IMG/VR virus record: IMGVR_UViG_3300042391_000634
Span: 1 to 64,000 of that record
Reading direction: 5' to 3' (one strand)
DNA length: 64,000 nt
This document shows positions 1 to 64,000 of the stretch, piece after piece. Positions within the stretch are counted from its first letter, which is position 1; every line of letters starts with the position of its first letter. Position numbers and translations under genes: made by a program. The notes under the pieces are model-generated. The model made no database searches, was not told where the DNA came from, and saw nothing but the letters and a program-made list of their open reading frames with translations.

Positions 1-2
1 TA

Positions 3-269
3 CGTTATATAACTTGGACAGGAACAACATATACCCCAACATGGGTTGTAAATCCGAGTTATATAACGTATACTCAACCTAATTATACGATTACAACCAC
101 ACCTGGTACAGGAACTTATACAATACCTTACAACGGTACAATTAATACTGCGACAGGTTTTAGTTTAACAACATCAAATACAAACGGAACAACATATACA
201 ACAACAGGAACACTTAATACTTTAACAACGGGAACCGCATTATATTCAAGTAGTAGTTTTAAATTATGA
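3..269 (+). CDS. 3' end of a Thr/Gly/Tyr-rich low-complexity protein (start lies outside the window)
   Basis: Frame 3 is open from base 3: RYITWTGTTYTPTWVVNPSYITYTQPNY...TGTALYSSSSFKL, ending TGA at 267-269, which overlaps the next ATG (ATGA). Missing from the ORF track. Confidence 0.7.
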   Translation, partial: RYITWTGTTYTPTWVVNPSYITYTQPNYTITTTPGTGTYTIPYNGTINTATGFSLTTSNTNGTTYTTTGTLNTLTTGTALYSSSSFKL

Positions 270-1099
270 TAATGAAAAAAATAATTAATTTCACACCAAC
301 AGGTACTCAAACTACTCGTGAAAATTCATACGCACCATTATTACCAAATGAGATAATTGAAGAGGTTCATGAGGCAAATGAATTAGGTATATCTATAGTT
401 CATTTACATGCGAGAGATAAAGAAACATTAAAGAATACATATAAGAAAGAAGTTTACTCTCAAATTATTGAGGGGATAAAAAAACATTGTCCTGAATTAT
501 TAATTTGCGTCTCATTAACCGGTAGAAACTTTTCTGAGTTGGAGAAAAGAACTGAGATTCTACAATTACATCCTGATATGGGATCATTAACGATGTCATC
601 ACTAAACTTCCCAACGGGTGCGTCAGTTAATGAACCAAATATGATTTTATCTTTGATTGAGGAAATGAATAAATATGGTGTGAGTCCTGAGATAGAATGT
701 TTTGATTCTGGTATGTTAAACTATACAAATTATTTAATATCAAAAAATATATTAAAAGGTCCACATTACATCAATGTGATATTGGGGAACATATACAATT
801 CACAATCTGATATTCACACTATTGCGTCTATTAAATCTTCATTACCTAATAATGCGAAAGTATGTTTCGGCGGTATTGGTTCACAACAATTGAGAAGTAA
901 TGTCTATGGGTTACTTGAAGCGGACGGAGTTAGGGTTGGGTTGGAAGATAATTTATATTATAAAGATAAGGAGAAAGCAACCAATATACAATTATTAAAA
1001 AGAATTCATAACATTATGAATGAAATGGAATTAAAAATTTTATCATCAAAAGAACTAAGAGAATTAGGATATGGAAACAGACATAGTAATATTAGGTAA
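266..1099 (+). CDS. 3-keto-5-aminohexanoate cleavage enzyme family (BKACE/DUF849)
   Basis: Family motifs: TPTG...P..P.EI.EE....E.G.SIVHLHARD, PDMGSL..SSLN, PEIECFD.G, G.RVGLEDN. Confidence 0.9.
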   Translation: MIMKKIINFTPTGTQTTRENSYAPLLPNEIIEEVHEANELGISIVHLHARDKETLKNTYKKEVYSQIIEGIKKHCPELLICVSLTGRNFSELEKRTEILQLHPDMGSLTMSSLNFPTGASVNEPNMILSLIEEMNKYGVSPEIECFDSGMLNYTNYLISKNILKGPHYINVILGNIYNSQSDIHTIASIKSSLPNNAKVCFGGIGSQQLRSNVYGLLEADGVRVGLEDNLYYKDKEKATNIQLLKRIHNIMNEMELKILSSKELRELGYGNRHSNIR

Positions 1100-1706
1100 A
1101 GGGGATGCAATTGTTTGCATGATTTTAGATAATTTAGATTCCAATGGGATTTATGGTAATATATCAATATACAATAATTTGTCATTACCCATATTAAGAG
1201 AAATAAATCATCCCGATTTTAATTTAGATATTCGTGAAGAAATTGATATTAAACAATTTAAGAAATATGTTTTAGGTGTTTATGACCCTAAACATAAAAT
1301 TAAAATTATTGAAAAATTAAATCCTGAAATAGAAAAATTTCATACTCTATTATTTAATGATTTAATTATATCTAAAACATCTAAAATAGGTGATGGTTGT
1401 TTAATTCACGCCAATGTATCTATCGGGGCACACACTAATATTGAAAATTTTGTTTCAATAAATAGAAATGTTTCAATTGGTCACCATACTAATATTGGAA
1501 ATTTTGTTTCAATAAATCCTGGTTGTAATATTGCGGGTAATGTTAATATAGGTGAAGGGACATTAATTGGTATGGGAACAAATGTTTTAAACACAGTACA
1601 AATTGGTAAAAATACAATAATTGGTGCCGGTTCAAATGTAACAAGAGACATACCAGACAATGTAGTTGCTTATGGTAATCCATGTAAAATAATAAGAAAT
1701 AATTAA
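1071..1706 (+). CDS. Sugar O/N-acetyltransferase, hexapeptide-repeat (PglD/NeuD-like)
   Basis: Left-handed beta-helix hexapeptide repeats (IGDGCLI, IGHHTNIG, IGEGTLIG, IGAGSNV) and the C-terminal VTRDIPDNVVAYGNPCKII. Confidence 0.9.
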   Translation: METDIVILGKGDAIVCMILDNLDSNGIYGNISIYNNLSLPILREINHPDFNLDIREEIDIKQFKKYVLGVYDPKHKIKIIEKLNPEIEKFHTLLFNDLIISKTSKIGDGCLIHANVSIGAHTNIENFVSINRNVSIGHHTNIGNFVSINPGCNIAGNVNIGEGTLIGMGTNVLNTVQIGKNTIIGAGSNVTRDIPDNVVAYGNPCKIIRNN

Positions 1707-1707
1707 T

Positions 1708-2352
1708 ATGGCACAAGGGGCACATAAAATAACTGAGGACTTTGAAAACTTACTATGTGATTATACAGGATCACCTTATGCAATTGCTTTAGATAATATG
1801 AGTAATGCGTTGTTCTTATCATTATACTATGAAAAGAATATAAAGAAGAGTTTAACCACAACACATATTGATTGTCCATCTAACACATACCCATCGGTTC
1901 CTTGTGAAATTATTCATAATGGTTTTAAAGTAAATTTTATTCAATCAAACAGTGATAAAATAAAAGGACCATATACATTATATCCATCAAATGTAATTGA
2001 TTCCGCATTAAGATTCACGGCCGATATGTTCCAAAATGGAACACATATGTGTGTATCATTTACTGGCCCATATAAAACATTAAAATTAAGTAAAGGTGGT
2101 GCAATATTAACCGATGATTTTGATGCGATGATGTGGTTTAAACGAGCAAGATTTAGTGGTAGAAGAGAATGTTCATATCACGAAGATAATTTTGATATGT
2201 TGGGGTGGAACTTTTATATGATGCCAGAACTTGCTGCTAGAGGTATTTTAATGATGAGTCAATTCTATAATATAGACGGGACTAAAAAACATATTGAAGA
2301 TTTGGAATTAAGATATCCTGATTTATCTAAGTACGAAATATATAAACAATAA
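1708..2352 (+). CDS. DegT/DnrJ/EryC1/StrS-family PLP aminotransferase (short form, 214 aa)
   Basis: FE..L..YTG..YAIA, IDSA, SF...K.L.L..GGAILTDD, G.NFYM.E..AA.G. Shorter than typical family members. Confidence 0.8.
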   Translation: MAQGAHKITEDFENLLCDYTGSPYAIALDNMSNALFLSLYYEKNIKKSLTTTHIDCPSNTYPSVPCEIIHNGFKVNFIQSNSDKIKGPYTLYPSNVIDSALRFTADMFQNGTHMCVSFTGPYKTLKLSKGGAILTDDFDAMMWFKRARFSGRRECSYHEDNFDMLGWNFYMMPELAARGILMMSQFYNIDGTKKHIEDLELRYPDLSKYEIYKQ

Positions 2353-3311
2353 TGAACGATTTAATTTTTATTACAGCATATTGTGAAACTCAAAAACAAG
2401 AAGAGGTTTTAGAACGTTGTGTTAATTCTGTCATAAAATGTGGATACCACATTGCTTTATTATCACATTCACACATATCATTACACATTCAAAAAAAATG
2501 TCAATATTATATGTATGATTATAATAATGACATTTCTAAAGATTATAATTTATTTGGATACACGACATTTCAAATTAATAATAAACAAATACAATCCAGA
2601 TTTTTTAACAAAACATTTTATGGTTTTGCAATATATAGAATGGTCACAATGGCTTGTCAAATTGCAATAAACTTTGGTTACAAAAACATCCATCATATTG
2701 AGTACGATTGTGAATTATTAAACTCAAATTTAATAATTGAAAATAGTAAATTATTAGAAGAATACGATTCGGTGATTTATACCGATAATGGAGATGAAAA
2801 TGGATTTTTATTTGGATCGTTTAAATCTTTTAAAGTTAGTTCATTACCTGAAAAATATAAAAATTACGATAGAGATTTTATCGATAGTGAGATGAGAAAA
2901 CTAAATAAAACGTATTTGGAATATCTAACTAAAAAATTATTTATTGAATCAGGTAATGTGTTATTTAAGAAAGAACCAACAAACGAGGAGTTTAAAAGAG
3001 GTGATTATTTTAATCATAGAAATTTACATTTTACATTATATTATAATCCAGAAGATAAAACTTTAAATATTTTTTACAATGCTTTAGATTTAGGAAAGTC
3101 GGAGGAAATTACCGTAATAATAAATAAAGAAAAAATAGTTAAAATAATAACAAAACCTGCATTTTGGACCACAAGAATTTTAGGTTTATTTAATGAAATA
3201 ATACACGTTAGGGTGGACAATAATAGTAAAATTATTTACGAAATATCTTTTGATAATAAGTTCAGAGAAATTTTTAAAAACAAATCTTATATTTTAAATA
3301 ATGAAAAGTAA
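2352..3311 (+). CDS. Hypothetical protein, possibly glycosyltransferase-like
   Basis: 319 aa, coupled to the sugar genes; contains the acidic motif HHIEYDCEL. Confidence 0.45.
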   Translation: MNDLIFITAYCETQKQEEVLERCVNSVIKCGYHIALLSHSHISLHIQKKCQYYMYDYNNDISKDYNLFGYTTFQINNKQIQSRFFNKTFYGFAIYRMVTMACQIAINFGYKNIHHIEYDCELLNSNLIIENSKLLEEYDSVIYTDNGDENGFLFGSFKSFKVSSLPEKYKNYDRDFIDSEMRKLNKTYLEYLTKKLFIESGNVLFKKEPTNEEFKRGDYFNHRNLHFTLYYNPEDKTLNIFYNALDLGKSEEITVIINKEKIVKIITKPAFWTTRILGLFNEIIHVRVDNNSKIIYEISFDNKFREIFKNKSYILNNEK

Positions 3312-3768
3312 ATTTAACTTTTTCAGGGGGTATGTTGGAACATTAGATATAATGGATGGACAAACATATGCAACAGCATCGTTATATAACCCACATACAC
3401 TTACAAATGACGAAAGAATAGCACAAATCAATAGACGTCTTCAAATAGACGAAGAAATGTGTAATCAAGAAATCATAACTCATGAACAATATATGAGAAA
3501 TAGAGACATGTTAATTGAACAAGAAAGAATAAGAAGATTAGGAATGATAAATCATTCAAGGGAAACCGATAACCAAATTAGATTGTTTCAAGCAACAACA
3601 ACTGTAACCGTAAATCCAACACTATGGACTAAGGTTAAGATATTTGGAACAAGAGTTAAATTGGTTTTAATTGAAACTTGGAAGTTGGAACCTATCGGTG
3701 TTGTGGTGATGACACTGTTAGTGTCAGTTGTTACATTCATAGGTGTAATGAAATTATTCGGAGCATGA
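3301..3768 (+). CDS. FKF-leader protein (MKSKFNFFRG) with C-terminal TM helix
   Basis: ORF track; shared leader; hydrophobic IGVVVMTLLVSVVTFIGVM. Confidence 0.7.
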   Translation: MKSKFNFFRGYVGTLDIMDGQTYATASLYNPHTLTNDERIAQINRRLQIDEEMCNQEIITHEQYMRNRDMLIEQERIRRLGMINHSRETDNQIRLFQATTTVTVNPTLWTKVKIFGTRVKLVLIETWKLEPIGVVVMTLLVSVVTFIGVMKLFGA

Positions 3769-4037
3769 TAAAACCATTCAAATTTTTAACAAAATATGAA
3801 CATCATCGTTTTACTCCTTATTGTTGTTATGATAATGCAAAATTTATTATTGAAACTTTAATATCTACAGATGAATGGGAGACAACCATATTCCCAAAAG
3901 AATACCCACACGAAAATGGTGTATGGAGAGTTCTTTACATACAACGTGGAAGGAATAATTATCATTCCGTTGTTTGTCATGAACCAATAAATCCAGGATA
4001 CATAATTGAAAGATTTATAGTTAATATAGATTTATGA
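3765..4037 (+). CDS. FKF-leader small protein (MIKPFKFLTK)
   Basis: Start reassigned to the ATG at 3765 (ATGA overlap with the upstream stop). Confidence 0.7.
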   Translation: MIKPFKFLTKYEHHRFTPYCCYDNAKFIIETLISTDEWETTIFPKEYPHENGVWRVLYIQRGRNNYHSVVCHEPINPGYIIERFIVNIDL

Positions 4038-4357
4038 TTAGTAGATTCAAATTTTTGACGGATAATGATGAGGATGAAATTCCTGAAGGTTATATCAATT
4101 TAGAGAATGAAAACATTGCAACTTGGATTTGGGAAAGTTTAACACCACCATCAGACACATTATATTATATAGTTTCGGCAGATACTAATGGTATTATTGA
4201 ATTTTTAAGAATGTTTCCGTCAGAGATGATAGTCCCTGTGTGTTCCATTGTTGGTCCAAATGGTGTGGTTCATAACGGTGGAAACGAAGGAAATGGATGG
4301 GGATTTAATATTCAAACCGACCCAATTCACATAACATATTTAAGTTATAACCCATAA
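4034..4357 (+). CDS. FKF-leader small protein (MISRFKFLT)
   Basis: ORF track; ATGA overlap. Confidence 0.7.
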   Translation: MISRFKFLTDNDEDEIPEGYINLENENIATWIWESLTPPSDTLYYIVSADTNGIIEFLRMFPSEMIVPVCSIVGPNGVVHNGGNEGNGWGFNIQTDPIHITYLSYNP

Positions 4358-4514
4358 TATTTATAAATAAAACAAAAATGTCATCAAAATTTTTTAACAA
4401 TTCACAACAACCTAAAGTGGCTAAAGGAGATAAAAAACCAATACCAACTAAACCAATTAAGAACAATACTCAAATTAAGAAGACGGGAAGAGGTAAATAG
4501 GATATTTATATCTA

Positions 4515-5357
4515 ATGAGCGGATTAACAACAATTAAATTAAGTAGTGAAGATTTAAAGAAGGAACAAGAACGCCAAAGGAAACGAGGTAAATTGATACT
4601 TAAACAACTAAAAAAAGGTAAGGTTAAGGTTGTTGTTGGTCTATATGATGAAGATGGAACGGTTCCCGATATTATATTTCAATATCAAATACATGATGCG
4701 GAAGTTAAATCAATTGTTGATTATGCCAATGGAGATGTAAATTGTTTAATTATTTGTTTTTATGATGACATTGATATTTTTAACGAAGATGGTAGTGAAA
4801 TAACAGAAAAATTACCTCTTTGGTTAGTTTCAGAAATTGAGAACAAACTTGAAAAAAAGTTTGAACAATTCAATATTGAACTTAGATTTAACCAACAATC
4901 AGGCGGAGGGAAGAAACATATAGTTAATGAAGAAGTGAATGACGACGACCAAAGACTAATTAACAAAACTAGAGTTATTTATAAATTACTCAAAAAAGGT
5001 GGTAAAATGGGGTTCGACTCTGCACCATATTACCACGAAGTACATTGGACATTACCCAATAAATTTTACGTTAAAATTAAACATCATGATAAAAAGGATG
5101 CTGAACGTTATCAATTAAAAGTTGATAGTTATCCTATTTTATTGTTGAACACTGAAACTATAAATTACACCAAAACCAATGATAAACCATTGAGAAATGG
5201 TGAAAAACATTTAATTGCAGGTGAGATTACAACTCAATTTAAAAAATATGGAATAACTGTTTATTGGGGAGGAGAAGTTCCAAAATATTCTATTTTTAGT
5301 CCAAGATCAATATCTCCCGATGAAACGTATACTGAAGTAGACATCACTCCAAAATAA
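4515..5357 (+). CDS. Two-copy KALKKG-domain protein, putative head-internal protein
   Basis: TATTTATA at 4503-4510; repeats KLILKQLKKG and KTRVIYKLLKKG joined by an IVNEE linker. Confidence 0.65.
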   Translation: MSGLTTIKLSSEDLKKEQERQRKRGKLILKQLKKGKVKVVVGLYDEDGTVPDIIFQYQIHDAEVKSIVDYANGDVNCLIICFYDDIDIFNEDGSEITEKLPLWLVSEIENKLEKKFEQFNIELRFNQQSGGGKKHIVNEEVNDDDQRLINKTRVIYKLLKKGGKMGFDSAPYYHEVHWTLPNKFYVKIKHHDKKDAERYQLKVDSYPILLLNTETINYTKTNDKPLRNGEKHLIAGEITTQFKKYGITVYWGGEVPKYSIFSPRSISPDETYTEVDITPK

Positions 5358-5358
5358 A

Positions 5359-5390
5359 TTTGGATATTCCAAATGGGGGTTGTATATTTG
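5359..5390 (+). promoter_or_regulatory. Bacteroidota-type housekeeping promoter (-33 TTTG, -7 TAnnTTTG)
   Basis: TTTG 5359-5362, 20-nt spacer, TATATTTG 5383-5390; the near-palindrome TTTGGATATTCCAAA overlaps the -33 element. Confidence 0.7.
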
Positions 5391-5585
5391 TTCCATGAAA
5401 GTAAAAATAACAATTAAATACCACATAGAGGTTGGTAATGAGGTCATTGAGTGTGATTCACTTGAACAGGCTGAACGTAAGATGAAACATATGTCAGATG
5501 TTGATAAGTTTCTTATTAAGACAGAATTAAAGGGTGATGAAGTATTAAATCAATTTTTAATTGGTTAATAGGGTATTTATACCTA

Positions 5586-5909
5586 ATGAATAGAAAGGAG
5601 TATAGGAGACTATTACAGGACCCCAAATGGAAGATAAAGGCTTCCTTCATAAGAAAGAGAGATAACCACACCTGCGTCAGATGTGGGAAGAAATCAAATA
5701 GATTACAGGTTCACCATACCAAATACGAAGATGGTCTAATGCCTTGGGAGTATGATAATGATACTTTGGAGTCATTATGTTCTGGTTGTCACAAAAAAGA
5801 ACATAATATTAAACCTAAGAGAAAGTTTACACCAAGGAAGAAGAAAGAACCTAAATTACAAACAAGGGTTATTAAGATTAAACCGTTTGTTGATTCTCTT
5901 GTTCCCTAA
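5586..5909 (+). CDS. HNH endonuclease
   Basis: RDNHTCVRCGK...LQVHHTKY...LESLCSGCHKKEH; preceded by TATTTATA at 5574. Confidence 0.85.
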   Translation: MNRKEYRRLLQDPKWKIKASFIRKRDNHTCVRCGKKSNRLQVHHTKYEDGLMPWEYDNDTLESLCSGCHKKEHNIKPKRKFTPRKKKEPKLQTRVIKIKPFVDSLVP

Positions 5910-6138
5910 CCCTCAATTCGGTTTTAAAAATTTCAATCCATTCTTGTTTGGATTTACCTTCATGAATTTCAGGTATTTCTATTAGTCCTATTCCTCTTAA
6001 ACAACCTAATGTGTTGATAATGTGACTAGTGGTCATCCAAAAAATAGGTGTGTGCCTGCCGGTTGCTGTTTTCCATACCGTATTGTGTCTATCGTAATTG
6101 ACATCTATTTCCGTTCCTTTAAAAAATTTAAAATTCAT
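5878..6138 (-). CDS. FKF-leader small protein (MNFKFFKG), paralog of 12089-12301
   Basis: Shared pattern W.T..G...P....T..I.....L...G......G....EW..I...EL..R. Confidence 0.7.
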   Translation of the reverse strand: MNFKFFKGTEIDVNYDRHNTVWKTATGRHTPIFWMTTSHIINTLGCLRGIGLIEIPEIHEGKSKQEWIEIFKTELRVREQENQQTV

Positions 6139-6146
6139 ACATTGAA

Positions 6147-7499
6147 TTAATTAACGACAATTTCATTTATAGTTATTGTTCCATCTAAATTACCATTTAA
6201 CGCAAGGAAGGTTAGTTTATTATTAACCTTAAATACTTTTACATAAGCCGGTGTAATTTTAGGAATATCTAAACCTTTATTATAATCCCCCATAACACCA
6301 TTATTATTCTTCCAAAATAATTTATTAATGTTAAGTGAATTTCCAGTTTTTAAAAGTTTACCGGCCCATCCATGTAATATAATATCAGGATAACCATCCT
6401 TATCAAAATCGATAATATCAAATTCTCTGAATTGTAATTGGTCAAATGTATAATCTAATCTATTATTAGAAGGTGTAAAGTTTCCTTTACCGTCACTATA
6501 CCAAATTTCAATACCATTGTAATTTGTTCCCTCTGTTGCAATTGCCAAATCAATATTACCATCTTTATTAAAATCGGCGGCTTTAATTGATGTTGAACCT
6601 CTATCGTCTGTTTTAAATATACCAAGAGGACCTGGATCCTTATCTAATTTATATTTCCCAAGAGTTGAGTTATATGAAAAAATACTAACACTATATCTAT
6701 CGTTTGGTTTTTGAAATGTAGGATTAAAACCATAATCTCCTCTAACAATTTCAGGACGAGAATCTCCATATAAATCTTGAATTAAAACTGCACCGCCGGC
6801 TTTTCCACCATAGAAATCTGAAGGGTCAAATATGTTATTGTTTTCGGTAAATGAACCATTACTATTTTGTGTATATGAATGAAGACCAAGATAATTATTA
6901 CCTTTTGTTCCCATGTGTAACCCTATAACATCAATTAAACCATCATTATTAATATCACCTGAAGATACCGAATGATAAAAACTATTAACGGTTGATATGT
7001 TTGAAAATGAAACTTTACTCCCTTCTGTTTTCATTAAAATTAAATTACCAAATGGCCATGGTTGACCATTTAATTCAGGACCAGAATCTGAAAATACCCA
7101 ACTTTGTTTTGTGGTATCAATACAAGTGTAGTTTCTACCACAACCCATAGAAGCCTCAGGATAACTATTTTCATAAGACCAATTATTATTTGTTTTTGTT
7201 AAATGTAAAGTTGGTATTAATGGATATGTATAAAATAATGTTGCAGGTATAATCAAATGTTCAATGTTATCTTTTTGATATAAAATAACACCAGGTATTG
7301 CCAAATTAACACCTTTAGCCACTATGTCGTTTGTAAAGTTTGGAACATTAAAACCAGATATTACTGTGGTTGTTAATGTATAAGGTGAAGTAGGTGGGAT
7401 CACAACTACAGGAGGTTCAATAACTACAGGGGGGACTACAGATTCCTTCTTACAAGATATTATTAATAAAAATAATATAAAATATAGAGTTTTTTTCAT
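6147..7499 (-). CDS. Lipoprotein with FG-GAP/VCBS-like repeats
   Basis: Lipobox LLIISC followed by KKES; repeats GDINNDGLIDVI, DLYGDSRPEIV, ADFNKDGNIDLAI, IDFDKDGYPDII. Confidence 0.8.
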   Translation of the reverse strand: MKKTLYFILFLLIISCKKESVVPPVVIEPPVVVIPPTSPYTLTTTVISGFNVPNFTNDIVAKGVNLAIPGVILYQKDNIEHLIIPATLFYTYPLIPTLHLTKTNNNWSYENSYPEASMGCGRNYTCIDTTKQSWVFSDSGPELNGQPWPFGNLILMKTEGSKVSFSNISTVNSFYHSVSSGDINNDGLIDVIGLHMGTKGNNYLGLHSYTQNSNGSFTENNNIFDPSDFYGGKAGGAVLIQDLYGDSRPEIVRGDYGFNPTFQKPNDRYSVSIFSYNSTLGKYKLDKDPGPLGIFKTDDRGSTSIKAADFNKDGNIDLAIATEGTNYNGIEIWYSDGKGNFTPSNNRLDYTFDQLQFREFDIIDFDKDGYPDIILHGWAGKLLKTGNSLNINKLFWKNNNGVMGDYNKGLDIPKITPAYVKVFKVNNKLTFLALNGNLDGTITINEIVVN

Positions 7500-7586
7500 T
7501 TTTTACATTTATAGGACAAAAATAAGGATATTTTTTTGATATTCCAAATATATTTTATAATTTTAACAAAAAAATACTCTATAATA

Positions 7587-7618
7587 TTTGGAATATATTT
7601 AGTTTATACGTATATTTG
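7587..7618 (+). promoter_or_regulatory. Bacteroidota-type promoter driving the small-gene operon
   Basis: TTTG 7587-7590, 20-nt spacer, TATATTTG 7611-7618. Confidence 0.65.
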
Positions 7619-8123
7619 TGGTATATTAATTCTAAAACTTACATTACTATGTTATTTAAATACAAAATTACTTTAGATGTGGAGGTTGAGTTTGATGCTC
7701 CATTGTTGGGAACTGATACAACTAAAAACAAAAGAAAACAGGTGGATAGTATTGCAAAAAAAGCACTACAAGAAATGATTAATTTTAAAACAACATCTTA
7801 TGTTGGTGTTAATAGAGAAATTAATGATGAAAATTTAAAAGGTAATTACAAAGGTGAAATTATATTAAGGAGTGCAAAAATGTTTGAAGAAGACAAAAAA
7901 AAATAACATGGCAAAAAGACTAATCCAAAAGAAAATTATCTATCTTAAAACTTTATTAACAGAAACAAAAGGTTTCTTTAAAAGATTACAAATAAAGTTT
8001 TGGATTCGTAATGAAGAATGTAAACTAAAAAAATATAAGTAACATGATTGAAGTAATTGTAATTGGATTATACTATGTGTTAGTATTTTCATTATTAAGA
8101 TTTTTTCTAAAATTATTATCCAA

Positions 8124-9044
8124 ATGAGTTACATTTTAATTTACATAATAGGATTTATCTTAACACTAACATTCTTAAAGTTATATGGTAAGAAAATGGA
8201 GATTGATTATGATCCACCACATGATGAGGATTATGATGACTATAAAAATAATGCTGAGGCCTATCTATTCTTTTCATTGAGTTGGTTTGTAACAGCACCA
8301 ATGTTTATTGTTGTTGCAACAATTCAGTTGTTATATAAATTCACCCAATGGTTTATGAAATACCCAAACGTATAATATGACACTATTTTTAATTTATTGG
8401 ATACTAACAACAATATACGGAGTATATTGGTTGGTTAAACACCCATCATCAAGACATGGAGATGACAATGATGAATTTACATTATTGGAAGTTATTGCTA
8501 AAATTTTTCCAGCTGGTTTAATAGCTTGGGCAATTGTTCCAATGTTATTATTACATCAGGTTAAATTCAAAAGATAATGACCGACGCACAAATAGTAATA
8601 TCAGTAATTTTTGCTGTGATATTTTTCGTAATTCTTATTTTTAATGTGGTATCATACCCAAACGTGGAGTTATATAAAAAGAAATATGATGAATTGAAAC
8701 GTGGAGTGTATAAGTATGAACCAGATTATGGTGAATCACATTATTTTTATCTATACAGTTACGATATTCATACTCTAACATTTACTCGCACAGATGTTGA
8801 TATCATATTCTTTCTTGATGGTGATATAAAACTATCACATAACTTATACATACACAAAAGTCATTTGTTTATGTCATTAGTTAGTTGGTATTATTGGAGA
8901 AAGTTTCAAAAGTTAAAAGATGAATTGATTAACCAACATAATTTTAATGAGGCATATGCAAGATATAGATTAGGTTATTTGGAATCGTTACAAGAACAAC
9001 CTAAGAAACAAAACAAACTTACCTTCAAATTTTTTAGAGGATGA
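8124..9044 (+). CDS. Three small membrane proteins (8124-8375, 8377-8577, 8577-9044); the last ends in LTFKFFRG
   Basis: ORF track; hydrophobic N-terminal helices; tight gene spacing. Confidence 0.65.
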
Positions 9045-10541
9045 TAATACCATTTAAATTTTTTGTGGGGAAGGTTTATACCGATGAATTTGAATTTCCA
9101 AGAGTAAGGAGATCTCCAGAACATATAGGTAGAGGATATATTCAAACAATCTTACCGACCGAACCATATCTTGCAACACTACCAGAACCCAACTACGATG
9201 GATTTGTTATCAGTCGTGTAAGAACTAAAATGAGACGAAATATAAATTGGAGAGGATATGAAACTTCTATACAAGAAAGAAATGGTGAGGTAATAATATT
9301 AAAGATTGTAAGTGGTATAAACATTGGTGGAATGTTTCACATAGTTTATTTAATTACAAGAGACGGGAATACTGAAAATTATAGAGTAAGTGTCCCATTA
9401 GTCAATTTACAAAGAAGAGGATAATATGGCAAAAGCAAGAAAGATTTTATCAAACACTATAAGTGAATTGTTAAAAGAAACATCGTTGGAAACAAGAATT
9501 AAAATGTCATGTTGGTTTATGATTAACAATCTTATTCATGAATCAGGCGCAAGAGAAGAATCTGCGTGGGACGAAACAAATCCAAGAGATATTGAGATGA
9601 TGAAACTATTGGACGATAAAACAAAAGAACTAACGGAAACAATATTAAGAAACATTAAAGAATGGGAAGAAGATGGTAAACCAATTTAAATTTTTTGAGG
9701 GGAGACCAAAAAGATTATATCACTACGACCTATTGGTTGGGGGTATGCCTGTTGAGGTAATAACTTCAAACGAACCACCAACACATTTTTTTTCTGGTCC
9801 CACACAACATCATAGTTTTTATGTGGGAGTTCAAAATACACAATTAGAATTAATTTATGATGGCGATATGGATGAATTATCCGTTAGAGCAATGGTAGAT
9901 GAATTAAAATATAGATATATAAATTATATATCAATTAATGAACAGGTAATTGGATTTATGGAAGATTTTTTAAATGAACATTTAGATGGAACATCAACAA
10001 TAAGATACATATGATAAAACCTTTTAAACTACTTAATGGATACACATATATAAATGAGTTGCATGAACCATATATTCCGTTGCAGATAACACATGCACCA
10101 CCATTTGGTATATCACATCGTCATTGGAATATGTTGCCACGGGATTTGAGAGGTGGAACCCTAATACATATGGAAATATACATTGAGGGGTGGGAAGCTG
10201 GTCGCAATAATATCACCATCAATCCATATGAAGGTATCATCAATGACCCTGTGGTTACTGAATGGATTGAGTTGTGGAATAGAGGACATTTGAGGTGGTC
10301 TGGTAGAACAGGAATGAATTATGTTAATGTAAATCCCGACCCACCAATAGATGAAAGATATCCGGAATTCTATAACACAGATGAATTAATATTCTTTGAT
10401 GTAACGGAAGAAAGATTAGGTATGCTTGACGGTGAACCATATAAAGTTATGTTGTTCAGACATATTGAAGAGGGAAATACAATAGAAGGAGATACAATAT
10501 ATCCCGAACATCCAATGTATAATTTTCCTGATATAATTTAA
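9041..10541 (+). CDS. Small ORFs 9041-9424, 9426-9689, 9673-10014 and 10011-10541; three have FKF leaders and 10011 has an RMF-like motif
   Basis: Leaders MIIPFKFF, MVNQFKFF, MIKPFKLL; YIEGWEAGRNNITINPY...WIELWNRG in 10011. Confidence 0.65.
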
Positions 10542-11467
10542 AAAACAAAATAATATGAGATTAAACGTAGAATTACTTGCAATTGATTTTTACAGAGTAG
10601 GAAGAAGTTGGATTTCTATTTTAGAAATCAATTATGGTCACCCATTATTTTATATAGAATGGGGACAAGGTATGAAAATACAAATCAGTTTTTTATTTGG
10701 ACTAATTAAAAATTATTAATATGAAATTTGAAGAAGCGGAAGAAAAATCATTAACTGTAAAATGGGAAATAAGAACTTGCTCGCAAGGAGAAAAATGTTG
10801 GTGTAGAACAATCAAACCTATTGAACCCATACTTTTTGATGACGGGGGTCAAGATGAATATTGGATAGTTGGGTCTGGTGAGTTACATAAAAATATTGCA
10901 GAGTATTTTGTTGAACTCCATAATAAAAATATTGAAAATAAAATTAAATAATATGAAATTCAGAAAAACACTCACAGATAAACGTCTTGAAGAATTGTCT
11001 GATAAGGTAAGAAGAGGAACCCCAATCTTAATGAGTGAGGCGATTGAGGTAGTGGAATATCAAGAGATGTTAAAGAAGAATAAACTACCTTTCACAGATA
11101 GAATGCTTAATTTCTTTAAAATAAAAAAATAATATGAATATCATTTCAAACCCAAGCGATTTATTAAAACACTTATCCTTCTGGCATAACAAAACAGATG
11201 ACGAGTGTATTGAAATGGCAACAGGTGAATTTGGCGTTGATGCTGAACGAGCATTAATTAATATACTTGAAAGAGATTTCTGCACCAATATTAATAATAA
11301 TGTAATTGAAAAATTAAAAACATTATGACACCAAGAGAAAGAAAATATCACATAAACAAACGTCTTCGTAAATTACTTTGGGAAGAAATAACAAGAGTAA
11401 TTGATGAGGACATTGAAAATCAATTAAATGGTGGCAAACCTAATCTAGACATTCAACCAATGACAAT

Positions 11468-14400
11468 ATGAAAACATTTAAGTTCCTCTCAAAGAAACAA
11501 ATACAAGTTCCTATACCCAATAGATATAGTAGTTTAAGTCCTGAGGATAGAAACATATACACAAAAGGATATTATGATGCATTTGATTGTTATAATCATA
11601 GTCGTTCGTTAGAATCACCATACAATCCACTTGTGGAAGAATATGAGTATGAATTATGGAGAGAGGGAGTTACGATGTATGAACGAAATAATAATGCATA
11701 ATGATTAAGGACTTCAAATTTTTTCAAGGTAAAAAAGAAAGAATAAATTGGCAACTAACCGGTTTATTAGATGATGCAACAAATGTTCCATTATTGATTG
11801 GTGTATTGGACATCACATACAAATATATTCAGGATAATAATTTAATAGATAATAATAGGGTTAATAATATATTGATTATTGTTATGACCAAATTATACAG
11901 AGACAAATATAATTCTTATAGTGATTATGATATTAGACGTAAGATTGATGAGGTTGCGGTTCATACCAATAGTGTAACAATAAGAAGATACATACAAGAA
12001 CTTGAAGAGGGTGCTTGGATGAGTATTGATGTTGAAGCGGAGATTAATCATATTATTTATGAAAAATGTAAATGGGAAGAACATGACTATGGATTTTAAA
12101 TTTTTTAAAGGGACACCTCCACCTAAATGGAGAACATACGGTGGATTGATGCATCCATTGGAAACCATAAGCACAAATTATATCAAACGAATAATGAAAC
12201 TTTTGGTAACTAATGGTACATTGCCTAATCAAAAAGATGGGAGAACGGCAACCGAGTGGTATATTATATTAGATAATGAATTAAAAAGAAGAAATGATTA
12301 AACCATTTAAATTCTTTTCAGGGATAAAAATACAATATATTCTAATAATCACCAAGGATACCGATACAACGTACAGCATCCCATTAGATATGTATGGACA
12401 TATAATGGAAGTTGCGGTGGGTTTACACAGGGAGAATATGATATTATTTTCACCAGTAGAGTATAGAGTAGAAAACGAAATTGGTGAGGGAGTAACTTAT
12501 TTCTATATGATAAATAATATTGTACCATATTTTAATATAACTAATAGAATAATGATAGAATATAGTGTAAAGTTTCCTGATACAGAATATTATTGTGATT
12601 TTACCACTCAAGAAAATATATCCTTATATGAAACCATTTAAGTTCTTCCAAAATAATATAAAAAGAAAATGGTATTTAAGGAGTGACCACCTCGGTCAAA
12701 TACAATGGATGTATAGACCTGTGGGGGTAATATTCTATATGGAAAATAGATGGGATGGAAATTTTTATACAGAGGAGATGAAGACAATGACGGTGACGGC
12801 TACAAGTAGATATATGTACTCATACAATCAGTTTATGGAAATGAATAGGGATAATATTATATTTGCATATGAATTCGTGGACAATGCAGATATAAGTAAT
12901 ATGATACATTATAACGAAGATAATTTTGATGATATGCCAAGGGATAGACGACTAATATTTAGAGGAGTAATAAGAAATAATGAAACCATTTAAGTTCTTC
13001 CAAAAAGAAGATTATTTTCTTTCAATAGCAAGAAGAGGTGCGGGGAGAACCATCGCTCAAGACCTTGTGCCGGTTCAACCATTGGGCTCACCTGATAATG
13101 ACCTTCATATTCTTAGGAATTCACTATACGGTGCACTGCGTACAAGAGAATGTGCGGTAATTGCATCATCCATCCGAAATTTTAATAATTGGAGAAATGA
13201 AACATTTGACAGAAGTAGTGTTTTCATTATAACCAATAGAGATTTCACACATACTAATGGAAATAACAATCAAACCACAAGATACAGGGCAATAACGCGA
13301 ATTGATGATTGTTATGGACTAATGTTCGATGATTATATTTTAACGGATAGAATCCACGATATATTATCAAGCGGATATAATGAAACTATAGACCATATTC
13401 ACCAACTAGTTGATGAGGTTAACCTACACACAAGAAACAATGAAACCATTTAAATTTTTTAGAACCCCTTTTAACCCAAGACAATACGATCTTGATTCAT
13501 TTACATTCATCGGTGTTAGTCCCATTAAAACTCATGAAGATGTTCAAGGAAGGTATAGAACAATGATTTTTATGAATAATGATACACGTCTACCACTCAC
13601 TGGAAATTTAATACACGAACACGAGGAAGCATTCCATATGGCGGACATAATTGAAATAAGGGGAAATCAAATATTCCAATTACCAAGACAAGAGGCGGAA
13701 TATATAAACGTAACATTAACATTCACACCAAATGAAACCATTTAAGTTCCTAACCAAACCAAATACAATCAATTACGAAGGTGAGTGGTCACGACATGTT
13801 ATTGGAATAGTTTATGATTATATTAACAATAGATATAGAGACACATATATATCAGAAACATTTGATGCTAAATATATTATTACCGAAACAACATATGAAC
13901 TCGGACAATTATCACGTGCTGTTGTTAAAGTATATCCTAATAGAGATACTAACATGATAATAACATATTGGGTAACCGTGGTAAACACATTTGCATTCAT
14001 AACACAACATAATGTTGAACACTATGCGACCATTTAAATTCCTAAACGATAATAAGAAAGATGATTTTCTTATCCCAACGATGGATGAAATTGCTAACGC
14101 ATTAATTGTTGGAAGAGAAGCATATCTAAATGGACATCCGGTAGAATATAATCCTTTTTTAAGACAACAAACATTTGACGCATTTGACGAGGGATGGGAA
14201 TTAGAACATTCATATGATATATTAAGAGACGCACAACAAAGAGCAAACAATGGACTTTAAATTCTTTCAAAAACCAAAACCAATACAACCACCAGGTAAT
14301 ATGTATCTGATGTTTAATATGGATGATGCTCTAATCAATGTGATAAGATGGTTACAATATCATAATTGGGAAATATTAAATAGTGAAACATATATGTCTC

Positions 14401-15511
14401 AGGTGAATGTACCAATCAATAATTGTTTTATAAGGATAACGAGTTGGAGAAGACATATTAATCCACCAATAAGAGTTCAAATAAAATATAGTGTGTTTGA
14501 AGCAAACACATTTTCAAGAAATTTCACATTTATTATGAATGAAGAAGAATTTTTAAGAAGAATAGATATAACAGGAATATGATAAAAGAGTTTAAATTTT
14601 TAAGTAATAACAAATCAATAGGAACTAATACTATTCCATATCCTGATGATTTAGTATGTCCTTTAATGAGAGAGGTATATAAGGCTGGTTATTTATGTGC
14701 AATGGTGGGAAATCAGATAAGTGATAATCGTTACGCAAATACACAATATGCTTATATGTGGAATAGAGGTTGGATTGATTACCAAATGCAAACTGTAAAT
14801 GAGAGAGTTTAAGTTCCTAAGAAATCCTTTATTAGTTACCATTGATGGGAAATCAATCTATCCGGGGACATTATTCTATAGTATGAATAAGATATGTATA
14901 ATATTACCAAGGAAGATAACACCCAAATATACAATAGTAACAAGATGTATCCATCCAATTTATAAGGATGTATTCAAACCTGATTACGATACATTAATGT
15001 ATTTCAGCACAAAAGAATCTGCCGAGTTCTATAAGAGTAGATTAATACATTGGGATGAACACGTTATTGGTGGTGAGGTATTCCATAACAACGCTGACAT
15101 AACATTAACATTTAGAAGATGATAAGACAATTTAAATTTTTATCGGGAGTGAAATCCATGTTGGATATGTATGGTAGAGAAATCAACTCAAATAACTATA
15201 GAACCATCAGTATAACCGGCAATATTCGTTTTCTAAAAGAATACCATAGAAGATTGGATTGTATTTATATTTCACATTATAATATGTTTAATGAATATCA
15301 TCCATTATTTAATGAATCGGTAGATTTATATAATAGAACGGTTGGATTTATAGAAGGAGGTCACATAACAACCCACGAAGAGATAAGGAGATTTGTTCAT
15401 AGCGCCTATTCAGATATGGTATATGGGATATTTGACCAGTATGAAATAGGTGGGGCAACAAATCAGGAGATATTAGTTGATACATATAACTTTATAAACC
15501 CAAGACGATGA
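11468..15511 (+). CDS. Tandem operon of 13 FKF-leader ORFs (starts 11468, 11701, 12089, 12294, 12628, 12980, 13440, 13732, 14024, 14250, 14579, 14799, 15119)
   Basis: Each begins M-x(1-3)-FKF(F/L). After the first two genes, each start overlaps the upstream stop by 4-14 nt. Several starts were reassigned from the ORF track. Confidence 0.8.
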
Positions 15512-15549
15512 TAAAGATTTTAAATACCTGAAGATGATATTTATATAGG

Positions 15550-16395
15550 ATGAAATTAATGGATATATTATTAGAGGATTGGGAAGATGATTACCGAAAT
15601 GTATCTCATAAGCTTAAACTTATGTATAAATTACTTAGAGTAGGGTCGGTTAAAATTAGTAAATTAATACCTGATTTTGAGACACCATTTTGGACAGGAT
15701 TTGATTGGATTGAAGATGGTGATGCATTGATAACATATGAACTACCAAGCGAATATCATTTAATACCTGGTAGTATAACTAGCATATATAGAATAGTAAT
15801 AAGAGGTATAACTATTAATTGTGAAAAATATCCAGCGTTAGCTGATGACATAGATATTAGGGAAGATTTATTAAGATATATTTTACGTAGAATTGAAAAT
15901 TATCTAATACCTACACTCCAAGAGGGAGACGAAATTGAGTTTAGTATAAGAAAAAAACATGAAGAGAATATTATGTTTAAGAATGTCGTAAATGAAAGTG
16001 TTGTTGATGATAAAGAAAATGATTATGATACCGTTGTTAAAAAGGCACCAACAATTTTCAAAGCACTCAAGAAAGGTAAGATAACAATGGAGGTTGATGC
16101 AATAAGATTATTTTATCGAGGTGCAACGGACCCACAAAAATACACATTTGATTATGATTTAGGAGATGTATACATTGTTGAAACAGATCCATTTGAAAAT
16201 AACTACAATGTTAAAGTTTTAATACCGGCAATTAAAATTAACTGTGACGAAAACCCAAATTTAAATAATATTCAAACAATTAAAATGGACATTCTTAATA
16301 TTGTTAAGAAAAAATTTAACAACTTTGGATTGAACATTATTCTTAGAGCAACAAAATTTCGTTTAAAACATAATGGAAAGTGGATTATACCTTAA
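15550..16395 (+). CDS. CTS-like leader (MKLMDILLED) plus two KALKKG domains
   Basis: TATTTATA at 15538; KLKLMYKLLRVG and KKAPTIFKALKKG joined by a VVNES linker. Confidence 0.7.
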   Translation: MKLMDILLEDWEDDYRNVSHKLKLMYKLLRVGSVKISKLIPDFETPFWTGFDWIEDGDALITYELPSEYHLIPGSITSIYRIVIRGITINCEKYPALADDIDIREDLLRYILRRIENYLIPTLQEGDEIEFSIRKKHEENIMFKNVVNESVVDDKENDYDTVVKKAPTIFKALKKGKITMEVDAIRLFYRGATDPQKYTFDYDLGDVYIVETDPFENNYNVKVLIPAIKINCDENPNLNNIQTIKMDILNIVKKKFNNFGLNIILRATKFRLKHNGKWIIP

Positions 16396-16639
16396 TATAT
16401 AAATCCTCAGGTTTAGGTGGTTTTATTTCAAACACAACTGGTCTTTTCTTTTCCCATTTCTCTAAAATCTGTTGAGCCAAGGACACCATAGCCCTTTCAT
16501 AGTATTCCTCACCATATATTGGGACGATTATACTTTTATACATGTCTAATGTATCTGAAATGTTGAGACTATCAACTTTCTTTTTAACCGTGATGGTTTC
16601 ACTAAAATACTTATACGATAATGAGATTGGTATATTCAT
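16385..16639 (-). CDS. Hypothetical protein
   Basis: 84-aa ORF; upstream TATATTTG on the minus strand near 16644-16651. Confidence 0.55.
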   Translation of the reverse strand: MNIPISLSYKYFSETITVKKKVDSLNISDTLDMYKSIIVPIYGEEYYERAMVSLAQQILEKWEKKRPVVFEIKPPKPEDLYIKV

Positions 16640-16651
16640 TCCACAAATATA

Positions 16652-16690
16652 CTAGAATATTCTAGAATATCACAAATAAAGTTATCCACA
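16652..16690. promoter_or_regulatory. Palindrome CTAGAATATTCTAG plus perfect DnaA box TTATCCACA in a divergent intergenic region
   Basis: Palindrome at 16652-16665; DnaA box at 16682-16690. Confidence 0.55.
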
Positions 16691-16739
16691 TTTAAAATCG
16701 TGTTTTTAAATCTCGAATATTTTTATTATATTTAATGAT

Positions 16740-17162
16740 ATGTTGTCTAAATTTAGATTTTTCAGGGGTATAGTTAGTGCAAGGATTGTCAGTATTGATG
16801 GTGCTTTAGAAAGACTAACAAGGACACCTGTTAGTCATATTCCAATACCCGATACTCTTACAACCTTAGTAGAGATACAACAATTTAGGGCAGGATGGAG
16901 ATCGTGTGAGTTTGGAAGAAACATATACGATAATCCATATAGTAATAGAGAAGCTCTAATATATTCATTACATAGAGCATGGGAATATGGATTTACTGAA
17001 TGTTTTAATAATAGAAGAGTTAATAGAGATGAAGAGGTTTATTTAGAAGGATGGGCGACAGCTCAATTAGGGTTACCATTAAATGAAAACCCACACACAT
17101 ATGGTTCAAACCAATTTAATATGTGGTATATAGGATGGAATGACTTTGTTGATAATCATTAA
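16740..17162 (+). CDS. FKF-leader protein with two RMF/CrpP-like repeats
   Basis: FRAGWRSCEFGRNIYDNPY...AWEYGF and YLEGWATAQLGLPLNENPH...MWYIGW. Confidence 0.6.
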   Translation: MLSKFRFFRGIVSARIVSIDGALERLTRTPVSHIPIPDTLTTLVEIQQFRAGWRSCEFGRNIYDNPYSNREALIYSLHRAWEYGFTECFNNRRVNRDEEVYLEGWATAQLGLPLNENPHTYGSNQFNMWYIGWNDFVDNH

Positions 17163-17166
17163 AAAT

Positions 17167-17493
17167 ATGCGAGACTTCAAATTTCTTACCAAGAACGATA
17201 CAATAAACTTTCATGGACAAATGTCCATTGAAGCGCTCGGATATTTTGATGATTACGTTAATCGTATAATTAGATATGAAATCACAACAACAACCGCAAC
17301 ATATAAGATAGCAGATTACACTTATGGTGAAGGTAACGTTGTGGCGGGAACCGTCAACGCATATCCATTAGATGCTCCCAATATCATGGTCACCTACACT
17401 ATAAGGGGTGGAGAGATTACATCACATACAATACATATAGATTATTGGAATACGATGGGGCAATTGATAAATACAATAAGACGAGAGGATTAG
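17167..17493 (+). CDS. FKF-leader protein (MRDFKFLT), paralog of 13732-14037
   Basis: Aligns by eye: FKFLTK..TIN..G......G...DY.N... Confidence 0.65.
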   Translation: MRDFKFLTKNDTINFHGQMSIEALGYFDDYVNRIIRYEITTTTATYKIADYTYGEGNVVAGTVNAYPLDAPNIMVTYTIRGGEITSHTIHIDYWNTMGQLINTIRRED

Positions 17494-17545
17494 TCGGTAG
17501 CAATACTATAATACAATTCACCACGTTTATAAGATATTTATGTAG

Positions 17546-18229
17546 ATGAAAATACAAGCATTATTCATCAGTGATGTCCACTTAGGTTCTAAAGGTTCAA
17601 ATGCAGAACAAGTCTTAGATTTACTCAAACAATATCAACCCGAATATCTATTCTTAGTTGGTGATATAATAGATGGATGGTTACTTAAACGTAGGTTCCG
17701 TTGGCCTCAATCACATACAAATGTATTAAGAAAGATAATGTCATATTCAAAGAACGGAACCAAAGTAATTTATATACCAGGAAATCACGATGAGTTCTTA
17801 AGAGAGTATGGTGAGTTTTCTTTCGGCAATATAGAAATACACAATGAATATGTATGGAATAATACTTTTATTACACACGGAGATTTATATGATGGTGTGG
17901 TTAAACTTAAATGGTTGGGTATCTTAGGGTCAATAGGTTATGATATGGCAATAACAATAGATAGAAAATTAAAGAAATTGGGAATGAAACGTTCTTTATC
18001 TAAGTTCTTAAAAGATAAGGTAAAGGAAGCTGTTAAATTCATTACACAATTTGAGGTGGAGTTAACCAGACAAGCAAAGAAACATCACTGTACATCCGTT
18101 ATATGTGGTCATATTCATCATCCTGAGGATAGAGATATTGATGGAATAAGATATTTAAATTGTGGGGATTGGATTGAGAACAATAGTTATATCATATACA
18201 ACAACAATGAATACACAGTCATTAAGTAA
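17546..18229 (+). CDS. Metallophosphoesterase, LpxH/PlcP-like (UDP-2,3-diacylglucosamine hydrolase family)
   Basis: FISDVHLG, LVGDIIDGW, YIPGNHDE, HGDLYD, VICGHIH, YLNCGDW. Confidence 0.88.
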   Translation: MKIQALFISDVHLGSKGSNAEQVLDLLKQYQPEYLFLVGDIIDGWLLKRRFRWPQSHTNVLRKIMSYSKNGTKVIYIPGNHDEFLREYGEFSFGNIEIHNEYVWNNTFITHGDLYDGVVKLKWLGILGSIGYDMAITIDRKLKKLGMKRSLSKFLKDKVKEAVKFITQFEVELTRQAKKHHCTSVICGHIHHPEDRDIDGIRYLNCGDWIENNSYIIYNNNEYTVIK

Positions 18230-18923
18230 TCAATTAACAATAGTCATTCCATCAAAGAATGAAAATAGAACGTTATATGATTGTATCTATAACATATCTA
18301 AACAAACCAACATTGCAGGGATAAAGATAATAATAGCAGATGTATCAGATGAAGAAGAATCTATATGGTATTTATGGAAATTACAATCGGACTTTAAATA
18401 TTCATTAAACATAGAGGTAATAGAAGGGGGATATCCATCTCAGGGAAGACTTAACGGATCAAAACTTGTAACAACCCCATATATGTTATTCTTGGATGCA
18501 GATATATTCTTAACCAATAAGGATATAATCGTGGAGTGTATGAAATATAAGAAGGACTTAATTACGGTCCCGTTTTATACGGATAAACCATACAGATGGG
18601 TATTCAGATTATTTGATATGTTCCAATCAATATCCTCGTTATTGGGAACTCCATTTGCTGTAGGAGGATTTCAGTTATGGAACACAAAGACGTATTGGGA
18701 AATAGGAGGATACAATCCAGAGGAGTTATTCGCAGAGGACTATTCGTTATCAAAGATGGTTATGTCAAAGAACTTTAAGGTGGTTAATATAAAAGGAACA
18801 TACACATCACCAAGACGATTTAAATCTAAGGGTGTATTATGGATGTTCAATATAATGATTAAATCTTATCTCAATAGAAACAACCCATCCTTTTTTAAAC
18901 AGACCCACAACTATTGGACATAA
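18207..18923 (+). CDS. Glycosyltransferase family 2
   Basis: TIVIPSKNE, IIIAD, LFLDAD, GGYNPEELFAED. Confidence 0.85.
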   Translation: MNTQSLSNQLTIVIPSKNENRTLYDCIYNISKQTNIAGIKIIIADVSDEEESIWYLWKLQSDFKYSLNIEVIEGGYPSQGRLNGSKLVTTPYMLFLDADIFLTNKDIIVECMKYKKDLITVPFYTDKPYRWVFRLFDMFQSISSLLGTPFAVGGFQLWNTKTYWEIGGYNPEELFAEDYSLSKMVMSKNFKVVNIKGTYTSPRRFKSKGVLWMFNIMIKSYLNRNNPSFFKQTHNYWT

Positions 18924-18950
18924 CTATTTCATGGGATATTTATAAAGGTA

Positions 18951-19784
18951 ATGAAATTATTAGATATTATAAAAGAAGATGTGAGGTACTTTAAGAAAGA
19001 AGAACCTAGTGAGGAAAAGAGGGTAAAAACCATTTTCAAAGCACTTAGAAATGGTATTGTAAAGGTTCCACACCCAAGGACAAACAACATCATCAAGTTT
19101 AGATATCATATAAGTGATAATGTATTTTATAGATGGGAAAATTATATGAGTGAGAAGTGCCTTACTATCATTACCAGCAACTTCCCTGAAGAAGGTATAA
19201 CCATTTACTGTGATGATAAAGATGTGATAGATATGTGTACAAATAACACAGAATCTATCTCAAAGAACCCAACTGGTATTCATCTAAGGGAAATGTTCAT
19301 GAATAAACTTAAAAATAGATTCAATAAATTTCAGGTTAGTTTTTATGTTAATAAACAAGGTATGAAGTTTGTTTTAGAAGAACCAACCGAACTAATCAAT
19401 GAGAATGAAGAGGACGATAGAATAATAAAAAAGGTAGGGGTAATATTCAAAGCTCTTAATAAAAAAATGTATCGTGAGAACAAAGATTTTAAGTTTTATT
19501 TTGTTCTTCCCGATAAATTTAAGGTTTTATTAAATGATACCCCCGAAATAGAACGGCACAGACAAATTAGAAGAGAATATGGTTTTTTATATGTTCAGGT
19601 GGGAAATGATGGTGAAAACAATGATGTTAAATTCTACTATAAAAAAGAAGGTGATTATGAATTAAATAGATTAAATATCAATACAAATGATCAGTATAAT
19701 TATAACCTGTTTATTGTTAACGAAAAGTTTAAACCATTTAATATAAAACTAATATATAAAAATAGAGCAGGCAAGTGGGAATAA
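18951..19784 (+). CDS. CTS-like leader (MKLLDIIKED) plus two KALKKG domains
   Basis: TATTTATA at 18937; KRVKTIFKALRNG and KKVGVIFKALNKK joined by a LINEN linker. Confidence 0.7.
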   Translation: MKLLDIIKEDVRYFKKEEPSEEKRVKTIFKALRNGIVKVPHPRTNNIIKFRYHISDNVFYRWENYMSEKCLTIITSNFPEEGITIYCDDKDVIDMCTNNTESISKNPTGIHLREMFMNKLKNRFNKFQVSFYVNKQGMKFVLEEPTELINENEEDDRIIKKVGVIFKALNKKMYRENKDFKFYFVLPDKFKVLLNDTPEIERHRQIRREYGFLYVQVGNDGENNDVKFYYKKEGDYELNRLNINTNDQYNYNLFIVNEKFKPFNIKLIYKNRAGKWE

Positions 19785-20830
19785 TGAAATTAATAGACAC
19801 ACTTAGTGAGGATGAGGAGAAAAAATTAATCAAGAAGGCCAAGTTAATTTTTTCTATATTAAAGAAGGGAACAATCACTCGTAGAGATGGTGTGTCATTT
19901 AGTTATGAGCTCAAGGATAATATGGTCCCAAGAATCGTAAAAGGTGAGGTAGAGATAAGTGCGTTCATTACCGAGATCATAGAAAGAACCTACTGTCCTA
20001 TCAATGAACATGCGATGAAAGATTTAATTATGGACAAATTCAATCACTTCAATATTAATGCAAATTTATATTATACTTCCAATAGTCATGTAGAGAAATA
20101 CAAAGGAAAGAAACCGTGGGAAGAACAAAGGGAACTAAACGAATCCAAAGAGGATAACGAAAAACTTATAAAGAAGGTTAAGACCATTTATAAAGCCATA
20201 AGTGGTAGTATTATTCGTAAAGGACATTTCGGTAATATTACATATGAATTACCTCGTGAATATGATATTCAAATAGATGTAAATGACGATCCTTTTGTAA
20301 AGGTCGGTAGGAATGGGACAGACAATGAGATTAAATTCTATTATGTCGATGGTACAAGTGGTGAAGTTAAACAATATAGGTTAAACAACCACGAATATCA
20401 TTTATTTGTAAGAGAGATAGAAAGACGTAAGTTTAAACCGTTTAATATTGTATTATGGTATGAACCAAATGAGAACGTGATTCAACCTATAAATGAGGCT
20501 CTAATGAGGTATACAGAAGATGATTTAACCGACAAGGACAGGAAGAAAGTTAAACTTATATATGATTTATTTAAAACGGGGAGGTATATAGATGATGATA
20601 CGAAATATGAATATGTTCTTCCTGATGAGTATTATGTATCCATAGATGATGAAACGGGAATGCCTGTTGTTGTATTAACGATGAATCCGTCACAGACATT
20701 AGATTTATATATGGTTTTAACCAATACATATATTCCTAAGGTAGATAAAGAATACAATAACTTATATAAGGATACAAAGAGAAGAATTAAAGAGAAGTTT
20801 AATAATTTTAACATAGATATTATATTTTAA
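19784..20830 (+). CDS. CTS-like leader (MKLIDTLSED) plus three KALKKG domains
   Basis: KKAKLIFSILKKG, KKVKTIYKAISG and KKVKLIYDLFKTG; linkers LNES and INEA. Confidence 0.7.
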   Translation: MKLIDTLSEDEEKKLIKKAKLIFSILKKGTITRRDGVSFSYELKDNMVPRIVKGEVEISAFITEIIERTYCPINEHAMKDLIMDKFNHFNINANLYYTSNSHVEKYKGKKPWEEQRELNESKEDNEKLIKKVKTIYKAISGSIIRKGHFGNITYELPREYDIQIDVNDDPFVKVGRNGTDNEIKFYYVDGTSGEVKQYRLNNHEYHLFVREIERRKFKPFNIVLWYEPNENVIQPINEALMRYTEDDLTDKDRKKVKLIYDLFKTGRYIDDDTKYEYVLPDEYYVSIDDETGMPVVVLTMNPSQTLDLYMVLTNTYIPKVDKEYNNLYKDTKRRIKEKFNNFNIDIIF

Positions 20831-20858
20831 TGTAAAGATTTATGTGTATATTATACAA

Positions 20859-21473
20859 ATGAGAGTTTTAATCCTAACACACCCAAGAAGCGGGGGAATG
20901 TCCTTAATGAATTATATTCAGAAAGAATTAGATTACAATCAATATCATGAACCATTTTTCGACAATCTAAGTCACGGTTTAACTGATGAAGATATCAATA
21001 CAAAATTATTAGTAGAAGATAACATAGTGGTTAAAGACTTTCCATTTCTTATTAAAGAAAGGGGGTATGATATTAATGATGTGATATCTAAATTCGATAA
21101 GGTAATTATTCACCATAGAGGTAATCATAGAGATGTGGCAATTAGTTTAACCTATTTTCAATATGGATATGGTAGTAATTTACATGAAACATATAAAGTA
21201 ACGGACGAATGGATAAAGGATAATGAGGATAAGATAGAACAAATGATGGTGAATACGAATGAAATGTTCAATACAATTGAAAATATGAAGAATGAGGGGT
21301 GTCTAAGAACAAGTTACGATGGGATATATAACGATAAATCAGATGTACCAAGACTATTAAAGTATCTAAACATATATAGCCCGATTTATTTAGACATATT
21401 AGATAAAAGACACAAATTACAAAATGGGGAGGTAGGAATGGGTAATGTTAAGATTAGACCAAAATTAATATGA
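20859..21473 (+). CDS. Sulfotransferase-like (PAPS-binding loop) protein
   Basis: N-terminal ILTHPRSGGMSL, then EPF, and IIHHR.N.RD.AIS. Confidence 0.55.
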   Translation: MRVLILTHPRSGGMSLMNYIQKELDYNQYHEPFFDNLSHGLTDEDINTKLLVEDNIVVKDFPFLIKERGYDINDVISKFDKVIIHHRGNHRDVAISLTYFQYGYGSNLHETYKVTDEWIKDNEDKIEQMMVNTNEMFNTIENMKNEGCLRTSYDGIYNDKSDVPRLLKYLNIYSPIYLDILDKRHKLQNGEVGMGNVKIRPKLI

Positions 21474-21497
21474 TATTTTTGATATATTTATAAAGAC

Positions 21498-21947
21498 ATG
21501 AAGTTATTAGATATAGTAAGAGAAGAGGAAGATAAACAGAATTATCTTATTAAACAAAGAAAAAAGGTTAGACATATACACTCAGCACTAAAAAGGGGTA
21601 AAATTACTATAGATAATATACAATATAACTATGTTCTTGGTAATGATTTTGATATTGATGTTATATATCGTAACGGGTATGAGGAAACAGAGGTTAGGTT
21701 TAAGGAAGAAATGTTAACACCAAAATATAGAGATAAGATTTTAAAATTATATAAGGTTAATCCTGATGGGGAGGAAGAATATGTTCCTTATGGACATACT
21801 ATGAAGTCTTATAAAGAATATTATCATGCTATGAAATTTGATAATCCAACATATGAATCTGCGTGGGATATAATTAAAGATAAGTTTAAAAATTTTAGAA
21901 TACGTATATATCCTTTTAACGTTACTCAAACTAACCTTGATTTATAA
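21498..21947 (+). CDS. CTS-like leader (MKLLDIVREE) plus one KALKKG domain
   Basis: TATTTATA at 21485; KKVRHIHSALKRG...IKDKFKNFRI. Confidence 0.7.
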   Translation: MKLLDIVREEEDKQNYLIKQRKKVRHIHSALKRGKITIDNIQYNYVLGNDFDIDVIYRNGYEETEVRFKEEMLTPKYRDKILKLYKVNPDGEEEYVPYGHTMKSYKEYYHAMKFDNPTYESAWDIIKDKFKNFRIRIYPFNVTQTNLDL

Positions 21948-21951
21948 AGAC

Positions 21952-22311
21952 ATGAAACTATTAGATATACTTAACGAGGATGCTGAGGTGGACGTTCCAA
22001 AAGAGAAACGTAGGGTTAAAACCGTATTCAAGGCATTAAGGAAAGGGGTTATGTTTGTTCCATTTCTCGGATATAAGATTAAATATGAACTTAATAACGA
22101 CTACCAATTAAGTGTAGGGATAGGTAAAAGTCATAATGACACCATTTTATTTGTTCCATCAGATGATAAGACACCAAAGATAAAGTTATATGAGATTGGT
22201 TCTGACGGGGTGGAAAGATATTTCGAGGTAAATGGATATGACTCCATATATCAACTGATGTGGCAAAAAATATCAGAGAGATTCAAACATTTCCACATAC
22301 ATCTAAGATAA
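21952..22311 (+). CDS. CTS-like leader (MKLLDILNED) plus one KALKKG domain
   Basis: RRVKTVFKALRKG...ISERFKHFHI. Confidence 0.7.
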   Translation: MKLLDILNEDAEVDVPKEKRRVKTVFKALRKGVMFVPFLGYKIKYELNNDYQLSVGIGKSHNDTILFVPSDDKTPKIKLYEIGSDGVERYFEVNGYDSIYQLMWQKISERFKHFHIHLR

Positions 22312-22332
22312 GTGGGATAACTTATTTAAGGA

Positions 22333-22968
22333 TTAAATAAGTTGTTTGGCATGTGTTTTCATTTGTCCCATAACGTAATCACATATGTTTTCCTGAACTC
22401 CACGTGTATAATGACACTCCTCTTGTTTATGATATTCATTATCGTTCAACCATGTATCGAAATCCGTGGGGAAGGTAATCTTTGTTCCATACTCTAAAAG
22501 GGAATTAGACCATTCATTCTCAACAATAAAGATATAGTATATATGAACCCCCATAAGATGTAATTGTTTGAAGATGATATCAAACTGATGAAAGAGTCTC
22601 CTATTGTAATCTTCGTTATAATCTAACTGATGGGTTATGATATCCATAATATAATCTTTTCTAAAATTACGTGTATTGTTTAACTCTCTATCATTGTAGT
22701 AACGATTGGTTGACATCACCTTATTTTTTTCCCTATCGTAATAGGAACCTCTAACAAAGAAGGATAAGTTAAAGAATAAGATATCACCCTTTTTAATGTC
22801 CGTTACGCAGGATAATAGTTTGTTGAGTATCATCTCATTAGACCCACCAGATATTACTCCACGTGAATTGAATTTGTATTTAATCCTTTCAGATATAAGA
22901 CCAACAAAGTGTGTGTCTTCTTTACCCACCGTACCGTAACTATCCCCAAAATGATATATTGTCCCCAT
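22333..22968 (-). CDS. SGNH/GDSL-like hypothetical protein
   Basis: FGDSYG block I, GGSNE block II, C-terminal ECHY; similar to 54832-55590. Confidence 0.5.
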   Translation of the reverse strand: MGTIYHFGDSYGTVGKEDTHFVGLISERIKYKFNSRGVISGGSNEMILNKLLSCVTDIKKGDILFFNLSFFVRGSYYDREKNKVMSTNRYYNDRELNNTRNFRKDYIMDIITHQLDYNEDYNRRLFHQFDIIFKQLHLMGVHIYYIFIVENEWSNSLLEYGTKITFPTDFDTWLNDNEYHKQEECHYTRGVQENICDYVMGQMKTHAKQLI

Positions 22969-23012
22969 ATGTATAAGTAGTTGTAACTCACAAAAATGAC
23001 CCCAATCACGAA

Positions 23013-23021
23013 TGTGGATAA
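23013..23021 (-). promoter_or_regulatory. Perfect DnaA box in a divergent intergenic region
   Basis: TGTGGATAA, the reverse complement of TTATCCACA. Confidence 0.5.
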
Positions 23022-23088
23022 CTTTATGAGGAATAATTTAGAATATACGGAAATATTTCATACATTTGTAAAAACAATATAAAATATT

Positions 23089-23373
23089 ATGAAATACGGT
23101 TCATTAACAAAGAAAAACAAACCAACAAGGTTATCAGTGGAATTATTTTTAAAATACTTCGAACTCGGGGGTAATCCAACTGACACAAAGATTAATCCTC
23201 TAATAGGGGAAAGAATACAAGAGATGATGGGATGGAAAAAAGGCGAAGGATTAATATGTCTTCATTGGGGATTACATCCAAATGCAAGGAACAGTAAGAA
23301 ACATACTTATCATATCCCAATGACCGAAGCAAAGAATATGGCTTGGGATTTATATAGTAAATGTTCTAAGTAG
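23089..23373 (+). CDS. Hypothetical protein
   Basis: 94-aa ORF; upstream TACATTTG -7 element. Confidence 0.6.
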   Translation: MKYGSLTKKNKPTRLSVELFLKYFELGGNPTDTKINPLIGERIQEMMGWKKGEGLICLHWGLHPNARNSKKHTYHIPMTEAKNMAWDLYSKCSK

Positions 23374-23393
23374 ATTAACCATAAAACAAATAT

Positions 23394-23419
23394 AAGGGGA
23401 CTTAACTGTCCCTTTTTTT
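23394..23419 (+). terminator. Intrinsic terminator
   Basis: GGGGAC-TTAACT-GTCCCT followed by a T tract. Confidence 0.7.
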
Positions 23420-23672
23420 ATGACCTCAACCACCGTGAATGGGACTTCCGGCGTCGGAGAACAACCACCAAAACCGGCATACGACAACTATATGTATTTA
23501 CATATAAATCCCATTATAATATCTTTATTATATCCAAATAGATATAATCTCTAAAGCGACTGGAGTTCCTCAGTCCGTTAGTGGTATTATATTTTTTAGG
23601 ATATATTTTGAATTTTGGATGGAATTCTTTATATTAAACATTAAAGACCTACATGTAGGGGTAAAGTAATAT

Positions 23673-24773
23673 ATGGATAATAAACAATTCAAAGAACTAA
23701 AATCTCAGGGGAAACACAAATGTACACACTGTAAAGAAATAAAACCTATAAGTGAGTATTATGTTAATAAGAATTATAACACAATAAAGGGTCCGTGTAA
23801 GAAGTGTTATGTCTCATATAATAAAAGATTCAAAAAACATAAGGAAAAGGGAACCAAATGGTTATTGTCTTTAAGGGATAATGGAACAAAGAGATGTTAT
23901 AGTTGTATGGAGATATTACCATTTGATAAGTTTGGTAAGAATAAGAAGTCTATTGATGGACATATGCCATCATGTAAAGTATGTAAGAGTAGGATTGATA
24001 AGGAATATAGGGATTGTGATAAGAATAGACAAAAACTATTGGATAAGAAGAAGGAATACTATCAAAAGATTAAAGGTACGGAAATACATCGTATTAATCA
24101 GAAGAAGAGTAATGAAAAGAGAGATTATAAGGACGAATATAAAAAGTTAAGGAGTAACGAATGGAGAAGAGCAAAGGATGATTTGAGAAAATTAATTACT
24201 TCGTCATTTAAGAAAAGGGAATGGGTTCAGAAGGATACAAAGACCGAACAACTATTAGGTGCTGATTACTTCACCGTAAAAGGATATATTGAAAGACAGT
24301 TTCTTAAAGGAATGACTTGGGAGAATCATGGTGAATGGCATTTGGATCACATTATACCTTTGGACTCTGCGGGTAAAGATAAGGATATATTATATAGATT
24401 GTTTTATTATAAGAATTTATGTCCCGTATGGTGGAAAGATAATTTACAAAAGAGTTACAAAATACCTGAAGTGTGTACACTATGGAGTAATCCCATAGTT
24501 CCCTATAAAGAATTTAATCAGATATTTGAACCTACCCATAAGGGTAATGTTGGATCTAAACTATTCATTGAGAATGGAACAAGATTTGGAAGATTAATTA
24601 CATTGGAAGAATCTGAACCCGTTATATTAAACTCAGGTTGGAATAGAAGGATGTTTAAATGTCTATGTGATTGTGGTGTTGAAAAGGTCATTAGTATGCA
24701 GTCTTTAAGGTCTAAAAAAACGGTATCTTGTGGTTGTTACCATAAGGAAGTTATTAAAGGTAAGAGGAAATAA
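23673..24773 (+). CDS. Homing-endonuclease-like protein: Zn-finger repeats, HNH-like core, C-terminal CDCG/SCGC domain
   Basis: KCTHCKEIKP, RCYSCMEILP, CKVCK; WENHGEWHLDHIIPL; GTRFGRLIT...KCLCDCG...TVSCGC. Confidence 0.75.
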   Translation: MDNKQFKELKSQGKHKCTHCKEIKPISEYYVNKNYNTIKGPCKKCYVSYNKRFKKHKEKGTKWLLSLRDNGTKRCYSCMEILPFDKFGKNKKSIDGHMPSCKVCKSRIDKEYRDCDKNRQKLLDKKKEYYQKIKGTEIHRINQKKSNEKRDYKDEYKKLRSNEWRRAKDDLRKLITSSFKKREWVQKDTKTEQLLGADYFTVKGYIERQFLKGMTWENHGEWHLDHIIPLDSAGKDKDILYRLFYYKNLCPVWWKDNLQKSYKIPEVCTLWSNPIVPYKEFNQIFEPTHKGNVGSKLFIENGTRFGRLITLEESEPVILNSGWNRRMFKCLCDCGVEKVISMQSLRSKKTVSCGCYHKEVIKGKRK

Positions 24774-24780
24774 ACCCTGA

Positions 24781-25565
24781 AGGGGACCAAAGGTCCCCGC
24801 AAACTTCCGAGATTGTCACCATTTTACTTCCGAGATTGTCCACGTTTTACTTCCCACTATGTCTCCGACATCCGTGTCGGGAACACCCCCGATTTCCCAC
24901 TCGACCTAATTTTACTACGTTGTTTTCAGGAATAAAATCCCACCTGTAGACCCCTGAAATTTACCCCCATTTTATCCCCGTTATTGACCCTGTTAGAGGG
25001 GTTTTATTTACATGTTTTTATCGTAGGTTGTAAATCGGTATAATAATCCCACTTTTAGTGATATTTATTGATTGTGTATATACCAGCGTCATTTTGGGGA
25101 GAAAGTGGGGAAAAGTGGTAAGTTGTGGGGATTGACCCTTCCGTCAATCGAGACCCATATTCTAAAAATTTCAGATATATAACTGTATTACGGGGTCCTT
25201 CGGACCCCTTCAGGTGTGTCATAGTGTCATACAATGGTATATATGTATATATAATAGGATATGTAATACGTTCATTATTAAGGGACTAATTTCTATTTAA
25301 CATAATACCTGTTATAGGTTCACAAGTTATTAACATTGTCATACACCCTGACGACCGACCGAAGGGAGGGAGGAAACTTACTAACAACTTATCCACATTC
25401 CGTAATACGTCACTTTGCCAGACAATATCACGTTGATAGAATACCCGTTCACAAAACTTGCCAAACAATATTAGAGAACTTTTGGGCCAAACACATTTGT
25501 CCGTCATACATTCGTTCCACTACGGTAATACATAAAACCTGAAGGGGACCCATAGGGTCCCCGTA
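24781..25565. repeat. Non-coding, GC-enriched hairpin/direct-repeat zone at a convergent strand switch
   Basis: GGGGACC-AAA-GGTCCCC (24782), CTTCCGAGATTGTC x2, GGGGTCC-TTCG-GACCCC (25192), GGGGACCC-ATA-GGGTCCCC (about 25544), DnaA box 25389-25397. Confidence 0.6.
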
Positions 25566-25589
25566 ATTATGATTAATGTGTAATACGTA

Positions 25590-26513
25590 TTAATAATCTA
25601 TACCGAAGTTCCCGAAACGAGTTCTTAGAAATGAACGGAATTCTGATTGTTCTTCTTCAGACAGAGGTGAATCCGAAGGAGAGTTCTTTTTACCATCAAC
25701 TATCTCCCACCCAAAATTGGCTGCAACCGTGAACTCAGGATGTAATACTTTGTCTTGTTTGTTGTATGAATTATAATCTTGATGAACAATAAACCCTGCC
25801 TTTTTAACGTCGTAATCACTCAACTCATATGTATGACCTTTCCAAGTTCCCTTTCTAAGAGCTAGAAATACTGTATGGGCTTTCTTAAGTAACTTCTTCA
25901 TATATGGTCCATAGTCATCCGAGAAGGTTGGAAGGTCTGTTGGGGATAATTTATATGTTGATAACAATAGTGACCTTGAAAATAATATATTACCAAGTGG
26001 ACGTGGAGCCGAAACCTTTGTGTTCCATATGTGGTTCTCCATCATGTCCTTTAAGTGAAATATACCCCTCAATGGAAATACATTGATACGTTGTATCTTA
26101 ATGTCATACATGTCCAACAAACTTGTTGGAAAGATAGACGGTTTATCCCTAAGGTCAGGATTAATCTTTATCAAACTATCCACAAAGTCCTCCATACATA
26201 TTGTTAACAAATTTGTTGGGATGACTGGTGTTGAATCCATGTTTGGCATAAAGTCAATATCACATGTAATCTCCCCCAGTACACCTTCTTTGAATCTTTC
26301 TGGTGTGAATGGTATCTCTTCTATACGGATTGAATTATGAATCTCACCCTCGGGAACGATTAGGGTCTTCCAAAAGATATGGTCACTTCTATATTTCTTC
26401 AGGGTCTGAACCAATTTCTCGTTGGACCTTCTTTCAGATTTGAGCTCATCGTTATCGGATGGGATATCTGAAGGTATTGTTTCGTCCTGTTCTCTTAGTT
26501 TACTTAATTTCAT
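25590..26513 (-). CDS. Leader (MKLSKLREQ) plus C-terminal KALKKG domain protein
   Basis: TATTTATA directly upstream on the minus strand; KKAHTVFLALRKG...LRTRFGNFGI. Confidence 0.65.
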   Translation of the reverse strand: MKLSKLREQDETIPSDIPSDNDELKSERRSNEKLVQTLKKYRSDHIFWKTLIVPEGEIHNSIRIEEIPFTPERFKEGVLGEITCDIDFMPNMDSTPVIPTNLLTICMEDFVDSLIKINPDLRDKPSIFPTSLLDMYDIKIQRINVFPLRGIFHLKDMMENHIWNTKVSAPRPLGNILFSRSLLLSTYKLSPTDLPTFSDDYGPYMKKLLKKAHTVFLALRKGTWKGHTYELSDYDVKKAGFIVHQDYNSYNKQDKVLHPEFTVAANFGWEIVDGKKNSPSDSPLSEEEQSEFRSFLRTRFGNFGIDY

Positions 26514-26687
26514 GTATATAAATATTGCCAAACAATATTGACAGTGGATTCCTCCTCAAGGTTTATTTTTTTGCCAAACAATATTCGAGTCATCGTCTTC
26601 TGAGTTACTTTACTATTGACTGTCTACTGTAAACAATAAACCCCCCACAATAGTGGAGGGCTTACTATTGTCGTCCTATTGGGACAA

Positions 26688-26867
26688 TTACGCCGCTAAC
26701 AATTGGTTACGGTATGTAATTGCTGTTCTCTTGTTAGAGAAGTTCTTGCTGTGTTTAGTTCCTTCTACTGATACACGAACACGGTAGCTGTTACCATCAA
26801 AGTATACATTGTTAGAAACTGGCACATAAGTTGTCTTGGTGCGACGGGTTGTTTTTGTTGTTTTCAT
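26688..26867 (-). CDS. Small basic AP2-like DNA-binding protein
   Basis: NVYFDGNSYRVRVSVEGTKHSKNFSNKRTAITYRN resembles the AP2 beta-sheet plus helix; K/T/R-rich N-terminus. Confidence 0.5.
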   Translation of the reverse strand: MKTTKTTRRTKTTYVPVSNNVYFDGNSYRVRVSVEGTKHSKNFSNKRTAITYRNQLLAA

Positions 26868-27141
26868 CTTACTGAATTTAAATTTTAACATTATTGATTA
26901 TATTAAAATATAAAAAAATAAATCCGTAAAAAAAAATAAACGGCAACTATTTTTTCTTTTTCCCAGTAATTGTTTTGCCAAACAACATCCCGAATCCACA
27001 GTGGAACCTTAACTTCTTCTTATATAATCATACCACTCCTCACCCCATCTCTCCTCCATATAGATGAAGTGACCTTTTCTTTCCTCAGTATTAAACATTA
27101 AATACCCTTTAAAGTAATCCTTATACCACCGTAGTTTTCTT

Positions 27142-28061
27142 TTAAACCTTATCATGGTATGTTACATTTACGGTTACCTCATCTAATTTAAATGTATCAT
27201 AGAACTTCTCTAAGACATCTATCTTAGCAAGACCTGTTTCTTCAGGTTCTTGGTAGTAGTGGATGTGTTTCTTAATCTTCTTAATCTCATCCGTAATCCA
27301 TAGTTTAACAAATTGGTCATTCATTTTCTAATAGTTTATATTGTTTATCACCAATAGTATCCAAGATATATGCCACCTCTACTATATCTTCCAAGTCGTA
27401 AGTGGATAGGTCATCGAACTCATCACCATATGGTGTGGTACCTGTTAAGTATTGTCCATCAGACATTGTCTTAACTATGTATGGGACCTTGACCATTGAC
27501 GCGTCGTAGGTATTCTCCTCCGTTACATACACTGTGAACGGGTTGGTAAACTCTATGGTTTCATCAAGTTTGAATAGATTCTCTATCTCATTGCAGAACT
27601 TGGTCTTCAGGTTCTTTACTTCTTCCCTTGAGTTGTAGTTCATATTATTTAATATTAAGTTTGTGGTCAATTGAATATATTTCTTTTATCTTGGACCCAT
27701 CCATATTCACACCATCCTTATTCCAAAACGGTAGGACTCTTGGATTATACTTCACCTGTTGTCCATTGTCGGGGATGAAGTCCTCAGTTCTAATATCGAT
27801 GGTGTCACATAGAACCCACGCACATACCACCTTGTGTTCCCCATTTAATATCTTCATTGCTGTGGTCCTACTATTCTTAAGGACACAATCCTTCATTACC
27901 AACTGAACATCATATGGACTGTAGTATTTGGTATATCCATTTAGGTATTGGACCTTCCACTTCATATAGTTCTCACCTCTCCCGAGGTTGAACCTAACCT
28001 TGATTTTCTTTCCCATATTAATCTTCAGTTTCTTCGTCACAACAATAAACACATTCCCCAT
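27142..28061 (-). CDS. Three hypothetical early proteins (27142-27324, 27317-27670, 27645-about 28013)
   Basis: ORF track; overlapping stops and starts. Confidence 0.6.
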
Positions 28062-28659
28062 CTTCTTCTAAGTCACCTCCACATACTCCACATACATCAC
28101 TCTCGTCCTCATCTTCATCTAAGAGGTCTCTGTCGGAGTTACCAAGATAAGTTATCCTGATTCCTACAATCTTTTCTTTATCCATCATAACCTCCATAGG
28201 ATATTGTCCATCTCCAATACCTGATGAGGTTACCACACCCGTGTCATACGAACCAAATTGGTCCTTATGTATTGTGAACTGACACATCTTCTCATACCAC
28301 TTATCACCACCATCTCTAAAAGGTATTTCGAACGGTTGGTCAAGTGTGGGTGTTGTAATACCTTCTGCTATTTCATCGTTACGGTAACTTGTCATACAGA
28401 AGATTCCACACTGACCTGAGTCAACACCACATTCACTGTGGTCTTCCCACTCAAGTGATACACCATCGTCGGTTATGGATTCGTGAAGTATTGTAATACC
28501 TGATACACGAACACCCCAACCTGTTCCTTCGTCGGACTTTTCAACTTCGACATTGTAGAGACCGGGTAATACATTATCTAATTTGGTTTGACACCAAGTA
28601 TCCAATGAGTAACAAGGATCGGATACCATTACATTTTCGGAGAGAGTAATTTGATTCAT
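28018..28659 (-). CDS. DUF4241-like protein with acidic tail and C-terminal Zn ribbon
   Basis: VSDPCY, GVDSGQCGIF, SSGIGDGQY; CGVCGG..EEDGECVYC. Confidence 0.5.
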   Translation of the reverse strand: MNQITLSENVMVSDPCYSLDTWCQTKLDNVLPGLYNVEVEKSDEGTGWGVRVSGITILHESITDDGVSLEWEDHSECGVDSGQCGIFCMTSYRNDEIAEGITTPTLDQPFEIPFRDGGDKWYEKMCQFTIHKDQFGSYDTGVVTSSGIGDGQYPMEVMMDKEKIVGIRITYLGNSDRDLLDEDEDESDVCGVCGGDLEEDGECVYCCDEETED

Positions 28660-28709
28660 AGTTTTAAGTTTAGGATGTAAAGTTAATAAAGATTTAGAAT
28701 ATCACAAAT

Positions 28710-29210
28710 TTATTTGGAATATATTTTCTTATAGTTATCCACATTTTCTTCTATCTCATATCTCATTACTGTGGATATCTTGTCATACACTCGGTCCATG
28801 AATAACTCATTGCCAGACAATATCGTCACGTCTGCTGTTCCTTCGGGGAAGTATAAATCTATTGGGTCTATAAGAACCCTTACTTCATTAATATCATTAT
28901 CCGACCTGAAGAATGGACAACGACCATACACATAAGTGTTCCTAACAGTGTAGAGTTTAACACACTCTTTCATGTTAGTTAAAGCTCTAATCTGCATAAT
29001 GATTACTTCTAAGTTAGCCAACTGTTGAATGTCCATCTTATGTTTCGAAACCTTGGTTCTATATTCTGTTACAAAGTCTGCCAAACAATATTCGCCTGGC
29101 CCGTCTGTGTTATCACTTCTTGTTATGAACTGGTCATAGGAACTCCTTTCTTTAGAGGTCCCTACAATATTTACAAATACTCCTTCGGTGGTTTTATTTA
29201 CCCTACCCAT
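28710..29210 (-). CDS. Hypothetical protein containing two repeat half-sites and a DnaA box within its coding sequence
   Basis: TGCCAGACAA near 28811, TGCCAAACAA near 29079, TTATCCACA at 28735-28743. Confidence 0.6.
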   Translation of the reverse strand: MGRVNKTTEGVFVNIVGTSKERSSYDQFITRSDNTDGPGEYCLADFVTEYRTKVSKHKMDIQQLANLEVIIMQIRALTNMKECVKLYTVRNTYVYGRCPFFRSDNDINEVRVLIDPIDLYFPEGTADVTILSGNELFMDRVYDKISTVMRYEIEENVDNYKKIYSK

Positions 29211-29423
29211 GTTTTCTTATTTAAAATGTTAAAAAATGCTTCAGTTATTTTGCCAAACCAATTCGACCTGGAGACTCTGGCTGGTCGACCAGAAAAAACC
29301 CTGGTGTTAAAATCGTTCCCTCCATAGTATGGAGTTGGTTTTCTATATGCACTTGCCACACCATATTGGCGGCACCACTCGTCTTGAGGTGGTTGTTTTT
29401 CAGGGTAAGTAGTCTTACTCACT

Positions 29424-30035
29424 TTAGGATTCGACATTGCTTTCTTTTGTTTCGTTATATAATCTTGTTAATTCTTTCTTGTCTTCGTATGATACGAACA
29501 TATATTGGTTAAGGAAGTCTTCTAATGACATCTCTTCGCCCGAGATACTATCTAAACTATAGTCCACTTCAGACCAAAACTCATCTTTAGATAAAATATA
29601 CATTCCCTCAAGGAAACCAAACTCTTGGTCAAAGACATCCAACTCACCATCTTGCCAAGTAAATGTTGTCTCACCTGTAAATCCTACCCCACCTTCAGAG
29701 TAGTAGATGTGTCCATTCACCTGATACATTTTGCACAGATTCTCCATAAAAGGAATGGGAGGACTCCAAGCTGTTTCACAACTAAAAGATATTTCATCTT
29801 TGTTTAATGTAAATGCGTGTCTATCATATGAGATATCCCATTTAGTTCCAAACCAATTTACATTAGTATCATACCATTTCTCTTTGTAATCACCTTCAGA
29901 CATATAGGATGGAATACCTATTAGAGATTTAAACACATCATCATTCTCCTTAAGATTCTTAAGAACAGCGGTGAGGGCTTTAATAGTTCCCTCATTACCG
30001 CTGATTGTAATATTGTTATTGCACCAATTTGGCAT
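29424..30035 (-). CDS. DUF1281/Api92-like ferredoxin-fold protein
   Basis: MPNWCNNNITISG...WYDTNVNWFGTKWD...F.CETAWSPP...Y.EGGVGF.G. Confidence 0.7.
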   Translation of the reverse strand: MPNWCNNNITISGNEGTIKALTAVLKNLKENDDVFKSLIGIPSYMSEGDYKEKWYDTNVNWFGTKWDISYDRHAFTLNKDEISFSCETAWSPPIPFMENLCKMYQVNGHIYYSEGGVGFTGETTFTWQDGELDVFDQEFGFLEGMYILSKDEFWSEVDYSLDSISGEEMSLEDFLNQYMFVSYEDKKELTRLYNETKESNVES

Positions 30036-30291
30036 ATTATAAGAATTTAGTTTTATCGTAGAAGTTATTGTCGAGAGCTTTCTTAATCCCACTAATTAAA
30101 TGACATCTTGGTTCGGTGTCATACACTTCAGGATATTTAACCTTAATTTTCTCTCTTGCGGTATCAAACATAGTTTCGATTACTTCGGGAGTAACTCCTT
30201 TACCTTTTTCAATAAACTTCACAATTTTATTTAATTGTGTTTGACAAGCTGTATCACCAGCTTTACTATACATTTCAAAACTCATAGTATT

Positions 30292-30888
30292 TTAGTTTTC
30301 TTGTTCTTGTTTAAAATCATTTAGGAACTCACTCTCTAATGGTAAGTTATTCAAATCATATTTCTTTATCAACTTGATTGGATAATACTCACTTTCTTTA
30401 TCGGTTAGATTAAAGAACCTGTCCTCTATGGTTAATGGATTTTTATTAAAACCCTCGTAAACCTCTAATACATTCTTATCCAAATCTACAAGATATGCCC
30501 ACTCACAGAATAAACTATCACCTGCGAAGTCGGTGCTATCAGTAATCCATATCTCATCTTCTTCACCATTCATAATCATTTCAAGAATTTTAGCTCCATT
30601 GTCTCTTGTTAGATAAGGATACTTTTCCTGATACAATTTTGACTGGTCTCCATCCATCCAACCATTCTCACATCCAATAGACTTTAGCCACTTGCTAATT
30701 TCTTTTTCTTTACTACCATTCATAAACTTGACCTTACTTAATTTCTTCTTGAAGTCGTCCAAGTTGTTTGTTGATAAAAAGTCTAATACGACAACACCAT
30801 TACCTGATGGGTATCCATCCCATTGTCCGTATTGAGCTACCTTTGTTTCTCCATTGGAGATTACCATTGTTAAGTTTCTTGTTCCCAT
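30292..30888 (-). CDS. Conserved phage hypothetical protein (GTR...QWDGYPSG.G family)
   Basis: MGTRNLTMV...YGQWDGYPSGNG...EWAYLVDLDKNVLEVY. Confidence 0.6.
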   Translation of the reverse strand: MGTRNLTMVISNGETKVAQYGQWDGYPSGNGVVVLDFLSTNNLDDFKKKLSKVKFMNGSKEKEISKWLKSIGCENGWMDGDQSKLYQEKYPYLTRDNGAKILEMIMNGEEDEIWITDSTDFAGDSLFCEWAYLVDLDKNVLEVYEGFNKNPLTIEDRFFNLTDKESEYYPIKLIKKYDLNNLPLESEFLNDFKQEQEN

Positions 30889-31187
30889 TTTTATAAGTTT
30901 AGGATACAAAGATAATCATTATATCATTACACACAAACTTTTTTTGTTAAAATTTTGCTAAAGGATTTTAAATTTCTCACAGACATGCATCTGGTTGATA
31001 TTGTTTGGCAACGTTTGCGCTGGTAAATGCTGCAAATGCGCTCAGGGGGTATTTGTTTGGCAAAATCTTGGTATTGATAATCAATGAGTTATGTTTTGCC
31101 AAACAATATCTGTCTGGTGTGCCTGGTGATTTTTCTGGTAAAACTGGTGAATTGGCTGGTGCGAAGCAACATTGGCACATGCGAAGC

Positions 31188-31216
31188 AAAAAAAATCCCC
31201 CGTATTTCTACGAGGG
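31188..31216 (-). terminator. Repeated intrinsic terminator (CCCTCGTA-GAAA-TACGGGG followed by a U tract)
   Basis: Near-identical copies at about 31191, 33884 and 37250; variants at about 26638, 35039, 36172, 38219, 38808 and 39586. Confidence 0.75.
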
Positions 31217-31640
31217 ACTGAACTAAACTTACGAACCCACCTATCTAAAACTTACTTACTTTGTAATACGTCTTTTAATAATCTGAAAGAACCTTTGATT
31301 ATAGTTGTCTCTTTAATTGCATCATCTATTGATTTAAAACTCTTGTGTAATACGAAAGTCTTACCATCATTAGAATACCAAACATCGTATGTGTTTTTAC
31401 TTTGGGATAAAATAATCTTCGTTGTCATAATAATACGGATTGATTAAGATGTAAAGGTAATACATTTTATATTACAAACAAAAAAATTTAATTATAAACA
31501 TTATTTTTCCACATTTATTTTTGCCAGACAACATCCCTCAGGGGCCTTACATCTTGTCATACAGCAAATAAAAATGGGTATCATTTCTGACACCCATTCT
31601 ATAACAAACACTACTATATTGAACACTTCTATATAATATA

Positions 31641-33577
31641 CTAAATATTTTCCACTTTATCAACTTTGTTGGAATAAACCTCCAATACATCACCCAACTG
31701 ATTCATATTGTATATTTCAGCCGTCGACTCTCCACCATTTTCACTTGGGTCTAATGTTTCTTTGACACCATCTATTTCTTCCCAACTGATTTCATCGAGG
31801 TCTCCCGATTCATACATTTCTTTGGCAATCTTCACGGCTTGGTTTAAGTCCTCAGCTTTAACTTCAAAGTCGGTTCTCATCCACGTGGTAATCTTTTGGT
31901 CTATAAAGAATTCAAATGTTTTCATTGTTACTTATTTAATTCGTTAATTAATGTGATATCAGCTTCGGACATTTCATCTACCATTACTTTACTTAACTCG
32001 TCGAGATGTTTGCCAGAGAATTTGTCATACCCACCCATTTGGTATTTGGGATAAACAATTTTTGTTTCGGTGTCGATTACAGATGCAACTGATTTTAATT
32101 CTACTATCATGTTAATTAATTTAATTTTCTTATTGACATATAATTTTCTAATTCATCCAAAGAAATACGACCATCGTTAGAACTATAATAACCTTGTAGT
32201 TCGTATCGTTTTTTCCATTTATCAAATGCCTCAAATGCTTTTTTCTTTGAGGGGTAATATGGTTTATCGAACTCAATCGTAAACCCGTCGGGGGATAATA
32301 CTTGATACTTTATCATAGTCCTGCGTTTTTAATTATACAATCTAATTTATATTCAAACTCTTGGGTCATACCCTCAATGTCATACACCCTTTTAGTTTCA
32401 TCGTCGTCGGGATGATAAAATGAGATGTCCACTTTAATTACATTTTCATTGGTTTTTTTAACCATTGTTTGTGAATATTCGGTTTCGTGTTTAGTGTCCA
32501 TATGTTGAGAACCACTAAATCTATTTTGTGAATGAACAACTACAACTTGGTGAGGACCTACCGGTTCCCAACCATCGTTAATTTTATTACCAACTACTAC
32601 TGAAAGTCCTTCGGGACTACTTGATGCTACGATTTTATATTCCATTTGATTTAATTCATCATTAAGTTAAAAAATTTGATACCTAACTCTTGTAATTCTT
32701 TACACTTTCTTTTTTTTACTACTTCATCACGAACGTACATTGACTTATCGGATGTAATACCTAAGTCCATCATAGAAAAGAAGTGTTCCCACTTACCACC
32801 AACGAATAACTCACCTGTAAATCTTTCAAGTGCATTGTAACATTCGTAGGTCATTTTTAATTTAACCCCATTAACTTTCGGTTCTTGTATTACTAACACA
32901 TCGTGGGATGTATCCCTTGTGTGTGATTTACTTTCGTAGATTACTTTATTTTTCATTTGTGATAGTTTTAAATTGATTTAGATTACAAAGATAATTTAAT
33001 ATTGTGTTAGGGAAATGTTAAAGTGTTAACGATATAAGGTAACATAATCACCAAAATACTTTTCAAAAACATTTAATAAGTTTTCGTAATCACCTTTCAT
33101 CATTTCAGATTGAATTACTTTACCATCCAAACCTAATTGTTTTGCAAACTTGGATGCCATACCAATTAATACAAATGCGTTTCCATCGGGACCAGTTAGG
33201 TCGATTTCAATTCCTGATTTTTTTTCGTTGATTGACTTTATCATAACTTAATTTTTATTTTTGTTTATAATTTTTTTCTCAAACCATTGTTTCATTGTTA
33301 ATGGTGTTAGGGCATCGGATAAATCAGTTAGAATATATTCTCCTGATTTAATTTTAGTTTCAGTTTCTTTTTTCGATTCCCCCAAAAATTGATTCCTATA
33401 CTTTCCCGTTGTCTTGGAATAATTCCAATAGGTCTCATCCAAATAAACTCTCCCGTCTTCAATCTTTACAATAATACTTTCGTAGGACTGAAAGATTCTT
33501 AAACTTTCGTTTCTAATTACAATCTGATTGGGAACTTTGTTCCCGTTCGAACTTGTTAAATTTCTAATTGTTGTCAT
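31641..33577 (-). CDS. Seven small early hypothetical ORFs (31641-31925, 31928-32110, 32116-32316, 32313-32645, 32651-32956, 33026-33244, 33248-33577)
   Basis: ORF track; TATCTTTG -7 elements upstream (CAAAGATA at about 32986 and about 33596 on the + strand). Confidence 0.6.
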
Positions 33578-33931
33578 ATTATTTGATTTAGGATACAAAG
33601 ATAATTCATTTTAAATTATACTACAAACTATTTTATGTTAAAACTTTGTTAAGATGTAATACGAATGTTTCACCTGTCGTCCGAGCTATGATATTGTTTG
33701 GCATTGTAATACGTTTGCCAAACAACTTTGGATGTCATCGGAACATGTGGGACTTCGGGAACATCAGGAACATCTTTTTGGGAACATTGGGAACATTGGG
33801 AACATGCGCACTGTGAATATCTTCTGGCAAATGCCAAACAATATTCATAGCTCACCAGGTGCTAGTATTTCCTATCGGACAATAAAAAACCCCCGTATTT
33901 CTACGAGGGTTCGGGGGACAAACAATAACCA

Positions 33932-34777
33932 TTAAACCATATGAACCAAATCTGAAAATATCTCTTGTTCTACTTGACCGATACCACCGAACATTTTTGC
34001 CTCGGTATTATCGTTCTTACTATAAGAGTGTGTTGTGTATTTTGTTACACCACTAAACAAACCCCAAAGGTTATCACCTTTACCTTGAATCTCACCATTT
34101 AAGTCAATATAGAATCTACTTAAATTGTTTTTAGTTCTTGTAGATAATTCATCACTATCTAAACTAAATTCAGGTTTGATGCCAAACAACTTTCGTGTCA
34201 CCTTCTCCTTCAACAAATCGTCAAAACGTGTTTCACTCAATTCAGTAATGAATCTGAATGTTTCTTTTTCTTCTTCCAATACAACGTCTAATCTTCTACA
34301 AATGTCTTCCACTTTTAAAGACATAGACTTTGTGTGTCGAACTTTGTTTTGAAGTCCACTCATCACTCTAAAGAATGTGTTCATACAACTGATAGTCGTA
34401 TTAGAATGACCGAATGCTAATGATGTAGAACCATCAAAAGAATTCACACCTGTTAAATAACCCTCAATTCGGTCGTTACCCAATTTAAGGTCGTTACCTT
34501 TTAATTGAACGTAAATACGTCCACCACCTTTGAACTCACCACCACGATGAATTTCTAAACCTGTTCTACCTGATACTTGATGTAATAAGTCCATCAACTC
34601 ATGGTTCTGATAAGGAACATAACCATCAGAGTGTAAACCCACAATATCTTGTGTGTCGTTTCTAACGATTGCTTTTTTGTTTGGAATACTAATACCACTA
34701 ATGGTTTGTAATTCCTCCTGACGTACCGTCCAATTAAGGTTGGTCTTGTCTAATAATGTTTTTACTTGTTCGTTCAT
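33932..34777 (-). CDS. DUF932-family phage/plasmid protein
   Basis: W.V..E.L, AIVR.DT..IVG.HS..Y...QN, NSFDGSTS..F..S.....CMN, LWGLFSGVTKY.TH. Confidence 0.8.
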   Translation of the reverse strand: MNEQVKTLLDKTNLNWTVRQEELQTISGISIPNKKAIVRNDTQDIVGLHSDGYVPYQNHELMDLLHQVSGRTGLEIHRGGEFKGGGRIYVQLKGNDLKLGNDRIEGYLTGVNSFDGSTSLAFGHSNTTISCMNTFFRVMSGLQNKVRHTKSMSLKVEDICRRLDVVLEEEKETFRFITELSETRFDDLLKEKVTRKLFGIKPEFSLDSDELSTRTKNNLSRFYIDLNGEIQGKGDNLWGLFSGVTKYTTHSYSKNDNTEAKMFGGIGQVEQEIFSDLVHMV

Positions 34778-35089
34778 ATAAATTAATTTAGAGTGTAAAG
34801 GTAGGTCTTTTATATTACCCACCAAATAATATTTGTTAACACTTTGTTAAAGAATATGTAATACGAATGGGATCCACTGTGCCATCTGAATATTGATTGG
34901 CAATTGCCAAACAAATTGTCTACGGTGCCCTGAACCAAGTCGTGTTGTCCTGTTTTTTATATAATAAAGTGGACAAGTGTAATACGTTTGCCAAACAATA
35001 TATTTGCATGCATGATGCAGGAAAGTTTGGACATAAAAAAAGGGATTGTCATACGACAACCCCCTCTTACTTTATCACTACTAACCCTC

Positions 35090-35836
35090 TTAAATGTTTC
35101 TCAAATTAATTCTACTTTCTTTGTTTCTACTAAAATTATAGATTTCTTCTATCATTTTAATATATTCATCTACACTACCACAAAAGTGAATATTAGTTGG
35201 TCTTAACTTTACCTTACGAACAAACTCACTAAAAGAAAAGTCTTTACATCTTGTTAAAGTTTTGATAATCGCTCTTACGAATGTTGAACGATTATAACCC
35301 TCAAACAAAGGTTTCAATTCCATAATGTTCATCGCCCATTCAATCGCCTTATCCATATTCTTTGTAACAAACTTACCACTCTCAAAGTTCTCTCTATCAC
35401 AACCACTTAACGAATTCGTACATAACATCATACATTCAGTTGGTCTTAATTCGGGATATTGTTTCATAAAGTTATTTAACTTAATGTAGTGTGGATTTCC
35501 CTCTACAACAAACCCGTGAATATGGTCGGTTATCGCCCAATTCTTTTGACGACTATTTAAACTTCTAATTGTTTCAAAACCTGCGGTCGTTTCTAAAATA
35601 TAAGAAATAGGAACCCCTACTTCCATAGCGGCGGTTACTCTATGTTGTCCATCAATGATTTCACCTTTCTTGTTGATAACAACATAAGAACCTCTTTCCC
35701 AACCACGAACTTTCATATTGTTTACAATATTCTTTACGTGGGATTTGTTAATAACTCTATTGTCACTTCTAAATGTGAAAATAGAATAATCTTTTGTTTG
35801 GTAAACTTCGTTTACTTTTTTTCCGTTACGTATCAT
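35090..35836 (-). CDS. ParB/Srx N-terminal-like protein
   Basis: NR.IN..HVK.I...M, VVINKKGEIIDGQHRVTAA. Confidence 0.7.
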   Translation of the reverse strand: MIRNGKKVNEVYQTKDYSIFTFRSDNRVINKSHVKNIVNNMKVRGWERGSYVVINKKGEIIDGQHRVTAAMEVGVPISYILETTAGFETIRSLNSRQKNWAITDHIHGFVVEGNPHYIKLNNFMKQYPELRPTECMMLCTNSLSGCDRENFESGKFVTKNMDKAIEWAMNIMELKPLFEGYNRSTFVRAIIKTLTRCKDFSFSEFVRKVKLRPTNIHFCGSVDEYIKMIEEIYNFSRNKESRINLRNI

Positions 35837-36225
35837 TTTTATTTTTGTTCAGATTTTATCCTGTCCCCGAGATTGATTAATAATGATAGAACAAAGATAT
35901 GTTGTATATTATTATATTCCAAGTATTATTTAGAATATTTTAGTTAAGAATATGTTAAAGTGTAATACGAAGATTTCCCCGCTGTTGCTGCAGTACGATA
36001 TTGATTGGCAAATTTTTGACCAGTGTTGATGCAGCTCAGGACCAGTGACGATATTGATTGGCAAATGCCAAACAAGTTTCAGCGCATGCGTTGTGGGACT
36101 CGACTAAGTGTAATACGTTTGCCAAACAATATTCCCTGAACTTCACAGTGCCGCTGAATTTGATAAACAAAAAAAAGGATAGTCTTTCGACTACCCTTCT
36201 TCACCTTTTCCAACCTTATGTATTT

Positions 36226-36771
36226 CTACACAAGTTCTTTTTCCAAGTGTTGTAATACGGACTTACCTTCACTTTCACATTCTTCTTCACCAAAATATCC
36301 ACCACAACTTTCAACTAATGTTTTATGTTCGTGTCCTTTATCACAAGTTTCTATTTCATATACTTCATAACAATAAACTTCACCCGTTAGATACTTATCG
36401 TAAGTTTCAATTTCACCTTTAAGGTATTCTTCAACTTTAGTTTCATCAATACCTTCTTTCTTTATCTTATGTTTAGATACAAAGATAAAACCAACCTGTC
36501 CACTATCCCAACGACAATCAAACGGACTTGTTGATATAGTTATACCCGAGTGGTCATATAGATACAAAGGTAAGATAACAACTTCACCTTCATTAGTAAT
36601 AATACCTTCTTTTAATTCGTCCCAACTATCATAATCTTCAGTTCGATAATCAGTCTTGTCACCAAGTTCATACCTTTTGTGAAAACATACCATCGTTCCC
36701 AAGTTATCCCAATCGGTTCGAGGGTTCATTGGGTTTGTGTCTTGTTCAATTTTTAATTCAAATTTTTTCAT
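36226..36771 (-). CDS. Conserved phage hypothetical protein
   Basis: NPRTDWDNLGTM.CFH.RY.LGD...LPLYLYDHSG.TI...WDSGQVGF...SCGGYFG. Confidence 0.65.
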   Translation of the reverse strand: MKKFELKIEQDTNPMNPRTDWDNLGTMVCFHKRYELGDKTDYRTEDYDSWDELKEGIITNEGEVVILPLYLYDHSGITISTSPFDCRWDSGQVGFIFVSKHKIKKEGIDETKVEEYLKGEIETYDKYLTGEVYCYEVYEIETCDKGHEHKTLVESCGGYFGEEECESEGKSVLQHLEKELV

Positions 36772-37305
36772 ATTGTTTGTTTTAGAGTATAAAGGTAAGT
36801 CTTTTATATAACATACCAAAATATTATCGTTAAGACTTTGTTAAAGAATATATCACCTGTTGGGACCGGCATCGATTGAATATTGGTTGGCAATTGCCAA
36901 ACAAATAGCAGCGCGCGCTGCTTTTCACGGGGTATTGTAATACGTTTGCCAAACAATAACCGCACAGGCCTGTGGCGCATGGTCTACAGCATTTCTTGTT
37001 CATTAATTCTTCTTGTTCACGTTCCGTGAACATAGGTAATACGTGAACACTTTTGCCAGACAATATTTCCTGAATTCGAACCGTCGGGGTGTATTCCCTC
37101 CACTATGTATTACGAAAGTCAATGGTAGTAAGGGTTTAATAATTCTTTAGAGAACTTTTAGTAAGTTTTTAGCAAATATTGTAGCAAATAGTGTGAAACT
37201 TGCCAAACAACTTGTCTACAGCGCGCACCCGGTAGATTCTCTACCAAATAAAAACCCCCCGTATTTCTACGAGGGGAACACAATATAAATCACAAACAGA
37301 ACAAA

Positions 37306-37898
37306 CTAATCTACCATATCATATTTCCAATCCATTTTTTCCATAACCTTCTCAATCTTGTCATACACTTTGGAATCTTCTACTCGGTTGAACATTTCAT
37401 CAAACACAAGTATAGAACTCGGGTCACAAAAATAGGTGTTTGTTTCTTTAACAACAACAACGTTGTATTCATCAACATTATACCAATTACCAACTCTTTG
37501 TAATTTCATATCAATTAATTTTTAGGGTTTAAGTAGATTTCCATTCTCGCGGGAACGACTTTTGCCAGATTACATTCATCACAACATTCGTCATCTTCAT
37601 TTTTAGTTTCTAACGGGTGTGGGTCATTACCATAACCTTCTACTTCTTTGTCACAAAGACAACAGATAAACTTTTCCATTTTTATTTAATTTAATACTTG
37701 AAAAATATCCTTACCAATAATCAATCCTAATGTTCTTCCGTTATCCCATTTAACATTGACAACATCAAAACCAACATTATACACAACTCCTTCACGACCA
37801 ACTAAAATTGGTTGTGGGTCATCTTCCATTGGTTCAATAAGTTTAACTCTTTTACCCATAAGTAATTGTGGGTTTACAAGGAAATCATTTACTATCAT
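37306..37898 (-). CDS. Small ORFs 37306-37509, 37515-37679 (Cys-rich CCLC...CCDEC; absent from the track) and 37686-37898 (DUF4314-like)
   Basis: Manual translation MEKFICCLCDKEVEGYGNDPHP...CCDECN; G.RV.LI..M.DD..PI..G.EG.V...VKWDNGRTLGLI.G.D. Confidence 0.55.
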
Positions 37899-38265
37899 AG
37901 TGTTTGTTTTAGAGTGTAAAGATAAGTGTAATACTTTTATATTACAAACTCATTTAGTTAAAACTATGTTAATGTGTAATACGACCAAACCCGTGGAGGA
38001 AGACCGGATAATTTATTGTTTGGCAAAATGTAAAGTAAAACCCCCACAATATGTAATACGAATTCACCCGTGGGACGAGTTTACTCAGGAGATATTGATT
38101 GGCAACCTTGTTACCTTTTTATATAAAACCATAACATAAGTCAAGTTTTTGAATCAATAAACTTGACATCTGCCAAACAATATCCGGATGGAGACGACAG
38201 GTGAGAGGTGTGGAAATAAAAAACCCCCTACTTTCGTAGAGGGTCTTGGTCTTTGGGAGGAATAA

Positions 38266-38532
38266 TTAATTCAATGGAATTTCTTTACCAATACCATACT
38301 CACAAATTTTGTGTAGTAAGGGTAAAACTCTACTACCGATAATCTCATTCAAATACTCATCTCTGTCAAATTCATCATCGGTGTCATCTTCAATGTTTTT
38401 ACCCGTTTGGTCAAAATACATATCACCAATCATTTCAAGAAATTCGTTATCACTCATTTCTTCAATCAATTGTGTTAATCGGTCAGTAATAACTCCATTA
38501 ACAATTTCTAATACTTTTTCTTTTTTGTTCAT
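38266..38532 (-). CDS. Hypothetical protein
   Basis: Start reassigned to MNKKEK, downstream of the conserved TACCTTTACACTCTAAA module. Confidence 0.6.
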   Translation of the reverse strand: MNKKEKVLEIVNGVITDRLTQLIEEMSDNEFLEMIGDMYFDQTGKNIEDDTDDEFDRDEYLNEIIGSRVLPLLHKICEYGIGKEIPLN

Positions 38533-39630
38533 TTTATTTGTTTTAGAGTGTAAAGGTAATACAATTATAGGACATACCAAAATTCATCAGTTAAAACTTT
38601 GTTAATGTAATACGTTTTCACCCGGGTGTAACTGATTGTTGTGTGGCAATTGCCAAACAAGTTCACCGATGGGATCCACGGTGTGTGTCGTAATACGAAT
38701 CTTTGCCAAACAATAGTTCGGATACTTCACGGGGAAGTGTTCCTTCATTAGAATAATTGCCACACAACATCTTAGCGGAACCCTGACTCAAGTCCGTTGT
38801 GGACATAAAAAACCCCCACCATAGAAATGATGAGGGTAAATCTAAAATGAAAACACAGACAATTACATATAAGACCATTTACGACCAAGAATATTGTTTA
38901 CCATTACACGAAACGATTTTTTATACAAACGATACATTCTATCCTCTCCCGTTGAAGTTCCAATTTTATCACTGAACTTAAAAGTCCATATAAAACGAAC
39001 AATAAAGAAAGGAGTTAAAATAAACACGATAATGATAGTTTGCCAAAGAAATTTCAATAGATACTTCATAATTTTAAAATTTTAAATGAGTTTTTAAATT
39101 ACCCTACAAGGACAATGTAGGACATAAAATAGGTTAATGAGAAACTGAACATTAGTAGTCCGTAGATTTTGATTTTCTTTTCCATTTGATTAAGTAGTTT
39201 AGGACACAAAGATAATACTTTTATCTTTATATTTTCTTATCTATTAAGAATTGGTCGTTAAAATTATGTTAATGTAATACCAAGTGGTGAGGAGTTACGA
39301 AGACACAGGAGAATATTGTGTGGCAAATCGGATATGGTTACGAATATTAACGGATATATACGGATATTGCCAATCAATATCACATTCTACAAGGAATCCA
39401 ACATTCGTTGTATGACAATTGCCAAACCATATTATTTTCTACAACCGAGATCCCTTCCATTTTTATTGTTAAACCTATGTTAAAGGTTTGCCAAACAACA
39501 ATTCGGATTTGGATTCTGTGTTCGGTGTTATGTATGACAATTGCCAAACAATAGTTCGGATTACTTCGTAAGGTTCGGGTCAAAAAAAAACCACTCCTTT
39601 CGGAGTGGTCGGTTTGTAGGGGAACAAACC

Positions 39631-40185
39631 TTAAAGAATTGTGTATTCTTGTTTAAGAATTTTAATTCTTTTAATGTGGTCTAAACTCATTACCTTATAG
39701 TTTAAGGTATTGTCTAAACCATTTTGATACTTTGAGTAGTCCGTTTTCGTATCAATAAGGTATTGAGTGAACATTACCTTTTCAATACTATTACCCTCAA
39801 ACACATACTTTGTATCAAGGTAAGAACTATCGTGGTCTTGGTAACGAAAGTAAAATTTCGTTGGGTCGGACTTTAATACTACCAAACTTTTTGATACTAA
39901 CTGATAAGGACTTTCTTTCTTATCCTCGTTTACGATAGGGGTAATTCCTTCGGTCTTATACTTTCTACCTAATTGACCTTCGTAATCAAAACCCGTTTGG
40001 ATATTTGATAACTTTTGTTCAATCAAAACTAAATCGTAATAAGGGTTAGGGTTACTTTTACCACTTACTTTGAAGTCAAGATATTTGTTCATCTTAACTT
40101 TTTTTAATGTTGTCAATCCCACATTAGGGACAAAGATATCTATACCTGATAGTATATCTTTTAGTTCTGTTTTTGTAATGTTCAT
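39631..40185 (-). CDS. Hypothetical protein, first gene of the inverted island
   Basis: Start MNITKTE; TATCTTTG -7 element upstream. Confidence 0.6.
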   Translation of the reverse strand: MNITKTELKDILSGIDIFVPNVGLTTLKKVKMNKYLDFKVSGKSNPNPYYDLVLIEQKLSNIQTGFDYEGQLGRKYKTEGITPIVNEDKKESPYQLVSKSLVVLKSDPTKFYFRYQDHDSSYLDTKYVFEGNSIEKVMFTQYLIDTKTDYSKYQNGLDNTLNYKVMSLDHIKRIKILKQEYTIL

Positions 40186-40235
40186 ATATCTTATTGTTTT
40201 GTTCCCACAAAGATATAGTATATTCCAATACAAAG

Positions 40236-40278
40236 TTAGAATATTCTAATAAAGTTATCCACATTCCGTTGTGGATAA
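40236..40278. promoter_or_regulatory. Palindrome TTAGAATATTCTAA plus an inverted pair of perfect DnaA boxes
   Basis: Palindrome 40236-40249; TTATCCACA 40255-40263 and TGTGGATAA 40270-40278, 6 bp apart. Confidence 0.65.
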
Positions 40279-40319
40279 AGTGTTGATATCGTGGGGGTTC
40301 ACCTTCGGGAACAAAGTTG

Positions 40320-40610
40320 TTTGGCAGTGGGGTGTATAGGGGTGTAGGTAGTGGTAGGGGGGGTCCCCCCTCCCGTATCCCCCCTTTATATAGTCATTTT
40401 GGGGGGGTCTAAACAGGGGGTCAATGCCACGACTGAAATTTTTCCAGAAATTTTTGGGAACATTTAAGGTTTTTTACTGCTCACATTTAAGACTGAAAAT
40501 TAGAACTATATTTCTAATCCATATAATAACTCTTATTATTCGGGGGGTAAAACCTGTAATTGGAAATATATGTCTAAAAACTGAAAAAAAAATTCCAGAA
40601 AATTTTTGGG
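40320..40610. other. G-run-rich non-coding zone at the divergent strand switch (possible terminus, pac or origin)
   Basis: GGGGTGTA x2, GGGGGGGTCCCCCC (40357-40370), GGGGGGGTCT, GGGGGTC; direct repeat ACTGAAA...TTCCAGAAA(A)TTTTTGGGA near 40432 and 40580. Confidence 0.45.
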
Positions 40611-40622
40611 ATATTTATACAT

Positions 40623-41168
40623 ATGAACTTACAAGAAGATATACAAAGGATTAAGGAGGTGATGGGGATTAATGAATTAAGAAACCCGTGGTTCAATTAT
40701 GTGCAATCCAAAACAAAAGAGATTACCGGACAAGATTGGCCTAACTATGTATTAAAAGATTGGTTATATAGTTTCACCAAAAAATATGAGAATAGTGATT
40801 CTCCTGAAGTTTATAAAAACATTGTTAAGTCCTTTGTGGAAAGTTTTGTAGAAGGACACGGTAAGGGTAATTGGGAACATAAGGTATTAGATGTTAGTAT
40901 GAATATTTTTATCCCATCAACACAAGAGAATTTAAAAAAGAAGATAGAAGGTGATATTAACAAAGATATACCCAAAGATGAAGAAAGACATAATGTACAA
41001 CAATCTAAATTAGATAAGGTGGGAGTTTCTCCTGAACCTATTATTGTTCTACAGAAAAAAGACGGTATTGAATTATTGGAAGGTTGGCACAGAACCACAT
41101 CTGCCCTTAATAAATTTGGTACCTATAAACAAAATGCTTGGGTATATGTACCTGATATATTAAAATAA
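40623..41168 (+). CDS. Leader plus ParB/Srx-like domain protein
   Basis: TATTTATA at 40612; MNLQEDIQRIKEVMGINE; PEPIIVLQKKDGIELLEGWHRTTSAL. Confidence 0.65.
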   Translation: MNLQEDIQRIKEVMGINELRNPWFNYVQSKTKEITGQDWPNYVLKDWLYSFTKKYENSDSPEVYKNIVKSFVESFVEGHGKGNWEHKVLDVSMNIFIPSTQENLKKKIEGDINKDIPKDEERHNVQQSKLDKVGVSPEPIIVLQKKDGIELLEGWHRTTSALNKFGTYKQNAWVYVPDILK

Positions 41169-41169
41169 T

Positions 41170-41718
41170 ATGAAATTAGTGTCGGTCTTAAATGAAGTTT
41201 TGAATATAGGGAGTGGAGAGAGAATACATGTCTCTAACAACCCTATGCAGGAACTACGTGACCTAACCGCACAGAACGGTGTTCCTTCTGATAATAGACC
41301 TATAGGTAAACCTGATGGGTTTTGGTATGCATTCGGTGATAGTTGGTTATATTGGACATCTATGAATATGTCAACTAAAAATTACGAACATGCATATAAG
41401 GTTATTGTTGATAGGTCCAAAATAGTATCCATACGTAATCAGGATATGTTAGATGATTTTAACCGTGAATTTACATATGAAACGGATAGTAAATATATGC
41501 CGTATTTAGTAGATTGGGTTAAGGTATCTCAAAAATATTCAGGGTTTGAAATTCCAGCTTATGATGACCTTGAAATTAGTGGAGATAGATATATCATACG
41601 AAATAGATGGTTATTAAATTGGGACATTCCCTCAGGTGTTATATGGAACCCCAATGCTGTATTGAAACTAAAACCATTGGGTAATCCTAATACACTCAAA
41701 CAACCAAGAAAGAATTAA
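41170..41718 (+). CDS. Leader (MKLVSVLNE) plus putative ART-like domain
   Basis: IH.S....KPDGFWYAFG..W..W...DW.KVSQKYSGFEI...WDIPSGVIWN, a pattern I associate with viral ADP-ribosyltransferase-like folds. Confidence 0.45.
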   Translation: MKLVSVLNEVLNIGSGERIHVSNNPMQELRDLTAQNGVPSDNRPIGKPDGFWYAFGDSWLYWTSMNMSTKNYEHAYKVIVDRSKIVSIRNQDMLDDFNREFTYETDSKYMPYLVDWVKVSQKYSGFEIPAYDDLEISGDRYIIRNRWLLNWDIPSGVIWNPNAVLKLKPLGNPNTLKQPRKN

Positions 41719-41744
41719 TAACATAATTAAGATATTTATATAAC

Positions 41745-42389
41745 ATGTATAAGAATTTCAATATTACAGAGTCAGAGAAAGAACAAATCTTAAATAGACT
41801 CAAAGAGAATGGTTACAGACAACCGACAAATAAAAAAGTTATATCTGAACAAGGTGAACCAGAAGGTGAATTGGAACAAAATCCAATAGGAGAATTAAGA
41901 AATGATTTTCATATTGCAAGTAAAGATGAATATGGAATATTATACCTTTTACGTAATAAAAGAGGTGGGGAATATGGTGTGTTCAATAAATCAAAGATGG
42001 ATTGGGAACATGGATATCAACCAAGTTTTACTGAATCGGATATAAAATTATACGAAACACAAACAGGAGAGTCTGTACTTATACAAAAATATATGGGAAT
42101 TGGTGATAAAGTATTCTATACCCTATATAAAATAGATGGAGACGATTCGATGACATCTACGGTGAAATTTTTAAATACAAGAGAACATGTTGACGTTGTA
42201 AAAAATCTAAAACCTATTGATACTGACGAACCTGTTAATAATGGTGGTTTTGATGAGAAATACACCGATAGTGTATATGAGGAAGATGAGACAATGGATA
42301 AGGAAGACTACATGGTAAAACATGGTCAAAATCCAATGAACGAAGGTAAAGAGATATTAAAGGACGTATTTAAGAAATTAATCAAATAA
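41745..42389 (+). CDS. Leader-bearing acidic hypothetical protein
   Basis: TATTTATA at 41733; MYKNFNITESEKEQIL; internal VISEQ and MNEG. Confidence 0.6.
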   Translation: MYKNFNITESEKEQILNRLKENGYRQPTNKKVISEQGEPEGELEQNPIGELRNDFHIASKDEYGILYLLRNKRGGEYGVFNKSKMDWEHGYQPSFTESDIKLYETQTGESVLIQKYMGIGDKVFYTLYKIDGDDSMTSTVKFLNTREHVDVVKNLKPIDTDEPVNNGGFDEKYTDSVYEEDETMDKEDYMVKHGQNPMNEGKEILKDVFKKLIK

Positions 42390-42396
42390 AGATACC

Positions 42397-42478
42397 CAGG
42401 GTTTGAAGACCCTGCTTAGGACCGGGACTAGTTACTAATCCCGTTGGGATATGAATTCGCTACTCATATCCCTTTTTT
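42397..42478 (+). ncRNA. Candidate structured RNA: three tandem hairpins, the last a terminator
   Basis: CAGGGT/ACCCTG, CGGGA/TCCCG, GGGATATGA/TCATATCCC followed by T6. Confidence 0.4.
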
Positions 42479-42493
42479 ATTGTATTTATACAT

Positions 42494-42937
42494 ATGAAAC
42501 TAATGGACCTGTTAACTGAGAATACTAATGAACCAAGAGTTGTATATTTTAATACTCCCGATGGTTATAGTGGTTCACCGGAAGACCATAAGATGATTAA
42601 GAAGATGAAAACCATCTATAAGGCCCTATCTAAGGGTCGTGGTGAGGTTCAGGTACATCATGGTGATAATTACCCTCCCCTTGATTTATCCTACGAATTA
42701 CCCCCTTTAAACACCGTTGCAATCCTTATTGACTATCCCACTAAGAAACAACTTAAGAATGGTGCCGAAATTGCTTATACGTTTGATGTTGTCGGTAAGG
42801 TGAAATACACCCTCCATAACTTTGAAACACAACGAGATACCGATATTGATAGATTTATGATGCATAAGGGACATGAAATATCGTTTGTCTATAAAAAGAG
42901 ATTTGAAGACTTTGATATTGGTATCACCAGTTCTTAA
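42494..42937 (+). CDS. CTS-like leader (MKLMDLLTEN) plus one KALKKG domain
   Basis: TATTTATA at 42483; KKMKTIYKALSKG...YKKRFEDFDI. Confidence 0.7.
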   Translation: MKLMDLLTENTNEPRVVYFNTPDGYSGSPEDHKMIKKMKTIYKALSKGRGEVQVHHGDNYPPLDLSYELPPLNTVAILIDYPTKKQLKNGAEIAYTFDVVGKVKYTLHNFETQRDTDIDRFMMHKGHEISFVYKKRFEDFDIGITSS

Positions 42938-42978
42938 ACCACCCGAGGAACTCTTGGTTTACAATATATTTATATAAC

Positions 42979-43965
42979 ATGAAAGTATTAATCTCAGAAC
43001 AACAACTAAAACGTATTATAACGGAACAATCATCAGGTGGTTTAATACCATCATTAGGTTATAAAATAATAAATGATATTGAACATACCTATTCATTCAC
43101 CACTTCTGATGGAAAGGTTAGTGGTGGAAATTACAATGGAAAAGAAAAAGAAAGTAATATAAGTGAATATATCAATAATACCATCGGGTTAGATAGTTGG
43201 AATAAATTAAACGATTTATTTAAAGTGCAATTATACTCCTACATGTATCAACACGATTCTGGTGATGGTGGAATGAGAATGTGGTGGATTGCCGGTCTTG
43301 CACAAGCAATTGATTCTAATATTAAAAGACCCCTAATCGGTAAAAAACCTTTGACCGATCCTAACGTGGTTAATGCAATTAAAATAATTAAAGATGCTTG
43401 TAAAAATAACACCATTAATTCATATTATAAACAATGGTTAACTGTTGTCGACAATCAAATGAGTGGTACTGGTAGTCAACACCCCGATAACTATAAAAAC
43501 GTTTGGAAGAATAGACCGAGAGCTATTGAACGTCTAATGAGTGGAGAAAAATGGGATGTGGTTAAAAAAGAATTTAATTCTACAGTTATAAGTGAACCTA
43601 AAAAATCTGTAGATGTTAAAACAACTCCTGTTGACAAACCTAATAATACCCCTATAATCAATTCTAAGACCATTTCTATTAAGTCAGTAGATTTATCTAC
43701 ATTCTTAACCGATATTAAGACAGAAACCCTTAATAAGACACTTGATTTGAATTCTGCAGTTATTGATGTGGATAATCTCTCATTGACCGTTAAATCATCC
43801 GATAAGGGTGTGTTGGTTAAAAAGTTGGTTCTTACCCTATCTACACAGGCAGATGGTAATACTGCGGCCGATAATGTCTTGGGTAAAAATCCTGGTTCTA
43901 AGGTTGTCTCTAAAGGTAAGTTTGAAAGTGGTAAAAGAACATACCATTTGATTGCAATAATCTAA
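42979..43965 (+). CDS. Leader-bearing hypothetical protein (MKVLISEQQLKRIITE)
   Basis: TATTTATA at 42967; 328 aa. Confidence 0.65.
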   Translation: MKVLISEQQLKRIITEQSSGGLIPSLGYKIINDIEHTYSFTTSDGKVSGGNYNGKEKESNISEYINNTIGLDSWNKLNDLFKVQLYSYMYQHDSGDGGMRMWWIAGLAQAIDSNIKRPLIGKKPLTDPNVVNAIKIIKDACKNNTINSYYKQWLTVVDNQMSGTGSQHPDNYKNVWKNRPRAIERLMSGEKWDVVKKEFNSTVISEPKKSVDVKTTPVDKPNNTPIINSKTISIKSVDLSTFLTDIKTETLNKTLDLNSAVIDVDNLSLTVKSSDKGVLVKKLVLTLSTQADGNTAADNVLGKNPGSKVVSKGKFESGKRTYHLIAII

Positions 43966-44069
43966 CCTCGTATACCCCCGTTCACAAGTTTCCGACGCCG
44001 GAACCCCCATTGAAATTTGTCCCTCTCTTTTTGTGTCCGTTAATAATAGTGGGATATTTATATGTGTAT

Positions 44070-45380
44070 ATGAAATTAATTGATATTATATTTGAGAGTG
44101 TTGTTGATTTATCTGAAGTAGTAACTAAAGATGAGTTTATTAAAAGGGCACAACAAGTTCATAAGGATGAAAACGGTAATCCAAAATATAGATATAACAA
44201 TGTTATTTATAAGAACACTAGAGTTCCTATAACTGTTACATGTCCAAAACATGGAGACTTTACGGTGTCTCCTGATAATCACACAAGAGGTAGAGGTTGT
44301 AAAATGTGTGGATATGAAAGTACATCTAAAAAGAAAAGAATGACAAAAGATGAGTTTGTTAAAAAAGCACAACAAGTTCATAAGGATGAAAACGGAAACC
44401 CTTCATACAATTACGATAAGGTAAATTATACAACAGGTAGAGTAAAAGTTCCTATCACATGCCCAATACACGGAGATTTTCTTATTGCACCTAATAGTCA
44501 TTTAGCCAATCATGGATGTCCAAAATGTGGATGGAAAAGGTTGGCACTAGTTAAATCTGATACTAAAGACAATTTCGTTAAAAAAGCGGAACAAATTCAT
44601 AAAGATGAGAATGGAAACCCCATGTATGTTTATAATGACGTAACTTATAAAAATGCCATGACAAAGGTCGATATTACTTGTCCAATACATGGAAATTTTA
44701 ATATGAGTCCAAATGCACATTTAGTGGGTCAAAAATGTCCAAAGTGTTCATTAATCAATAGGTCTAATTTAAGGAGATTCACAAAAGATGAGTTTATTAA
44801 AAGAGCACAACAATCAAATAAAGACGATAATGGAAATCCACTATACACATATGATAATGTAAATTATCATAATACTACTGAGAAAGTGAATATTACTTGT
44901 CCTATACACGGAGATTTTCTAATGTCACCTCAATCTCACTTAATAGGTTCAGGATGTTCTAAATGTAGTGAATCAAAAGGGGAGAAATCAATTAGAAAAC
45001 ATTTAAAAGAAATGAATATCACATTTAACTCACAAGAGAGATTTGGTAGTTGTTTTTCTGTAGGAGAAAAAAGTAAAAGATGTTATAAACTTCCTTTTGA
45101 CTTTTTCATACCAAACATAAAAACCGCAATTGAGGTCGATGGTACTCCACATTTCCAACCTAAATTCGGAGAGGAACAACTTAACTCAACAATATTCAAC
45201 GATAAAATAAAAAATAAATTTGTTAAATCGTCTAATCAAATTAATAAATTAATTAGGTTATATTATGATGGAAAAAATATGGATGAATTAATTTCAGAAT
45301 TAAATCGTCTTCTCAAAGAAAAAACATCTAACAAAATAGTTTTATCTAAAGGTTACCCTAAAGGGGGTTGGAACAAATAA
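44070..45380 (+). CDS. Leader plus four DUF723-like CPxHG repeats plus PD-(D/E)XK (Vsr/DUF559-like) endonuclease
   Basis: F...AQQ.HKDENGNP.Y.Y..V.Y.....V.ITCP.HG.F...P..H..G.GC.KC x4; SKGEK.I, LPFDFFIP....AIEVDG..HF. Confidence 0.8.
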   Translation: MKLIDIIFESVVDLSEVVTKDEFIKRAQQVHKDENGNPKYRYNNVIYKNTRVPITVTCPKHGDFTVSPDNHTRGRGCKMCGYESTSKKKRMTKDEFVKKAQQVHKDENGNPSYNYDKVNYTTGRVKVPITCPIHGDFLIAPNSHLANHGCPKCGWKRLALVKSDTKDNFVKKAEQIHKDENGNPMYVYNDVTYKNAMTKVDITCPIHGNFNMSPNAHLVGQKCPKCSLINRSNLRRFTKDEFIKRAQQSNKDDNGNPLYTYDNVNYHNTTEKVNITCPIHGDFLMSPQSHLIGSGCSKCSESKGEKSIRKHLKEMNITFNSQERFGSCFSVGEKSKRCYKLPFDFFIPNIKTAIEVDGTPHFQPKFGEEQLNSTIFNDKIKNKFVKSSNQINKLIRLYYDGKNMDELISELNRLLKEKTSNKIVLSKGYPKGGWNK

Positions 45381-45662
45381 TTAACCAATACTAATACTCT
45401 TAATATCTCTAATTGAGATATTCTTTAATTTTAATGTTCCGTGAGCAAATGGAATGAACTTACCTGACTGTTGAAAGTGCATAAAGACGTAATAGAGGTA
45501 TTGTGGGTCCAAGACATCAGTTTGTATTACCTTAACCCCGATACGTTCAGAATCGAACTCTTTTACAGGCATACCGACGGTTTTATCCGATCCCTTTCTA
45601 ACCAACCAAAAATCCGCTTCGGGAAAGTTGATTTTAAATTCACATAAATCTCCTAATGTCAT
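45381..45662 (-). CDS. Small protein resembling a Type I R-M specificity (HsdS) fragment
   Basis: MTLGDLCE...LDPQYLYYVF......G....GT..LKNISIRDIKSISI; TATTTAT directly upstream on the minus strand. Confidence 0.45.
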   Translation of the reverse strand: MTLGDLCEFKINFPEADFWLVRKGSDKTVGMPVKEFDSERIGVKVIQTDVLDPQYLYYVFMHFQQSGKFIPFAHGTLKLKNISIRDIKSISIG

Positions 45663-45692
45663 AATCATAAATATCTGGTATTTATATACAGT

Positions 45693-46784
45693 ATGAAAAT
45701 TATTATAACGGAGGAACAACTTAACAATATAATATCTGAACACGGATATGGTAGTAAACCTTTACCACAAGAAGAGGTGGATAAAAGATTATTGAAAGCA
45801 AAGAAGGTCGCCGTTAAATTTCCAAACCCAAGACAATTCTCATTAAAATACCCCAACTTATGGAATTTTCTTAGAAGTAAAGGATTACTTGATGATGTGT
45901 TCCCTAATAGAAAATTATACAAAAATGATGGTTATTGGACCCCCGAGACGATATCACAAGAAGCAAGTAAGTATAACACTAAAACTGAATTTTTGAGGTC
46001 TAATCAAGTTGCATATAAAAAGGCGGTTGAGTTAGGTATATTAAACGATTTAATACCTATAGATGGTAGATATGGTTCGTCTGGTAATAAAAAGAAATGG
46101 ACATTGGAAAAATCAATTCAGGTTGCAAAAGAATTTGAAGGGACAAAGACAGAATTTTGGAAAAAACATCCAGCAGCAACATTGGAGTTGAGAAGAAACA
46201 ATTTATTGAAATCTATATTTCCTGACGATAAACGAAAAGGTGATGATGATATATTGATAAATCAAGCAAAAGAATATGAAAATAGATCGGTATTAAGACG
46301 TGATAATCCATCTTTATATAGTAAGTTAGTGATTAGAGGGATGTTATATGATGTATTTCCAAAAGTAGAAATGACCGCCGATGAGATTATTACAAAGGCT
46401 AAAGAATATGAAACACCAACTGAATTATCAAAAGGTAATCAAAATTTATATTTAAAATTAAAAAAAATACCGAATGGTTATGAATTGGCGTTCGGTAAAG
46501 AATATAAATACAAAAAATTATTTGACATTGCGAAACAATACCAAAACAAATATGAATTACTTAAGGGTAATGCGTATGTATATAATAATTTGGAAAAATT
46601 GGGATTATTAAATAAAGCATATGGTATTGAACCAATTGAAAAATTATCCTTAACAAACACATTTAATAAAATTAATCCTGAACCAAAACGAAAGGATAAA
46701 ACAAATAGTAAAATAAAATCATATGAGGATAAAACTACAAAAGAAAAAATGGAATTAATAAGACAATTACGTAGTAAAAATTAA
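45693..46784 (+). CDS. Leader plus tandem helical repeats of the type found in 46935-48152; no nuclease motif seen
   Basis: WT.E....A.KY.TK.EF...N..AY..A...G.L repeated about six times. Confidence 0.65.
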   Translation: MKIIITEEQLNNIISEHGYGSKPLPQEEVDKRLLKAKKVAVKFPNPRQFSLKYPNLWNFLRSKGLLDDVFPNRKLYKNDGYWTPETISQEASKYNTKTEFLRSNQVAYKKAVELGILNDLIPIDGRYGSSGNKKKWTLEKSIQVAKEFEGTKTEFWKKHPAATLELRRNNLLKSIFPDDKRKGDDDILINQAKEYENRSVLRRDNPSLYSKLVIRGMLYDVFPKVEMTADEIITKAKEYETPTELSKGNQNLYLKLKKIPNGYELAFGKEYKYKKLFDIAKQYQNKYELLKGNAYVYNNLEKLGLLNKAYGIEPIEKLSLTNTFNKINPEPKRKDKTNSKIKSYEDKTTKEKMELIRQLRSKN

Positions 46785-46879
46785 ATAGTTTTTCTATAAA
46801 AATTAGATATTTATTAATATACTAGTATTAAATAACTAGATATAAAGAATTAGAATACCAGTTTATACTGGGTAAAACC

Positions 46880-46905
46880 AATCCTCTCCGTTGAGAGGTT
46901 TTTTT
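46880..46905 (+). terminator. Intrinsic terminator
   Basis: CCTCTC-CGTT-GAGAGG followed by a T tract. Confidence 0.7.
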
Positions 46906-46934
46906 ATTTATATAATCGATATTTATATGTGTAT

Positions 46935-48152
46935 ATGAAATTATTAGACATTATATTTGAAAATAAACCTCGTAATGAAAAATCAGATGAAGATTTAAAA
47001 AGAGAGTTGATAAGTAGTCCGAATACAACTGGATTAACATTTGATAATGCTAAATTTATATATAACTCACAACAAAAAAGATATCAAATAACAAATTATT
47101 CTTGTAAATCACACCCCACGTGGTTCAAAGATGGATGGTCCAGAGTAAGTCAAGTTATGGATGGTAGAGCCACATGTGCGGAATGTGCGAAATTAAAACA
47201 AAGGAACAGGCTTGATAAAGAAAGATTAGAAAAAAATGAATTAATAAAAAAATTAGCAGAAAAATACGGTGACCAATTTAAAGAAAAAGAACCCTTATTA
47301 TATGCTGACGGTATTGCAAATAAAATTATTGAACCAAAAAGAAAAAGACCAGGTGAATGGACGGCGAAGGAGATTGAGGATATTGCAGATAACTACACAG
47401 ACTTAAACGATTTTTTTAATAAAGAAAATGCGGCGTATCAAATGGCAGTTAAAATGGGAATAAAAGACCATATAGTTGCACATATGAGTCTTAAAAGACG
47501 TAATTTATCATTTGAAGATATACAAAAAATGGCCGAACCTTTTAAACATAAAATTGAATTTTCAAGAAACGATCCTGCGGCCTATAGAACGGCATATGAC
47601 AATGGGTGGATTGATAAAATTAAAGAGTGGATACCATTAGGTAATAAAGAAAAAAGAATGGTTTACGCTTATGAATTTTATGATAAAAAAGGAAATCCAT
47701 TAGCGATATATGTTGGTTTAACATTAAATGAAGATAGAAGAGGTAAAGAACATAGGGGTCAATGGGTTTCCCGTTCTGGAAAAGAATCTCCGGTTTATAG
47801 ATATATTATAGATAATAAGTTAAAACCAATTTATAAAGTATTGTCAAATGGATACATTCCTTACAAAGAAGCCATTGATATGGAATGTTATTATCAAAAT
47901 GATTTTTATAAAAAAGACAAACACGAAGATGGTTCTTTAGTTTGGAAACCTTTACATAGTGTAAAATGTGGTGGTCTCGGAGGATTCATAAAATGGACTG
48001 AAGAAAAATTAAGAAAGGAAGTGTCAAAATATGAAACACTAAAAGATTTTACCAAATATTCTGGTGGAGCCCCAAGTGCAGCAAAACGATTGGGTATATA
48101 TTATGATTTAATAAAAAATTTAAGTAGAAGGGGAAATATTAATATAAAATAA
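46935..48152 (+). CDS. Leader plus GIY-YIG homing-endonuclease-like protein with helical repeats
   Basis: RMVYAYEF......AIYVGLT....RR..EH...E.Y; C-x2-C; AAY..A...G repeats. Confidence 0.75.
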   Translation: MKLLDIIFENKPRNEKSDEDLKRELISSPNTTGLTFDNAKFIYNSQQKRYQITNYSCKSHPTWFKDGWSRVSQVMDGRATCAECAKLKQRNRLDKERLEKNELIKKLAEKYGDQFKEKEPLLYADGIANKIIEPKRKRPGEWTAKEIEDIADNYTDLNDFFNKENAAYQMAVKMGIKDHIVAHMSLKRRNLSFEDIQKMAEPFKHKIEFSRNDPAAYRTAYDNGWIDKIKEWIPLGNKEKRMVYAYEFYDKKGNPLAIYVGLTLNEDRRGKEHRGQWVSRSGKESPVYRYIIDNKLKPIYKVLSNGYIPYKEAIDMECYYQNDFYKKDKHEDGSLVWKPLHSVKCGGLGGFIKWTEEKLRKEVSKYETLKDFTKYSGGAPSAAKRLGIYYDLIKNLSRRGNINIK

Positions 48153-48154
48153 TA

Positions 48155-48676
48155 ATGAAACTACAAGACATATTATTAGAGAAGTTAAGGGACATGGTGT
48201 CAATCCCAATCTACCATCATACCACAGAAGAACGTGCTTTAGGTATTATGAATAGTAATATGTTGACAGGGTCAAAACAATATGAGGAGGTTTTAAATTT
48301 AGATAGGGTATTAAAACAATCCAAACATAAAACAATGGTTTCTTTTACTCGTGATAAGAACTTTATACCGGATGGGTCTATTGGCAATTCTGGTGACGGT
48401 CCTCGTATTAAACCCGATATGTTGAACGTAATCTTTGTTGCAGATAGAAGTCGTCTTAAAACACGTTATAGAGTGGTTCCATTTGATTATGGAACAATTG
48501 CAAATAAAGCATGGATGGACGAAATACCTCGTAGTCGTAAAAATCCAGAAGTGGAGGAAAGAGTATTAACTGATAGAATATATCCATTAAGACAATATCT
48601 TACAAACATCATTTATACAGGTCAAGATCCTGAGGTACAAAAGAAGATAGATGAATATCTATCTGGAATTAAGTAA
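48155..48676 (+). CDS. Leader (MKLQDILLE) plus ADP-ribosyltransferase-like domain
   Basis: PIYHHTT...ALGIM.SN.L, VSFTRDK, E.EERV: an H-x-T / S-x-T / E-x-E pattern. Confidence 0.55.
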   Translation: MKLQDILLEKLRDMVSIPIYHHTTEERALGIMNSNMLTGSKQYEEVLNLDRVLKQSKHKTMVSFTRDKNFIPDGSIGNSGDGPRIKPDMLNVIFVADRSRLKTRYRVVPFDYGTIANKAWMDEIPRSRKNPEVEERVLTDRIYPLRQYLTNIIYTGQDPEVQKKIDEYLSGIK

Positions 48677-48688
48677 TATTTATATCTA

Positions 48689-50101
48689 ATGAAGCTTCAG
48701 GTAACAGAATCACAATTAAAACTTATTGAACAACAACAGTTAAATGAACTGAAGTGGTTGGGTGATATTAAATCACACATTCATAGATTAGACATACCTT
48801 TAACTCCGTCCTTTGTAAATTATATTTGGGGTAAACAAAGAGTCACAACGTTTCATATTGGAGATGTTAACGGTATAGATAAGGTGGGTGAAATGGTCGG
48901 AACAAGAAAATCATTATCCACATTTAGATTTATGGAAAAGTATATGTTGAAGGACATTAAAGGTATACAGACTGAAGGTGGAATTATATATCAAATAGAA
49001 GGAGATTTACAATTTGATGCTCCAACTGACATTATGAGTACGCCAGACGAATCGGGAAGAAGATGGATTACAATACACACATTACCAATTGAATTTGTTG
49101 AAAAATTTTATGGTGAATTTAAAAAACACAATAAGTTTAATTATATAAACGAACCAAAAGATTTAATTAGTTATTATAGGTGGATTGATGGATTTATTAG
49201 GGACCACGCAAAAGAAATTCGAGAACATTTTACCGACATCAAGAAAAATAGAGGAGATAGAGAAAGTACGTGGAACGAGACAGTTGTAAATAATATCCAA
49301 ATTAAAGATATTCTTTGGAGAGAATCAATTGTTGCATTTTTAGAAACATGGGAGACTACAGAACAAAAAATAAAAGTAATACAAGAGATTGGAACCAAAT
49401 TAAGTTCAATTGCCACCGGAGATGTTTATTTATCTGATGGTAAAGGAACGTTTGGTTTTAGAGATATTAACCCCATAAAATGGGTTGAACGAAGGGGAGG
49501 GTTAACCGATTTTAAAAAATACGTTAAAAAATTCCACGTAGATAGGGAACCAAGAACTATACATATTAACGAAGATAAACCAAACCCAAACAATCCACCA
49601 TTTGAGAAACGAATTGAGGGGGGTATTTTAAGTACACCCGATAAACCTGTTGATAATACTGCTTGTGTTATTTTTGGTGGAGTTAGTTATGCGACACCTA
49701 AATGGATGTTAAGTCAAATGCCACAAGAACTAAAAGATAAAAAAACAATTTTAGTATTACCATATACAAGTGATATAACACAAGCAAAAAGAATATTGGG
49801 TAAAACGTCCATAAAATCTGTTTTAGGTTTTAGTCAAGGTGGACTTAAAGCGTGGCCAGCAAGTGGTGAATATGAGTTTGTTGGGTTAATTGATCCAACA
49901 ACAAAAGAAGATTCACTTAGATACCACATTAATGATAAAAGGGTTCATATGATTTATAACCCGTCTGGTTGGGGATTTCCTGAAGTTGTTAAATGTCAGA
50001 AAAAAGCGGCAAAAATAATGTTAGGTAATGCAATATTACTTAATATAGGACATAGTGAAATGCCGGCTGAATTCTTTAAAAGATTTGGAAATTACCTTTA
50101 A
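48689..50101 (+). CDS. Leader plus two-domain protein; C-terminal alpha/beta-hydrolase-like domain
   Basis: TATTTATA at 48677; INED linker; nucleophile elbow LGFSQGG; C-terminal His in GHSEMP. Confidence 0.55.
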   Translation: MKLQVTESQLKLIEQQQLNELKWLGDIKSHIHRLDIPLTPSFVNYIWGKQRVTTFHIGDVNGIDKVGEMVGTRKSLSTFRFMEKYMLKDIKGIQTEGGIIYQIEGDLQFDAPTDIMSTPDESGRRWITIHTLPIEFVEKFYGEFKKHNKFNYINEPKDLISYYRWIDGFIRDHAKEIREHFTDIKKNRGDRESTWNETVVNNIQIKDILWRESIVAFLETWETTEQKIKVIQEIGTKLSSIATGDVYLSDGKGTFGFRDINPIKWVERRGGLTDFKKYVKKFHVDREPRTIHINEDKPNPNNPPFEKRIEGGILSTPDKPVDNTACVIFGGVSYATPKWMLSQMPQELKDKKTILVLPYTSDITQAKRILGKTSIKSVLGFSQGGLKAWPASGEYEFVGLIDPTTKEDSLRYHINDKRVHMIYNPSGWGFPEVVKCQKKAAKIMLGNAILLNIGHSEMPAEFFKRFGNYL

Positions 50102-50643
50102 CTAAGAGAACTTAATGCTCTTGATAATAAACTCTTAACTTTTTTTGCGTAATTGTTTGTTCCACAAGATGGTGGTATACAATAGATACGATTTAACTTG
50201 GCAACGTATTGGTCTTTAGACAAATTAGATAACTTATTGTAATCTTGCCACATTTTATAGTCTTTTACCGAATCTTGCCAATTATCGAAACTAGCATGAC
50301 CCCTATTCGGACCTTTAGATAATGTCTGTCTTTGTCTTGGATGTTTCATCCCAAACAGGTTGTTATTATCTAAAAATATACCACTTTTAAAATATCCAGT
50401 TTCCAACATAGATTGAGCCATTGCAACATCTGGATACATAACTCCTTGATTTTTAAGTTCTTGTCCTAAGTTTTTCTCAGAAAATGGTAAAGGACCTTCT
50501 TCGGTTTTCTTCTGTTTCTTTTGTTCAGGAGAGGTTAGTTCCTTATATTTATCATAAACATACTTACCAATTTGAATTGGATTAACGATTTGTTCATTAA
50601 TCATCTTTTCAAGGTCTTTTTGTTTAATTTTAATAATTTTCAT
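50098..50643 (-). CDS. Leader plus glucosaminidase (GH73-like peptidoglycan hydrolase)
   Basis: VAMAQSMLETGYF.S.....NNNLFGMK...GHASFDNWQDSVKDY; leader ends MINEQ. Confidence 0.8.
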   Translation of the reverse strand: MKIIKIKQKDLEKMINEQIVNPIQIGKYVYDKYKELTSPEQKKQKKTEEGPLPFSEKNLGQELKNQGVMYPDVAMAQSMLETGYFKSGIFLDNNNLFGMKHPRQRQTLSKGPNRGHASFDNWQDSVKDYKMWQDYNKLSNLSKDQYVAKLNRIYCIPPSCGTNNYAKKVKSLLSRALSSLS

Positions 50644-50697
50644 CTATTTTATAAATATTCACAAAATGTTCGATATTTATATAAAAACACAAAAACA

Positions 50698-50895
50698 ATG
50701 GAAGAGAAAACATTTATTGCAATTACCTTACCTGGAGAAAGTACCCCAGCTATTGGAACTGAACACATTACAAATAGAGAAGATGCAATTGCTTGGTTGG
50801 AAACACACCAAGAATTCATTCCTAACGCCGAAGGTTCAGAACTTGAAGCAAGTAGCAAGTATATTCTTTTAGAGAGACACGCACCAACGGCTTAA
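50698..50895 (+). CDS. Small hypothetical protein
   Basis: Start MEEKTF; upstream ATTTATATAAAAACACAAAAA is also found before 55648. Confidence 0.6.
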   Translation: MEEKTFIAITLPGESTPAIGTEHITNREDAIAWLETHQEFIPNAEGSELEASSKYILLERHAPTA

Positions 50896-50961
50896 TTTAG
50901 ATAATATATTAAAAAATTATAATAAGAACCCTCTCCTGAGGGTTTTTTTTGTAAAAATATT

Positions 50962-50992
50962 TTTGAAATATTCTAAAATATACATATCTTTG
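50962..50992 (+). promoter_or_regulatory. Bacteroidota-type promoter
   Basis: TTTG 50962-50965, 19-nt spacer, TATCTTTG 50985-50992. Confidence 0.7.
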
Positions 50993-51012
50993 TTCTATCA
51001 AATTAAAAATAT

Positions 51013-52530
51013 ATGAAAAAGTTTTGTCTTGGTTTTATTTTATTAATTATAATTTCTTGTAATAAACAAGTTGATTATAGTAAAGATATAAATGAATTAA
51101 AATCACAAATTTCTTTATTACAAGGACAAATTGGTGGGTTACGTAAAACTACCGATTCATTAACGAATGAGTTAAAGGGGATTAATTCCCAAGTAAGTGA
51201 AGTATCTCGTAAAGTTGATTCTATATTAAATAGAATAACAGTCATTAATACACAGTTAATTGATTTGAATAGTCAATTAACAAAAAATAGTGCAGACATT
51301 GATGGTCTCCTAAAAAAAATTGAGGATTTACAGATTGAGTTAGTTAACTTAACTAAACTAATCCAAGATTTAAAATATCAACAAGTTGCAACTTCTGGTT
51401 ATGAAATTATTTCAGTTGACCCAAGATTAAAATCAAACGGAAAGGGAGTAATAAACGTACCCGTTGTTATTGTGAATTATCTACCTACGTCTGACGGTAC
51501 TTATCTTGATAGATGGAAAACTTACGACTCAAGAGTAGTAAAACAACAAAAAGATATATTAACACTTAAAAGAGCAAATGAAAAAATATTAAGTGAAAAA
51601 ATAATTGAAAAATTAAGTATTGAAGAGGGTTCAAGATTTAGAGATTATGGTAAAAATATAACAAGACCTTACGTTAATATAAATGTTGTGGCATATATAA
51701 ATGTTTATGATATAAAATTAATAAAGATTGGAACTAAAATTATTGATACCACAACTAACGACAGTGATGACGGTATAGATAATCCTGTAACAATAGATAG
51801 ACATTTTATAGATTTTAATGATTTATTTAATAGAGTAGACATTAAAAATTACGTAAATAATATGGGAGTAAAAGAGGTATGGTTTACATCATTTACAAAG
51901 GAGGTTGGTTCAAATAGTTATAATGTTTTTGAGTCAAGTATGTCTCCATCTATAAATTCTACAAACACTGCGAATATTTCAAATGGAGGTGGAGATTTAA
52001 AAGATTTACCAAGATTCAATAGTACATATATCGTATATGGTTTTAATGGATGGAGAGGAGTCGATACTGACTTACATAATAGAGGACATCAAATAGAAAG
52101 ACAATTAGAATATGTTGATTTTGAAAAATTTTATTATGGTAATTTTGCTAAGGATAGAAACACTATTGGTGGGTATACACATACTCCGGTAAACACAACA
52201 AAGCAATATGATTATAATAACACATCAGTTGTCTCTTCTGATATTACAACGTGGAAACCTTCAAGAGGAATTGGTATACCAACAAATAACTTATCTTGGT
52301 TAAATATTACTTATACTTTTAGTAATCAAATGATTGCACCAAATTCATTTGCAATTGGTAATGATGATTGGAATAAAAATGCTGAAGTTAAGTGGCATAT
52401 CTATTGGTGGCAATCACTTGCGGGATATAATAATAATATTGAGGATAATGGTAAAAAAGTTACAAATTGGTGGGATATAATTTATAATTGGGATGACGCG
52501 ATTAGAAATAAAACAAAACTAGTTTACTAA
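51013..52530 (+). CDS. Lipoprotein with coiled coil and possible zincin-like domain
   Basis: Lipobox LLIIISC followed by NK; heptad repeats over about residues 25-120; LHNRGHQIE. Confidence 0.65.
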   Translation: MKKFCLGFILLIIISCNKQVDYSKDINELKSQISLLQGQIGGLRKTTDSLTNELKGINSQVSEVSRKVDSILNRITVINTQLIDLNSQLTKNSADIDGLLKKIEDLQIELVNLTKLIQDLKYQQVATSGYEIISVDPRLKSNGKGVINVPVVIVNYLPTSDGTYLDRWKTYDSRVVKQQKDILTLKRANEKILSEKIIEKLSIEEGSRFRDYGKNITRPYVNINVVAYINVYDIKLIKIGTKIIDTTTNDSDDGIDNPVTIDRHFIDFNDLFNRVDIKNYVNNMGVKEVWFTSFTKEVGSNSYNVFESSMSPSINSTNTANISNGGGDLKDLPRFNSTYIVYGFNGWRGVDTDLHNRGHQIERQLEYVDFEKFYYGNFAKDRNTIGGYTHTPVNTTKQYDYNNTSVVSSDITTWKPSRGIGIPTNNLSWLNITYTFSNQMIAPNSFAIGNDDWNKNAEVKWHIYWWQSLAGYNNNIEDNGKKVTNWWDIIYNWDDAIRNKTKLVY

Positions 52531-53328
52531 AAAAGTTAAATAATCCTCTAATCCTTTTTCTAAATTGAATTCAGGTTCCCAACCAATCATCCAATTGTCA
52601 GAATTACTTTTAGTATGAAATTGATATCCTTTTGGTATATCTTTTTCATTATGGTAGGTGTAATTAATTTTTAAAATATCTAAAACATCTTCAAAGGTTC
52701 TATCCTCACCACTACCCACTTCATACCATTCACCCATGTTTTTTTCAAAGTTTTCCATAGCATATAAGTTTGCACTTACAACATCTTTAACATAAACAAA
52801 ATCCCTTTGTGGTTTATTGGGGAATAACTTGATTTCCTGACCTTCTTTTTGTTTTTCCAACATTTGATATGCAACTGATGCCATCTTCCCTTTTTGGTCC
52901 TCTAATGGACCGTAAACGTTAAAATAACGTAAACCAATACCACCACATTTAACAACGTATTGTTCCGCAACATATTTGCTCCACCCATAAAGATTAGATG
53001 GATATTCTTCATTTGTCCCAAAGTTAGCCGCCGATGAGGAGTAAATAAACTTTTTACCTAACAATTGACACCACTCAGCAACTCTACGAGTAAATTCAAA
53101 GTTCCTTGTCATCATATAATTTACATCGGTTTCCAAAGTGTCTGAACAAGCGCCAACGTGAAACACCACCTCTGGATTGAATTTATTTAATTTATAATAT
53201 ATTTCATTATACCAATCCTCAATATCAAAAATATCTTCGTTTATTTCTAATATATCGTGTTTATCTTTTAACTCATTTAAAAGATTTTTTCCAATAAAAC
53301 CATTTGTCCCTGTTATTAAAATTCTCAT
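52519..53328 (-). CDS. hldD: ADP-L-glycero-D-manno-heptose 6-epimerase-like
   Basis: ITGTNGFIGKNL, FHVGACSDTLETD..YMM.RN, YSSSAA, NLYGWSK, GLRYFNVYGP.E..KG.MASV, RDFVYVKDV. Confidence 0.85.
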   Translation of the reverse strand: MRILITGTNGFIGKNLLNELKDKHDILEINEDIFDIEDWYNEIYYKLNKFNPEVVFHVGACSDTLETDVNYMMTRNFEFTRRVAEWCQLLGKKFIYSSSAANFGTNEEYPSNLYGWSKYVAEQYVVKCGGIGLRYFNVYGPLEDQKGKMASVAYQMLEKQKEGQEIKLFPNKPQRDFVYVKDVVSANLYAMENFEKNMGEWYEVGSGEDRTFEDVLDILKINYTYHNEKDIPKGYQFHTKSNSDNWMIGWEPEFNLEKGLEDYLTFLVN

Positions 53329-53330
53329 AA

Positions 53331-54095
53331 CTATTTTTTTTGTCTCGTTATTGGTACACTCACCCCTCTTTTTTGAACAACAATAGATGACATTTCATTT
53401 GCGTATATTATTGATTCCTCAATGTTTTTTGTTTCCAAATATTTTACAGTAAATGATGCGGTAAAAGTATCGCCAGCACCACTAACATCAATTGTTTCAC
53501 GAGGATCGGGTGACGGATATATGGTATCCATATACTTTGCACCTTTTGAACCTAACGTTACAATTAATTTGTTTGGATATTGTTTCTTAATATCATCACT
53601 AAAATTACTATACTCGTGTTCGTTTAATTTTATAAAATTAAAACTGGCCACAAGGTTAGGTGAAATTTGTTTCTTTGTATCCATAACAATAAAACGAGAA
53701 TGATATGCGACTTCTAATAATATTTTTTCATTCAAATATCCCTTATTGTAATCACTTACAATAATTGCATCAGATTCTTTTATTCCATCAATTACACTAT
53801 CGGTCAATTCCAAAGGTGTAATTGTTTCCTCACCCTCGTCAACCCTAATAAACATATGGTTAGATTTATCATCCACATATCTTGTTTTTTTAATTGGTTG
53901 AAATTGATGTAAATGTTTAATTGTCACATCTTGGTCTAGTGACTTCAAATTTTCAACTACGTTTCCCGCCATTCCAAAATTTCTTTCTATATATAACGGA
54001 TTAAAAACTGGCACAGGAGCCTCAGGACTTAATCTCTTTGTTTCACCATATACAAATATATCCGTACAAAACTCACCTATTACTGTTATTTTCAT
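53331..54095 (-). CDS. HldE-like heptose-7-phosphate kinase domain (PfkB family)
   Basis: RLSPEAPVPV, GMAGNV..NL, KTRY, SDYNKG, DVSGAGDTF. Confidence 0.85.
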   Translation of the reverse strand: MKITVIGEFCTDIFVYGETKRLSPEAPVPVFNPLYIERNFGMAGNVVENLKSLDQDVTIKHLHQFQPIKKTRYVDDKSNHMFIRVDEGEETITPLELTDSVIDGIKESDAIIVSDYNKGYLNEKILLEVAYHSRFIVMDTKKQISPNLVASFNFIKLNEHEYSNFSDDIKKQYPNKLIVTLGSKGAKYMDTIYPSPDPRETIDVSGAGDTFTASFTVKYLETKNIEESIIYANEMSSIVVQKRGVSVPITRQKK

Positions 54096-54471
54096 GTTTT
54101 AAAATCTTTGTTGTTGATTTATTTTCTATCTTATCAAAAAATGATATTCTATCCACTAATTCGTTACCTATAATTTCGTGGTATTTGTAATCATCACCAA
54201 TTACCATAATTTCAGTATCCCATTCCATAATACATTTTTCAAGTTCTTCATCGGTACCAAAACTGACAACACTATCAACATACTTTATTGATTTCATAAA
54301 ATCAATTCTATCTTGTAATGTGTTTACAGGTCTATTAGAACCTTTTTTTAGTTTAACCCTTTCATCGGTATCTAAACCAACTCTAACAACCCCCAGACTA
54401 CTGGCGTGTTCTAATAATTTAATGTGTCCAACGTGCATTACATCAAACGTTCCATTAACCCAAATTTTCAT
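54073..54471 (-). CDS. HldE-like/cytidylyltransferase-family nucleotidyltransferase
   Basis: NGTFDVMHVGH, GLDTDERV..KKG.NRPVN, GDDY, STTKI. Confidence 0.85.
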   Translation of the reverse strand: MKIWVNGTFDVMHVGHIKLLEHASSLGVVRVGLDTDERVKLKKGSNRPVNTLQDRIDFMKSIKYVDSVVSFGTDEELEKCIMEWDTEIMVIGDDYKYHEIIGNELVDRISFFDKIENKSTTKILKHENNSNR

Positions 54472-54854
54472 TTTTGTGAATCTCCTTTCCATACTCTATA
54501 TGAATCTGTATCTTTATGTTCTGTTGATACTTCAAATACCACCCCATCAGTTAGTGCCTCTAATTGATGTGGTTGACCCGGTCTTTGTCTAACAGTATCC
54601 CCAACTTTTAATTTTTGTTCAATTGTTTCTGCGGTTTCTGTATCTATCCATCTATAGATAAATTCACCATTATCTACATACCACGTCTCATCCTTAATCA
54701 TGTGGTAATGCATTGAAAATTTAGCACCTTGTTTAAACCTTAAAAGTTTACCACAATACATTTCATTATTTTCAATTATAATTTCATCACCCCAACCTTT
54801 TGGAACGCAACAACCTTCAGTTTCTAAAGCATTAATTACTATTGGTTTTTCCAT
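54468..54854 (-). CDS. Cupin-domain protein (sugar isomerase-like)
   Basis: KGWGDE, YCGKLL, SMHYH.IKDETWYV, PGQPHQL, EVST.H...DSYRV. Confidence 0.75.
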   Translation of the reverse strand: MEKPIVINALETEGCCVPKGWGDEIIIENNEMYCGKLLRFKQGAKFSMHYHMIKDETWYVDNGEFIYRWIDTETAETIEQKLKVGDTVRQRPGQPHQLEALTDGVVFEVSTEHKDTDSYRVWKGDSQK

Positions 54855-55590
54855 ATTTTTCTTTTATATCGTTATACATTTCTAAACACCACCACTCTAA
54901 AAATTTAGGATTTGGGTGACCGTCATTTATATCTTCATATAATGGATGAATTTTCATTAGGGTTCTCATGTCGCCTAATTTATTAAAAAAACACTTATCA
55001 TTTAATATTTTTAATTTAAATTCATCTGACAATAGATATATATCGTTGTGACCCGATACGTGTTGTTTATTTGGGTAGAACATATCTAATATAGAACCTA
55101 ACCCCTCAAACATAACATAATCAATATTTTTATTGTCAAGGTAATTCTTGGTTAAAATCATTGATTGGATTGTTCTTAAAATATTTTCTTTATAGTCAAA
55201 CCATAGTGAAATAAAAAAATCTTGGTTATCTCTAAAAAAATATAATTCGGGCGAATCGTTCTTCATTAATTCAAGTTGTTCTAATGATGGAACATTAAAT
55301 GACTTATATTTCATTTCAGACTCAACCCAAAATTCACGCCGACTCCATTCACTCCATTGTATCCCCAAACACACATTATTAGTGTCATTGGACTCACAAA
55401 ATTTAACCACGTTGTTCATTATAAGGTTATTTGATGACCCGTTAAACCCATAATTATAATGTTCACAATTAAGTAATTTTGATAGGTGATACCCCCATGA
55501 CCCCACTTCTCCTATTTTATGACCATTTGAATAAGAACAACCAAAGGTAACAAATCTATCATATTTCTTATTTGAATCAATTAATGACAT
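54832..55590 (-). CDS. SGNH-like hypothetical protein
   Basis: TFGCSYSNG, W...L...L, GSSN, IQWS...R.E, C-terminal DGHPN. Confidence 0.55.
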   Translation of the reverse strand: MSLIDSNKKYDRFVTFGCSYSNGHKIGEVGSWGYHLSKLLNCEHYNYGFNGSSNNLIMNNVVKFCESNDTNNVCLGIQWSEWSRREFWVESEMKYKSFNVPSLEQLELMKNDSPELYFFRDNQDFFISLWFDYKENILRTIQSMILTKNYLDNKNIDYVMFEGLGSILDMFYPNKQHVSGHNDIYLLSDEFKLKILNDKCFFNKLGDMRTLMKIHPLYEDINDGHPNPKFLEWWCLEMYNDIKEKYGKTNSN

Positions 55591-55647
55591 ACATATAATA
55601 TAATCAATTTATTTCTAAATTACAAGTATTTATATAAAAACACAAAA

Positions 55648-55839
55648 ATGGGAAAGAAGTTTAAAATCACAGAAGACCAATTAAAAAGATTGGTAGAAAA
55701 TAAAGATAAGTTCCAAGAAGAACCAGTTGAATCAACAGAAGAAGAAACTATAGATTTACCTGAAGAGGAAGAAACCGAGGATAACCAAATCAACGAGGCG
55801 GTAGAAAAGATTAAATCACAATTCAAGAGATTTATGTAA
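55648..55839 (+). CDS. Small acidic leader-bearing protein
   Basis: TATTTATA at 55627; KITEDQLKRLVE...INEAVEKIK. Confidence 0.6.
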   Translation: MGKKFKITEDQLKRLVENKDKFQEEPVESTEEETIDLPEEEETEDNQINEAVEKIKSQFKRFM

Positions 55840-55857
55840 TCTCATAAAACTTATAGG

Positions 55858-55885
55858 AAAACCCTTCAGAAATGAGGGGTTTTTT
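55858..55885 (+). terminator. Intrinsic terminator with GAAA tetraloop
   Basis: AAACCCTTCA-GAAA-TGAGGGGTTT followed by a T tract. Confidence 0.7.
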
Positions 55886-55913
55886 ATTAAAAATATAAGG
55901 ATATTTATATATA

Positions 55914-57779
55914 ATGAATTTTAACGCCCTATTAGAAGAATTACTACTTGAGTTAAGTGGAACGGAAATATACCAAAAGTATTATTCCAAAATACCATAT
56001 GAGACTTTTGTGGAGATAGTAATGGCCGACCCAAAGTCAAATATAGACGGTGTTGGTAATTTACAATCATTAGGAAAATACTCAAAACTACTTTTATCGT
56101 TTTATCAAAAGGGAACATTACAAATTGAGGATTTAGTTAAGGCCAAAGAATATCTTGGGTATGTCTATCAACATAGAATTTCTTTGGATATTAATAGTTT
56201 AAGGAGTTTGGCTGACTTATATAAAGTGGTTCAGAAATATATTATTGAGGATACGTTAGATTTTAAGGAAATTATAAATGCACTAACGATAGACGTTGAT
56301 TATAAGTTATTACACGAAGGTGAGGATTGGTCCTTCTACCAACCTTTAACAGAAAAGGGTGCATCTTATTTAGGTTTTGGAACTGAGTGGTGCACAACGT
56401 GGGGAAAACATTGTTTAAATAAAAAACATAGAGATAGAGATAATTATTTCCAAACACATCACAACAAAGGTCCTTTGTTTATTATTATGAACAAAATAAA
56501 CCCAATCGACAAATACCAATTTCATTTCGAATCAAATCAATATATGGATAAAATGGATAGGAGAATTAATCTATCTGAATTTTGGTTTGGTAAAGATGAG
56601 GTTAAGTTTTATTTTTTCCCTTCATTGGTAAGAGAAACATCAAAAGAAGAGGTTGAAAGTGAAGTAAAAAGAATATCAATATTACCCGACGAAGATGGAA
56701 TGGAAATCATAAAAAAATCTATTGGTGTTATTAATAATCCGTTGGTTAATGCGATATTAACTAACGATGAAGATGCGTTAGAAGATTTAATTGTAGATGA
56801 TAGTAGAGATGGTTCGGTTTATATTAATAACGGAAGACTTATTATACAGGTTGATAAATTATCAGGTGACGCTGAGGGGGTTGAAAAGTCAATTGACCAA
56901 TATAGATATGAAGGAAGTAATGGTTGGGAATTTGTTCATAGTGATATAGAAAACAAATATTATGAACAAGAAGATTACGTATTAGATATAGAAGGGATTT
57001 TTACAAATTACTACAATAACAATAAAAGTGAATTGAGTGAGGATTTAGGTGTTATATCATATGAACAATTTAAAGATGATTATTTTGATAATTACGTTAA
57101 TGATGAAAACCTAAAAGATTATTATGTCGATGATGTAACTGATTTATCTTACGGAAGTTACCAACAAGAAAATGATAAAGAGGCTGACGAAATTGAAAAA
57201 TACTTATCATTTGGTAGTAGGAGTGATGAACTTAATTTTTCCGTTGTATTCTTTGTTCGATTTTTAATTAAAAAAGGAATATCTCGTATTGATTACAATT
57301 CGGATAATGATAATGGACTTACATTACAAGATGTAACGGACATGTATATCAGTAATTACAGATTAACGGTAGAAATTGAAGAGCCTGTTTATAATTTTGA
57401 AATAACATACCCAAAATACGGAGATGGTAATTATATCACAAAACGCACAGATGAATATTTTAATAAATTAATTGGTGACCCTGAAAATAACAAAAATTGT
57501 ATTGAACTAAGAAAAAAATTAAATAACATTATTAATAAATTCTTTAATGGAGGATATGGAACAAATATGTTTGATAATAAACATGTTCGTGTTCAACTTA
57601 AATCACAAAATATTGATTGTAACACTGGTTCGATTAAAATAGATTATGAGAATAAAGATAATGAACAAAATTTTTATAACAAATCAGTTAAAATAGATAA
57701 TTTAGTTTCATATCTAACTAATTATCAATTAAATTTGAATGAATCTAAATTGAATTTAACCTCTTTGATTTCCAAGTAA
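55914..57779 (+). CDS. Large leader-bearing hypothetical protein (MNFNALLEELLLE)
   Basis: TATTTATA at 55902; GASYLG.GTEWCT...GPLFII...KYQFHF.S.Q.MD..D motif. Confidence 0.65.
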   Translation: MNFNALLEELLLELSGTEIYQKYYSKIPYETFVEIVMADPKSNIDGVGNLQSLGKYSKLLLSFYQKGTLQIEDLVKAKEYLGYVYQHRISLDINSLRSLADLYKVVQKYIIEDTLDFKEIINALTIDVDYKLLHEGEDWSFYQPLTEKGASYLGFGTEWCTTWGKHCLNKKHRDRDNYFQTHHNKGPLFIIMNKINPIDKYQFHFESNQYMDKMDRRINLSEFWFGKDEVKFYFFPSLVRETSKEEVESEVKRISILPDEDGMEIIKKSIGVINNPLVNAILTNDEDALEDLIVDDSRDGSVYINNGRLIIQVDKLSGDAEGVEKSIDQYRYEGSNGWEFVHSDIENKYYEQEDYVLDIEGIFTNYYNNNKSELSEDLGVISYEQFKDDYFDNYVNDENLKDYYVDDVTDLSYGSYQQENDKEADEIEKYLSFGSRSDELNFSVVFFVRFLIKKGISRIDYNSDNDNGLTLQDVTDMYISNYRLTVEIEEPVYNFEITYPKYGDGNYITKRTDEYFNKLIGDPENNKNCIELRKKLNNIINKFFNGGYGTNMFDNKHVRVQLKSQNIDCNTGSIKIDYENKDNEQNFYNKSVKIDNLVSYLTNYQLNLNESKLNLTSLISK

Positions 57780-57798
57780 TTTTTCATATATTACGATA

Positions 57799-59133
57799 AT
57801 GAAAATTGTATATGGTTATGATATAATGACCTTTAATGGCCCATTACCAAATTGTCTTAATCCAAAATTTATACCAACAATTTACGAAGGTTCTAAATAT
57901 GACTATCGTAAATCATACCACTATTTTAATGAAAAATGGAAATGTGATTTTGCGGTTTTTAATAGTCACGATTACAATAAAATTATAGATTATAAATCAG
58001 TTTATGAAATTGTAAAAGATAGAAATAATAACAATGACTATAAATGGTTTTACATTGTTGAACCTCATTCAGGATTAGATCTATTTTTTGGACAACACTC
58101 AACACATAATGAATTTGCTTTAAATTTTATATCGGATAATGTTATAGATGAAATTGTTAATTATAACGGTAACTTATTAATTAATTATACCGTTGACGGA
58201 GGACTTGGAATTAATTTAAAGAACTTTCAAAAAATAGTTGATTTTACAAGAGGAAAAAATATACCTGACGAAAAGGTTTATTTTATTTTTGCGGATTATA
58301 AACTCAAAAGAAATTTTGAAAAAATAAATGTTGGATATAAGGTATTAGATTTTAATTTTTATTTAATTTTTAAATCGCACGAATTTAATCACATTTATAA
58401 TCAATCTGTTGTTCAACCAGATGATTATATAAACCACATTAAGGAAGATAAGAAAGATTTCTTGATGTTAACCAGACATTGGAAACAACATAGAGTATTC
58501 TTAATCAATAAATTACATCGTTTAGGTTTAGATAAAAGTTTAATATCTTGGGAAAAATCATACTATGATGATAGAATGATAAATGAACTATTCAAATATG
58601 ATGAAAATAAAGAACTTGCAAATTTATTAAAAACAGAATCAAGACATGTTGATGTGGCAGATTTGGTAAACGTATCAGGATATGGTTTTGAAAATAAAGA
58701 AATGTATTTGAACACCTATATTAGTATTGTCACCGAATCTATATTTTTTCAAAATGATAATATAGATTTTTTAACGGGGTTTCTATCTGAAAAAATATGG
58801 AAACCAATAGGTCACTGCCAACCTTTTATTTTGGCCGCTCCGTCAAAATCATTAGAATATATAAAAAATAGATTTGGGTTTAAAACATTTCATCCTTTTA
58901 TTGATGAAACATACGATACGGTTAATGATGACATGGAAAGATTAAATCTGATACAAAGTGAAATTGATAGATTCTCTAAAAAAACAAAAGAAGAGAAAGT
59001 TCAATTTTTAAATGATGTAAAAGACATATGTATTTACAATCAAAAACTATTTTTAAAATACGGTAAAAATTACGAATTACCGTTAGATGAAAATGTAGAG
59101 TTAAAGAAGGTCTACGATTTCCTTTCTACTTAG
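57799..59133 (+). CDS. Glycosyltransferase-like protein
   Basis: C-terminal YISIVTES...FLSEKIWKPI...QPFI...FGFKTF...DE.YD, similar to GT10-like tails. Confidence 0.5.
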   Translation: MKIVYGYDIMTFNGPLPNCLNPKFIPTIYEGSKYDYRKSYHYFNEKWKCDFAVFNSHDYNKIIDYKSVYEIVKDRNNNNDYKWFYIVEPHSGLDLFFGQHSTHNEFALNFISDNVIDEIVNYNGNLLINYTVDGGLGINLKNFQKIVDFTRGKNIPDEKVYFIFADYKLKRNFEKINVGYKVLDFNFYLIFKSHEFNHIYNQSVVQPDDYINHIKEDKKDFLMLTRHWKQHRVFLINKLHRLGLDKSLISWEKSYYDDRMINELFKYDENKELANLLKTESRHVDVADLVNVSGYGFENKEMYLNTYISIVTESIFFQNDNIDFLTGFLSEKIWKPIGHCQPFILAAPSKSLEYIKNRFGFKTFHPFIDETYDTVNDDMERLNLIQSEIDRFSKKTKEEKVQFLNDVKDICIYNQKLFLKYGKNYELPLDENVELKKVYDFLST

Positions 59134-59155
59134 ATATTTATAATAAACAAGTTTT

Positions 59156-59584
59156 GTGAGAATATTAATATCAGAAGGTCAATTAGAGAATTTAAAGAAA
59201 TCGGTTAAGAAAATACATTGTTCTGAATGTGGGTGGGAATGGGATTTATCTGATAGTGGAAATGACCCTTACACTTGTCACAAATGTGGTCATGTTAATG
59301 AAGAACAAGAGGTTGACGAAAGAAGTCGTAGTTTTGCATTTACAAGAAAAAAACGATTATTTAGTAAACCAGAAAGAATGTCCAATCCTTTAAGATATAA
59401 ACTTGCAGATAGACTTGAGGAATATAGACCACTTACCGATATACAAATTAAAAGTATTGAGGACCTTAATAAGGATGCCAAATTCCTAACTTGTAAGAAT
59501 TGTAGAAAGAAATTTACCCAAACAACATACAAAAAGAAGAAGTCTTTACCTATATGTCCTTATTGTGGGACACATAACAAATAG
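59156..59584 (+). CDS. Leader plus Zn-ribbon protein
   Basis: CSECG..CHKCG and CKNC..CPYCG; MRILISEGQLENL. Confidence 0.65.
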   Translation: MRILISEGQLENLKKSVKKIHCSECGWEWDLSDSGNDPYTCHKCGHVNEEQEVDERSRSFAFTRKKRLFSKPERMSNPLRYKLADRLEEYRPLTDIQIKSIEDLNKDAKFLTCKNCRKKFTQTTYKKKKSLPICPYCGTHNK

Positions 59585-59624
59585 TATAATTAAAATAAAA
59601 TTATACAAATATTTTTTTATTTTT

Positions 59625-59655
59625 TTTGGATATTCCAATAATATCCATATCTTTG
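59625..59655 (+). promoter_or_regulatory. Bacteroidota-type promoter
   Basis: TTTG 59625-59628, 19-nt spacer, TATCTTTG 59648-59655. Confidence 0.7.
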
Positions 59656-59673
59656 TGTTCTAAATTAAAAATT

Positions 59674-60084
59674 ATGAAAAAATCAACACTTAGTTTATTG
59701 ATGTTATTGTTATTTGGGAACTTATTTTCCCAAACTTATGTTATTAATGTTAAAAATGTTCAAAAGTTTGAACATTCAATGATGGAGACAAATAAGGCCA
59801 TTGTGGAAGATAAAGTAACATACAAAGAATCGGGCACCGCCAATTCTAAATATATTTTTGATTTAAATAAAATGAAATTATTCAGAAATATGAACGGATT
59901 GGAGGGTGAATTTGATATTGTAGAAAAAAAGTCAGATAATTCAATATTCAATATTTGGGTTAAGTTTCCTAATGATGTATACGTGAATTATGTCTTTCAA
60001 AAAGAGGACGATAATTTTAAAACTTTATTCTGTAGATGGTCTAAAGAAGATAAAATTGTTGGGTGGTTTGATAGAACACTATAA
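59674..60084 (+). CDS. Secreted hypothetical protein
   Basis: Signal peptide MKKSTLSLLMLLLFGNLFS followed by Q. Confidence 0.65.
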   Translation: MKKSTLSLLMLLLFGNLFSQTYVINVKNVQKFEHSMMETNKAIVEDKVTYKESGTANSKYIFDLNKMKLFRNMNGLEGEFDIVEKKSDNSIFNIWVKFPNDVYVNYVFQKEDDNFKTLFCRWSKEDKIVGWFDRTL

Positions 60085-60085
60085 T

Positions 60086-60115
60086 AAAAAAAAGGAGTCA
60101 ATTGACTCCTTTTTT
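60086..60115. terminator. Bidirectional terminator
   Basis: A8-GGAGTCAATTGACTCC-T6 between convergent genes. Confidence 0.8.
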
Positions 60116-60119
60116 AATT

Positions 60120-60686
60120 CTAACCATTTGTCATTTTACCTTTTTGATAATCTAATAATTTACTTAATGATACCCAATATTGATCCATTGTTATATTTAA
60201 AACCTCTACATTAAAAAGTCTATGTAATGTATTTGTATAATCTTTATTAATATCTCTTTCATCCATTTTTTGTAAAAGTCTTGCTGACATTCCTTTAATT
60301 GCTTTAGATGGTAGGTTATATTGTGCCGCAACGTCCAAGAAAGCCCAAATAGAACCAAGAATATATTTGAAGTTATTTGGTTTGGTTGGGTCTTTTTGCA
60401 TTTGAGCGTTAGCTTCTTGAGCTAAACCTGTTAAATCTAAACCCATAGATTTTAAAACTACCTCAGGTCTACTTCCCGTTTGGAAATTTATAAACTTATT
60501 AATATCCTCATTACTTTTTATAAGTGGTAACCTATAAACTTTACCTTGTTGGTCTTTAAAAAGTTGTTCATCAGGGGTTTGTTGAGGTGCTGCCGGTTTT
60601 GCCACAGGAGCCGTTTGTTCTTTTATAACCTTATTGATCATTAGTTTTAACTGTGATTCGGTTAATCTTACTATTTTTTTGGACAT
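60120..60686 (-). CDS. Leader-bearing hypothetical protein (MSKKIVRLTESQLKLMINKVIKEQ)
   Basis: Start reassigned; TATTTATA upstream on the minus strand. Confidence 0.65.
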   Translation of the reverse strand: MSKKIVRLTESQLKLMINKVIKEQTAPVAKPAAPQQTPDEQLFKDQQGKVYRLPLIKSNEDINKFINFQTGSRPEVVLKSMGLDLTGLAQEANAQMQKDPTKPNNFKYILGSIWAFLDVAAQYNLPSKAIKGMSARLLQKMDERDINKDYTNTLHRLFNVEVLNITMDQYWVSLSKLLDYQKGKMTNG

Positions 60687-60731
60687 AAATCTTTTAATAT
60701 AAATAGTTAATATTTTAAAAAAAAACATTTT

Positions 60732-60762
60732 TTTGGATATTCCAAATATATTATTACCTTTG
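60732..60762 (+). promoter_or_regulatory. Bacteroidota-type promoter
   Basis: TTTG 60732-60735, 19-nt spacer, TACCTTTG 60755-60762; nearly identical to the 59625 module. Confidence 0.7.
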
Positions 60763-60780
60763 TGTCCTAAATTAAAAATT

Positions 60781-61113
60781 ATGAAAAAAGTATTTCTATT
60801 ATTGTTTTTAAGTTTTTCTATAATTAGTTGTTTTTCACAGACCATTAGTGAGAATGACATTGGGAAATGTATGGATAGTATTTTCAAATGTCACATTACT
60901 ATGTGGGTAACAGAAATTCAACCAAACGGTGAAAAAAAATTAATTTGGATTAGTTACTATAAGTTTGAAAACAACAAATTACTCACATTATTTGCAGATG
61001 AAAAGGAACTACAAAAAATATTACTTACAATCAAGAGCAACCCTCCATCTGGTTGCCCCATTAGGACTGACGTTGATAACTTTAATCGTATCAAGACCAT
61101 TTATTTTTGGTAA
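60781..61113 (+). CDS. Secreted hypothetical protein
   Basis: Signal peptide MKKVFLLLFLSFSIISCFS followed by Q. Confidence 0.55.
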   Translation: MKKVFLLLFLSFSIISCFSQTISENDIGKCMDSIFKCHITMWVTEIQPNGEKKLIWISYYKFENNKLLTLFADEKELQKILLTIKSNPPSGCPIRTDVDNFNRIKTIYFW

Positions 61114-62181
61114 TTCAAATTTTTGATAGGTTTTACCTATTTTAGATGTTAGATATCCCCATTTAAAATCTGTACCTAACGATTTTAATAATTTTCTAAT
61201 ATTTTTTCCTTTTGTATCAAAAGTATTAAATGCATCCATATATTCTTGATTAGGGGAATGTCCTATGGGTCCAAATGTATTTTTAAATGATTCATTTAAT
61301 CCCCATTCTTCATTTTTTAGTGCAGACATTAATCTTGGGTCATTTAATTGTATTTGTTCAAATGTTGTATCATAAAAATAATCCGGTAATGTTCCACCAG
61401 AACCGAATTTATTTAATAATGCGGTTCCTATTAACATTCTTATATCATCATCACCACCCTCTCCTGAGAATCCTTTATATCCGTATATTTTATTATTATA
61501 CTCAGCAATTAAAATATCAGGCATTGTAATGGAATGTAAAGATATGTTCGCCATACCCTCACCTCTTCCAATGTTGTATTCTAAAACTTGGGTAAAATTA
61601 TTAATCGACGACGCGTAGGCACCGTCTGCTTCTATTGGTTTTGCGTTACAGTATTCTTTTACATCATATTTCTTTTCTTCTTTTTGTCCTAATCCGGATA
61701 ATTTTAATATAACATACTGCCATTTAGTGTATTTTTCATCTTTAGAATTACCATTTTCAGCATCCCATTCGTCTCCCTGACTCCCCATATCTTTTGGTTG
61801 AAAAGTCACATTTTGAGGTAATTTTCCTTTTAAATATGTTATTGTATTATTTATTCTATATTTTGATAAATCACCAGGATTTAAACCGACACCTCTATTT
61901 GGAACTTTAGATTCCGACCCTTCAACATAAACCACAAATTTTTGATTTTGAGGATAATCCTTAATATCGTTTTTAATTGAGCTTATTGCATTATCAATTT
62001 CTGAAGTATTTGTTAGTTTATATTGACCACTTTCAAAAGAGTTAGTTATGTTATAATTTTTAGTAGATGAGTTGGTAATTACAGATGGTAATTCTGTTTT
62101 AACAATTCGTTGCTCCTTAATGATTCTTTTAACCATTAACTTCAACTGAGACTCCTTAATTCTTATTACTTTTTTGGACAT
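61021..62181 (-). CDS. Leader plus OmpA C-terminal-like domain protein
   Basis: F.SG.Y.L...I...I..IK...V.VEGSESKV...LS..R...TITYL...QYV. Confidence 0.5.
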   Translation of the reverse strand: MSKKVIRIKESQLKLMVKRIIKEQRIVKTELPSVITNSSTKNYNITNSFESGQYKLTNTSEIDNAISSIKNDIKDYPQNQKFVVYVEGSESKVPNRGVGLNPGDLSKYRINNTITYLKGKLPQNVTFQPKDMGSQGDEWDAENGNSKDEKYTKWQYVILKLSGLGQKEEKKYDVKEYCNAKPIEADGAYASSINNFTQVLEYNIGRGEGMANISLHSITMPDILIAEYNNKIYGYKGFSGEGGDDDIRMLIGTALLNKFGSGGTLPDYFYDTTFEQIQLNDPRLMSALKNEEWGLNESFKNTFGPIGHSPNQEYMDAFNTFDTKGKNIRKLLKSLGTDFKWGYLTSKIGKTYQKFELPKINGLDTIKVINVSPNGATRWRVALDCK

Positions 62182-62240
62182 AAAACTTTATATATAAATA
62201 CTATTGTTTTTATAATGGTATTTATAATAAAAGAAAGACT

Positions 62241-63083
62241 ATGTTACTAAAATTAGGATCTGAAGGAGAAGACGTTAAAAAACTCCAAATTAAGTTAGGG
62301 GTTGACCCAATAGGTAAGTTCGGACCAAAGACTGAATCTGCAGTAAAATCATTTCAAACAAAACATGGAATAACGCCCGACGGTATTGTGGGTGACGGAA
62401 CGTGGTCTAAAATGTTCACAGAAGGGACAGTAAGTGCACCTACGGTAATTACAGAACCAGCACCAATTAAGAGTGTGGGTGGTTTAAAATTAGAGGGATT
62501 AAGGGGTCATATACCTGATGCGGTAATTGCTCAAATTCCCGATACGGCGGCCAAATTTGAAATCAATACCCCATTAAGACTTGCACATTTCTTGGCTCAA
62601 TGTGGTCACGAAAGTGGTGGATTTAGACTTACAAAAGAAAATTTAAATTATTCGGCAAAAGGATTAAACGGGACATTTAAAAAGTATTTCCCAACACTTG
62701 AGTCAGCAACACCTTACGAAAGAAAACCAGAAAAGATTGCAAATAAGGTATATGGTGGAAGAATGGGAAATGGTCCTGAATCTTCAGGAGACGGTGCTAA
62801 ATTCTGTGGTCGTGGTTATATTCAATTAACAGGTAAAGACAACTACACTGCATTTGGTAAGTCAATCAATGAAGATATGTCGGCCAATCCCGATAAAGTG
62901 GCATCATCTTATGCTTTATTATCGGCGGCTTGGTTCTTTAATAAGAACGGATTACATAAAATGGCCGATGGTGGGGCAACTGATGCGGTTGTAACATCTA
63001 TCACCAAACGAGTTAATGGTGGAACAATTGGTTTACCTGACCGTATTAAACACTTTAAAGAATACTATTCATTGTTATCATAA
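62241..63083 (+). CDS. Endolysin: peptidoglycan-binding domain plus GH19 catalytic domain
   Basis: GS.GEDVKKLQ..LG...DGIVG..T; RLAHFLAQCGHESGGF, ENLNYSA, GRGYIQLTGKDNY, VNGGTIGL.DR. Confidence 0.92.
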   Translation: MLLKLGSEGEDVKKLQIKLGVDPIGKFGPKTESAVKSFQTKHGITPDGIVGDGTWSKMFTEGTVSAPTVITEPAPIKSVGGLKLEGLRGHIPDAVIAQIPDTAAKFEINTPLRLAHFLAQCGHESGGFRLTKENLNYSAKGLNGTFKKYFPTLESATPYERKPEKIANKVYGGRMGNGPESSGDGAKFCGRGYIQLTGKDNYTAFGKSINEDMSANPDKVASSYALLSAAWFFNKNGLHKMADGGATDAVVTSITKRVNGGTIGLPDRIKHFKEYYSLLS

Positions 63084-63110
63084 AAAAAGGGACCATTACG
63101 GTCCCTTTTT
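63082..63110. terminator. Bidirectional terminator
   Basis: A7-GGGACC-ATTAC-GGTCCC-T5. Confidence 0.8.
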
Positions 63111-63113
63111 CAT

Positions 63114-63959
63114 TTAGTATGTTTCTCTTATATCTACATCCGTTTCAGGATTAAAATCTGTAATTCTTTGTGTATCATTATCCTCATCATCATTTTTTGG
63201 GTGCATTTTACTACTTAATTCATCCCATTTTTTTGCACCAATAAAATGACCTTTACCTAATTCATTTTCATCATTAACGGGATATACACAATAAAGTGTC
63301 GTATTATCAATATCACCGTTATTTTTTACATATGATTCAACCAAATAATCTTTACCTTGGTCGTCAACATAAAGTAATGTGTTATTTTCATTATATGGAG
63401 GTTCAAATGTGATACCATCATGAATAACCCAATTGTTTTTACCAAAATGATATAAACCAAAACTTTTTTTATTCACTTTACTGTTAAGTAATTGAATTAG
63501 AGGATTATCAATACTGGATCTGGCAACAATGAATTCCTCTCTCATCAAATGTTGATAGATAATACCAACACCCAAATCGGACATATTTTGGTTTACAATT
63601 CTACCATTTTCGTCTAATCTTGAACCTAAAGATTTTATATGTTTATTTAATAAATTAAACTCACTACCAATCATTTTTATAGTTTTCATTAATTCATATG
63701 ATTGGAATTTATCAATAACGTCTCTTGATGTTGTTGTTAAAATATAAAGTTCTCTTAAGTCGAGGTCCATACTTAACCAAGACCTTTCGGTTTTAATTGT
63801 ACCGCCTCTTTCAATATAAGCCTTTTTAATTTCTCTTCTTGCTGCTGCGAATTCGTTTCTTCCTGGTGTTTCAGAAATTCTACTTATTGTGTCTTTATTT
63901 AACAATTCACCTTCATCATATTTAATGTATGTCTCAAATTTCTCTCTATGTTCCGACAA
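63114..63959 (-). CDS. Hypothetical protein
   Basis: 281-aa ORF from the track; the start may lie elsewhere. Confidence 0.55.
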   Translation of the reverse strand: MSEHREKFETYIKYDEGELLNKDTISRISETPGRNEFAAARREIKKAYIERGGTIKTERSWLSMDLDLRELYILTTTSRDVIDKFQSYELMKTIKMIGSEFNLLNKHIKSLGSRLDENGRIVNQNMSDLGVGIIYQHLMREEFIVARSSIDNPLIQLLNSKVNKKSFGLYHFGKNNWVIHDGITFEPPYNENNTLLYVDDQGKDYLVESYVKNNGDIDNTTLYCVYPVNDENELGKGHFIGAKKWDELSSKMHPKNDDEDNDTQRITDFNPETDVDIRETY

Positions 63960-64000
63960 CTGAGGATATAATTGAACTACTTGTTCCCATGTTTTTGTAT

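What the first reader, a model, noticed from the sequence alone, without database searches (positions are those of the whole stretch)
3301..17493. 22 unrelated small proteins share an N-terminal M-x(1-3)-F-K-F-F/L leader: candidate targeting or sorting system
Seen: leaders at 3301 (MKSKFNFF), 3765, 4034, 6138(-), 9041, 9673, 10011, 11468, 11701, 12089, 12294, 12628, 12980, 13440, 13732, 14024, 14250, 14579, 14799, 15119, 16740 (MLSKFRFF) and 17167. After about 8-10 residues the bodies are mostly unrelated, with only a few paralog pairs (6138/12089, 13732/17167). Synonymous variation (TTT/TTC, AAA/AAG) and conservative changes (K to R or N, F to L) suggest selection on the peptide rather than the DNA. 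These genes do not carry the TATTTATA motif; host-type promoters lie upstream of some of the operons. Inference: a shared address tag for an effector library (docking to a phage chaperone or hub, membrane or compartment targeting, or a timed degron). I know of no described system matching this leader.
Basis: partly seen in the sequence, partly recalled or inferred. Interest (0 to 1): 0.88.

Follow-up and report, generated by a model that had tools for sequence, protein, structure and literature searches.

The report
Phage N-terminal FKFF tag on lysine-free proteins
An uncultured giant phage of Bacteroidota puts the same short N-terminal peptide (Met, 1-3 residues, Phe-Lys-Phe-Phe/Leu) on dozens of otherwise unrelated small early proteins, and those proteins alone have lost nearly all lysine after the tag, which suggests an undescribed way of handling a whole set of phage proteins through lysine.

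Summary
All 22 ORFs start M-x(1-3)-F-[K/N/R]-[F/L]-[F/L], against 0.04 expected by chance. The window is the first 64 kb of a 335,630-bp IMG/VR jumbo-phage contig. The same leader heads 112 distinct proteins (33 BLAST families) in loci from about ten related contigs. Selection acts on the peptide: leader codon use matches background, the four core codons show synonymous:nonsynonymous 239:83 against 134:1132 for the next eight, and nothing is conserved upstream of ATG. In the one confident structure model the leader is a disordered tail. New result: leader proteins are lysine deserts. Lysine is about 2% after the tag against 9.9% in other ORFs (p=1e-9; p=2e-22 in relatives). It is replaced by arginine, the switch is sharp about 10 residues after the first Phe, and non-leader genes in the same operon are unaffected. 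Seventeen of the 22 genes lie downstream of two Bacteroidota-type promoters, so they are probably early. Best reading (inferred, about 0.35): a docking tag for one partner that acts on lysine, either a processing or turnover signal or a conjugation handle. It is not a T4-type capsid targeting sequence, a signal peptide or a DNA motif. Function is untested.

The parts
3301..3768 (+). leader gene, MKSKFNFF, 155 aa, C-terminal hydrophobic segment
   Evidence: orthologue in L002 reads MINKFKFF
3765..4037 (+). leader gene, MIKPFKFL, 90 aa
4034..4357 (+). leader gene, MISRFKFL, 107 aa, no lysine after the tag
5878..6138 (-). leader gene, MNFKFF, 86 aa, 8 nt downstream of the FG-GAP lipoprotein gene 6147-7499 in the same minus-strand unit
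7517..7618 (.). divergent pair of Bacteroidota sigma-A-type promoters (TTTG-N19/20-TAnnTTTG): 7548-7517 on the minus strand, 7587-7618 on the plus strand. They lie upstream of the units that contain 17 of the 22 leader genes.
   Evidence: 9 matches in the window against 2.3 expected
9015..9044 (+). start-less leader copy (KLTFKFFRG, then stop) fused to the end of ORF 8577-9044; a recombination or deletion scar
   Evidence: analogous ATG-loss fusion in L058
9041..9424 (+). leader gene, MIIPFKFF, 127 aa
9673..10014 (+). leader gene, MVNQFKFF, 113 aa
10011..10541 (+). leader gene, MIKPFKLL variant, 176 aa, RMF-like motif
11468..11701 (+). leader gene, MKTFKFL, 77 aa
11701..12099 (+). leader gene, MIKDFKFF, 132 aa
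12089..12301 (+). leader gene, MDFKFF (or MTMDFKFF from 12083), 70 aa, paralogue of 5878-6138
12294..12641 (+). leader gene, MIKPFKFF, 115 aa; AlphaFold2 pLDDT 84 with residues 1-7 below 50
12628..12993 (+). leader gene, MKPFKFF, 121 aa
12980..13453 (+). leader gene, MKPFKFF, 157 aa, no lysine after the tag; residues 13-98 resemble the N-terminal part of T4-type major capsid protein (Pfam Gp23)
13440..13745 (+). leader gene, MKPFKFF, 101 aa
13732..14037 (+). leader gene, MKPFKFL, 101 aa, paralogue of 17167-17493
14024..14260 (+). leader gene, MRPFKFL, 78 aa, RMF-like (Pfam E 0.19), no lysine after the tag
14250..14582 (+). leader gene, MDFKFF, 110 aa
14579..14812 (+). leader gene, MIKEFKFL, 77 aa, RMF-like (Pfam E 0.02)
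14799..15122 (+). leader gene, MREFKFL, 107 aa
15119..15511 (+). leader gene, MIRQFKFL, 130 aa
16740..17162 (+). leader gene, MLSKFRFF, 140 aa, two RMF-like repeats, no lysine after the tag
17167..17493 (+). leader gene, MRDFKFL, 108 aa

Best explanation
The 22 genes belong to an early-transcribed, rapidly recombining library of small accessory proteins in an uncultured jumbo phage of about 335 kb whose host is a Bacteroidota bacterium. Each protein carries a disordered N-terminal tag of 7-12 residues. Its core, F-K-F-(F/L), sits 1-3 residues after the initiator Met and is often followed by more lysines.

The tag is maintained by selection on the peptide and is portable: the same body occurs with different tag-proximal segments, and the same tag heads at least 33 unrelated bodies. 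Carrying the tag goes together with near-complete removal of lysine from everything about 10 residues beyond it, with arginine taking its place.

I infer that the tag docks all these proteins onto one common partner whose chemistry is directed at lysine. This could be a Lys-specific processing protease, or a ligase or acyltransferase that uses a lysine epsilon-amine. The lysine-free body would then confine the reaction to the tag. On this reading the tag is a processing, turnover (degron-like) or conjugation handle for a whole effector set, not a passive address.

Shown here: the tag exists, selection is at peptide level, the tag is disordered in one family, it is spread across the clade, the lysine desert is linked to the tag, and the promoter context is host-type. 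Inferred: that a partner exists, and that lysine chemistry is the reason for the desert.
For: Enrichment: 22 leader ORFs against 0.04 expected. There are 112 distinct leader proteins in 13 loci, with F 112/112, K 110/112, F 109/112 and F/L 112/112 at the core.

Peptide-level selection: leader codon use equals background (TTT 79% vs 74%, AAA 80% vs 69%; Leu encoded by TTA, TTG, CTT, CTC and CTA). Within families the four core codons show 239 synonymous against 83 nonsynonymous differences, and the next eight codons 134 against 1132. No nucleotide is conserved upstream of ATG.

Structure: AlphaFold2 of the 12294 family gives pLDDT 84, with residues 1-7 below 50.

Lysine desert: after residue 15, lysine has a median of 1.6% in the 22 leader proteins against 9.7% in 87 other ORFs (Mann-Whitney p=1e-9). 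This is replicated in 7 related loci (p=2e-22). Lysine is the only strongly depleted residue (0.21x) and arginine the most enriched (1.76x), while base composition is the same (A 38.1% vs 38.6%). K/(K+R) is 0.72-0.80 in the tag region, equal to the genome background, and 0.22 in the body. Of the 112 bodies (mean 101 aa), 25 have no lysine and 33 have one.

Link to the tag: non-leader small genes in the same operon keep lysine at 6-17%, so the desert follows the tag and not the operon or the time of expression.

Expression context: Bacteroidota-type promoters at 7517-7548 (minus) and 7587-7618 (plus) lie upstream of 17 of the 22 genes.
Against: No partner, protease, ligase or ubiquitin-like gene was identified in the window or in contig positions 64-92 kb.

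The motif lysine is not absolutely required. In the 16740 family it is often N, R or T, and some members (for example P0211) appear to have no lysine anywhere. This fits general lysine avoidance better than an obligatory acceptor lysine.

Disorder of the tag rests on one modelled family; the second model failed. There are no expression, proteomic or host data, because the phage is uncultured. Early timing is inferred only from promoter-like motifs.
Confidence: 0.35

Rival explanations
1. Capsid or prohead targeting, as with the T4 capsid targeting sequence (CTS). The tag would load a diverse set of small anti-defence proteins into the prohead so that they are injected with the DNA. The prohead protease would cut at the tag, and lysine-free bodies would survive a Lys-directed maturation protease.
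For: The architecture is the same as the T4 internal proteins: diverse defence proteins that share only a conserved N-terminal CTS (PMC3012670). One leader family carries an N-terminal piece resembling T4-type major capsid protein (Pfam Gp23 in 13 of 24 members, best E 3.7e-7). A 335-kb phage has a head large enough to carry cargo.
Against: Leader genes lack the TATTTATA element that precedes the endolysin-like and structural-like genes. Seventeen of the 22 sit downstream of two host-type promoters. There is no L/I-x-E or other conserved cleavage motif after the tag. Cleavage after the motif lysine would leave a propeptide of only 4-6 residues. T4 internal proteins are, from my memory, lysine-rich, not lysine-free. 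No virion data exist.
Confidence: 0.12
2. N-terminal degron for a host AAA+ protease, of the ClpXP N-motif type. It would give early proteins a short, uniform half-life. The lysine desert would have an unrelated cause.
For: The tag is strictly N-terminal (1-3 residues from Met), disordered and basic-hydrophobic. It resembles the 'NH2-Met-basic-hydrophobic' class of ClpX recognition signals; this comparison is from my memory of Flynn et al. 2003 and was not tested. The genes appear to be early.
Against: It does not explain why lysine is purged only from tagged proteins. No similarity test against known degrons was possible.
Confidence: 0.12
3. A translation-level explanation. The leader would act as a nascent-peptide or early-elongation element in a host without Shine-Dalgarno pairing. 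Lysine codons would be avoided so that these proteins can still be made when a defence system such as PrrC or PARIS cleaves tRNA-Lys.
For: AAA and AAG are depleted equally, about 5-fold and 4-fold in frame, as expected if the shared decoding step matters. tRNA-Lys cleavage is a classical abortive-infection mechanism (PMC12926258). Some family members have no lysine at all, leader included. Starts overlap upstream stops, so translation is coupled.
Against: Lysine is not avoided in the first 12 or so codons: K/(K+R) is 0.72-0.80 there, and a mean of about 2.6 lysines per tag remain. A ribosome stalled there makes no protein. Non-leader genes in the same operon use lysine normally. The equal depletion of AAG rules out AAA-specific mRNA interferases of the HigB or YafQ type.
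Confidence: 0.1
4. Peripheral membrane or interface anchor. The cationic-aromatic N-terminus, which resembles the synthetic KFF-repeat permeabilising peptides, would hold the proteins at the inner membrane or another surface.
For: The tag contains 3-4 Phe/Leu and 2-3 Lys within 10 residues. One member also has a C-terminal hydrophobic segment. Small membrane proteins are co-transcribed at 8124-9044.
Against: The tag is too short for a stable anchor. The near-invariance of a 4-residue core suggests specific recognition. This reading gives no explanation for the lysine desert.
Confidence: 0.07
5. The conserved stretch is mainly a DNA-level recombination or gene-cassette boundary, comparable to the repeated boundary elements that shuffle small genes in T4-type hyperplastic regions. 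Alternatively it is simply the last conserved remnant of one very old paralogous family.
For: The cluster is mosaic. The same body occurs with at least 5 different tag-proximal segments. The same extension (KGxVYSDEYTL) occurs on unrelated bodies. There are whole-gene gains and losses between relatives, and start-less leader scars. Five upstream genes end in the next gene's leader (ATGAAACCATTTAA).
Against: Third codon positions are as free as in the bodies, and Leu uses five codons. Between nearly identical relatives the leader DNA is more diverged than the bodies while F-K-F-L is kept. Nothing is conserved outside the reading frame. Recombination at leaders is therefore probably a consequence of their repetition and not their function. 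Shared descent alone cannot hold AGA (Arg) against the G-to-A pressure of a 30% GC genome.
Confidence: 0.06

Closest known systems
T4 internal-protein capsid targeting sequence (CTS)
   Same: A short conserved N-terminal peptide is the only shared feature of a diverse, fast-evolving set of small phage accessory or anti-defence proteins clustered in a hypervariable locus (PMC3012670).
   Different: There is no sequence similarity and no L/I-x-E protease site after the tag. The genes sit behind host-type promoters, not the motif used by late-looking genes. The bodies are lysine-free. Packaging is untested.
Lysine deserts, with or without lysine clusters: ubiquitin-proteasome components, A chains of AB toxins, proposed Pup-proteasome avoidance in Actinobacteria and mycobacteriophages
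   Same: Long lysine-free stretches with Lys replaced by Arg, and the remaining lysines concentrated at the N-terminus. This architecture is interpreted as restricting lysine-directed conjugation (PMC13696103).
   Different: Here the genome is 30% GC, so composition bias cannot explain the desert. The host phylum has neither ubiquitin nor Pup-proteasome as far as I know. The desert is tied to a specific N-terminal motif.
Cargo-loading or encapsulation peptides of encapsulins and bacterial microcompartments
   Same: Short, portable, disordered terminal peptides that direct unrelated proteins to one protein shell. This comparison is from general knowledge.
   Different: No shell gene was identified, the sequences are different, and these systems have no lysine signature.
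N-terminal recognition signals of ClpXP, and N-degrons
   Same: They depend on proximity to the free N-terminus and have basic-hydrophobic character. This comparison is from memory and was not tested.
   Different: Known signals are loose and are not shared by dozens of paralog-free proteins. They give no explanation for lysine avoidance.
RiPP precursor families such as the prochlorosins (one conserved leader, many hypervariable cores, one enzyme)
   Same: The logic of one leader and many bodies, in which the leader recruits a single modifying enzyme.
   Different: The leader here is 7-12 residues, not 20-80. The bodies are folded domains of 50-180 residues. No modifying enzyme gene was seen.

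Membership tests
T4-type capsid targeting sequence | Conserved N-terminal peptide of about 10 residues shared by otherwise unrelated small phage proteins | tested here: met
T4-type capsid targeting sequence | Tag ends in a prohead-protease site (L/I-x-E in T4; S/A/G-x-E in phiKZ-like phages) | tested here: not met
   The position-specific residue counts show no conserved Glu or other fixed residue after F-K-F-F/L
T4-type capsid targeting sequence | Proteins made when proheads assemble and present in virions | tested here: inconclusive
   The TATTTATA element of late-looking genes is absent, and host-type promoters lie upstream. There are no virion proteomics.
Sec, Tat or lipoprotein signal peptide | Hydrophobic h-region of at least 10 residues after a basic n-region (twin-Arg for Tat, lipobox Cys for lipoproteins) | tested here: not met
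   Polar residues follow immediately after F-K-F-F/L. Compare the true lipoprotein signal of ORF 6147-7499.
Lysine desert (compositional class) | Long stretches without lysine that base composition does not explain | tested here: met
   25 of 112 bodies have no lysine and 33 have one (mean length 101 aa). Base composition equals that of the non-leader genes. p=1e-9 and p=2e-22.
Ribosome modulation factor (Pfam PF04957), for the subset 14024, 14579, 16740 | Score above the Pfam gathering threshold | tested here: inconclusive
   Window proteins score E 0.02 and 0.19, below the cut-off. Four of 24 homologues of 16740 carry a precomputed PF04957 hit.
T4-type major capsid protein Gp23 (Pfam PF07068), for the 12980 family only | Match to the capsid-protein profile | tested here: inconclusive
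   Only profile positions 8-89 of 376 match. Thirteen of 24 members hit, best E 3.7e-7, and the window protein scores 18.9 bits against a cut-off of 24.4. This is a fragment-like resemblance, not a capsid protein. The profile found no full-length capsid protein among 1.84 billion representatives.

The most novel reading that the evidence does not exclude
A clade of Bacteroidota jumbo phages runs a previously unknown lysine-directed protein-handling system. A heptapeptide N-terminal tag (F-K-F-F/L) delivers a diversifying library of early effectors to one enzyme that conjugates to, or cleaves at, lysine. The effectors have evolved lysine-free bodies so that only the tag reacts. This would be a prokaryotic or viral counterpart of degron-plus-lysine-desert logic, in a lineage with no ubiquitin or Pup.
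Probability: 0.3. Interest if true: 0.92.

Novelty: categorically new. Interest (0 to 1): 0.82.

Why it matters
Small early proteins of jumbo phages are mostly of unknown function, and nothing is known about how whole sets of them are regulated. A seven-residue tag that marks more than 100 unrelated proteins would make that question directly testable with peptide pull-downs, reporter fusions and mass spectrometry.

The lysine desert lies in a 30% GC genome, where mutation pressure favours lysine. It is one of the cleanest cases of selected lysine avoidance outside eukaryotes and Actinobacteria. It implies a lysine-directed activity, of phage or host origin, that has not been described in Bacteroidota-phage biology.

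If the tag proves to be a portable degron, processing signal or conjugation handle, it would also be a useful tool for Bacteroidota genetics. The tagged set includes ribosome-modulation-factor-like and capsid-protein-fragment-like modules, so it is a ready catalogue of candidate host-takeover or anti-defence proteins.

Tried and rejected
- **Fixed DNA or mRNA motif:** rejected.
- **AAA-specific mRNA cleavage (HigB or YafQ type) as the cause of lysine avoidance:** rejected, because AAG is depleted as much as AAA.
- **Composition or foreign origin as the cause:** rejected, because GC and A content are the same.
- **Hidden homology among the bodies:** BLASTP and hhalign found only three pairs and a weak shared RMF-like module.
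- **Known families:** Pfam and PHROGs gave nothing for the leader proteins except a weak RMF hit and a partial Gp23 hit. A PDB sequence search with the 12980-family profile found nothing meaningful. Foldseek of the confident 12294-family model against PDB found nothing at E<=0.001.
- **Structure:** AlphaFold2 of the 12980 family failed (pLDDT 36).
- **Cultured relatives:** none in GenBank phages. There was only a weak PA5oct structural-protein hit for ORF 55914.
- **Host identification:** the scan of bacterial genomes found no relative.
- **Search for the phage's real major capsid protein, to see whether it carries the leader:** a profile search of 1.84 billion representatives and a motif-based scan of IMG/VR returned only small leader proteins.
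- **Walk along the contig from 64 to 92 kb:** it found glycosyltransferases and unknown proteins, and no protease, ubiquitin-like, E1/E2 or tRNA-repair genes.
- **Literature:** searches found no description of this leader.

Full report
**1. What is there**

Twenty-two ORFs of 70-176 aa lie between 3301 and 17493, 21 on the plus strand and one (5878-6138) on the minus strand. Each begins Met, 1-3 residues, then F-[K/N/R]-[F/L]-[F/L]. In 100 first-order Markov simulations of the window the mean count of such ORFs is 0.04, with a maximum of 1. No further copy heads an ORF elsewhere in the 64-kb window or in contig positions 52-92 kb. A 23rd copy without a start codon (KLTFKFFRG, then stop) forms the C-terminus of ORF 8577-9044, 29 nt before the leader of gene 9041.

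**2. Where it comes from**

The window is the first 64 kb of IMGVR_UViG_3300042391_000634 (JGI Ga0453978_0000001), which is 335,630 bp, 30% GC and has no tRNA genes in the window. A 334-kb relative carries the same kind of cluster.

A scan of IMG/VR for one leader DNA variant found clusters of leader ORFs on further contigs of 97-324 kb. Protein look-ups added a 294-kb ENA scaffold. No GenBank phage is related and no bacterial genome holds a relative.

The host is probably in Bacteroidota, on two grounds. The window contains a lipoprotein with a Bacteroidota-style signal. It also has 9 matches to TTTG-N18-20-TAnnTTTG against 2.3 expected.

**3. The tag across the clade**

From 13 loci I collected 112 distinct leader proteins. 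Aligned on the first Phe:

| Position | Residues (count of 112) |
|---|---|
| -2 | K 63, R 19 |
| -1 | P 49, D 18, T 11, E 10 |
| 0 | F 112 |
| +1 | K 110 |
| +2 | F 109 |
| +3 | F 77, L 35 |
| +4 and +5 | Q/S/R/K/N/T, then G/K/N/D |

Single-linkage BLASTP of the bodies gives 33 families. hhalign of 24 family profiles gives no pair above 35% probability. Within the window only three body pairs are significant.

Three families are abundant in metagenomes, with 180, 54 and 24 clusters at 90% identity. In the 12980 and 12294 families the F-K-F core is invariant or nearly so while the 1-3 residues before it vary. In the 16740 family only the first Phe is invariant.

**4. Peptide or nucleic acid**

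- Codon use at the four core positions matches that of the bodies. TTT is 79%, 65% and 77% at the three Phe positions, against 74% in the bodies. AAA is 80% against 69%. Leu is encoded by five different codons.
- Among within-family pairs, the four core codons show 239 synonymous and 83 nonsynonymous differences. The next eight codons show 134 and 1132.
- Upstream of ATG no position carries more than 0.26 bits. There is only the mild A-richness expected for a host without Shine-Dalgarno pairing.
- Between the window and L058 the bodies are about 99% identical in DNA. The leader and the following 10 or so codons differ heavily, yet F-K-F-L is preserved with other codons.

**5. The tag is outside the fold and is portable**

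AlphaFold2 on a 23-sequence alignment of the 12294 family gives pLDDT 84 and pTM 0.77, with residues 1-7 below 50. The fold has no match in PDB. A second model, for the 12980 family, failed, so disorder is shown for one family only.

Within the 12980 family nearly identical bodies carry at least five unrelated segments between the core and the body. The extension KGxVYSDEYTL occurs on unrelated bodies. The C-terminal domain of that family also occurs directly after the leader, after an RMF-like module, or after another module, and the leader is first in all but three representatives (P0124, P0129, P0133), which may be truncated gene calls.

Start-less leader scars, an ATG-deletion fusion in L058 and whole-gene presence or absence between relatives show frequent recombination in and around the leaders.

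**6. New observation: a lysine desert tied to the tag**

- After residue 15, lysine has a median of 1.6% (mean 2.5%) in the 22 leader proteins and 9.7% in 87 other ORFs of the window. K/(K+R) is 0.24 against 0.71, with Mann-Whitney p=1e-9 for ORFs under 200 aa.
- Seven related loci show the same: medians of 1.0-2.6% against 6.7-11.4%, p=2e-22.
- Lysine is the only strongly depleted residue (0.21x) and arginine the most enriched (1.76x).
- In-frame AAA and AAG fall about 5-fold and 4-fold, while A content is unchanged at 38.1% against 38.6%.
- Of the Arg codons, 81% are AGA or AGG, one G-to-A transition away from Lys. They must therefore be held by selection in this AT-rich genome.
- The switch is sharp. 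Lysine frequency is 22% in residues 0-4 from the first Phe, 16% in residues 5-9, and about 2% thereafter.
- In the tag region K/(K+R) is 0.80, or 0.72 without the motif lysine, which equals the genome background. In the body it is 0.22.
- Of the 112 bodies, 25 have no lysine and 33 have one.
- Non-leader ORFs have 16% lysine in residues 2-6 and about 10% afterwards.
- Small non-leader genes in the same operon (7649, 8124, 8377, 8577, 9426, 10721, 11134) keep lysine at 6-17%. The few other lysine-poor ORFs in the window are short and doubtful.

The desert is therefore linked to carrying the tag. It does not follow from the operon, the time of expression or base composition.

**7. Expression context**

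The sequence G(A/G)TATTTATA lies 3-6 nt before the ATG of many non-leader genes. These include the endolysin-like gene at 62241 and ORF 55914, which weakly resembles a PA5oct structural protein. No leader gene has this motif.

A divergent pair of Bacteroidota sigma-A-type promoters, 7548-7517 on the minus strand and 7587-7618 on the plus strand, lies upstream of the units that hold 17 of the 22 leader genes. I infer that the leader genes are early and transcribed by host polymerase. This is inference from motifs only.

**8. What the bodies are**

Most have no detectable relatives outside this clade. Two leads emerged.

- The 12980 family matches the N-terminal 80 or so positions of Pfam Gp23, the T4-type major capsid protein, in 13 of 24 members with best E 3.7e-7. 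The matching stretch contains R-R-x-x-G-R-T-I-A-x-D-L-V-P-V-Q-P-L/M. From memory, this is the conserved stretch of T4 gp23 that contains the Gol peptide, which activates the Lit protease (PMC12926258 for Lit and Gol in general). That correspondence is a lead and was not tested.
- Several proteins (10011, 11468, 14024, 14579, 16740) share a motif like that of ribosome modulation factor. Pfam support is weak for the window proteins (E 0.02 and 0.19). Four homologues of 16740 carry precomputed PF04957 hits.

**9. Mechanism**

Any explanation must cover four facts:

- a 4-residue core that is nearly invariant at the peptide level;
- a strict N-terminal position on a disordered tail;
- portability over unrelated bodies;
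- lysine purged from the body only when the tag is present, with no avoidance inside the tag.

The reading that covers all four is that the tag docks the protein to one partner with lysine-directed chemistry. That partner could be a Lys-specific processing protease or a ligase or acyltransferase, and the body must not offer it lysines. I give this 0.35.

Evidence against it:
- No such enzyme gene was found in the roughly 92 kb inspected.
- In the 16740 family the motif lysine is often N, R or T, and some members have no lysine at all. This fits avoidance better than an obligatory acceptor lysine.

Rivals:
- **CTS-like head targeting (0.12).** The architecture is the same (PMC3012670). However, there is no protease motif, the genes lack the late-type promoter element, and there are no virion data.
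- **N-terminal degron for a host AAA+ protease (0.12).** It does not explain the desert.
- **Nascent-peptide effect plus lysine-codon avoidance against tRNA-Lys nucleases (0.10).** It is contradicted by normal lysine use in the first 12 or so codons and in neighbouring genes of the same operon.
- **Membrane anchor (0.07).**
- **DNA-level cassette boundary or mere paralogy (0.06).** Codon data disfavour it.

**10. Comparison with known systems and novelty**

The nearest architectural precedent is the T4 CTS. The nearest compositional precedent is the lysine desert with an N-terminal lysine cluster, described for ubiquitin-system proteins and toxin A chains and proposed for Actinobacteria and their phages (PMC13696103). 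In that last case GC content is a confounder that is absent here.

The leader fails the defining tests for a CTS (no cleavage motif) and for signal peptides (no hydrophobic core). It matches no curated family. I found no description of it in the literature searched.

I rate the combination of tag and tag-linked lysine desert in a Bacteroidota phage as categorically new. The caveat is that function is entirely inferred. If the CTS-like or ClpX-degron rival is right, it would be a new variant of a known kind.

Noticed in passing
window 4358, 4503, 5574, 15538, 18937, 21485, 40612, 41733, 42483, 42967, 45679, 46920, 48677, 55902, 59135, 62219 (+); 50657, 62200 (-): G(A/G)TATTTATA sits 3-13 nt before the ATG of many non-leader genes, including the endolysin-like gene at 62241 and ORF 55914, which resembles a PA5oct structural protein. 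It is probably a phage-specific middle or late promoter that gives leaderless or nearly leaderless mRNAs. The total count of 29 against 20 expected is only mildly enriched, but the placement is striking.
   Followed up: partly
window 15550, 18951, 19784, 21498, 21952, 41170, 42494, 44070, 46935, 48155 (all +): A second N-terminal motif class, M-K-L-[LMIQV]-[DS]-[ILTV]-[LIV]-x-E, heads at least 10 larger proteins (119-436 aa) with normal lysine content. Most lie behind the TATTTATA element, and the motif shows synonymous variation too. It may be a second tag or a shared N-terminal domain.
   Followed up: partly
window 5359-5390, 7517-7548(-), 7587-7618, 50962-50992, 59625-59655, 60732-60762: Bacteroidota sigma-A-type promoters (TTTG-N18-20-TAnnTTTG) number 9 against 2.3 expected. 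Several share an extended, partly palindromic -33 element, TTTGGATATTCCAAAT, which may be an operator.
   Followed up: partly
window 12980-13453 and homologues P0001-P0120, P0134, P0135: The N-terminal module R-R-x-x-G-R-T-I-A-x-D-L-V-P-V-Q-P-L/M matches the start of the Pfam Gp23 (T4-type major capsid protein) profile. It also occurs as free-standing leader proteins of 57-60 aa. It could be a capsid-protein mimic or decoy. From memory, this stretch of T4 gp23 contains the Gol peptide sensed by Lit.
   Followed up: partly
window 10011, 11468, 14024, 14579, 16740; P0123, P0126, P0136: An RMF-like module (G-[WY]-x2-[GA]-x(5-9)-N-P-[YF]-x(6-12)-W-x2-G-[WF]) recurs in several leader families and in fusions with other modules. 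This hints that part of the set targets the ribosome.
   Followed up: partly
window 9015-9044; L058 about 3290-3300 (reverse strand): These are leader copies that have lost their ATG and are fused in frame to the upstream gene. In L058 a 9-nt deletion removes the start of the orthologue of 14024. Both are scars of recombination or deletion at leaders.
   Followed up: yes
window 12641, 12993, 13453, 13745, 14037 (stop codons): Five consecutive genes end in (N)ETI or ATI followed by stop, because their TAA lies inside the next gene's leader (ATGAAACCATTTAA). The overlap is 14 nt, so translation is probably coupled.
   Followed up: yes
window 266-3311, 17546-18923, 52519-55590; contig 64-92 kb (L064, L074, L075): The phage carries a large set of sugar and small-molecule genes: BKACE (beta-keto acid cleavage enzyme), a hexapeptide acyltransferase, a DegT aminotransferase fragment, metallophosphatases, many glycosyltransferases, an epimerase, a PfkB kinase, a cytidylyltransferase and a UDP-galactopyranose-mutase-like protein. 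They may serve DNA or surface glycan modification.
   Followed up: no
window 4515-5357 and 15550-16395: Two weakly related 280-aa proteins with an internal two-fold repeat (LLKKG ... F-x-x-[FY]-[GN]-I) sit inside the leader cluster, each behind TATTTATA. They are conserved in the 334-kb relative (56% identity). They have no family match and could be candidates for a cluster-associated partner.
   Followed up: partly
window 6147-7499 (-): A 450-aa FG-GAP/VCBS-repeat lipoprotein with a Bacteroidota-type signal (…LIISC) is encoded by the phage. It is conserved next to the leader cluster in relatives (L062, L063), and a leader gene lies directly downstream.
   Followed up: no
window 4378-4500: A 40-aa, very basic ORF (MSSKFFNNSQQPKVAKGDKKPIPTKPIKNNTQIKKTGRGK) lies behind a TATTTATA element.
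   Followed up: no
window 5586-5909, 23673-24773, 44010-45380; L062 12965-14254: Several homing-type endonuclease genes are scattered through the region: HNH, an endonuclease VII-like/HNH fusion, and LAGLIDADG in a relative.
   Followed up: no

What the first reader, a model, noticed from the sequence alone, without database searches (positions are those of the whole stretch)
4503..62226. TATTTATA element 3-14 nt before the start codon of about 25 genes: probable phage late promoter giving near-leaderless mRNAs
Seen on the + strand at 4503, 5574, 15538, 17535 (TATTTATG), 18937, 21485, 40612, 41733, 42483, 42967, 44055, 45679, 46920, 48677, 55627, 55902, 59135 and 62219. Also seen on the - strand before 26513, 45662, 50643, 60686 and 62181. 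The gap to the ATG is often only 3-4 nt. It marks the Glu-leader genes and the endolysin, not the FKF or island genes. Known: the T4 late promoter is TATAAATA, the exact reverse complement. Inference: a phage-sigma late promoter, or a translation-initiation element for an SD-less host.
Basis: partly seen in the sequence, partly recalled or inferred. Interest (0 to 1): 0.6.

Follow-up and report, generated by a model that had tools for sequence, protein, structure and literature searches.

The report
Phage late promoter abutting start codons
An 8-base signal, TATTTATA, sits just before about a fifth of the genes of an uncultured 336-kb lake phage and is most likely the promoter read by the phage's own sigma factor, placed so close to the ATG that many late mRNAs would have almost no leader.

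Summary
TATTTATA occurs 29 times in the window, and 24 copies lie 1-16 nt before an ORF start, against 12% for same-composition control words. Across the whole 335,630-bp phage genome it is the most enriched 8-mer upstream of genes (57 of 397 genes, 2.1 expected).

It behaves as a DNA-level promoter, not a ribosome site:
- It heads transcription units and sometimes directly follows a terminator.
- It is depleted inside genes on both strands.
- It has no -35 partner.
- Its distance to the ATG ranges from 3 to 45 nt.
- It is invariant across 46 relatives while the spacer varies.

It precedes terminase, portal, endolysins and fibre genes. PolB, RNR and the short-gene blocks lack it; the "island" genes carry Bacteroidota host promoters (TTTG...TAnnTTTG).

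The phage has no RNA polymerase of its own but encodes two sigma factors. One resembles T4 gp55 and co-occurs with the motif in a 324-kb relative, in Flavobacterium phage immuto and in Microcystis phage Mel-JY01.

The modal 4-nt gap puts the motif's invariant A at -11 if transcription starts at the ATG. That implies leaderless late mRNAs, which are specific to the jumbo phages. No RNA data exist, so start sites, timing and the sigma assignment are inferred.

The parts
4503..4510 (+). TATTTATA box, 4 nt before ATG 4515 (280-aa gene)
5574..5581 (+). box, 4 nt before ATG 5586
15262..15269 (+). box, 14 nt before ATG 15284 (long-gap class)
15538..15545 (+). box, 4 nt before ATG 15550 (MKLMDILLE... 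leader)
17535..17542 (+). variant TATTTATG, 3 nt before ATG 17546; position 8 tolerates change
18937..18944 (+). box, 6 nt before ATG 18951
21485..21492 (+). box, 5 nt before ATG 21498
26517..26524 (-). box, 3 nt before ATG at 26513
40612..40619 (+). box, 3 nt before ATG 40623
41733..41740 (+). box, 4 nt before ATG 41745
42483..42490 (+). box, 3 nt before ATG 42494; a terminator-like hairpin with T-run ends 6 nt upstream
42967..42974 (+). box, 4 nt before ATG 42979
44055..44062 (+). box, 7 nt before ATG 44070 (MKLIDIIFE...)
45666..45673 (-). variant TATTTATG, 3 nt before ATG at 45662; back to back with the 45679 box
45679..45686 (+). box, 6 nt before ATG 45693
46883..46927 (+). terminator hairpin 46883-46898 with T-run, then two boxes (46905, 46920); the second is 7 nt before ATG 46935
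48677..48684 (+). box filling a 12-nt intergenic gap, 4 nt before ATG 48689
50650..50681 (.). divergent pair: - strand box 50650-50657 (6 nt before ATG 50643) and + strand box 50674-50681 (16 nt before ATG 50698)
55627..55634 (+). box with downstream taAAAA extension, 13 nt before ATG 55648
55862..55909 (+). terminator hairpin 55862-55878 with T-run, then box 55902-55909, 4 nt before ATG 55914 (621 aa)
59135..59142 (+). box, 13 nt before GTG 59156
60698..60705 (-). box, 11 nt before ATG at 60686
62193..62226 (.). divergent pair: - strand box 62193-62200 (11 nt before ATG 62181) and + strand box 62219-62226 (14 nt before ATG 62241, endolysin with PG_binding_1 and GH19 domains)
30907..30937 (-). 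contrast: host-type Bacteroidota promoter TTTG-N-TATCTTTG before an 'island' gene, 18 nt from its ATG
50962..50992 (+). contrast: host-type promoter TTTG-N-TATCTTTG, 20 nt before ATG 51013

Best explanation
TATTTATA is the -10-type core of a single-element promoter. It is used for the late genes (virion, packaging, lysis) of a jumbo T4-superfamily myophage that infects a Bacteroidota host.

The phage has no RNA polymerase of its own. Host core polymerase is probably redirected by a phage sigma factor, most likely the gp55-like protein at genome 133469-134170 (- strand), which lies outside the window. By analogy with T4 gp55, that sigma would read positions 1, 2, 5, 6 and 7 of the box on the non-template strand.

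Transcription would start 4-5 nt downstream of the box. In about 45% of these promoters the ATG lies 3-7 nt after the box, with a mode of 4. The mRNA would then begin at, or within a few bases of, the AUG (leaderless), and would be translated without a leader in a host that does not use Shine-Dalgarno pairing. The remaining promoters give short A-rich leaders.

Shown here: the motif's placement, orientation and conservation, its avoidance inside genes, the gene classes it precedes, the presence and fold of the sigma, and the host promoter type. Inferred: the start sites, late timing, which sigma reads the box, and leaderless translation.
For: PLACEMENT
- TATTTATA is the top upstream 8-mer in this genome (57/397 against 2.1 expected) and in a 324-kb relative (38/364 against 1.3).
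- Motif genes have a median upstream intergenic gap of 52 nt, against 6 nt for other genes.
- A hairpin with T-run ends 24 nt or less before 8 of 81 boxes, against 6 of 316 control starts. It ends only 3-6 nt before the boxes of the terminase gene and three others, leaving no room for another promoter.

DNA-LEVEL SIGNAL
- Inside genes the motif is depleted on both strands. Sense: 21 against 44.5 +/- 6.6. Antisense: 10 against 36.0 +/- 5.8.
- The three most depleted of the 56 same-composition words all overlap the motif.
- No -35 element is present.
- In 46 unique relatives the box and the 5 nt upstream of it are invariant, while the spacer to the ATG varies.

GENE CLASS
- Terminase, portal and an endolysin-like gene carry the box. 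So do the GH19 endolysin and the tail and collagen-fibre genes.
- The gp23-type capsid gene lies in an operon behind a box.
- PolB, RNR, an SNF2 helicase and a ClpB-like ATPase have no box.
- Short early-like genes carry TTTG-N17-22-TAnnTTTG instead.

MACHINERY
- No beta, beta' or T7-type RNA polymerase was detected.
- Sigma-1's only PHROG matches are gp55-type late sigma families, best phrog_234. Its best PDB sequence hit is T4 gp55.
- Its AlphaFold model has pLDDT 91.6. T4 gp55 aligns at Z 10.7, and all top structural hits are sigma factors.
- Flavobacterium phage immuto and Microcystis phage Mel-JY01 have a sigma-1 homologue and the same enriched motif. Immuto gave no canonical Sigma70_r2 match, so no sigma-2 was detected there.

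GEOMETRY
- Gaps in G000 plus G001 are 3:11, 4:24, 5:9, 6:3, 7:6, with none at 0-2.
- With a 4-nt gap and a start at the A of ATG, the invariant A2 lies at -11.
- The Flavobacterium -7 box spans -12 to -5, with 4-5 nt to the start site (PMC6847099, PMC9723704).
- In long-gap promoters the most conserved downstream bases are A at the 4th and 5th nt after the box.
- The intolerant positions 2, 5 and 6 match the bases gp55 flips, at -12, -9 and -8 (PMC7892883).
Against: - No transcript 5' ends or time course exist. All 24 runs that hold the sequence are DNA metagenomes.
- The sigma-to-motif assignment rests on co-occurrence in about three independent lineages. A second, canonical sigma (regions 2 and 4; genome 214427-215236) is also encoded.
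- Sigma-1 is not a typical gp55. It has an extra C-terminal sigma4-like domain. The family profile scores cellular SigA slightly better than gp55, and hhalign probability to gp55 is only 61%.
- No gp45-type clamp domain was detected.
- With strict T4 numbering (box at -13 to -6), gaps of 3-4 nt would put the start inside the ATG. Leaderless starts therefore require the shorter spacing seen in Bacteroidota.
- Leaderless mRNAs are rare in studied Bacteroidota, at 3.7-5.5% (PMC7366714, PMC9723704).
- A few motif-like variants precede non-structural genes. Most motif genes have no assignable function, so 'late' rests on about a dozen annotated genes.
Confidence: 0.72

Rival explanations
1. It is a promoter, but read by another factor. 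Candidates are the phage's canonical sigma-2 (regions 2 and 4), or host sigma-A treating the box as a deviant -7 element, perhaps with a phage co-factor.
For: - Sigma-2 exists in G000 and G001.
- The box shares the TA-nn-T-x-T layout of the host TAnnTTTG, and tolerates change at the same two 'nn' positions.
- Host-type and TATATTAW boxes also show a local peak at a 4-nt gap to the ATG.
Against: - Phage immuto uses the motif but gave no Sigma70_r2 match even at E<=1.
- A sigma with region 4 would be expected to leave a -35 signal, and none is seen.
- The host consensus has near-invariant T-7 and G-5 (PMC6847099); the box has A at both.
- The motif is also enriched in a Microcystis phage, whose host has a different primary sigma.
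Confidence: 0.13
2. It is an RNA-level processing site. An endoribonuclease would cut UAUUUAUA in polycistronic transcripts and so create short-leader mRNAs.
For: - AU-rich single-stranded sites are typical endonuclease targets.
- The element lies between genes of same-strand clusters, sometimes in a 12-nt gap (48677).
- The T4 review cautions that mapped 5' ends can be processing products (PMC2988020).
Against: - Depletion inside genes is at least as strong on the antisense strand, which an RNA-level signal does not explain.
- Several boxes lie 3-6 nt after a terminator, where little upstream transcript would arrive.
- Back-to-back divergent pairs occur (50650/50674, 62193/62219, and 143360/143378 in the genome).
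- The intolerant positions match those read by a sigma region-2 domain (PMC7892883).
Confidence: 0.06
3. It is a translation-initiation element on the mRNA, a substitute for Shine-Dalgarno pairing in an SD-less host. It would be recognised by the ribosome or by a phage factor.
For: - There is a sharp spacing peak 3-5 nt before the ATG.
- The host class lacks SD use (PMC6847099).
- No SD-like word is enriched upstream of genes.
Against: - Only 81 of 397 genes have the motif, and they are heads of units, not internal genes.
- Spacing ranges from 3 to 45 nt and is bimodal.
- In Mel-JY01 the same motif lies 23-43 nt upstream, with SD-like GGAG/GAGG between it and the ATG.
- Antisense depletion in coding DNA argues against an RNA signal.
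- Three to five nucleotides is too close for any known ribosome-binding element.
Confidence: 0.05
4. It is a chance or compositional artefact of AT-rich intergenic DNA, or a by-product of duplicated gene cassettes.
For: - The total count in the window is only mildly above shuffles.
- Several motif genes in the window are paralogues sharing an N-terminal leader.
Against: - Enrichment is 22-fold for the exact word, against 0-9 fold for single-base variants.
- Same-composition controls reach only 12% gene association.
- Flanks are not conserved between sites, so the copies are not duplicated cassettes.
- Unrelated genes such as terminase, portal and endolysin carry it.
- The motif recurs in three other genomes.
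Confidence: 0.01

Closest known systems
Bacteriophage T4 late promoter TATAAATA, read by gp55 with gp33 and the gp45 sliding clamp
   Same: - A single 8-bp AT-rich -10-type box with no -35 element, on either strand, before virion and lysis genes.
- Six of 8 bases are identical on the same strand.
- The positions that tolerate no change here (2, 5, 6) are the bases gp55 flips into pockets, at -12, -9 and -8 (PMC7892883).
- The phage has gp20-type portal and gp23-type capsid genes, and a sigma whose N-terminal domain is closest to gp55.
   Different: - The box differs at positions 4 and 5 (TT for AA), including one flipped position.
- In a low-identity alignment, gp55 pocket residues Y97, F86, R57 and L54 are kept. 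The two residues of the -9 pocket (N13, H95) are replaced. This is tentative.
- The sigma carries an added sigma4-like C-terminal domain, that is, an unsplit version of gp55 plus gp33.
- No gp45-type clamp domain was found.
- The box sits much closer to the ATG than in T4.
Bacteroidota primary-sigma promoter (-33 TTTG, -7 TAnnTTTG)
   Same: - An 8-bp box with the TA-nn-T.T. layout, and tolerance at the two 'nn' positions.
- The expected 4-5 nt from box to start site (PMC6847099) matches the modal 4-nt gap to the ATG.
- The phage uses the genuine host consensus before its early-like genes.
   Different: The box has A where the host consensus has the near-invariant T-7 and G-5. It has no -33 element, precedes a different gene class, and is conserved in a phage of a cyanobacterium.
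Leaderless mRNAs (lambda cI from PRM; common in Actinobacteria and Archaea) and the poxvirus late promoter TAAATG, where initiation overlaps the ATG
   Same: The promoter core is placed so that transcription begins at or next to the start codon. All short-gap genes have an ATG start: 40 of 43 as called, and the other 3 have an ATG a few nt downstream.
   Different: Here the pattern would be a class-wide feature of one phage's late genes, in a phylum where leaderless mRNAs make up only 3.7-5.5% of transcripts (PMC7366714, PMC9723704). It is not demonstrated experimentally.
Flavobacterium phage vB_FspM_immuto (NC_055915) and Microcystis phage Mel-JY01 (PP395634)
   Same: These are the closest cultured relatives (portal 36% and 41% identity; sigma-1 29% and 31%). 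The same motif is enriched before their genes.
   Different: Their boxes lie mostly 10-25 nt (immuto) or 23-43 nt (Mel-JY01, with SD-like sequences) before the ATG. The near-leaderless placement is therefore specific to the jumbo lake phages. I found no paper describing promoters of either phage.

Membership tests
T4-type late transcription (gp55 / TATAAATA) | Single 8-bp -10-type box without a -35 element | tested here: met
   No conserved column appears from -30 to -3 relative to the box in 83 gene-linked sites; there is only a weak G/A preference at the two bases before it.
T4-type late transcription (gp55 / TATAAATA) | Box sequence TATAAATA on the coding strand | tested here: not met
   The coding-strand word is TATTTATA. 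TATAAATA faces a gene in only 14 of 107 copies, against 72 of 107 for TATTTATA. Variants at positions 5 and 6 lose enrichment.
T4-type late transcription (gp55 / TATAAATA) | A gp55 homologue: a sigma region-2-only protein of about 185 aa with a C-terminal clamp-binding tail | tested here: inconclusive
   - phrog_234 at E 9e-5.
- Best PDB sequence hit is gp55, at E 1e-3.
- VIA Z 10.7 over residues 9-132.
- Against membership: the protein is 233 aa with a sigma4-like C-terminal domain, and the family profile scores SigA first.
- A hydrophobic or acidic C-terminal tail is present only in part of the family.
T4-type late transcription (gp55 / TATAAATA) | gp45 sliding clamp and gp33 co-activator | tested here: inconclusive
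   PF09116 (gp45-slide_C) gave no match at E<=10, but it is a narrow family. gp33 was not searched.
T4-type late transcription (gp55 / TATAAATA) | Precedes late (virion, packaging, lysis) genes and not replication genes | tested here: met
   Terminase, portal, two endolysin-type genes, tail, fibres and the capsid operon carry the box. PolB, RNR, SNF2 helicase and ClpB-like ATPase do not. Timing itself is untested.
Bacteroidota sigma-A promoter | TAnnTTTG with near-invariant T-8, T-7, T-6, G-5, plus an upstream TTTG | tested here: not met
   The box has A at the positions equivalent to -7 and -5, and no upstream TTTG. True examples of the host type occur elsewhere in the window.
Leaderless mRNA | Primary 5' end at, or within a few nt of, an AUG start codon | not testable with these tools
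   No RNA run holds the sequence. The geometry is compatible: gap mode of 4, none at 0-2, and A2 at -11 if the start is the A of ATG.
Ribosome-binding or Kozak-like translation element | Present before most genes, including internal operon genes, at a fixed short distance | tested here: not met
   81 of 397 genes carry it. The median upstream gap is 52 nt against 6 nt for other genes. Distances run from 3 to 45 nt.
Known structured RNA families (Rfam) | A match at gathering score | tested here: not met
   No Rfam family matched in the window.

The most novel reading that the evidence does not exclude
A deep, environmentally abundant branch of the T4 superfamily would use an unsplit gp55-like sigma (a region-2 domain fused to a sigma4-like domain) and a re-tuned late box, TATTTATA. 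This branch includes freshwater jumbo phages of Bacteroidota, Flavobacterium phage immuto and a Microcystis phage. Within it, the jumbo phages would have moved nearly half of their late promoters to exactly 3-5 nt before the ATG. Leaderless translation would then be the main mode of late gene expression, in a phylum that neither uses Shine-Dalgarno pairing nor normally makes leaderless mRNAs.
Probability: 0.45. Interest if true: 0.7.

Novelty: new variant of a known kind. Interest (0 to 1): 0.6.

Why it matters
- **Transcription programme.** It would give the first promoter and sigma pair for a very widespread group of lake phages. The sigma family has more than 1,300 clusters at 50% identity. 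Early genes (host TAnnTTTG) and late genes (TATTTATA) could then be separated by sequence alone in uncultured genomes.
- **Sigma specificity.** It offers a natural variant of the T4 late system in which one flipped base of the box and its predicted pocket residues have changed together. That makes a testable case of sigma and promoter co-evolution.
- **Translation without Shine-Dalgarno.** If the leaderless reading holds, a phage would rely on leaderless translation for its most highly expressed genes in a phylum that does not use Shine-Dalgarno pairing. This bears on the open question of how Bacteroidota ribosomes select start codons.
- **A route to testing.** Flavobacterium phage immuto is cultured, so experiments are possible.

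Tried and rejected
- **Close DNA relatives.** Megablast of window 40-60 kb against GenBank phages found nothing.
- **Function of motif genes.** PHROG and Pfam scans found no family for most motif-bearing proteins.
- **Related loci.** The search for related loci failed with the sigma alignment, which has no conserved stretch. It also found no relatives of the 363-aa window protein. A search with a distant sigma (P0128) returned only five short contigs, which I did not analyse.
- **Large relatives.** Four of the five large related IMG/VR records were not held, so only G001 could be studied whole.
- **Complex prediction.** There is no result either way.
- **E. coli-type promoters.** Sigma-70-type sites are at chance level, 122 against 124 +/- 13, so that reading was rejected.
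- **phiKZ-type transcription.** No beta, beta' or T7-like polymerase was found with Pfam models, so this was rejected. Very divergent polymerases could still escape those models.
- **Reverse-strand reading.** Reading the motif as T4's TATAAATA on the opposite strand was rejected on orientation.
- **Literature.** Full-text searches for the motif as a phage promoter, for immuto, and for Mel-JY01 found nothing relevant.

Full report
**1. What the window is**

The window is the first 64 kb of a single 335,630-bp virus record with 31% G+C and a CheckV completeness estimate of 100%. Near-identical sequence occurs only in lake and other freshwater or marine DNA metagenomes; no RNA run holds it.

The genome is a T4-superfamily jumbo myophage. 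It encodes:
- a tail sheath, family-B DNA polymerase and collagen-repeat fibres;
- a large terminase and a gp20-type portal;
- a gp23-type major capsid protein and ribonucleotide reductase.

The closest cultured relatives by portal sequence are Microcystis phage Mel-JY01 (41% identity) and Flavobacterium phage vB_FspM_immuto (36%).

**2.

The sites at 17535 and before 45662 are the variant TATTTATG. The raw count in the window (29) is only mildly above dinucleotide shuffles (20.0 +/- 4.7). The placement is far from random:
- 24 of 29 copies have an ORF of 60 aa or more starting within 16 nt downstream. The other 55 words of the same composition average 12%, and the best of those overlap the motif by a shift.
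- In an unbiased count over my 397 gene calls for the whole genome, TATTTATA is the most enriched 8-mer in the 40 nt before starts: 57 genes against 2.1 expected, p about 1e-61.
- Orientation is strict. 72 of 107 copies face an ATG-ORF within 45 nt, against 14 of 107 for the reverse complement.

**3. Anatomy of the motif**

No upstream partner exists. Columns from -30 to -3 relative to the box carry no information, and there is only a weak G/A preference at the two bases before it.

A single-substitution scan over this genome and a relative shows which positions matter:
- The exact word is 22-fold enriched upstream of genes.
- Changes at positions 1, 2, 5, 6 and 7 abolish enrichment.
- Positions 3, 4 and 8 tolerate change.

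The distance from the box to the ATG is bimodal. In G000 plus G001 the counts by gap are 3:11, 4:24, 5:9, 6:3 and 7:6. There are none at 0-2 or 8-9, a second mode at 10-17, and a tail out to 45 nt. In the long-gap class the most conserved downstream bases are A at the 4th and 5th nt after the box, 29 of 38 sites each.

**4. It behaves as a promoter on DNA, not as a signal on RNA**

- *Heads of units.* Only 81 of 397 genes carry TATTTAT within 22 nt of a start. Their median upstream intergenic gap is 52 nt, against 6 nt for the rest, so they head transcription units.
- *Next to terminators.* A G+C-rich hairpin with a T-run ends 24 nt or less upstream of 8 of 81 boxes, against 6 of 316 control starts. 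It ends just 3-6 nt before the boxes at 42483, 100870, 117750 (terminase) and 213237. No other promoter could fit there.
- *Avoided inside genes.* Compared with codon-shuffled genes, the motif is depleted on the sense strand (21 against 44.5 +/- 6.6) and even more on the antisense strand (10 against 36.0 +/- 5.8). Among the 56 same-composition words, the three most depleted (ratios 0.27-0.38, median 0.96) are ATATTTAT, TATATTTA and TATTTATA. Antisense avoidance fits a DNA signal that would otherwise fire spurious transcription. It does not fit a ribosome-binding or RNA-cleavage site.
- *Divergent pairs.* Back-to-back boxes occur at 50650/50674, 62193/62219, and 143360/143378 in the genome.
- *Conserved across relatives.* In 46 unique relatives aligned across the 143360/143378 pair, both boxes and the 5 nt upstream of each are invariant. 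The spacers to the two start codons vary freely.
- *No known RNA family.* Rfam finds nothing in the window.

**5. Which genes carry it**

Genes with the box:
- large terminase (gap 5), portal (gap 4) and an endolysin-like gene;
- the window's endolysin, with PG_binding_1 and GH19 domains;
- a tail/baseplate protein and the collagen-like fibre genes.

The capsid gene follows a box-headed gene by 22 nt. The sheath gene has the variant GATATTTATT 44 nt upstream.

Genes without a box include PolB, the RNR large subunit, an SNF2 helicase and a ClpB-like ATPase. The two long blocks of short genes in the window, at 8-15 kb and 27-40 kb, also essentially lack it.

The 'island' genes and several others instead carry TTTG-N17-22-TAnnTTTG, 17-30 nt before the ATG. 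This is the consensus of the Bacteroidota primary sigma (PMC6847099, PMC7366714). It identifies the host phylum and explains the lack of Shine-Dalgarno sequences. E. coli-type promoters are at chance level.

Timing itself has not been measured.

**6. The machinery**

Pfam models for RNA polymerase beta, beta' and the T7-type enzyme find nothing in the genome. The phage does encode two sigma factors.

*Sigma-1* (genome 133469-134170, - strand, 233 aa) sits among nucleotide-metabolism genes.
- It matches only the gp55 late-sigma PHROGs, at E 9e-5.
- Its best PDB sequence hit is T4 gp55, at E 1e-3. BLASTP against T4 gp55 gives 1e-6.
- Its family has more than 1,300 clusters at 50% identity.
- A model built on 57 relatives has pLDDT 91.6.
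- All top structural matches are sigma factors. T4 gp55 aligns at Z 10.7 over residues 9-132, and full-length sigmas also align to a C-terminal sigma4-like domain.
- It is therefore a real sigma, nearest to gp55 in its DNA-melting domain, but not a standard gp55. The family profile scores SigA region 2 slightly higher, and hhalign probability to gp55 is 61%.

*Sigma-2* (genome 214427-215236, 269 aa) has canonical regions 2 and 4.

**7. Comparative evidence links the motif to the phage lineage and to sigma-1**

| Genome | Sigma-1 identity | Motif enrichment upstream of genes | Gap to ATG |
|---|---|---|---|
| G001, 324-kb relative; DNA in the compared 12-kb window region diverged | 86% | TATTTATA top word, 38/364 vs 1.3 | mode 4 |
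| Flavobacterium phage immuto | 29% | 21/214 vs 1.0; 30 copies on the coding strand vs 15 | mostly 10-25 nt |
| Microcystis phage Mel-JY01 | 31%, N-terminal part | ATATTTAT top word, 20 vs 2.8 | 23-43 nt, with GGAG/GAGG-like sequences before the ATG |

Immuto gave no Sigma70_r2 match, so no sigma-2 was detected there. The box thus travels with the phage lineage and with sigma-1, whatever the host's translation signals. Leader length changes with the host. The sample is small, about three independent lineages.

**8. Relation to T4**

T4 late promoters are a lone TATAAATA at -13 to -6 with no -35 element, on either strand (PMC2988020). On the same strand the present box differs only at positions 4 and 5.

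gp55 flips the bases at -12, -9 and -8 into pockets (PMC7892883). These are box positions 2, 5 and 6, three of the five positions that tolerate no change here. One of them differs between the two boxes: A in T4, T here.

In the low-identity alignments:
- gp55 pocket residues L54, R57, F86 and Y97 align with I50, R53, F81 and Y92. Y92 is nearly invariant in the family.
- The two residues of the -9 pocket, N13 and H95, align with E13 and Y90.

This pattern would fit co-variation of sigma and promoter. It rests on a weak alignment, and I mark it as inference.

**9. Are the mRNAs leaderless?**

In Flavobacterium the -7 box occupies -12 to -5, with 4 or 5 nt between the box and the start site (PMC6847099, PMC9723704). 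If TATTTATA sits in that register, transcription starts on the 5th nt after the box. With the modal 4-nt gap, that nucleotide is the A of the ATG.

Put another way, a start at the A of ATG places the invariant A2 at -11 for a 4-nt gap, and at -10 to -12 for gaps of 3-5. That is the canonical position of the flipped A in sigma-70-family promoters.

Three further points fit this picture:
- There are no gaps of 0-2.
- The long-gap class has A-rich 4th and 5th positions after the box.
- All short-gap genes have ATG starts.

The TATATTAW box, a possible middle class with an upstream TTTTG, also shows a local peak at a 4-nt gap. The host-type TAnnTTTG box shows a smaller one.

Against this reading, strict T4 numbering would put the start inside the ATG for gaps of 3-4. 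Leaderless mRNAs are also only 3.7-5.5% of transcripts in studied Bacteroidota (PMC7366714, PMC9723704). I rate 'leaderless or at most 3-nt leader' for the short-gap class at about 0.65.

**10. Verdict**

My probabilities for the parts are:
- a transcriptional promoter: about 0.85;
- a late class: about 0.75;
- read by sigma-1: about 0.6.

It is a new variant of a known kind: a T4-type late promoter and sigma pair with an altered box and an unsplit sigma. The unusual, lineage-specific feature is the placement of nearly half of these promoters at leaderless distance. I found no paper describing this motif as a phage promoter in the searchable library. That library omits most subscription journals.

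No other genetic code was needed.

Noticed in passing
window 15550, 18951, 21498, 42494, 44070, 46935 (MKL[LIM]D[IL]..E); 42979, 45693, 48689, 59156, 61021(-), 55648 (..I[ST]E.QL..I); also genome 78819, 127536(-), 219153, 324881: Many box-driven proteins begin with a shared Glu-containing N-terminal leader. Six of 43 short-gap genes match MK[LIVM]x[DE][LIVM], against 2 of 316 genes without the box. In a relative, DNA similarity in this region is confined to box-plus-leader patches. The leader may be a capsid-targeting or propeptide signal like those of the T4 internal proteins.
   Followed up: partly
window 55595-55602 (-), before ATG 55590; genome 90064(-), 249989, 288588, 330611 and about 20 more: A third box, TATATTA(T/A), often lies about 19 nt downstream of TTTTG(T). 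It precedes genes that have neither TATTTATA nor TAnnTTTG, among them the SNF2 helicase and a 911-aa glycosyltransferase-methyltransferase. It also peaks at a 4-nt gap to the ATG. It may be a middle class or the target of the second sigma.
   Followed up: partly
genome 214427-215236 (+), outside the window: A second phage sigma factor with canonical regions 2 and 4 (Pfam 60 and 48 bits). It is present in the 324-kb relative but was not detected in Flavobacterium phage immuto. Its promoters are unknown.
   Followed up: partly
window 27000-40300, - strand: The 'island' genes are separated by unusually long non-coding spacers of 212-1098 nt. Each ends in a repeated segment of about 60-100 nt (…ATTACAT..TTAACAAAGTTTTAAC…TTTG…TAnCTTT[AG]…CTAAA…) that contains a host-type promoter. 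G+C is higher here, at 33-36%.
   Followed up: no
window 5359-5394, 16645-16676 (-); genome 126796, 325154: Some host-type TAnnTTTG boxes also lie only 4-5 nt before an ATG. Leaderless placement may therefore not be limited to the late class.
   Followed up: partly
window 4358-4369; immuto 120597-120608, 131296-131307, 145346-145357: The palindromic overlap TATTTATAAATA carries the box on both strands at once.
   Followed up: no
genome 226505-245424 (L010, L011): Four very large proteins (893-1631 aa) carry long collagen triple-helix repeats and are probably fibres. Two of them (226505, 234196) follow a box at 19-20 nt.
   Followed up: no
sigma-1 family C-termini (alignment A1): About a fifth of the family ends in a short hydrophobic or acidic tail such as IDEGLL, IDDGLI or LNDGLL; in this phage it is ILGGFLE. 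This is reminiscent of the clamp-binding epitope of T4 gp55 but is not conserved across the family.
   Followed up: partly

Follow-up and report, generated by a model that had tools for sequence, protein, structure and literature searches.

Shuffled small domains joined by a hydrophobic-Asn-Glu motif in a lake phage: candidate precursors of capsid cargo

Why would a phage encode diverged copies of one small domain in a single reading frame, separate them by a recurring Glu-ending motif and set a short leader with a similar ending in front of them? The question is raised by bases 1-64000 (the window) of a 335,630-bp IMG/VR lake-phage contig, which comes from an uncultured phage whose known sources are lake metagenomes only and whose host is probably a member of the Bacteroidota.

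A family of diverged and shuffled domains

The window encodes a domain of about 100 residues, present in one to three copies per gene and joined by flexible linkers. The original prediction had counted 13 units in eight genes, all of which we located at the expected positions:

4515-5357, plus strand: gene A, 280 aa, two units at 4575-4889 and 4956-5270
4917-4931, plus strand: linker HIVNE between the two units of gene A
15550-16395, plus strand: gene B, 281 aa, leader MKLMDILLE at 15550-15576
15604-15948 and 16033-16347, plus strand: units B1 and B2, junction NVVNE at 15982-15996
18951-19784, plus strand: gene C, 277 aa, leader MKLLDIIKE at 18951-18977
19011-19349 and 19422-19757, plus strand: units C1 and C2, junction ELINE at 19389-19403
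19784-20830, plus strand: gene D, 348 aa, leader MKLIDTLSE, three units
19826-20074, 20165-20461 and 20537-20827, plus strand: units D1, D2 and D3
20129-20143 and 20483-20497, plus strand: gene D junctions RELNE and QPINE
21498-21947, plus strand: gene E, 149 aa, leader MKLLDIVRE, one unit at 21549-21914
21952-22311, plus strand: gene F, 119 aa, leader MKLLDILNE, one unit at 22003-22308
25590-26513, minus strand: gene G, 307 aa, one C-terminal unit at 25593-25892
42494-42937, plus strand: gene H, 147 aa, leader MKLMDLLTE, 24-aa spacer, one unit at 42593-42931

The JGI gene calls give identical products for genes A-F and G and place the start of gene H three codons later (42503, 144 aa). Two genes depart from the common layout: gene A lacks the MKLLD leader and begins MSGLTTIKL, and gene G begins MKLSKLREQ, with an N-terminal part of about 200 aa that is unrelated to the family and is fused to the unit without a junction motif.

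The units align together, as expected of a single family, with a pairwise identity of only 14-27%; their middles had been described as highly divergent. Three blocks are conserved in the alignment: KKxKxI(F/Y)KALKKG, which forms an N-terminal helix; YxLP(D), a strand in the centre of the unit; and I..KFxxFxI at the C-terminus. A profile test in which each gene in turn was left out and all six-frame ORFs were searched agrees with the alignment: the omitted gene was the top non-training match every time, with E-values from 4.5e-4 (gene G, the weakest) to 4.6e-25 (gene D, the strongest), whereas the best unrelated ORF reached an E-value of at least 0.06. The weakest single member is unit B1, which has a domain E-value of 0.23 when left out and groups with four database units; the profile scan found no fourteenth unit in the window. 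Because the core units span 83-122 aa, the unit length of 110-140 aa proposed earlier does not hold for the core and stands only as a period that includes the linker. Beyond the window, we found 135 representative clusters of the domain (50% identity), all metagenomic and with one to six units per protein, so the earlier description of a diversified family fits a large set of proteins.

The predicted fold of the unit consists of a helix, six or seven strands, a helix and a strand, and the single unit of gene F was modelled at a pLDDT of 87.6. We regard the domain as a previously undescribed family. Neither Pfam nor PHROGs matched the units at E <= 0.001, Foldseek against BFVD and the PDB gave nothing at E <= 0.001, a PDB profile search gave no match, and tblastn of gene D and of the six-unit protein P0002 against 50,697 GenBank phages likewise found none. 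By Pfam, PHROGs, Foldseek and PDB profile, the units have no sequence or fold similarity to IPI, IPII, IPIII or Alt of T4, and PF12699 and the PHROG families of the phiKZ/SPN3US inner-head paralogues had no match among them.

Units are also freely shuffled. The 268 units fall into 33 types and 46 singletons, and the types are arranged combinatorially (A-C-B, C-P, C-H, J-C-E-O and L-E-C, for example). In relatives, unit D2 of the window is found joined to a unit of type F, and one of type D3 occurs by itself after a leader; one relative from a lake metagenome joins the linker of gene C to that of gene D. With order and number of units thus arbitrary, no fixed geometry between units would be needed. 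The variable face of the beta-sheet, together with this shuffling, suggests that each unit binds a different host target.

Linkers and leader

All five inter-unit linkers of the window carry the (I/L/V)NE tripeptide that had been noticed in them, in the form (E)(P)-[I/L/V]-N-E with acidic residues next to it on the C-terminal side. Among 85 inter-unit linkers, [ILVM]-N-E is present in 75, against a mean of 6 and a maximum of 15 in composition-preserving shuffles, and it occurs 32 times per 1000 residues of linker versus 1.2 times inside units (a 28-fold difference). The looser pattern [ILV]xE occurs in 83 of the 85; the few linkers without Asn that we inspected retain hydrophobic-x-Glu (LSE, VKE, VGE, LHE and LQE). 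At the junctions, Asn is encoded by AAT (9) or AAC (6), Glu by GAA (11) or GAG (4) and the hydrophobic residue at P3 by seven different codons, synonymous variation that points to selection on the peptide, not on the DNA. PINE is also found within the folded domain of D1-type units, an observation that counts against cleavage at the motif.

One reading of the motif involves no cleavage. The chains may act uncut, with their units still strung together, for instance as multivalent binders; hydrophobic-Asn-Glu would then be a hydrophobic staple that also N-caps the long helix of the following unit, or a docking motif, and the leader no more than an N-terminal helix. Asn is a common helix N-cap residue, and the AlphaFold model of gene C, which contains two separately folded units (pTM 0.55), has the helix of unit 2 starting at the Glu of INE, so that the motif could be such a cap; leader residues 4-9 are helical in the same model, and gene G joins its unit to another domain with no motif. 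We nevertheless consider this reading unlikely. The motif precedes the conserved helix by a variable 4-22 residues and coincides with the least confident part of the gene C model, in which only three stretches have a pLDDT under 50: the leader (residues 1-14), PTELINE (145-151) and a short loop (205-208). Despite this predicted disorder, Asn-Glu is conserved in 88% of linkers, close to the best core positions (two to four at >= 90%). The residues that replace Asn are K, G, H, Q and S, and linkers with these substitutions still have Glu and a hydrophobic P3, which fits a protease subsite better than a cap. The arbitrary order and number of units also speak against the need for a fixed geometry between units.

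The leader ends in the same type of motif. An opening of MKL(L/I/M)D(I/L/T)xxE had been ascribed to most of the genes and is found in six of the eight (B, C, D, E, F and H); the nine-residue consensus is MK(L/F)(L/I)D(I/L)(I/L)xE, which closes with hydrophobic-x-Glu as the linkers do. Across 92 database members the length is fixed at nine; 86 have a hydrophobic residue at position 7 and 76 have Glu at position 9, and position 8 varies, with Asn in 39. Leader and linkers thus keep a hydrophobic P3 and a Glu at P1 around a variable P2, the (L/I)-x-E pattern of T4 gp21. Synonymous sites of the leader vary (AAA/AAG, TTA/CTA, GAT/GAC and GAA/GAG). In the window and in relatives, the leader also precedes HNH/DUF723 endonuclease-like and other unrelated proteins, which is unexpected for capsid cargo; homing-endonuclease-like proteins are not known to be carried in capsids. 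In genes 44070 and 46935, the 19 nt upstream and the leader are almost the same:

44055-44096, plus strand: promoter-like motif and leader MKLIDIIFE of the non-family, HNH/DUF723 endonuclease-like gene 44070-45380
46920-46961, plus strand: near-identical promoter-leader cassette of gene 46935-48152

A promoter-like motif and its genes

A TATTTATA-type motif lies 3-7 nt before the ATG of seven of the eight family genes and of about ten other genes, and ATATTTATA sites are enriched (16 versus 7.2 expected). The exception is gene D, whose start overlaps the stop of gene C (TAATG) and which has no such motif of its own. Seven of the other genes were found in the region 40612-55909, each with the motif 3-7 nt before its ATG; we assign them to the expression class of the domain family and not to the family itself.

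4501-4510, plus strand: motif GGATATTTATA of gene A, 4 nt before the ATG
15538-15545, plus strand: motif TATTTATA of gene B
18937-18944, plus strand: motif TATTTATA of gene C
21485-21492, plus strand: motif TATTTATA of gene E
21939-21946, plus strand: motif GATTTATA of gene F
26517-26524, minus strand: motif TATTTATA of gene G
42482-42490, plus strand: motif GTATTTATA of gene H
start 40623: non-family gene, N-terminal GINE-18
start 41745: non-family gene, N-terminal ITE-9
start 42979: non-family gene, ISE-7/ITE-16
start 45693: non-family gene, ITE-7/ISE-16
start 48689: non-family gene, VTE-7/LNE-20
start 50643, minus strand: non-family gene, MINE-17
start 55914: non-family gene, LLE-8

Relatives that were fetched regardless of the motif show the same association, with 8 of 10 family genes carrying it. 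Other genes behind TATTTATA include an endolysin-like gene and a homologue of the PA5oct virion protein gp205, which has been verified by mass spectrometry; a GH19 lysin gene has the motif at 14 nt. Judged solely by the genes that lie downstream of it, TATTTATA may be a late promoter. As it stands only 3-7 nt from the ATG, the mRNAs would have little or no untranslated leader, and the genes of the window lack a Shine-Dalgarno sequence. Hydrophobic-x-Glu occurs in the first 12 residues of 8 of 10 non-family TATTTATA genes versus 19 of 91 others (Fisher p = 3.3e-4); these N-terminal statistics are partly interdependent, as the promoter-leader cassettes include duplicates.

Capsid cargo and its alternatives

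We propose, at a probability of roughly 45%, that these genes encode precursor polyproteins that a T4 gp21-type prohead protease would cleave behind Glu and whose leader would act in capsid targeting. Each gene would be transcribed late from its own TATTTATA-type promoter; the leader, resembling the T4 capsid targeting sequence (CTS), would bring the entire chain into the assembling prohead; and a Glu-specific protease of the gp21 (S77) type would strip the leader and cut every linker after Glu. The freed units of 13-17 kDa would then stay inside the head until they pass, together with the DNA, into the host, where each would bind a different target. Points against this proposal are the missing leader of genes A and G, the leader on endonuclease-like proteins, and the absence of any prohead protease, portal or capsid gene from contig bases 1-111,961. 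A role in coating DNA had been suggested for such units, but the predicted pI of the pieces ranges from 4.9 to 9.2, which disfavours simple coating; to assign the units an anti-defence role would be entirely conjectural. The fuller version, in which one leader delivers up to six domains of a new fold as combinatorial effectors, released by the head protease and reshuffled at the linkers, is possible and put forward tentatively.

T4 provides the pattern for this proposal. Its internal proteins and Alt carry an N-terminal CTS of about 10-20 aa that is removed by gp21 (PMC7411985), Alt being cleaved at ITE-6 and LTE-619 (PMC5694885), and the T-even internal proteins form a highly diverse set with the CTS as sole common feature (PMC3012670). 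As in IPI, IPII, IPIII and Alt, a leader of about ten residues with an MK start and a hydrophobic-x-Glu end is found here on unrelated or diverged small proteins; the genes likewise form a hyperplastic set and the gp21 cleavage consensus fits. By contrast, the lake-phage family has up to six units behind one leader with internal sites between them, an arrangement for which the literature searched offered no counterpart among internal proteins, and it strongly prefers Asn at P2. T4 infects enterobacteria rather than, as is probable here, a member of the Bacteroidota, and the cleavage and packaging of its internal proteins are known, whereas both are proposed for the lake-phage family.

In giant phages, families of diverging paralogues are head proteins, some of which lose propeptides when an S80 protease akin to gp21 cleaves behind Glu (PMC5694885). 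The phiKZ inner-body proteins (PF12699) and SPN3US families A and B resemble the present family as multi-member, fast-diverging sets of paralogues in a jumbo phage, but they are encoded by separate genes and not as tandem units in one frame, and their motif is S/A/G-x-E or A-x-E and not hydrophobic-N-E. Independently folding products in one frame, with a short Glu-ending motif in flexible linkers, are also made as RNA-virus polyproteins, for example those of picornaviruses, whose 3C protease cuts after Gln or Glu; these have eukaryotic hosts and a fixed order of essential products, whereas the lake-phage units are paralogues of one domain, free in order and number, in a dsDNA phage. To our knowledge, from a non-exhaustive literature search, the polyprotein format has not been described for tailed phages.

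Processing may instead take place in the cytoplasm, where another endopeptidase of phage or host would cut after Glu. The format would then serve only the late co-expression of several small effectors, with the leader as a propeptide or regulatory tag. The cleavage-type evidence from the linear motif fits this equally well, packaging would not be required of the endonuclease-like proteins that bear the leader, and head genes are absent near the family and from the 112 kb examined: contig bases 1-111,961 of 335,630 contain no prohead protease (S77/S80), portal or capsid gene. We judge it improbable, as a cut behind Glu with hydrophobic P3 is, among phage enzymes, the known mark of gp21-type prohead proteases (PMC5694885, PMC7411985), the short leader of fixed length that ends in a linker-type site is the arrangement of a CTS, and the Pfam annotations of the window include no protease gene of any kind.

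The leader also invites comparison at the DNA level. In T4-type phages, mobile promoter cassettes (promoter-early stem-loop elements) mediate modular shuffling, and they too place a conserved regulatory motif 5' of many small accessory genes; here, unlike there, conservation extends into the peptide and recurs at linkers inside reading frames. That TATTTATA and the first nine codons are just such an expression cassette, spread by recombination and conserved as promoter and start region of a leaderless mRNA, would suit the near-leaderless transcripts, the missing Shine-Dalgarno sequences, the shared cassette of genes 44070 and 46935 and its presence on unrelated genes, but is very unlikely, given that synonymous leader sites vary while 92 diverged proteins retain residues 5, 7 and 9, that the leader ends in a motif of linkers that play no part in initiation, that gene D has the leader and no promoter motif, and that the linkers would be left wholly unexplained.

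Should the units not be cleaved, a strongly conserved linear motif in the disordered linkers of a freely shuffled family would still want explaining. If the capsid-cargo reading is true, tailed phages use a polyprotein strategy in which one targeting peptide loads several different small proteins into the capsid and the maturation protease doubles as processing enzyme, which would account for how a jumbo phage carries and rapidly reshuffles a large injected repertoire. A combinatorial effector system of this kind would be the phage equivalent of polymorphic effector arrays, and its units would provide a new domain family for anti-defence and host-takeover screens in freshwater Bacteroidota phages. 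The leader-plus-linker grammar could then predict capsid cargo in uncultured phages and may possibly load foreign proteins into capsids, as the T4 CTS does.

The unit family in the window and beyond

The original prediction placed 13 copies of a domain (units) in eight window genes, A (4515), B (15550), C (18951), D (19784), E (21498), F (21952), G (25590–26513, minus strand) and H (42494), and all 13 were recovered where it had put them; the JGI gene calls match for every gene except H, where the JGI version lacks three codons. In alignment A1 the units form a single family, as predicted, at 14–27% pairwise identity. When each gene was left out of the profile in turn and all six-frame ORFs of the window were searched, the left-out gene was the best non-training match every time (E = 4.5e-4 to 4.6e-25), compared with E values of at least 0.06 for unrelated ORFs. 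The weakest family member in the window is unit B1, and a profile scan detected no 14th unit there. The observation of 13 units in eight genes is fully confirmed, and chance is ruled out as its source.

When 1.84 billion representative proteins were searched with the profile, 135 clusters matched at E ≤ 1e-3, 65 of them at E ≤ 1e-10, and each protein had one to six units. The members looked up are all metagenomic ‘hypothetical proteins’, and database members lie among arrays of small unknown genes. Five very long proteins (P0056, 6246 aa; P0078, 4252 aa; P0092; P0115; P0125), two of them from 8-Mb genomes and some matching several times, were set aside as spurious (chance or repeat) because their matches are limited to the central strand region (profile positions 16–87). 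Pfam and PHROGs gave nothing significant for any of the eight window proteins, tblastn of gene D and of the six-unit protein P0002 against 50,697 GenBank phages found no match, a profile search of the PDB found no relative by sequence, and the ESM Atlas returned unnamed clusters only, all below 0.8. AlphaFold modelled a single unit at a pLDDT of 87.6, as a helix, six or seven strands, a helix and a strand. In the Foldseek comparison that had been proposed as a check, neither one unit (against the PDB and BFVD) nor a two-unit model (against the PDB) had a match at E ≤ 0.001, the best TM score being about 0.43. We take the units to be a new domain family.

Clustering of 268 units gave 33 types and 46 singletons. 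The same type occurs at differing positions and beside differing neighbours (orders A-C-B, C-P, C-H, J-C-E-O and L-E-C), and relatives have a D2-type unit joined to one of F type, and a D3-type unit by itself behind the leader, the nine-residue N terminus. In lake runs X3 and X6, contigs of a diverged relative run from the C linker (19378) into the first D linker (20136), with 17 other nt (TAAACCGAATGAACCTT) at the joint. We read this joint as a natural recombinant at the junctions and, on such arrangements, the units as independent cassettes.

Linkers and leaders

The motif [ILVM]-N-E is present in 75 of the 85 linkers between complete units, whereas composition-preserving shuffles average 6 and never exceed 15; per 1000 residues it occurs 32 times in linkers and 1.2 times within units. 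It lies 4–22 residues upstream of the next unit, in the context E-P-[I/L]-N-E followed by S/N/D/E and acidic residues. The broader [ILV]xE is found in 83 of the 85, and the few linkers without Asn that were read retain hydrophobic-x-Glu (LSE, VKE, VGE, LHE and LQE). Within the window, the predicted (I/L/V)NE was seen in all five linkers. Codons at the junction vary (AAT 9, AAC 6; GAA 11, GAG 4; seven different P3 codons), so selection is on the peptide and not on the DNA; the same variation rules out a DNA-level meaning of the junction, in which ATTAATGAA holds an out-of-frame ATG and TAA-TGA.

A model of the two-unit gene C, built from an alignment of two-unit slices (MSA A3), comprises two separately folded units (pTM 0.55). 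Its confidence falls below 50 solely at residues 1–14 (the leader), at residues 145–151, which are exactly PTELINE, and in one short loop. The junction motif is roughly as well conserved as the fold's most invariant core positions, and a motif of this kind in a flexible segment looks like a protease site or a docking site. In D1-type units a conserved (P/T)(I/L)NE also occurs within the domain itself, directly before the C-terminal helix (YCPINEHAM); it could be either a protected site or an additional cut.

19997–20008: internal (P/T)(I/L)NE of D1, gene D residues 72–75; also in database proteins P0002, P0005 and P0008

As MKLxD..xE, the leader claimed for most of the genes is borne by six of the eight; A and G lack it. 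Its consensus over 92 diverged members is M-K-[F/L]-[L/I]-D-[I/L]-[I/L]-x-E, then D/S/E/N, with position 7 hydrophobic in 86, position 9 Glu in 76 and the variable position 8 Asn in 39. Hydrophobic P3 and Glu P1 are common to leader and linkers; the MK-L-L-D part is restricted to the N terminus, as expected if each chain needs targeting a single time and cutting at all its joints. The window leaders vary at synonymous sites, again a sign that the peptide is what is selected. The leader is also found on HNH/DUF723 endonuclease-like and other unrelated proteins, and two unrelated genes carry copies of a near-identical 19-nt upstream sequence with an MKL(I/L)DIIFE leader. A second type of leader, MK(I/V)(I/L)I(S/T)E.QL..II(S/T)E, has hydrophobic-x-Glu twice; genes 42979 and 45693 start with it, and 48689 with a looser form (MKLQVTESQLKLIEQ). 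All three encode larger proteins of unknown function. The type recurs on two proteins of the unit family from the databases, P0093 and P0104.

44055–44096 and 46920–46961: duplicated upstream and leader cassette
44070–45380: HNH/DUF723 endonuclease-like gene with a cassette copy (phrog_559, E = 5e-67)
42979–43030, 45693–45745 and 48689–48750, and contig base 78819 (L062:17006): second leader type

Promoter-like motif, source contig and host

A promoter-like motif, as TATTTATA or GATTTATA, lies 3–7 nt upstream of the ATG in seven of the eight family genes and in about ten others; the form ATATTTATA is enriched (16 sites, 7.2 expected), and eight of ten family genes fetched from relatives regardless of the motif have it. 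With no more than 3–7 nt between the motif and the ATG, transcripts would have little or no 5′ untranslated region. The sequence (G)(A/T)TATTTATA corresponds to the T4 late −10 box TATAAATA read in reverse complement, although it points in the direction of the gene. Sigma-70-type promoters are not enriched (136 found, 132.5 expected), and a role for TATTTATA as a Shine–Dalgarno substitute is ruled out, other genes having an A-rich, G-poor upstream region instead.

4358–62226: motif (G)(A/T)TATTTATA before about 17 genes, for example at 4503, 15538, 18937, 40612, 42967, 48677 and 55902
50098–50643, minus strand: motif-preceded lysin-like gene; a 17-residue leader with MINE at its end precedes a phrog_21890 endolysin-like domain
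62241–63083, plus strand: lysin-like gene (PG_binding_1 and Glyco_hydro_19) with TATTTATA 14 nt upstream

The product of another motif-bearing gene, 55914, resembles PA5oct gp205, a virion protein detected by mass spectrometry. Hydrophobic-x-Glu occurs in the first 12 residues of eight of ten motif-bearing non-family genes versus 19 of the 91 remaining genes (P = 3.3e-4; some cassettes are duplicates and so not fully independent). We infer that the motif-bearing genes form a late class.

The window is bases 1–64000 of JGI 3300042391 Ga0453978_0000001 (335,630 bp; IMGVR_UViG_3300042391_000634), is AT-rich (GC 27–36%) and contains no tRNA gene. Megablast with two 8-kb stretches found no relative among the 50,697 GenBank phage records; near-identical DNA turned up in at least 24 DNA runs from lakes or fresh water, a look for RNA runs listed none, and the sequences compared for dN/dS from a close relative (L335) are identical to those of the window. 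A Shine–Dalgarno sequence precedes just 5 of the 92 window genes, the −10 to −13 region being A-rich and G-poor, and a block of about ten genes (L338; contig 92,707–106,500) encodes products with Bacteroidota-style signal peptides of the MKKLL...(A/G)Q type. The scarcity of Shine–Dalgarno sequences with an A-rich upstream region, together with these signal peptides, suggests that the host is probably a freshwater member of the Bacteroidota.

Several other regions of the contig stand out. DUF932 and DUF1281 are commoner on plasmids and integrative elements.

24000–40000, minus strand: block of higher GC (0.33–0.36) and reversed skew, encoding DUF932, DUF4314, DUF8033, DUF1281_C and L5 gp82-like proteins
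52519–55590, minus strand: sugar-nucleotide/glycosylation genes (epimerase/GDP-mannose dehydratase-like, PfkB kinase, cytidylyltransferase, cupin)
Contig 70,800–77,000: several glycosyltransferases and a UDP-galactopyranose mutase-like gene
6147–7499, minus strand: FG-GAP repeat protein (450 aa), on the opposite strand
23673–24773, plus strand: endonuclease VII/HNH protein (366 aa) with a Lar-like N-terminal region

Possible capsid cargo or processed polyproteins

In T4, the internal proteins and Alt begin with a capsid targeting sequence (CTS) of about 10–20 aa, which attaches to the prohead core and is cut off by gp21 (PMC7411985); cleavage of Alt is at ITE-6 and LTE-619 (PMC5694885). The internal proteins of T-even phages are highly diverse and have the CTS alone in common (PMC3012670), and in giant phages head paralogues form large families and the S80 proteases cleave on the C-terminal side of Glu (PMC5694885). 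With these systems the window family shares a grammar, namely a short leader, hydrophobic-x-Glu sites and diversified members, but it matches neither their sequences nor their folds, and for these precedents we found no description of its added feature, one reading frame that encodes several cargo units. By analogy with them, the window genes would encode polyproteins cut after Glu by a gp21-type prohead protease, with the leader serving capsid targeting, a full mechanism to which we give a tentative probability of about 0.45. The proposed check for the prohead protease gene, made by exact-protein look-ups, found no protease, portal or capsid gene in contig bases 1–111,961, and the window’s contig was absent among the matches listed from scans with a PA5oct-like capsid alignment, a degenerate GVQPMTGP DNA pattern and the capsid protein of contig L031.

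In L031 there are genes for an S77 protease and for a gp23-type capsid protein, and beside the head module lies a gene for a 127-aa product starting MKLLDIINE. The start MKL(L/I/V)DI(L/I)xE is conserved in this 126–128-aa protein at the head-module end of ordinary T4-like aquatic phages, and family units are absent from the T4-like phages that carry it. L031 was therefore downgraded as a link to the S77 protease: it is an ordinary T4-like phage whose 127-aa family shares just the N-terminal pattern, and, this N terminus being general in unit-free T4-like phages, it says little about the window’s phage. The leader grammar may be wider than the unit family. Hydrophobic-Asn-Glu occurs three times (QQINE, GIINE and NPINE) in a small core-like protein that neighbours the 126–128-aa protein and lies beside the S77 protease.

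L031:58–441, minus strand: 126–128-aa protein; homologues in L260, L262, L268, L272 and L276

The first rival keeps the processed polyproteins but not their role as capsid cargo. The leader on HNH/DUF723 endonuclease-like proteins, the leaderless genes A and G, and the internal PINE of D1-type units all argue against capsid cargo. A simple role as DNA-coating proteins is argued against by the predicted cleavage pieces, which have pI values of 4.9–9.2 and so are not uniformly basic.

Capsid targeting and the identity of the protease would be parts of the proposed mechanism drawn by analogy; the reading of the genes as polyproteins with cleavage sites is well supported by the statistics of the sequences and the gene C model. 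That the window genes encode processed polyproteins is the weaker claim and more likely than not, its weight being that of the full mechanism and the first rival added together.

What the first reader, a model, noticed from the sequence alone, without database searches (positions are those of the whole stretch)
10011..17162. Expanded RMF/CrpP-like domain family behind FKF leaders
Seen: the motif (Y/F)xxG(W/Y)xA...G....NPY...W..GW recurs in 10011, 11468 (YTKGYYDA...SPYNP...LWREG), 14024 (GREAYLNG..VEYNPF...FDEGW), 14579 (YKAGYLCAMVG...NRY...MWNRGW) and twice in 16740. Known: ribosome modulation factor has the pattern AxxxGYxAGxxGRSxxxCPY...WLGGW and drives 100S ribosome hibernation in gammaproteobacteria. 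Inference: six diverged copies could modulate host ribosomes or be a reused small scaffold.
Basis: partly seen in the sequence, partly recalled or inferred. Interest (0 to 1): 0.68.

Follow-up and report, generated by a model that had tools for sequence, protein, structure and literature searches.

The report
RMF-fold phage proteins behind shared tag
A T4-like giant phage carries a row of about 20 small genes that all start with the same seven-residue tag, and five of them are built on the two-helix fold of the bacterial ribosome modulation factor but lack its rRNA-binding residues, so they are probably a reused scaffold and not hibernation factors.

Summary
The window is the first 64 kb of a 335,630-bp T4-like jumbo phage record. 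About 20 overlapping small + strand ORFs at 3.3-17.5 kb start with M-x(0-3)-F-K-F-[F/L]. Five of them carry six copies of the G[WY]..A...NP[YF]...W..GW motif.

Five copies (10011, 14024, 14579 and two in 16740) form one family:
- Profile-profile comparison links it to canonical RMF (P 1.5e-6).
- The fold of the 14579 protein matches RMF best: top Foldseek PDB hit, VIA Z 5.9 over 51 of 53 residues, and top viral hit a phage "ribosome modulation factor".
- The 11468 copy is not supported beyond the motif.

The ribosome-hibernation reading is weak. The five basic residues with which RMF grips 16S rRNA are not conserved. The proteins are acidic to neutral (RMF has pI 10-11). The host looks like a Bacteroidota, not a gammaproteobacterium.

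RMF-fold small proteins turn out to be common in phages, and some orthologues are already auto-named RMF.

The more unusual feature is the tag. It precedes at least 42 unrelated protein bodies in this phage clade. It resembles the capsid-targeting sequence of T4 internal proteins (T4 IPI starts MKTFKEF). That suggests a large set of capsid-delivered accessory proteins, but this is inference only.

The parts
10011..10541 (+). FKL-leader protein A (176 aa). Order: leader, 'GISHRHWNMLPRDLR' linker, RMF-like domain (about 10167-10307), then a C-terminal domain ending PDII.
   Evidence: ORF. Subfamily profile linked to the second 16740 domain, P 1.8e-11. The C-terminal domain occurs alone behind a leader in L005, and the RMF-like part occurs without it in L006 and L009.
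11468..11701 (+). FKF-leader protein B (77 aa, starts MKTFKFL). It has the motif by eye only, so it is a tentative member.
   Evidence: No significant profile link. Model pLDDT 46.8 with two helices. Four near-identical orthologues.
14024..14260 (+). FKF-leader protein C (78 aa, net charge -6) with an RMF-like domain at about 14099-14215.
   Evidence: Pfam RMF E 0.19. Subfamily against the first 16740 domain P 5e-5, and against canonical RMF P 1.1e-3. About ten orthologues are named 'ribosome modulation factor' by JGI.
14579..14812 (+). FKF-leader protein D (77 aa) with an RMF-like domain at about 14666-14791. This is the protein that was modelled.
   Evidence: Pfam RMF E 0.02. AlphaFold2 pLDDT 78, with 84-93 over residues 21-70; helices 28-42 and 58-76; leader disordered. 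RMF is the best structural match.
16740..17162 (+). FRF-leader protein E (140 aa) with two RMF-like domains in tandem (16872-17012 and 17028-17156).
   Evidence: Domain 1 against domain 2 P 7e-7. About 30 clusters of 135-163 aa orthologues in metagenomes, some carrying precomputed PF04957. Absent from the syntenic array of L018.
3301..4357 (+). First block of leader-bearing cassettes (3301 with FNF, 3765, 4034).
9041..15511 (+). Main block of the leader cassette array. It holds 16 FKF-type ORFs, most overlapping the next by 4, 8, 11 or 14 nt.
   Evidence: Of the 20 junctions between listed leader ORFs, 15 are overlaps. In 14 of these the upstream stop lies inside the next leader (TGA of ATGA, or TAA of TTTAAR).
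17167..17493 (+). Last leader cassette of the window. It is a paralogue of the 13732 protein.
12980..13453 (+). FKF-leader protein that holds a fragment like the N-terminal part of the T4-type major capsid protein.
   Evidence: Pfam Gp23 positions 8-89: E 0.0011 in the protein scan and 2.3e-4, 18.5 bits, below the cut-off, in the genome scan.

Best explanation
These are phage accessory proteins that reuse the RMF/CrpP-type two-helix hairpin as a small, fast-evolving binding scaffold. They are not canonical ribosome hibernation factors.

Shown:
- The conserved residues (G-W/Y, NP-Y/F, W..G-W) are the same ones that canonical RMF conserves. That they are the structural core of the hairpin is inference.
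- The basic surface with which RMF grips 16S rRNA is gone, and what remains is mostly acidic.
- The domain occurs singly, in tandem, and fused to other cassette bodies.
- Each protein hangs behind a disordered N-terminal tag, M-x(0-3)-F-K-F-[F/L]. The same tag heads at least 42 unrelated protein bodies in a tightly overlapping cassette array of a T4-like jumbo phage clade.
- Selection on the tag acts at the peptide level, because third codon positions vary.

Inferred:
- The tag is an address that delivers all these proteins to one common partner.
- My preferred identity for it (about 0.35-0.4) is a counterpart of the capsid-targeting sequence (CTS) of T4 internal proteins. The array would then be a large set of proteins packed into the head and delivered with the DNA, or at least made together, to deal with host functions or defences.
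- The array probably changes by gain, loss and fusion of cassettes at the leader junctions.
For: Homology and fold:
-. The chain runs canonical RMF to the 'CPY' subfamily (P 2e-6), to the second 16740 domain (2e-5), to the 10011, 14579 and first 16740 domains.
- The merged family against RMF gives P 1.5e-6.
- Structure. In BFVD the top hit is 'Ribosome modulation factor [Caulobacter phage CcrBL9]' at rmsd 0.9, followed by dozens of small phage proteins.

Loss of the RMF surface:
-, read against bioRxiv 10.1101/382572.

Modularity:
-. P0178, P0197 and P0217 fuse the domain to the body of the 9673 protein.

Tag:
-. Of the 119 metagenomic homologues listed, 100 carry it.
- It is disordered in the model.

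T4-like context:
- gp23, gp21, a scaffold-like gene and a portal are present.
- T4 IPI starts MKTFKEF, and IPII and IPIII start MKTYQEFIAE.
- Targeting depends on CTS residues 4 and 7 (PMC9026906). These are F4 and F/L7 in MKPFKFF.

Cassette gain and loss between G000 and L018 falls at cassette boundaries.
Against: - No protein in the window reaches Pfam's RMF threshold (best 15.4 against 27.9 bits).
- The structural scores are not significant on their own for a 50-residue helical hairpin.
- Nothing here shows what the domain binds.

Against the CTS reading:
- There is no enrichment of the T4 protease site [LI]xE after the leader (24% against 29% in shuffles).
- The distance from the Met to FKF varies by 0-4 residues.
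- Most of these proteins are not basic, unlike the T4 internal proteins.
- No TATAAATA late-promoter motif lies on the + strand inside the main array.
- T4's own hypothetical gp61.1 also starts MKTFKEF.
- The nearest cultured relatives, Flavobacterium phage immuto and Rhodothermus phage RM378, have no recurrent N-terminal motif.
Confidence: 0.55

Rival explanations
1. They are true ribosome modulators. The RMF-like hairpin still docks on the host 30S subunit near the anti-Shine-Dalgarno end or S1/S7/S21, through a different and less basic surface. It would shut off or re-programme host translation, and the tandem protein might bridge two ribosomes.
For: Homology and fold shared with RMF. RMF also makes protein contacts with S1 and S7. 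The genome shows almost no Shine-Dalgarno use (2.4% of long ORFs), so the host's anti-SD region is an unusual place that a phage might exploit. A tandem architecture exists.
Against: The five rRNA-contact residues and R37 are not conserved. Net charge is -14 to +1. The N-terminal extension of RMF that intertwines with S7 is replaced by the tag and a linker. RMF is described as a gammaproteobacterial factor (abstracts), while this phage's capsid is closest to phages of Flavobacterium, Rhodothermus and Microcystis. RMF-fold proteins occur in phages of hosts described as lacking RMF.
Confidence: 0.15
2. The proteins are ordinary cytoplasmic early proteins, for example anti-defence or takeover factors, and the tag has nothing to do with the capsid. 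It could be an N-terminal degron, a docking motif for another hub protein, or a start region selected for translation (re)initiation in a host without Shine-Dalgarno pairing.
For: The polycistronic array is tightly coupled, with stops inside the next leader. There is no processing site and no late-promoter motif. The codons after the ATG are A/U-rich. Upstream regions are A-rich and lack SD. From my own knowledge, not tested: the tag has a Met-basic-hydrophobic pattern like the N-terminal ClpX recognition motifs.
Against: Third-position variation with F-K-F-[FL] kept argues for a peptide signal and not a pure RNA signal. None of the 209 large ORFs uses this start. The resemblance to T4 IPI in a phage with a T4-type head would then be coincidence.
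Confidence: 0.28
3. The motif is a chance pattern in AT-rich small ORFs that are not real genes.
Against: There are 204 homologues in metagenomes at E <= 0.01, with conserved frames and lengths. Orthologues sit in at least ten related jumbo phage contigs. The model is confident and the profile links are significant.
Confidence: 0.02

Closest known systems
Ribosome modulation factor RMF (Pfam PF04957; E. coli b0953; PDB 4V8G, 9IOT, 2JRM)
   Same: Two-helix hairpin of about 45 residues. Same register of G-[YW]-x-A-G, (C/N)-P-Y and W-x-x-G-W. Profile-profile P 1.5e-6. Best structural match.
   Different: No N-terminal basic stretch, and none of R3, K5, R8, R11, R15 is conserved. Acidic to neutral instead of pI 10-11. 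Below the Pfam threshold. Carries an N-terminal tag and linker. Occurs in tandem and in fusions. Encoded by a phage whose host is probably a Bacteroidota.
RMF-like small proteins of other phages (for example 'Ribosome modulation factor' of Caulobacter phage CcrBL9 and Delftia phage IME-DE1, and many uncharacterised BFVD entries)
   Same: Same predicted fold at rmsd 0.9-2.4 over 40-52 residues. More than one copy per genome also occurs there (two entries each for CcrBL9 and CcrSC).
   Different: Their sequences were not at hand, so nothing could be checked there about a shared N-terminal tag or a cassette array. No sequence match to GenBank phages. To my knowledge none has a tested function.
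CrpP / Rmf-CrpP fold proteins of Pseudomonas plasmids and ICEs
   Same: From my own knowledge only: small RMF-like proteins carried by mobile elements, with a doubtful function.
   Different: Not compared here, because no CrpP sequence was obtained from a tool. NCBIfam gave no RMF or CrpP hit for the five proteins.
T4 internal proteins IPI, IPII, IPIII and their capsid-targeting sequence
   Same: Unrelated small proteins share only a short N-terminal peptide, in a phage with gp20/gp21/gp22-like/gp23 head genes. MKTFKEF (IPI) against MKTFKFL or MKPFKFF. The aromatic residues at positions 4 and 7 are the T4 targeting determinants.
   Different: About 20 genes per genome instead of three. No [LI]xE processing site. 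Variable offset from the Met. Mostly not basic. Packaging is untested.
PeSL-type mobile cassettes of the hyperplastic regions of T4-type phages (my own knowledge: Arbiol et al. 2010)
   Same: Small accessory ORFs are shuffled between related phages at short conserved junction sequences.
   Different: Here the conserved junction is the first 20 nt of each coding sequence and is kept at the peptide level. It is not a promoter and stem-loop between genes.

Membership tests
RMF (PF04957), family membership | Score above Pfam's gathering threshold (27.9 bits) | tested here: not met
   Best 15.4 bits (14579), 12.2 (14024), 9.3 (16740), and none for 10011 and 11468. A related 'CPY' subfamily in other phages does carry precomputed PF04957 hits.
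RMF (PF04957), family membership | Distant homology to canonical RMF by profile-profile comparison | tested here: met
   hhalign of the merged phage family against 16 RMFs: probability 90%, P 1.5e-6, 43 columns. A4 against A2: P 9.8e-5. The phage HMM scores RMFs at about 12 bits, P 6e-6.
RMF (PF04957), family membership | Two-helix hairpin fold superposable on solved RMF | tested here: met
   Foldseek top PDB hit 9iot_y, TM 0.72, rmsd 1.4. VIA 4v8g_AV Z 5.9, rmsd 2.5, 51 of 53 residues, rank 2 of 48,161. These scores are not significant on their own.
RMF, function as hibernation factor | Conserved basic residues R3, K5, R8, R11, R15 that bind the 16S rRNA backbone | tested here: not met
   At the equivalent offsets the six copies keep 0-2 basic residues, and never the same ones. 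Residues defined in bioRxiv 10.1101/382572.
RMF, function as hibernation factor | Strongly basic protein (pI about 10-11) | tested here: not met
   Canonical RMF has net charge +6 to +8. The window's five proteins have pI 4.6-7.7 and net charge -14 to +1. Their RMF-like domains have pI 4.1-7.9, and up to 9.2 in orthologues from related contigs.
RMF, function as hibernation factor | Binds 30S and drives 100S formation | not testable with these tools
   Needs sucrose gradients or cryo-EM.
CrpP family | Sequence or profile match to CrpP | not tested
   No CrpP sequence was obtained. NCBIfam gave no relevant hit.
T4-type internal proteins with capsid-targeting sequence | Phage has the T4-type prohead machinery (gp20 portal, gp21 protease, gp22-like scaffold, gp23) | tested here: met
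   PF07068 211 bits at 124971-126746. PF03420 72.5 bits at 122913-123596. Acidic 420-aa ORF between them. Portal-sized ORF at 119593-121422.
T4-type internal proteins with capsid-targeting sequence | Short N-terminal peptide shared by otherwise unrelated proteins, with aromatic residues at positions 4 and 7 | tested here: inconclusive
   Shared by 42 BLAST clusters. MKPFKFF and MKTFKFL match T4 IPI MKTFKEF at five of seven positions. The offset from the Met varies, and T4 gp61.1 has the same start.
T4-type internal proteins with capsid-targeting sequence | gp21 processing site [LI]-x-E after the targeting peptide | tested here: not met
   24% of the bodies have the motif in the first 30 residues, against 29% in shuffles.
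T4-type internal proteins with capsid-targeting sequence | Protein present in the virion and ejected with the DNA | not testable with these tools
   No cultured relative. The complex prediction with the scaffold gave no answer.

The most novel reading that the evidence does not exclude
An uncultured clade of T4-like jumbo phages, probably of Bacteroidota, uses a derived capsid-targeting tag (M-K-P-F-K-F-F) to load dozens of interchangeable small effector cassettes into its head. Among them are RMF-fold proteins and fragments of its own capsid protein. This would extend the three-protein T4 internal-protein system to an arsenal of at least 40 families. Some RMF-fold members might act on ribosomes of a host that does not use Shine-Dalgarno pairing.
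Probability: 0.25. Interest if true: 0.8.

Novelty: new variant of a known kind. Interest (0 to 1): 0.55.

Why it matters
RMF-fold mini-proteins are widespread in phages and on mobile elements, yet to my knowledge none has a tested function. Here a single genome offers five genes with six domains, in single, tandem and fused forms. They have clearly lost the rRNA-binding surface. That makes this a good system for asking what the fold is used for outside hibernation.

The shared N-terminal tag matters more. If it is a capsid-targeting signal, it marks a ready-made catalogue of proteins that a jumbo phage injects. It would also give a portable tag for packaging cargo in a non-E. coli phage. If it is not, it is still an unexplained short linear motif common to at least 42 protein families. 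It also shows how a cassette array supplies the stop codon of each gene from the start region of the next.

Tried and rejected
- A profile of the six copies against PDB sequences found no RMF, only chance hits at E >= 0.8.
- PHROGs and NCBIfam gave only weak, unrelated hits.
- A word search with the 14579 protein alone found only near-identical sequences.
- The search for related loci with the six-copy alignment failed because no stretch was conserved enough.
- The megablast DNA search and tblastn against GenBank phages found nothing for the region or for two of the array's proteins, the RMF-like 16740 protein and the 12980 protein.
- The Atlas language-model search gave only leads below 0.9, one of them a cluster with 11% PF04957.
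- The model of the 11468 protein was too poor to use.
- Promoter and terminator scans were no better than shuffles. TATAAATA and TAnnTTTG counts were uninformative.
- Complex prediction of the 14024 protein with the scaffold-like protein gave no answer (score 0.00). It is not evidence either way (after five unreachable attempts).
- The strict T4-IPI start pattern was absent from immuto, Mel-JY01, RM378 and LR756508. No recurrent N-terminal motif was found in immuto or RM378.
- The large representative search was not used, because the word search had answered the question.
It was overwritten by P0016 from file before use.


Full report
**What the window is.** The window is bases 1-64000 of a 335,630-bp IMG/VR virus record that CheckV rates as complete. 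The record is linear and about 30% G+C.
- It has a T4-type head module outside the window: a portal-sized ORF at 119593-121422, a gp21-type prohead protease at 122913-123596 (PF03420, 72.5 bits), an acidic 420-aa scaffold-like ORF at 123686-124948, and a gp23-type major capsid protein at 124971-126746 (PF07068, 211 bits).
- The nearest capsid proteins in GenBank reach only 35-44% identity. They come from an uncultured 484-kb phage, Microcystis phage Mel-JY01, Flavobacterium phage immuto and Rhodothermus phage RM378.
- Only 2.4% of the 209 long ORFs have a Shine-Dalgarno-like tetramer upstream, which is fewer than in a control window. The upstream regions are A-rich.
- Two predicted lipoproteins start with an ...IISC lipobox.
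- Together these point to a Bacteroidota-like host. This is inference. A direct host search failed.

**The observation.**
- A pattern written after the fact hits only these ORFs in the six-frame translation of the whole genome.
- The 'FKF leader' is real and striking. About 20 + strand ORFs between 3301 and 17493 begin M-x(0-3)-F-K-F-[F/L]. None of the 209 ORFs of 200 aa or more does, and the tetrapeptide is otherwise very rare.

**Are the six copies one family?**
- With this genome alone, leave-one-out HMMs recover the 14579 copy (E 1e-7) and the 16740 copies (E 5e-5), but not those of 10011, 11468 or 14024.
- I then searched the IMG/VR viral contigs for the leader's DNA pattern. It found 16 contigs, most of which carry similar arrays (several are parts of 234-334 kb records) with orthologues and further variants of the domain.
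- A profile word search found 204 metagenomic proteins at E <= 0.01. Of the 119 listed, 100 carry the leader, 14 carry a precomputed PF04957 hit, and about ten, all orthologues of the 14024 protein, are named 'ribosome modulation factor' by JGI.
- Subfamily profiles give these links:

| Pair | hhalign P |
|---|---|
| 10011 to second 16740 domain | 1.8e-11 |
| 14579 to second 16740 domain | 4e-7 |
| first to second 16740 domain | 7e-7 |
| 14024 to first 16740 domain | 5e-5 |
| 'CPY' subfamily of other phages to second 16740 domain | 2e-5 |
| 'CPY' subfamily to canonical RMF | 2e-6 |

- The 11468 protein is not linked. Its best P is 1.6e-3, and 0.025 against the merged family. Its model is unreliable (pLDDT 46.8). 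I count it as possible only.

**Is it RMF-like?** Yes, at the level of fold and distant homology.
- Pfam RMF is the only hit for three of the five proteins, but below threshold (E 0.02, 0.19, 1.6).
- The merged phage family against an alignment of 16 canonical RMFs (obtained) gives hhalign probability 90% and P 1.5e-6. It covers 43 columns in the expected register: G-Y/W..A.G, (C/N)PY, W..GW (earlier versions).
- The AlphaFold2 model of the 14579 protein has pLDDT 84-93 over residues 21-70, two helices (28-42 and 58-76), and a disordered leader.
- Its best Foldseek hit among 350,542 PDB chains is the 54-residue chain y of an E. coli hibernating ribosome (TM 0.72, rmsd 1.4). The Vibrio RMF NMR structure is also listed.
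- VIA-align puts RMF bound to the 70S ribosome second of 48,161 chains. It is the only match that covers a whole chain (Z 5.9, rmsd 2.5, 51 of 53 residues).
- In the viral library the top hit is 'Ribosome modulation factor [Caulobacter phage CcrBL9]' at rmsd 0.9. Dozens of small phage proteins follow.
- None of the structural scores is significant alone for so small a helical domain. The agreement of the independent lines is what carries the claim.

**Does it work like RMF?** Probably not.
- In the E. coli 100S structure, RMF holds the 16S rRNA backbone with conserved R3, K5, R8, R11 and R15. Its N-terminal extension intertwines with S7, and R37 contacts S1 (bioRxiv 10.1101/382572).
- At the equivalent offsets the six copies keep 0-2 basic residues, never the same ones, and R37 is lost.
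- The segment before the hairpin is the tag plus a P-rich linker.
- Canonical RMFs carry net charge +6 to +8 (pI 10-11). The five proteins in the window carry -14 to +1 (pI 4.6-7.7).
- What is conserved is what RMF itself conserves at its core. The family has therefore kept the scaffold and replaced the surface.
- The domain is also modular. It occurs singly (14024, 14579), in tandem (16740), followed by a second domain (10011), and fused to the body of the 9673 protein in other phages. The C-terminal domain of 10011 occurs on its own behind a leader elsewhere.

**The leader and the array.**
- Across G000 and the related contigs, 112 leader ORFs fall into 42 BLAST clusters, so the tag heads many unrelated bodies.
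- The consensus is M-[KRI]-x-F-K-F-[FL]-x-[GKN].
- Codon third positions vary (TTT/TTC, AAA/AAG, and TTT/TTC/CTA/TTA...) while the residues stay the same. Selection is therefore on the peptide.
- Of the 20 junctions between listed leader ORFs, 15 are overlaps. In 14 of these the upstream ORF ends inside the next leader. It ends either at the TGA of ATGA or at the TAA of TTT-AAR, which produces the recurrent ...ETI C-termini. The leader thus stops two of the three incoming frames.
- Compared with the syntenic array of L018, whole cassettes are present or absent. The tandem 16740 gene is among those that differ.

**What the tag may be.**
- Read from the T4 record, IPI starts MKTFKEF and IPII and IPIII start MKTYQEFIAE.
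- Mutational work places targeting at CTS residues 4 and 7 and processing at residues 8 and 10 (PMC9026906).
- MKPFKFF and MKTFKFL keep M1, K2, F4, K5 and a hydrophobic or aromatic residue at position 7, in a phage with the T4 prohead machinery.
- Two leader proteins even contain pieces of the gp23-type capsid protein: 12980-13453, and G000 302925-303215 on the minus strand (47.7 bits).
- Several results count against the CTS reading:
  - There is no excess of [LI]xE sites after the tag.
  - The offset from the Met varies.
  - Most of these proteins are not basic.
  - No late-promoter motif lies in the main array.
  - T4 gp61.1, not known as a head protein, has the same start.
  - The cultured relatives lack any such motif.
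- I put the CTS reading at 0.35-0.4. Other possibilities are a degron, docking to another hub protein, or a start region shaped for coupled translation without Shine-Dalgarno pairing.

**Verdict.**
- The hibernation function is not supported.
- RMF-fold proteins in phages are not new, and some of these orthologues are already auto-annotated as RMF.
- Three things are new: the expansion and modular use of the domain, the loss of the rRNA-binding surface, and above all the shared tag on a cassette array of at least 42 families in a T4-like jumbo phage clade with no cultured member.
- I found no paper that mentions the tag.

Noticed in passing
window 12980-13453 (+); G000 302925-303215 (-): Two leader-bearing small proteins contain fragments of the T4-type major capsid protein. 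They match Pfam Gp23 positions 8-89 (E 2e-4, below cut-off) and 135-194 (47.7 bits, above cut-off). From my own knowledge, the first overlaps the conserved gp23 segment that in T4 holds the Gol peptide sensed by the Lit defence protease. A decoy role is conceivable.
   Followed up: partly
window 9041-15511 (+): In the leader-cassette array, 14 of the 20 junctions have the upstream gene's stop codon supplied by the next gene's leader (ATGA, or TAA inside TTT-AAR). This gives the recurrent C-termini ...NETI, ...YETI and ...YATI, with overlaps of 4, 8, 11 or 14 nt.
   Followed up: yes
window 8577-9044 (+): This non-leader ORF ends ...KLTFKFFRG, directly before the start of the next leader gene (MIIPFKFF). 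It looks like a relic leader read in frame, as expected after recombination between leaders.
   Followed up: no
window 15550, 19784, 44070, 46935 (+): A second recurrent N-terminus, M-K-L-[ILM]-D-[IT]-[IL]-x-E, heads four larger proteins of 281-436 aa. The 15550 and 19784 proteins, and also 4515-5357, share internal 'KKGK' repeat modules. The I-x-E at positions 7-9 resembles the T4 prohead-protease site.
   Followed up: no
window 6147-7499 (-) and 51013-52530 (+): Two predicted lipoproteins with the signal MKK...IISC. The first has FG-GAP repeats (PF13517, E 2.7e-14). Taken with the near absence of Shine-Dalgarno sequences, they suggest a Bacteroidota host.
   Followed up: partly
T4 NC_000866 18966-19130 (-), locus L029: T4 gene 61.1 (54 aa, hypothetical) begins with the same 21 nt and the same MKTFKEF as internal protein I. 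I am not aware that it has been tested for encapsidation.
   Followed up: no
proteins P0178, P0197, P0217 (metagenomic); L005 1-264 (-): There are domain fusions between cassettes. The RMF-like domain is fused to the body of the 9673-type protein. The C-terminal domain of the 10011 protein also stands alone behind a leader.
   Followed up: partly
window 16872-17012 and orthologues (P0124-P0161): The first domain of the tandem family keeps a Cys in each helix (...GWRxCE... and ...ECY/F...), often followed by H-N-H-P. This could be a disulfide or a metal staple that canonical RMF lacks.
   Followed up: no
window 5586-5909 (+); 22968 (-); G000 275333, 284598, 310283, 330969, 333873: An HNH endonuclease gene sits between the two blocks of the array. 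The genome also holds six paralogous GDSL/SGNH-type hydrolases, each with an N-terminal FGDS motif.
   Followed up: no
window 266-3311 and 17546-18923; G000 299369-304661: The array is flanked on both sides by sugar-modifying genes: acetyltransferase, aminotransferase-like, glycosyltransferases, an LpxH-like metallophosphoesterase (PF00149, E 7.7e-15) and an epimerase. More leader ORFs lie at 300-323 kb. If the genome is circularly permuted, the two record ends form one plastic region.
   Followed up: no
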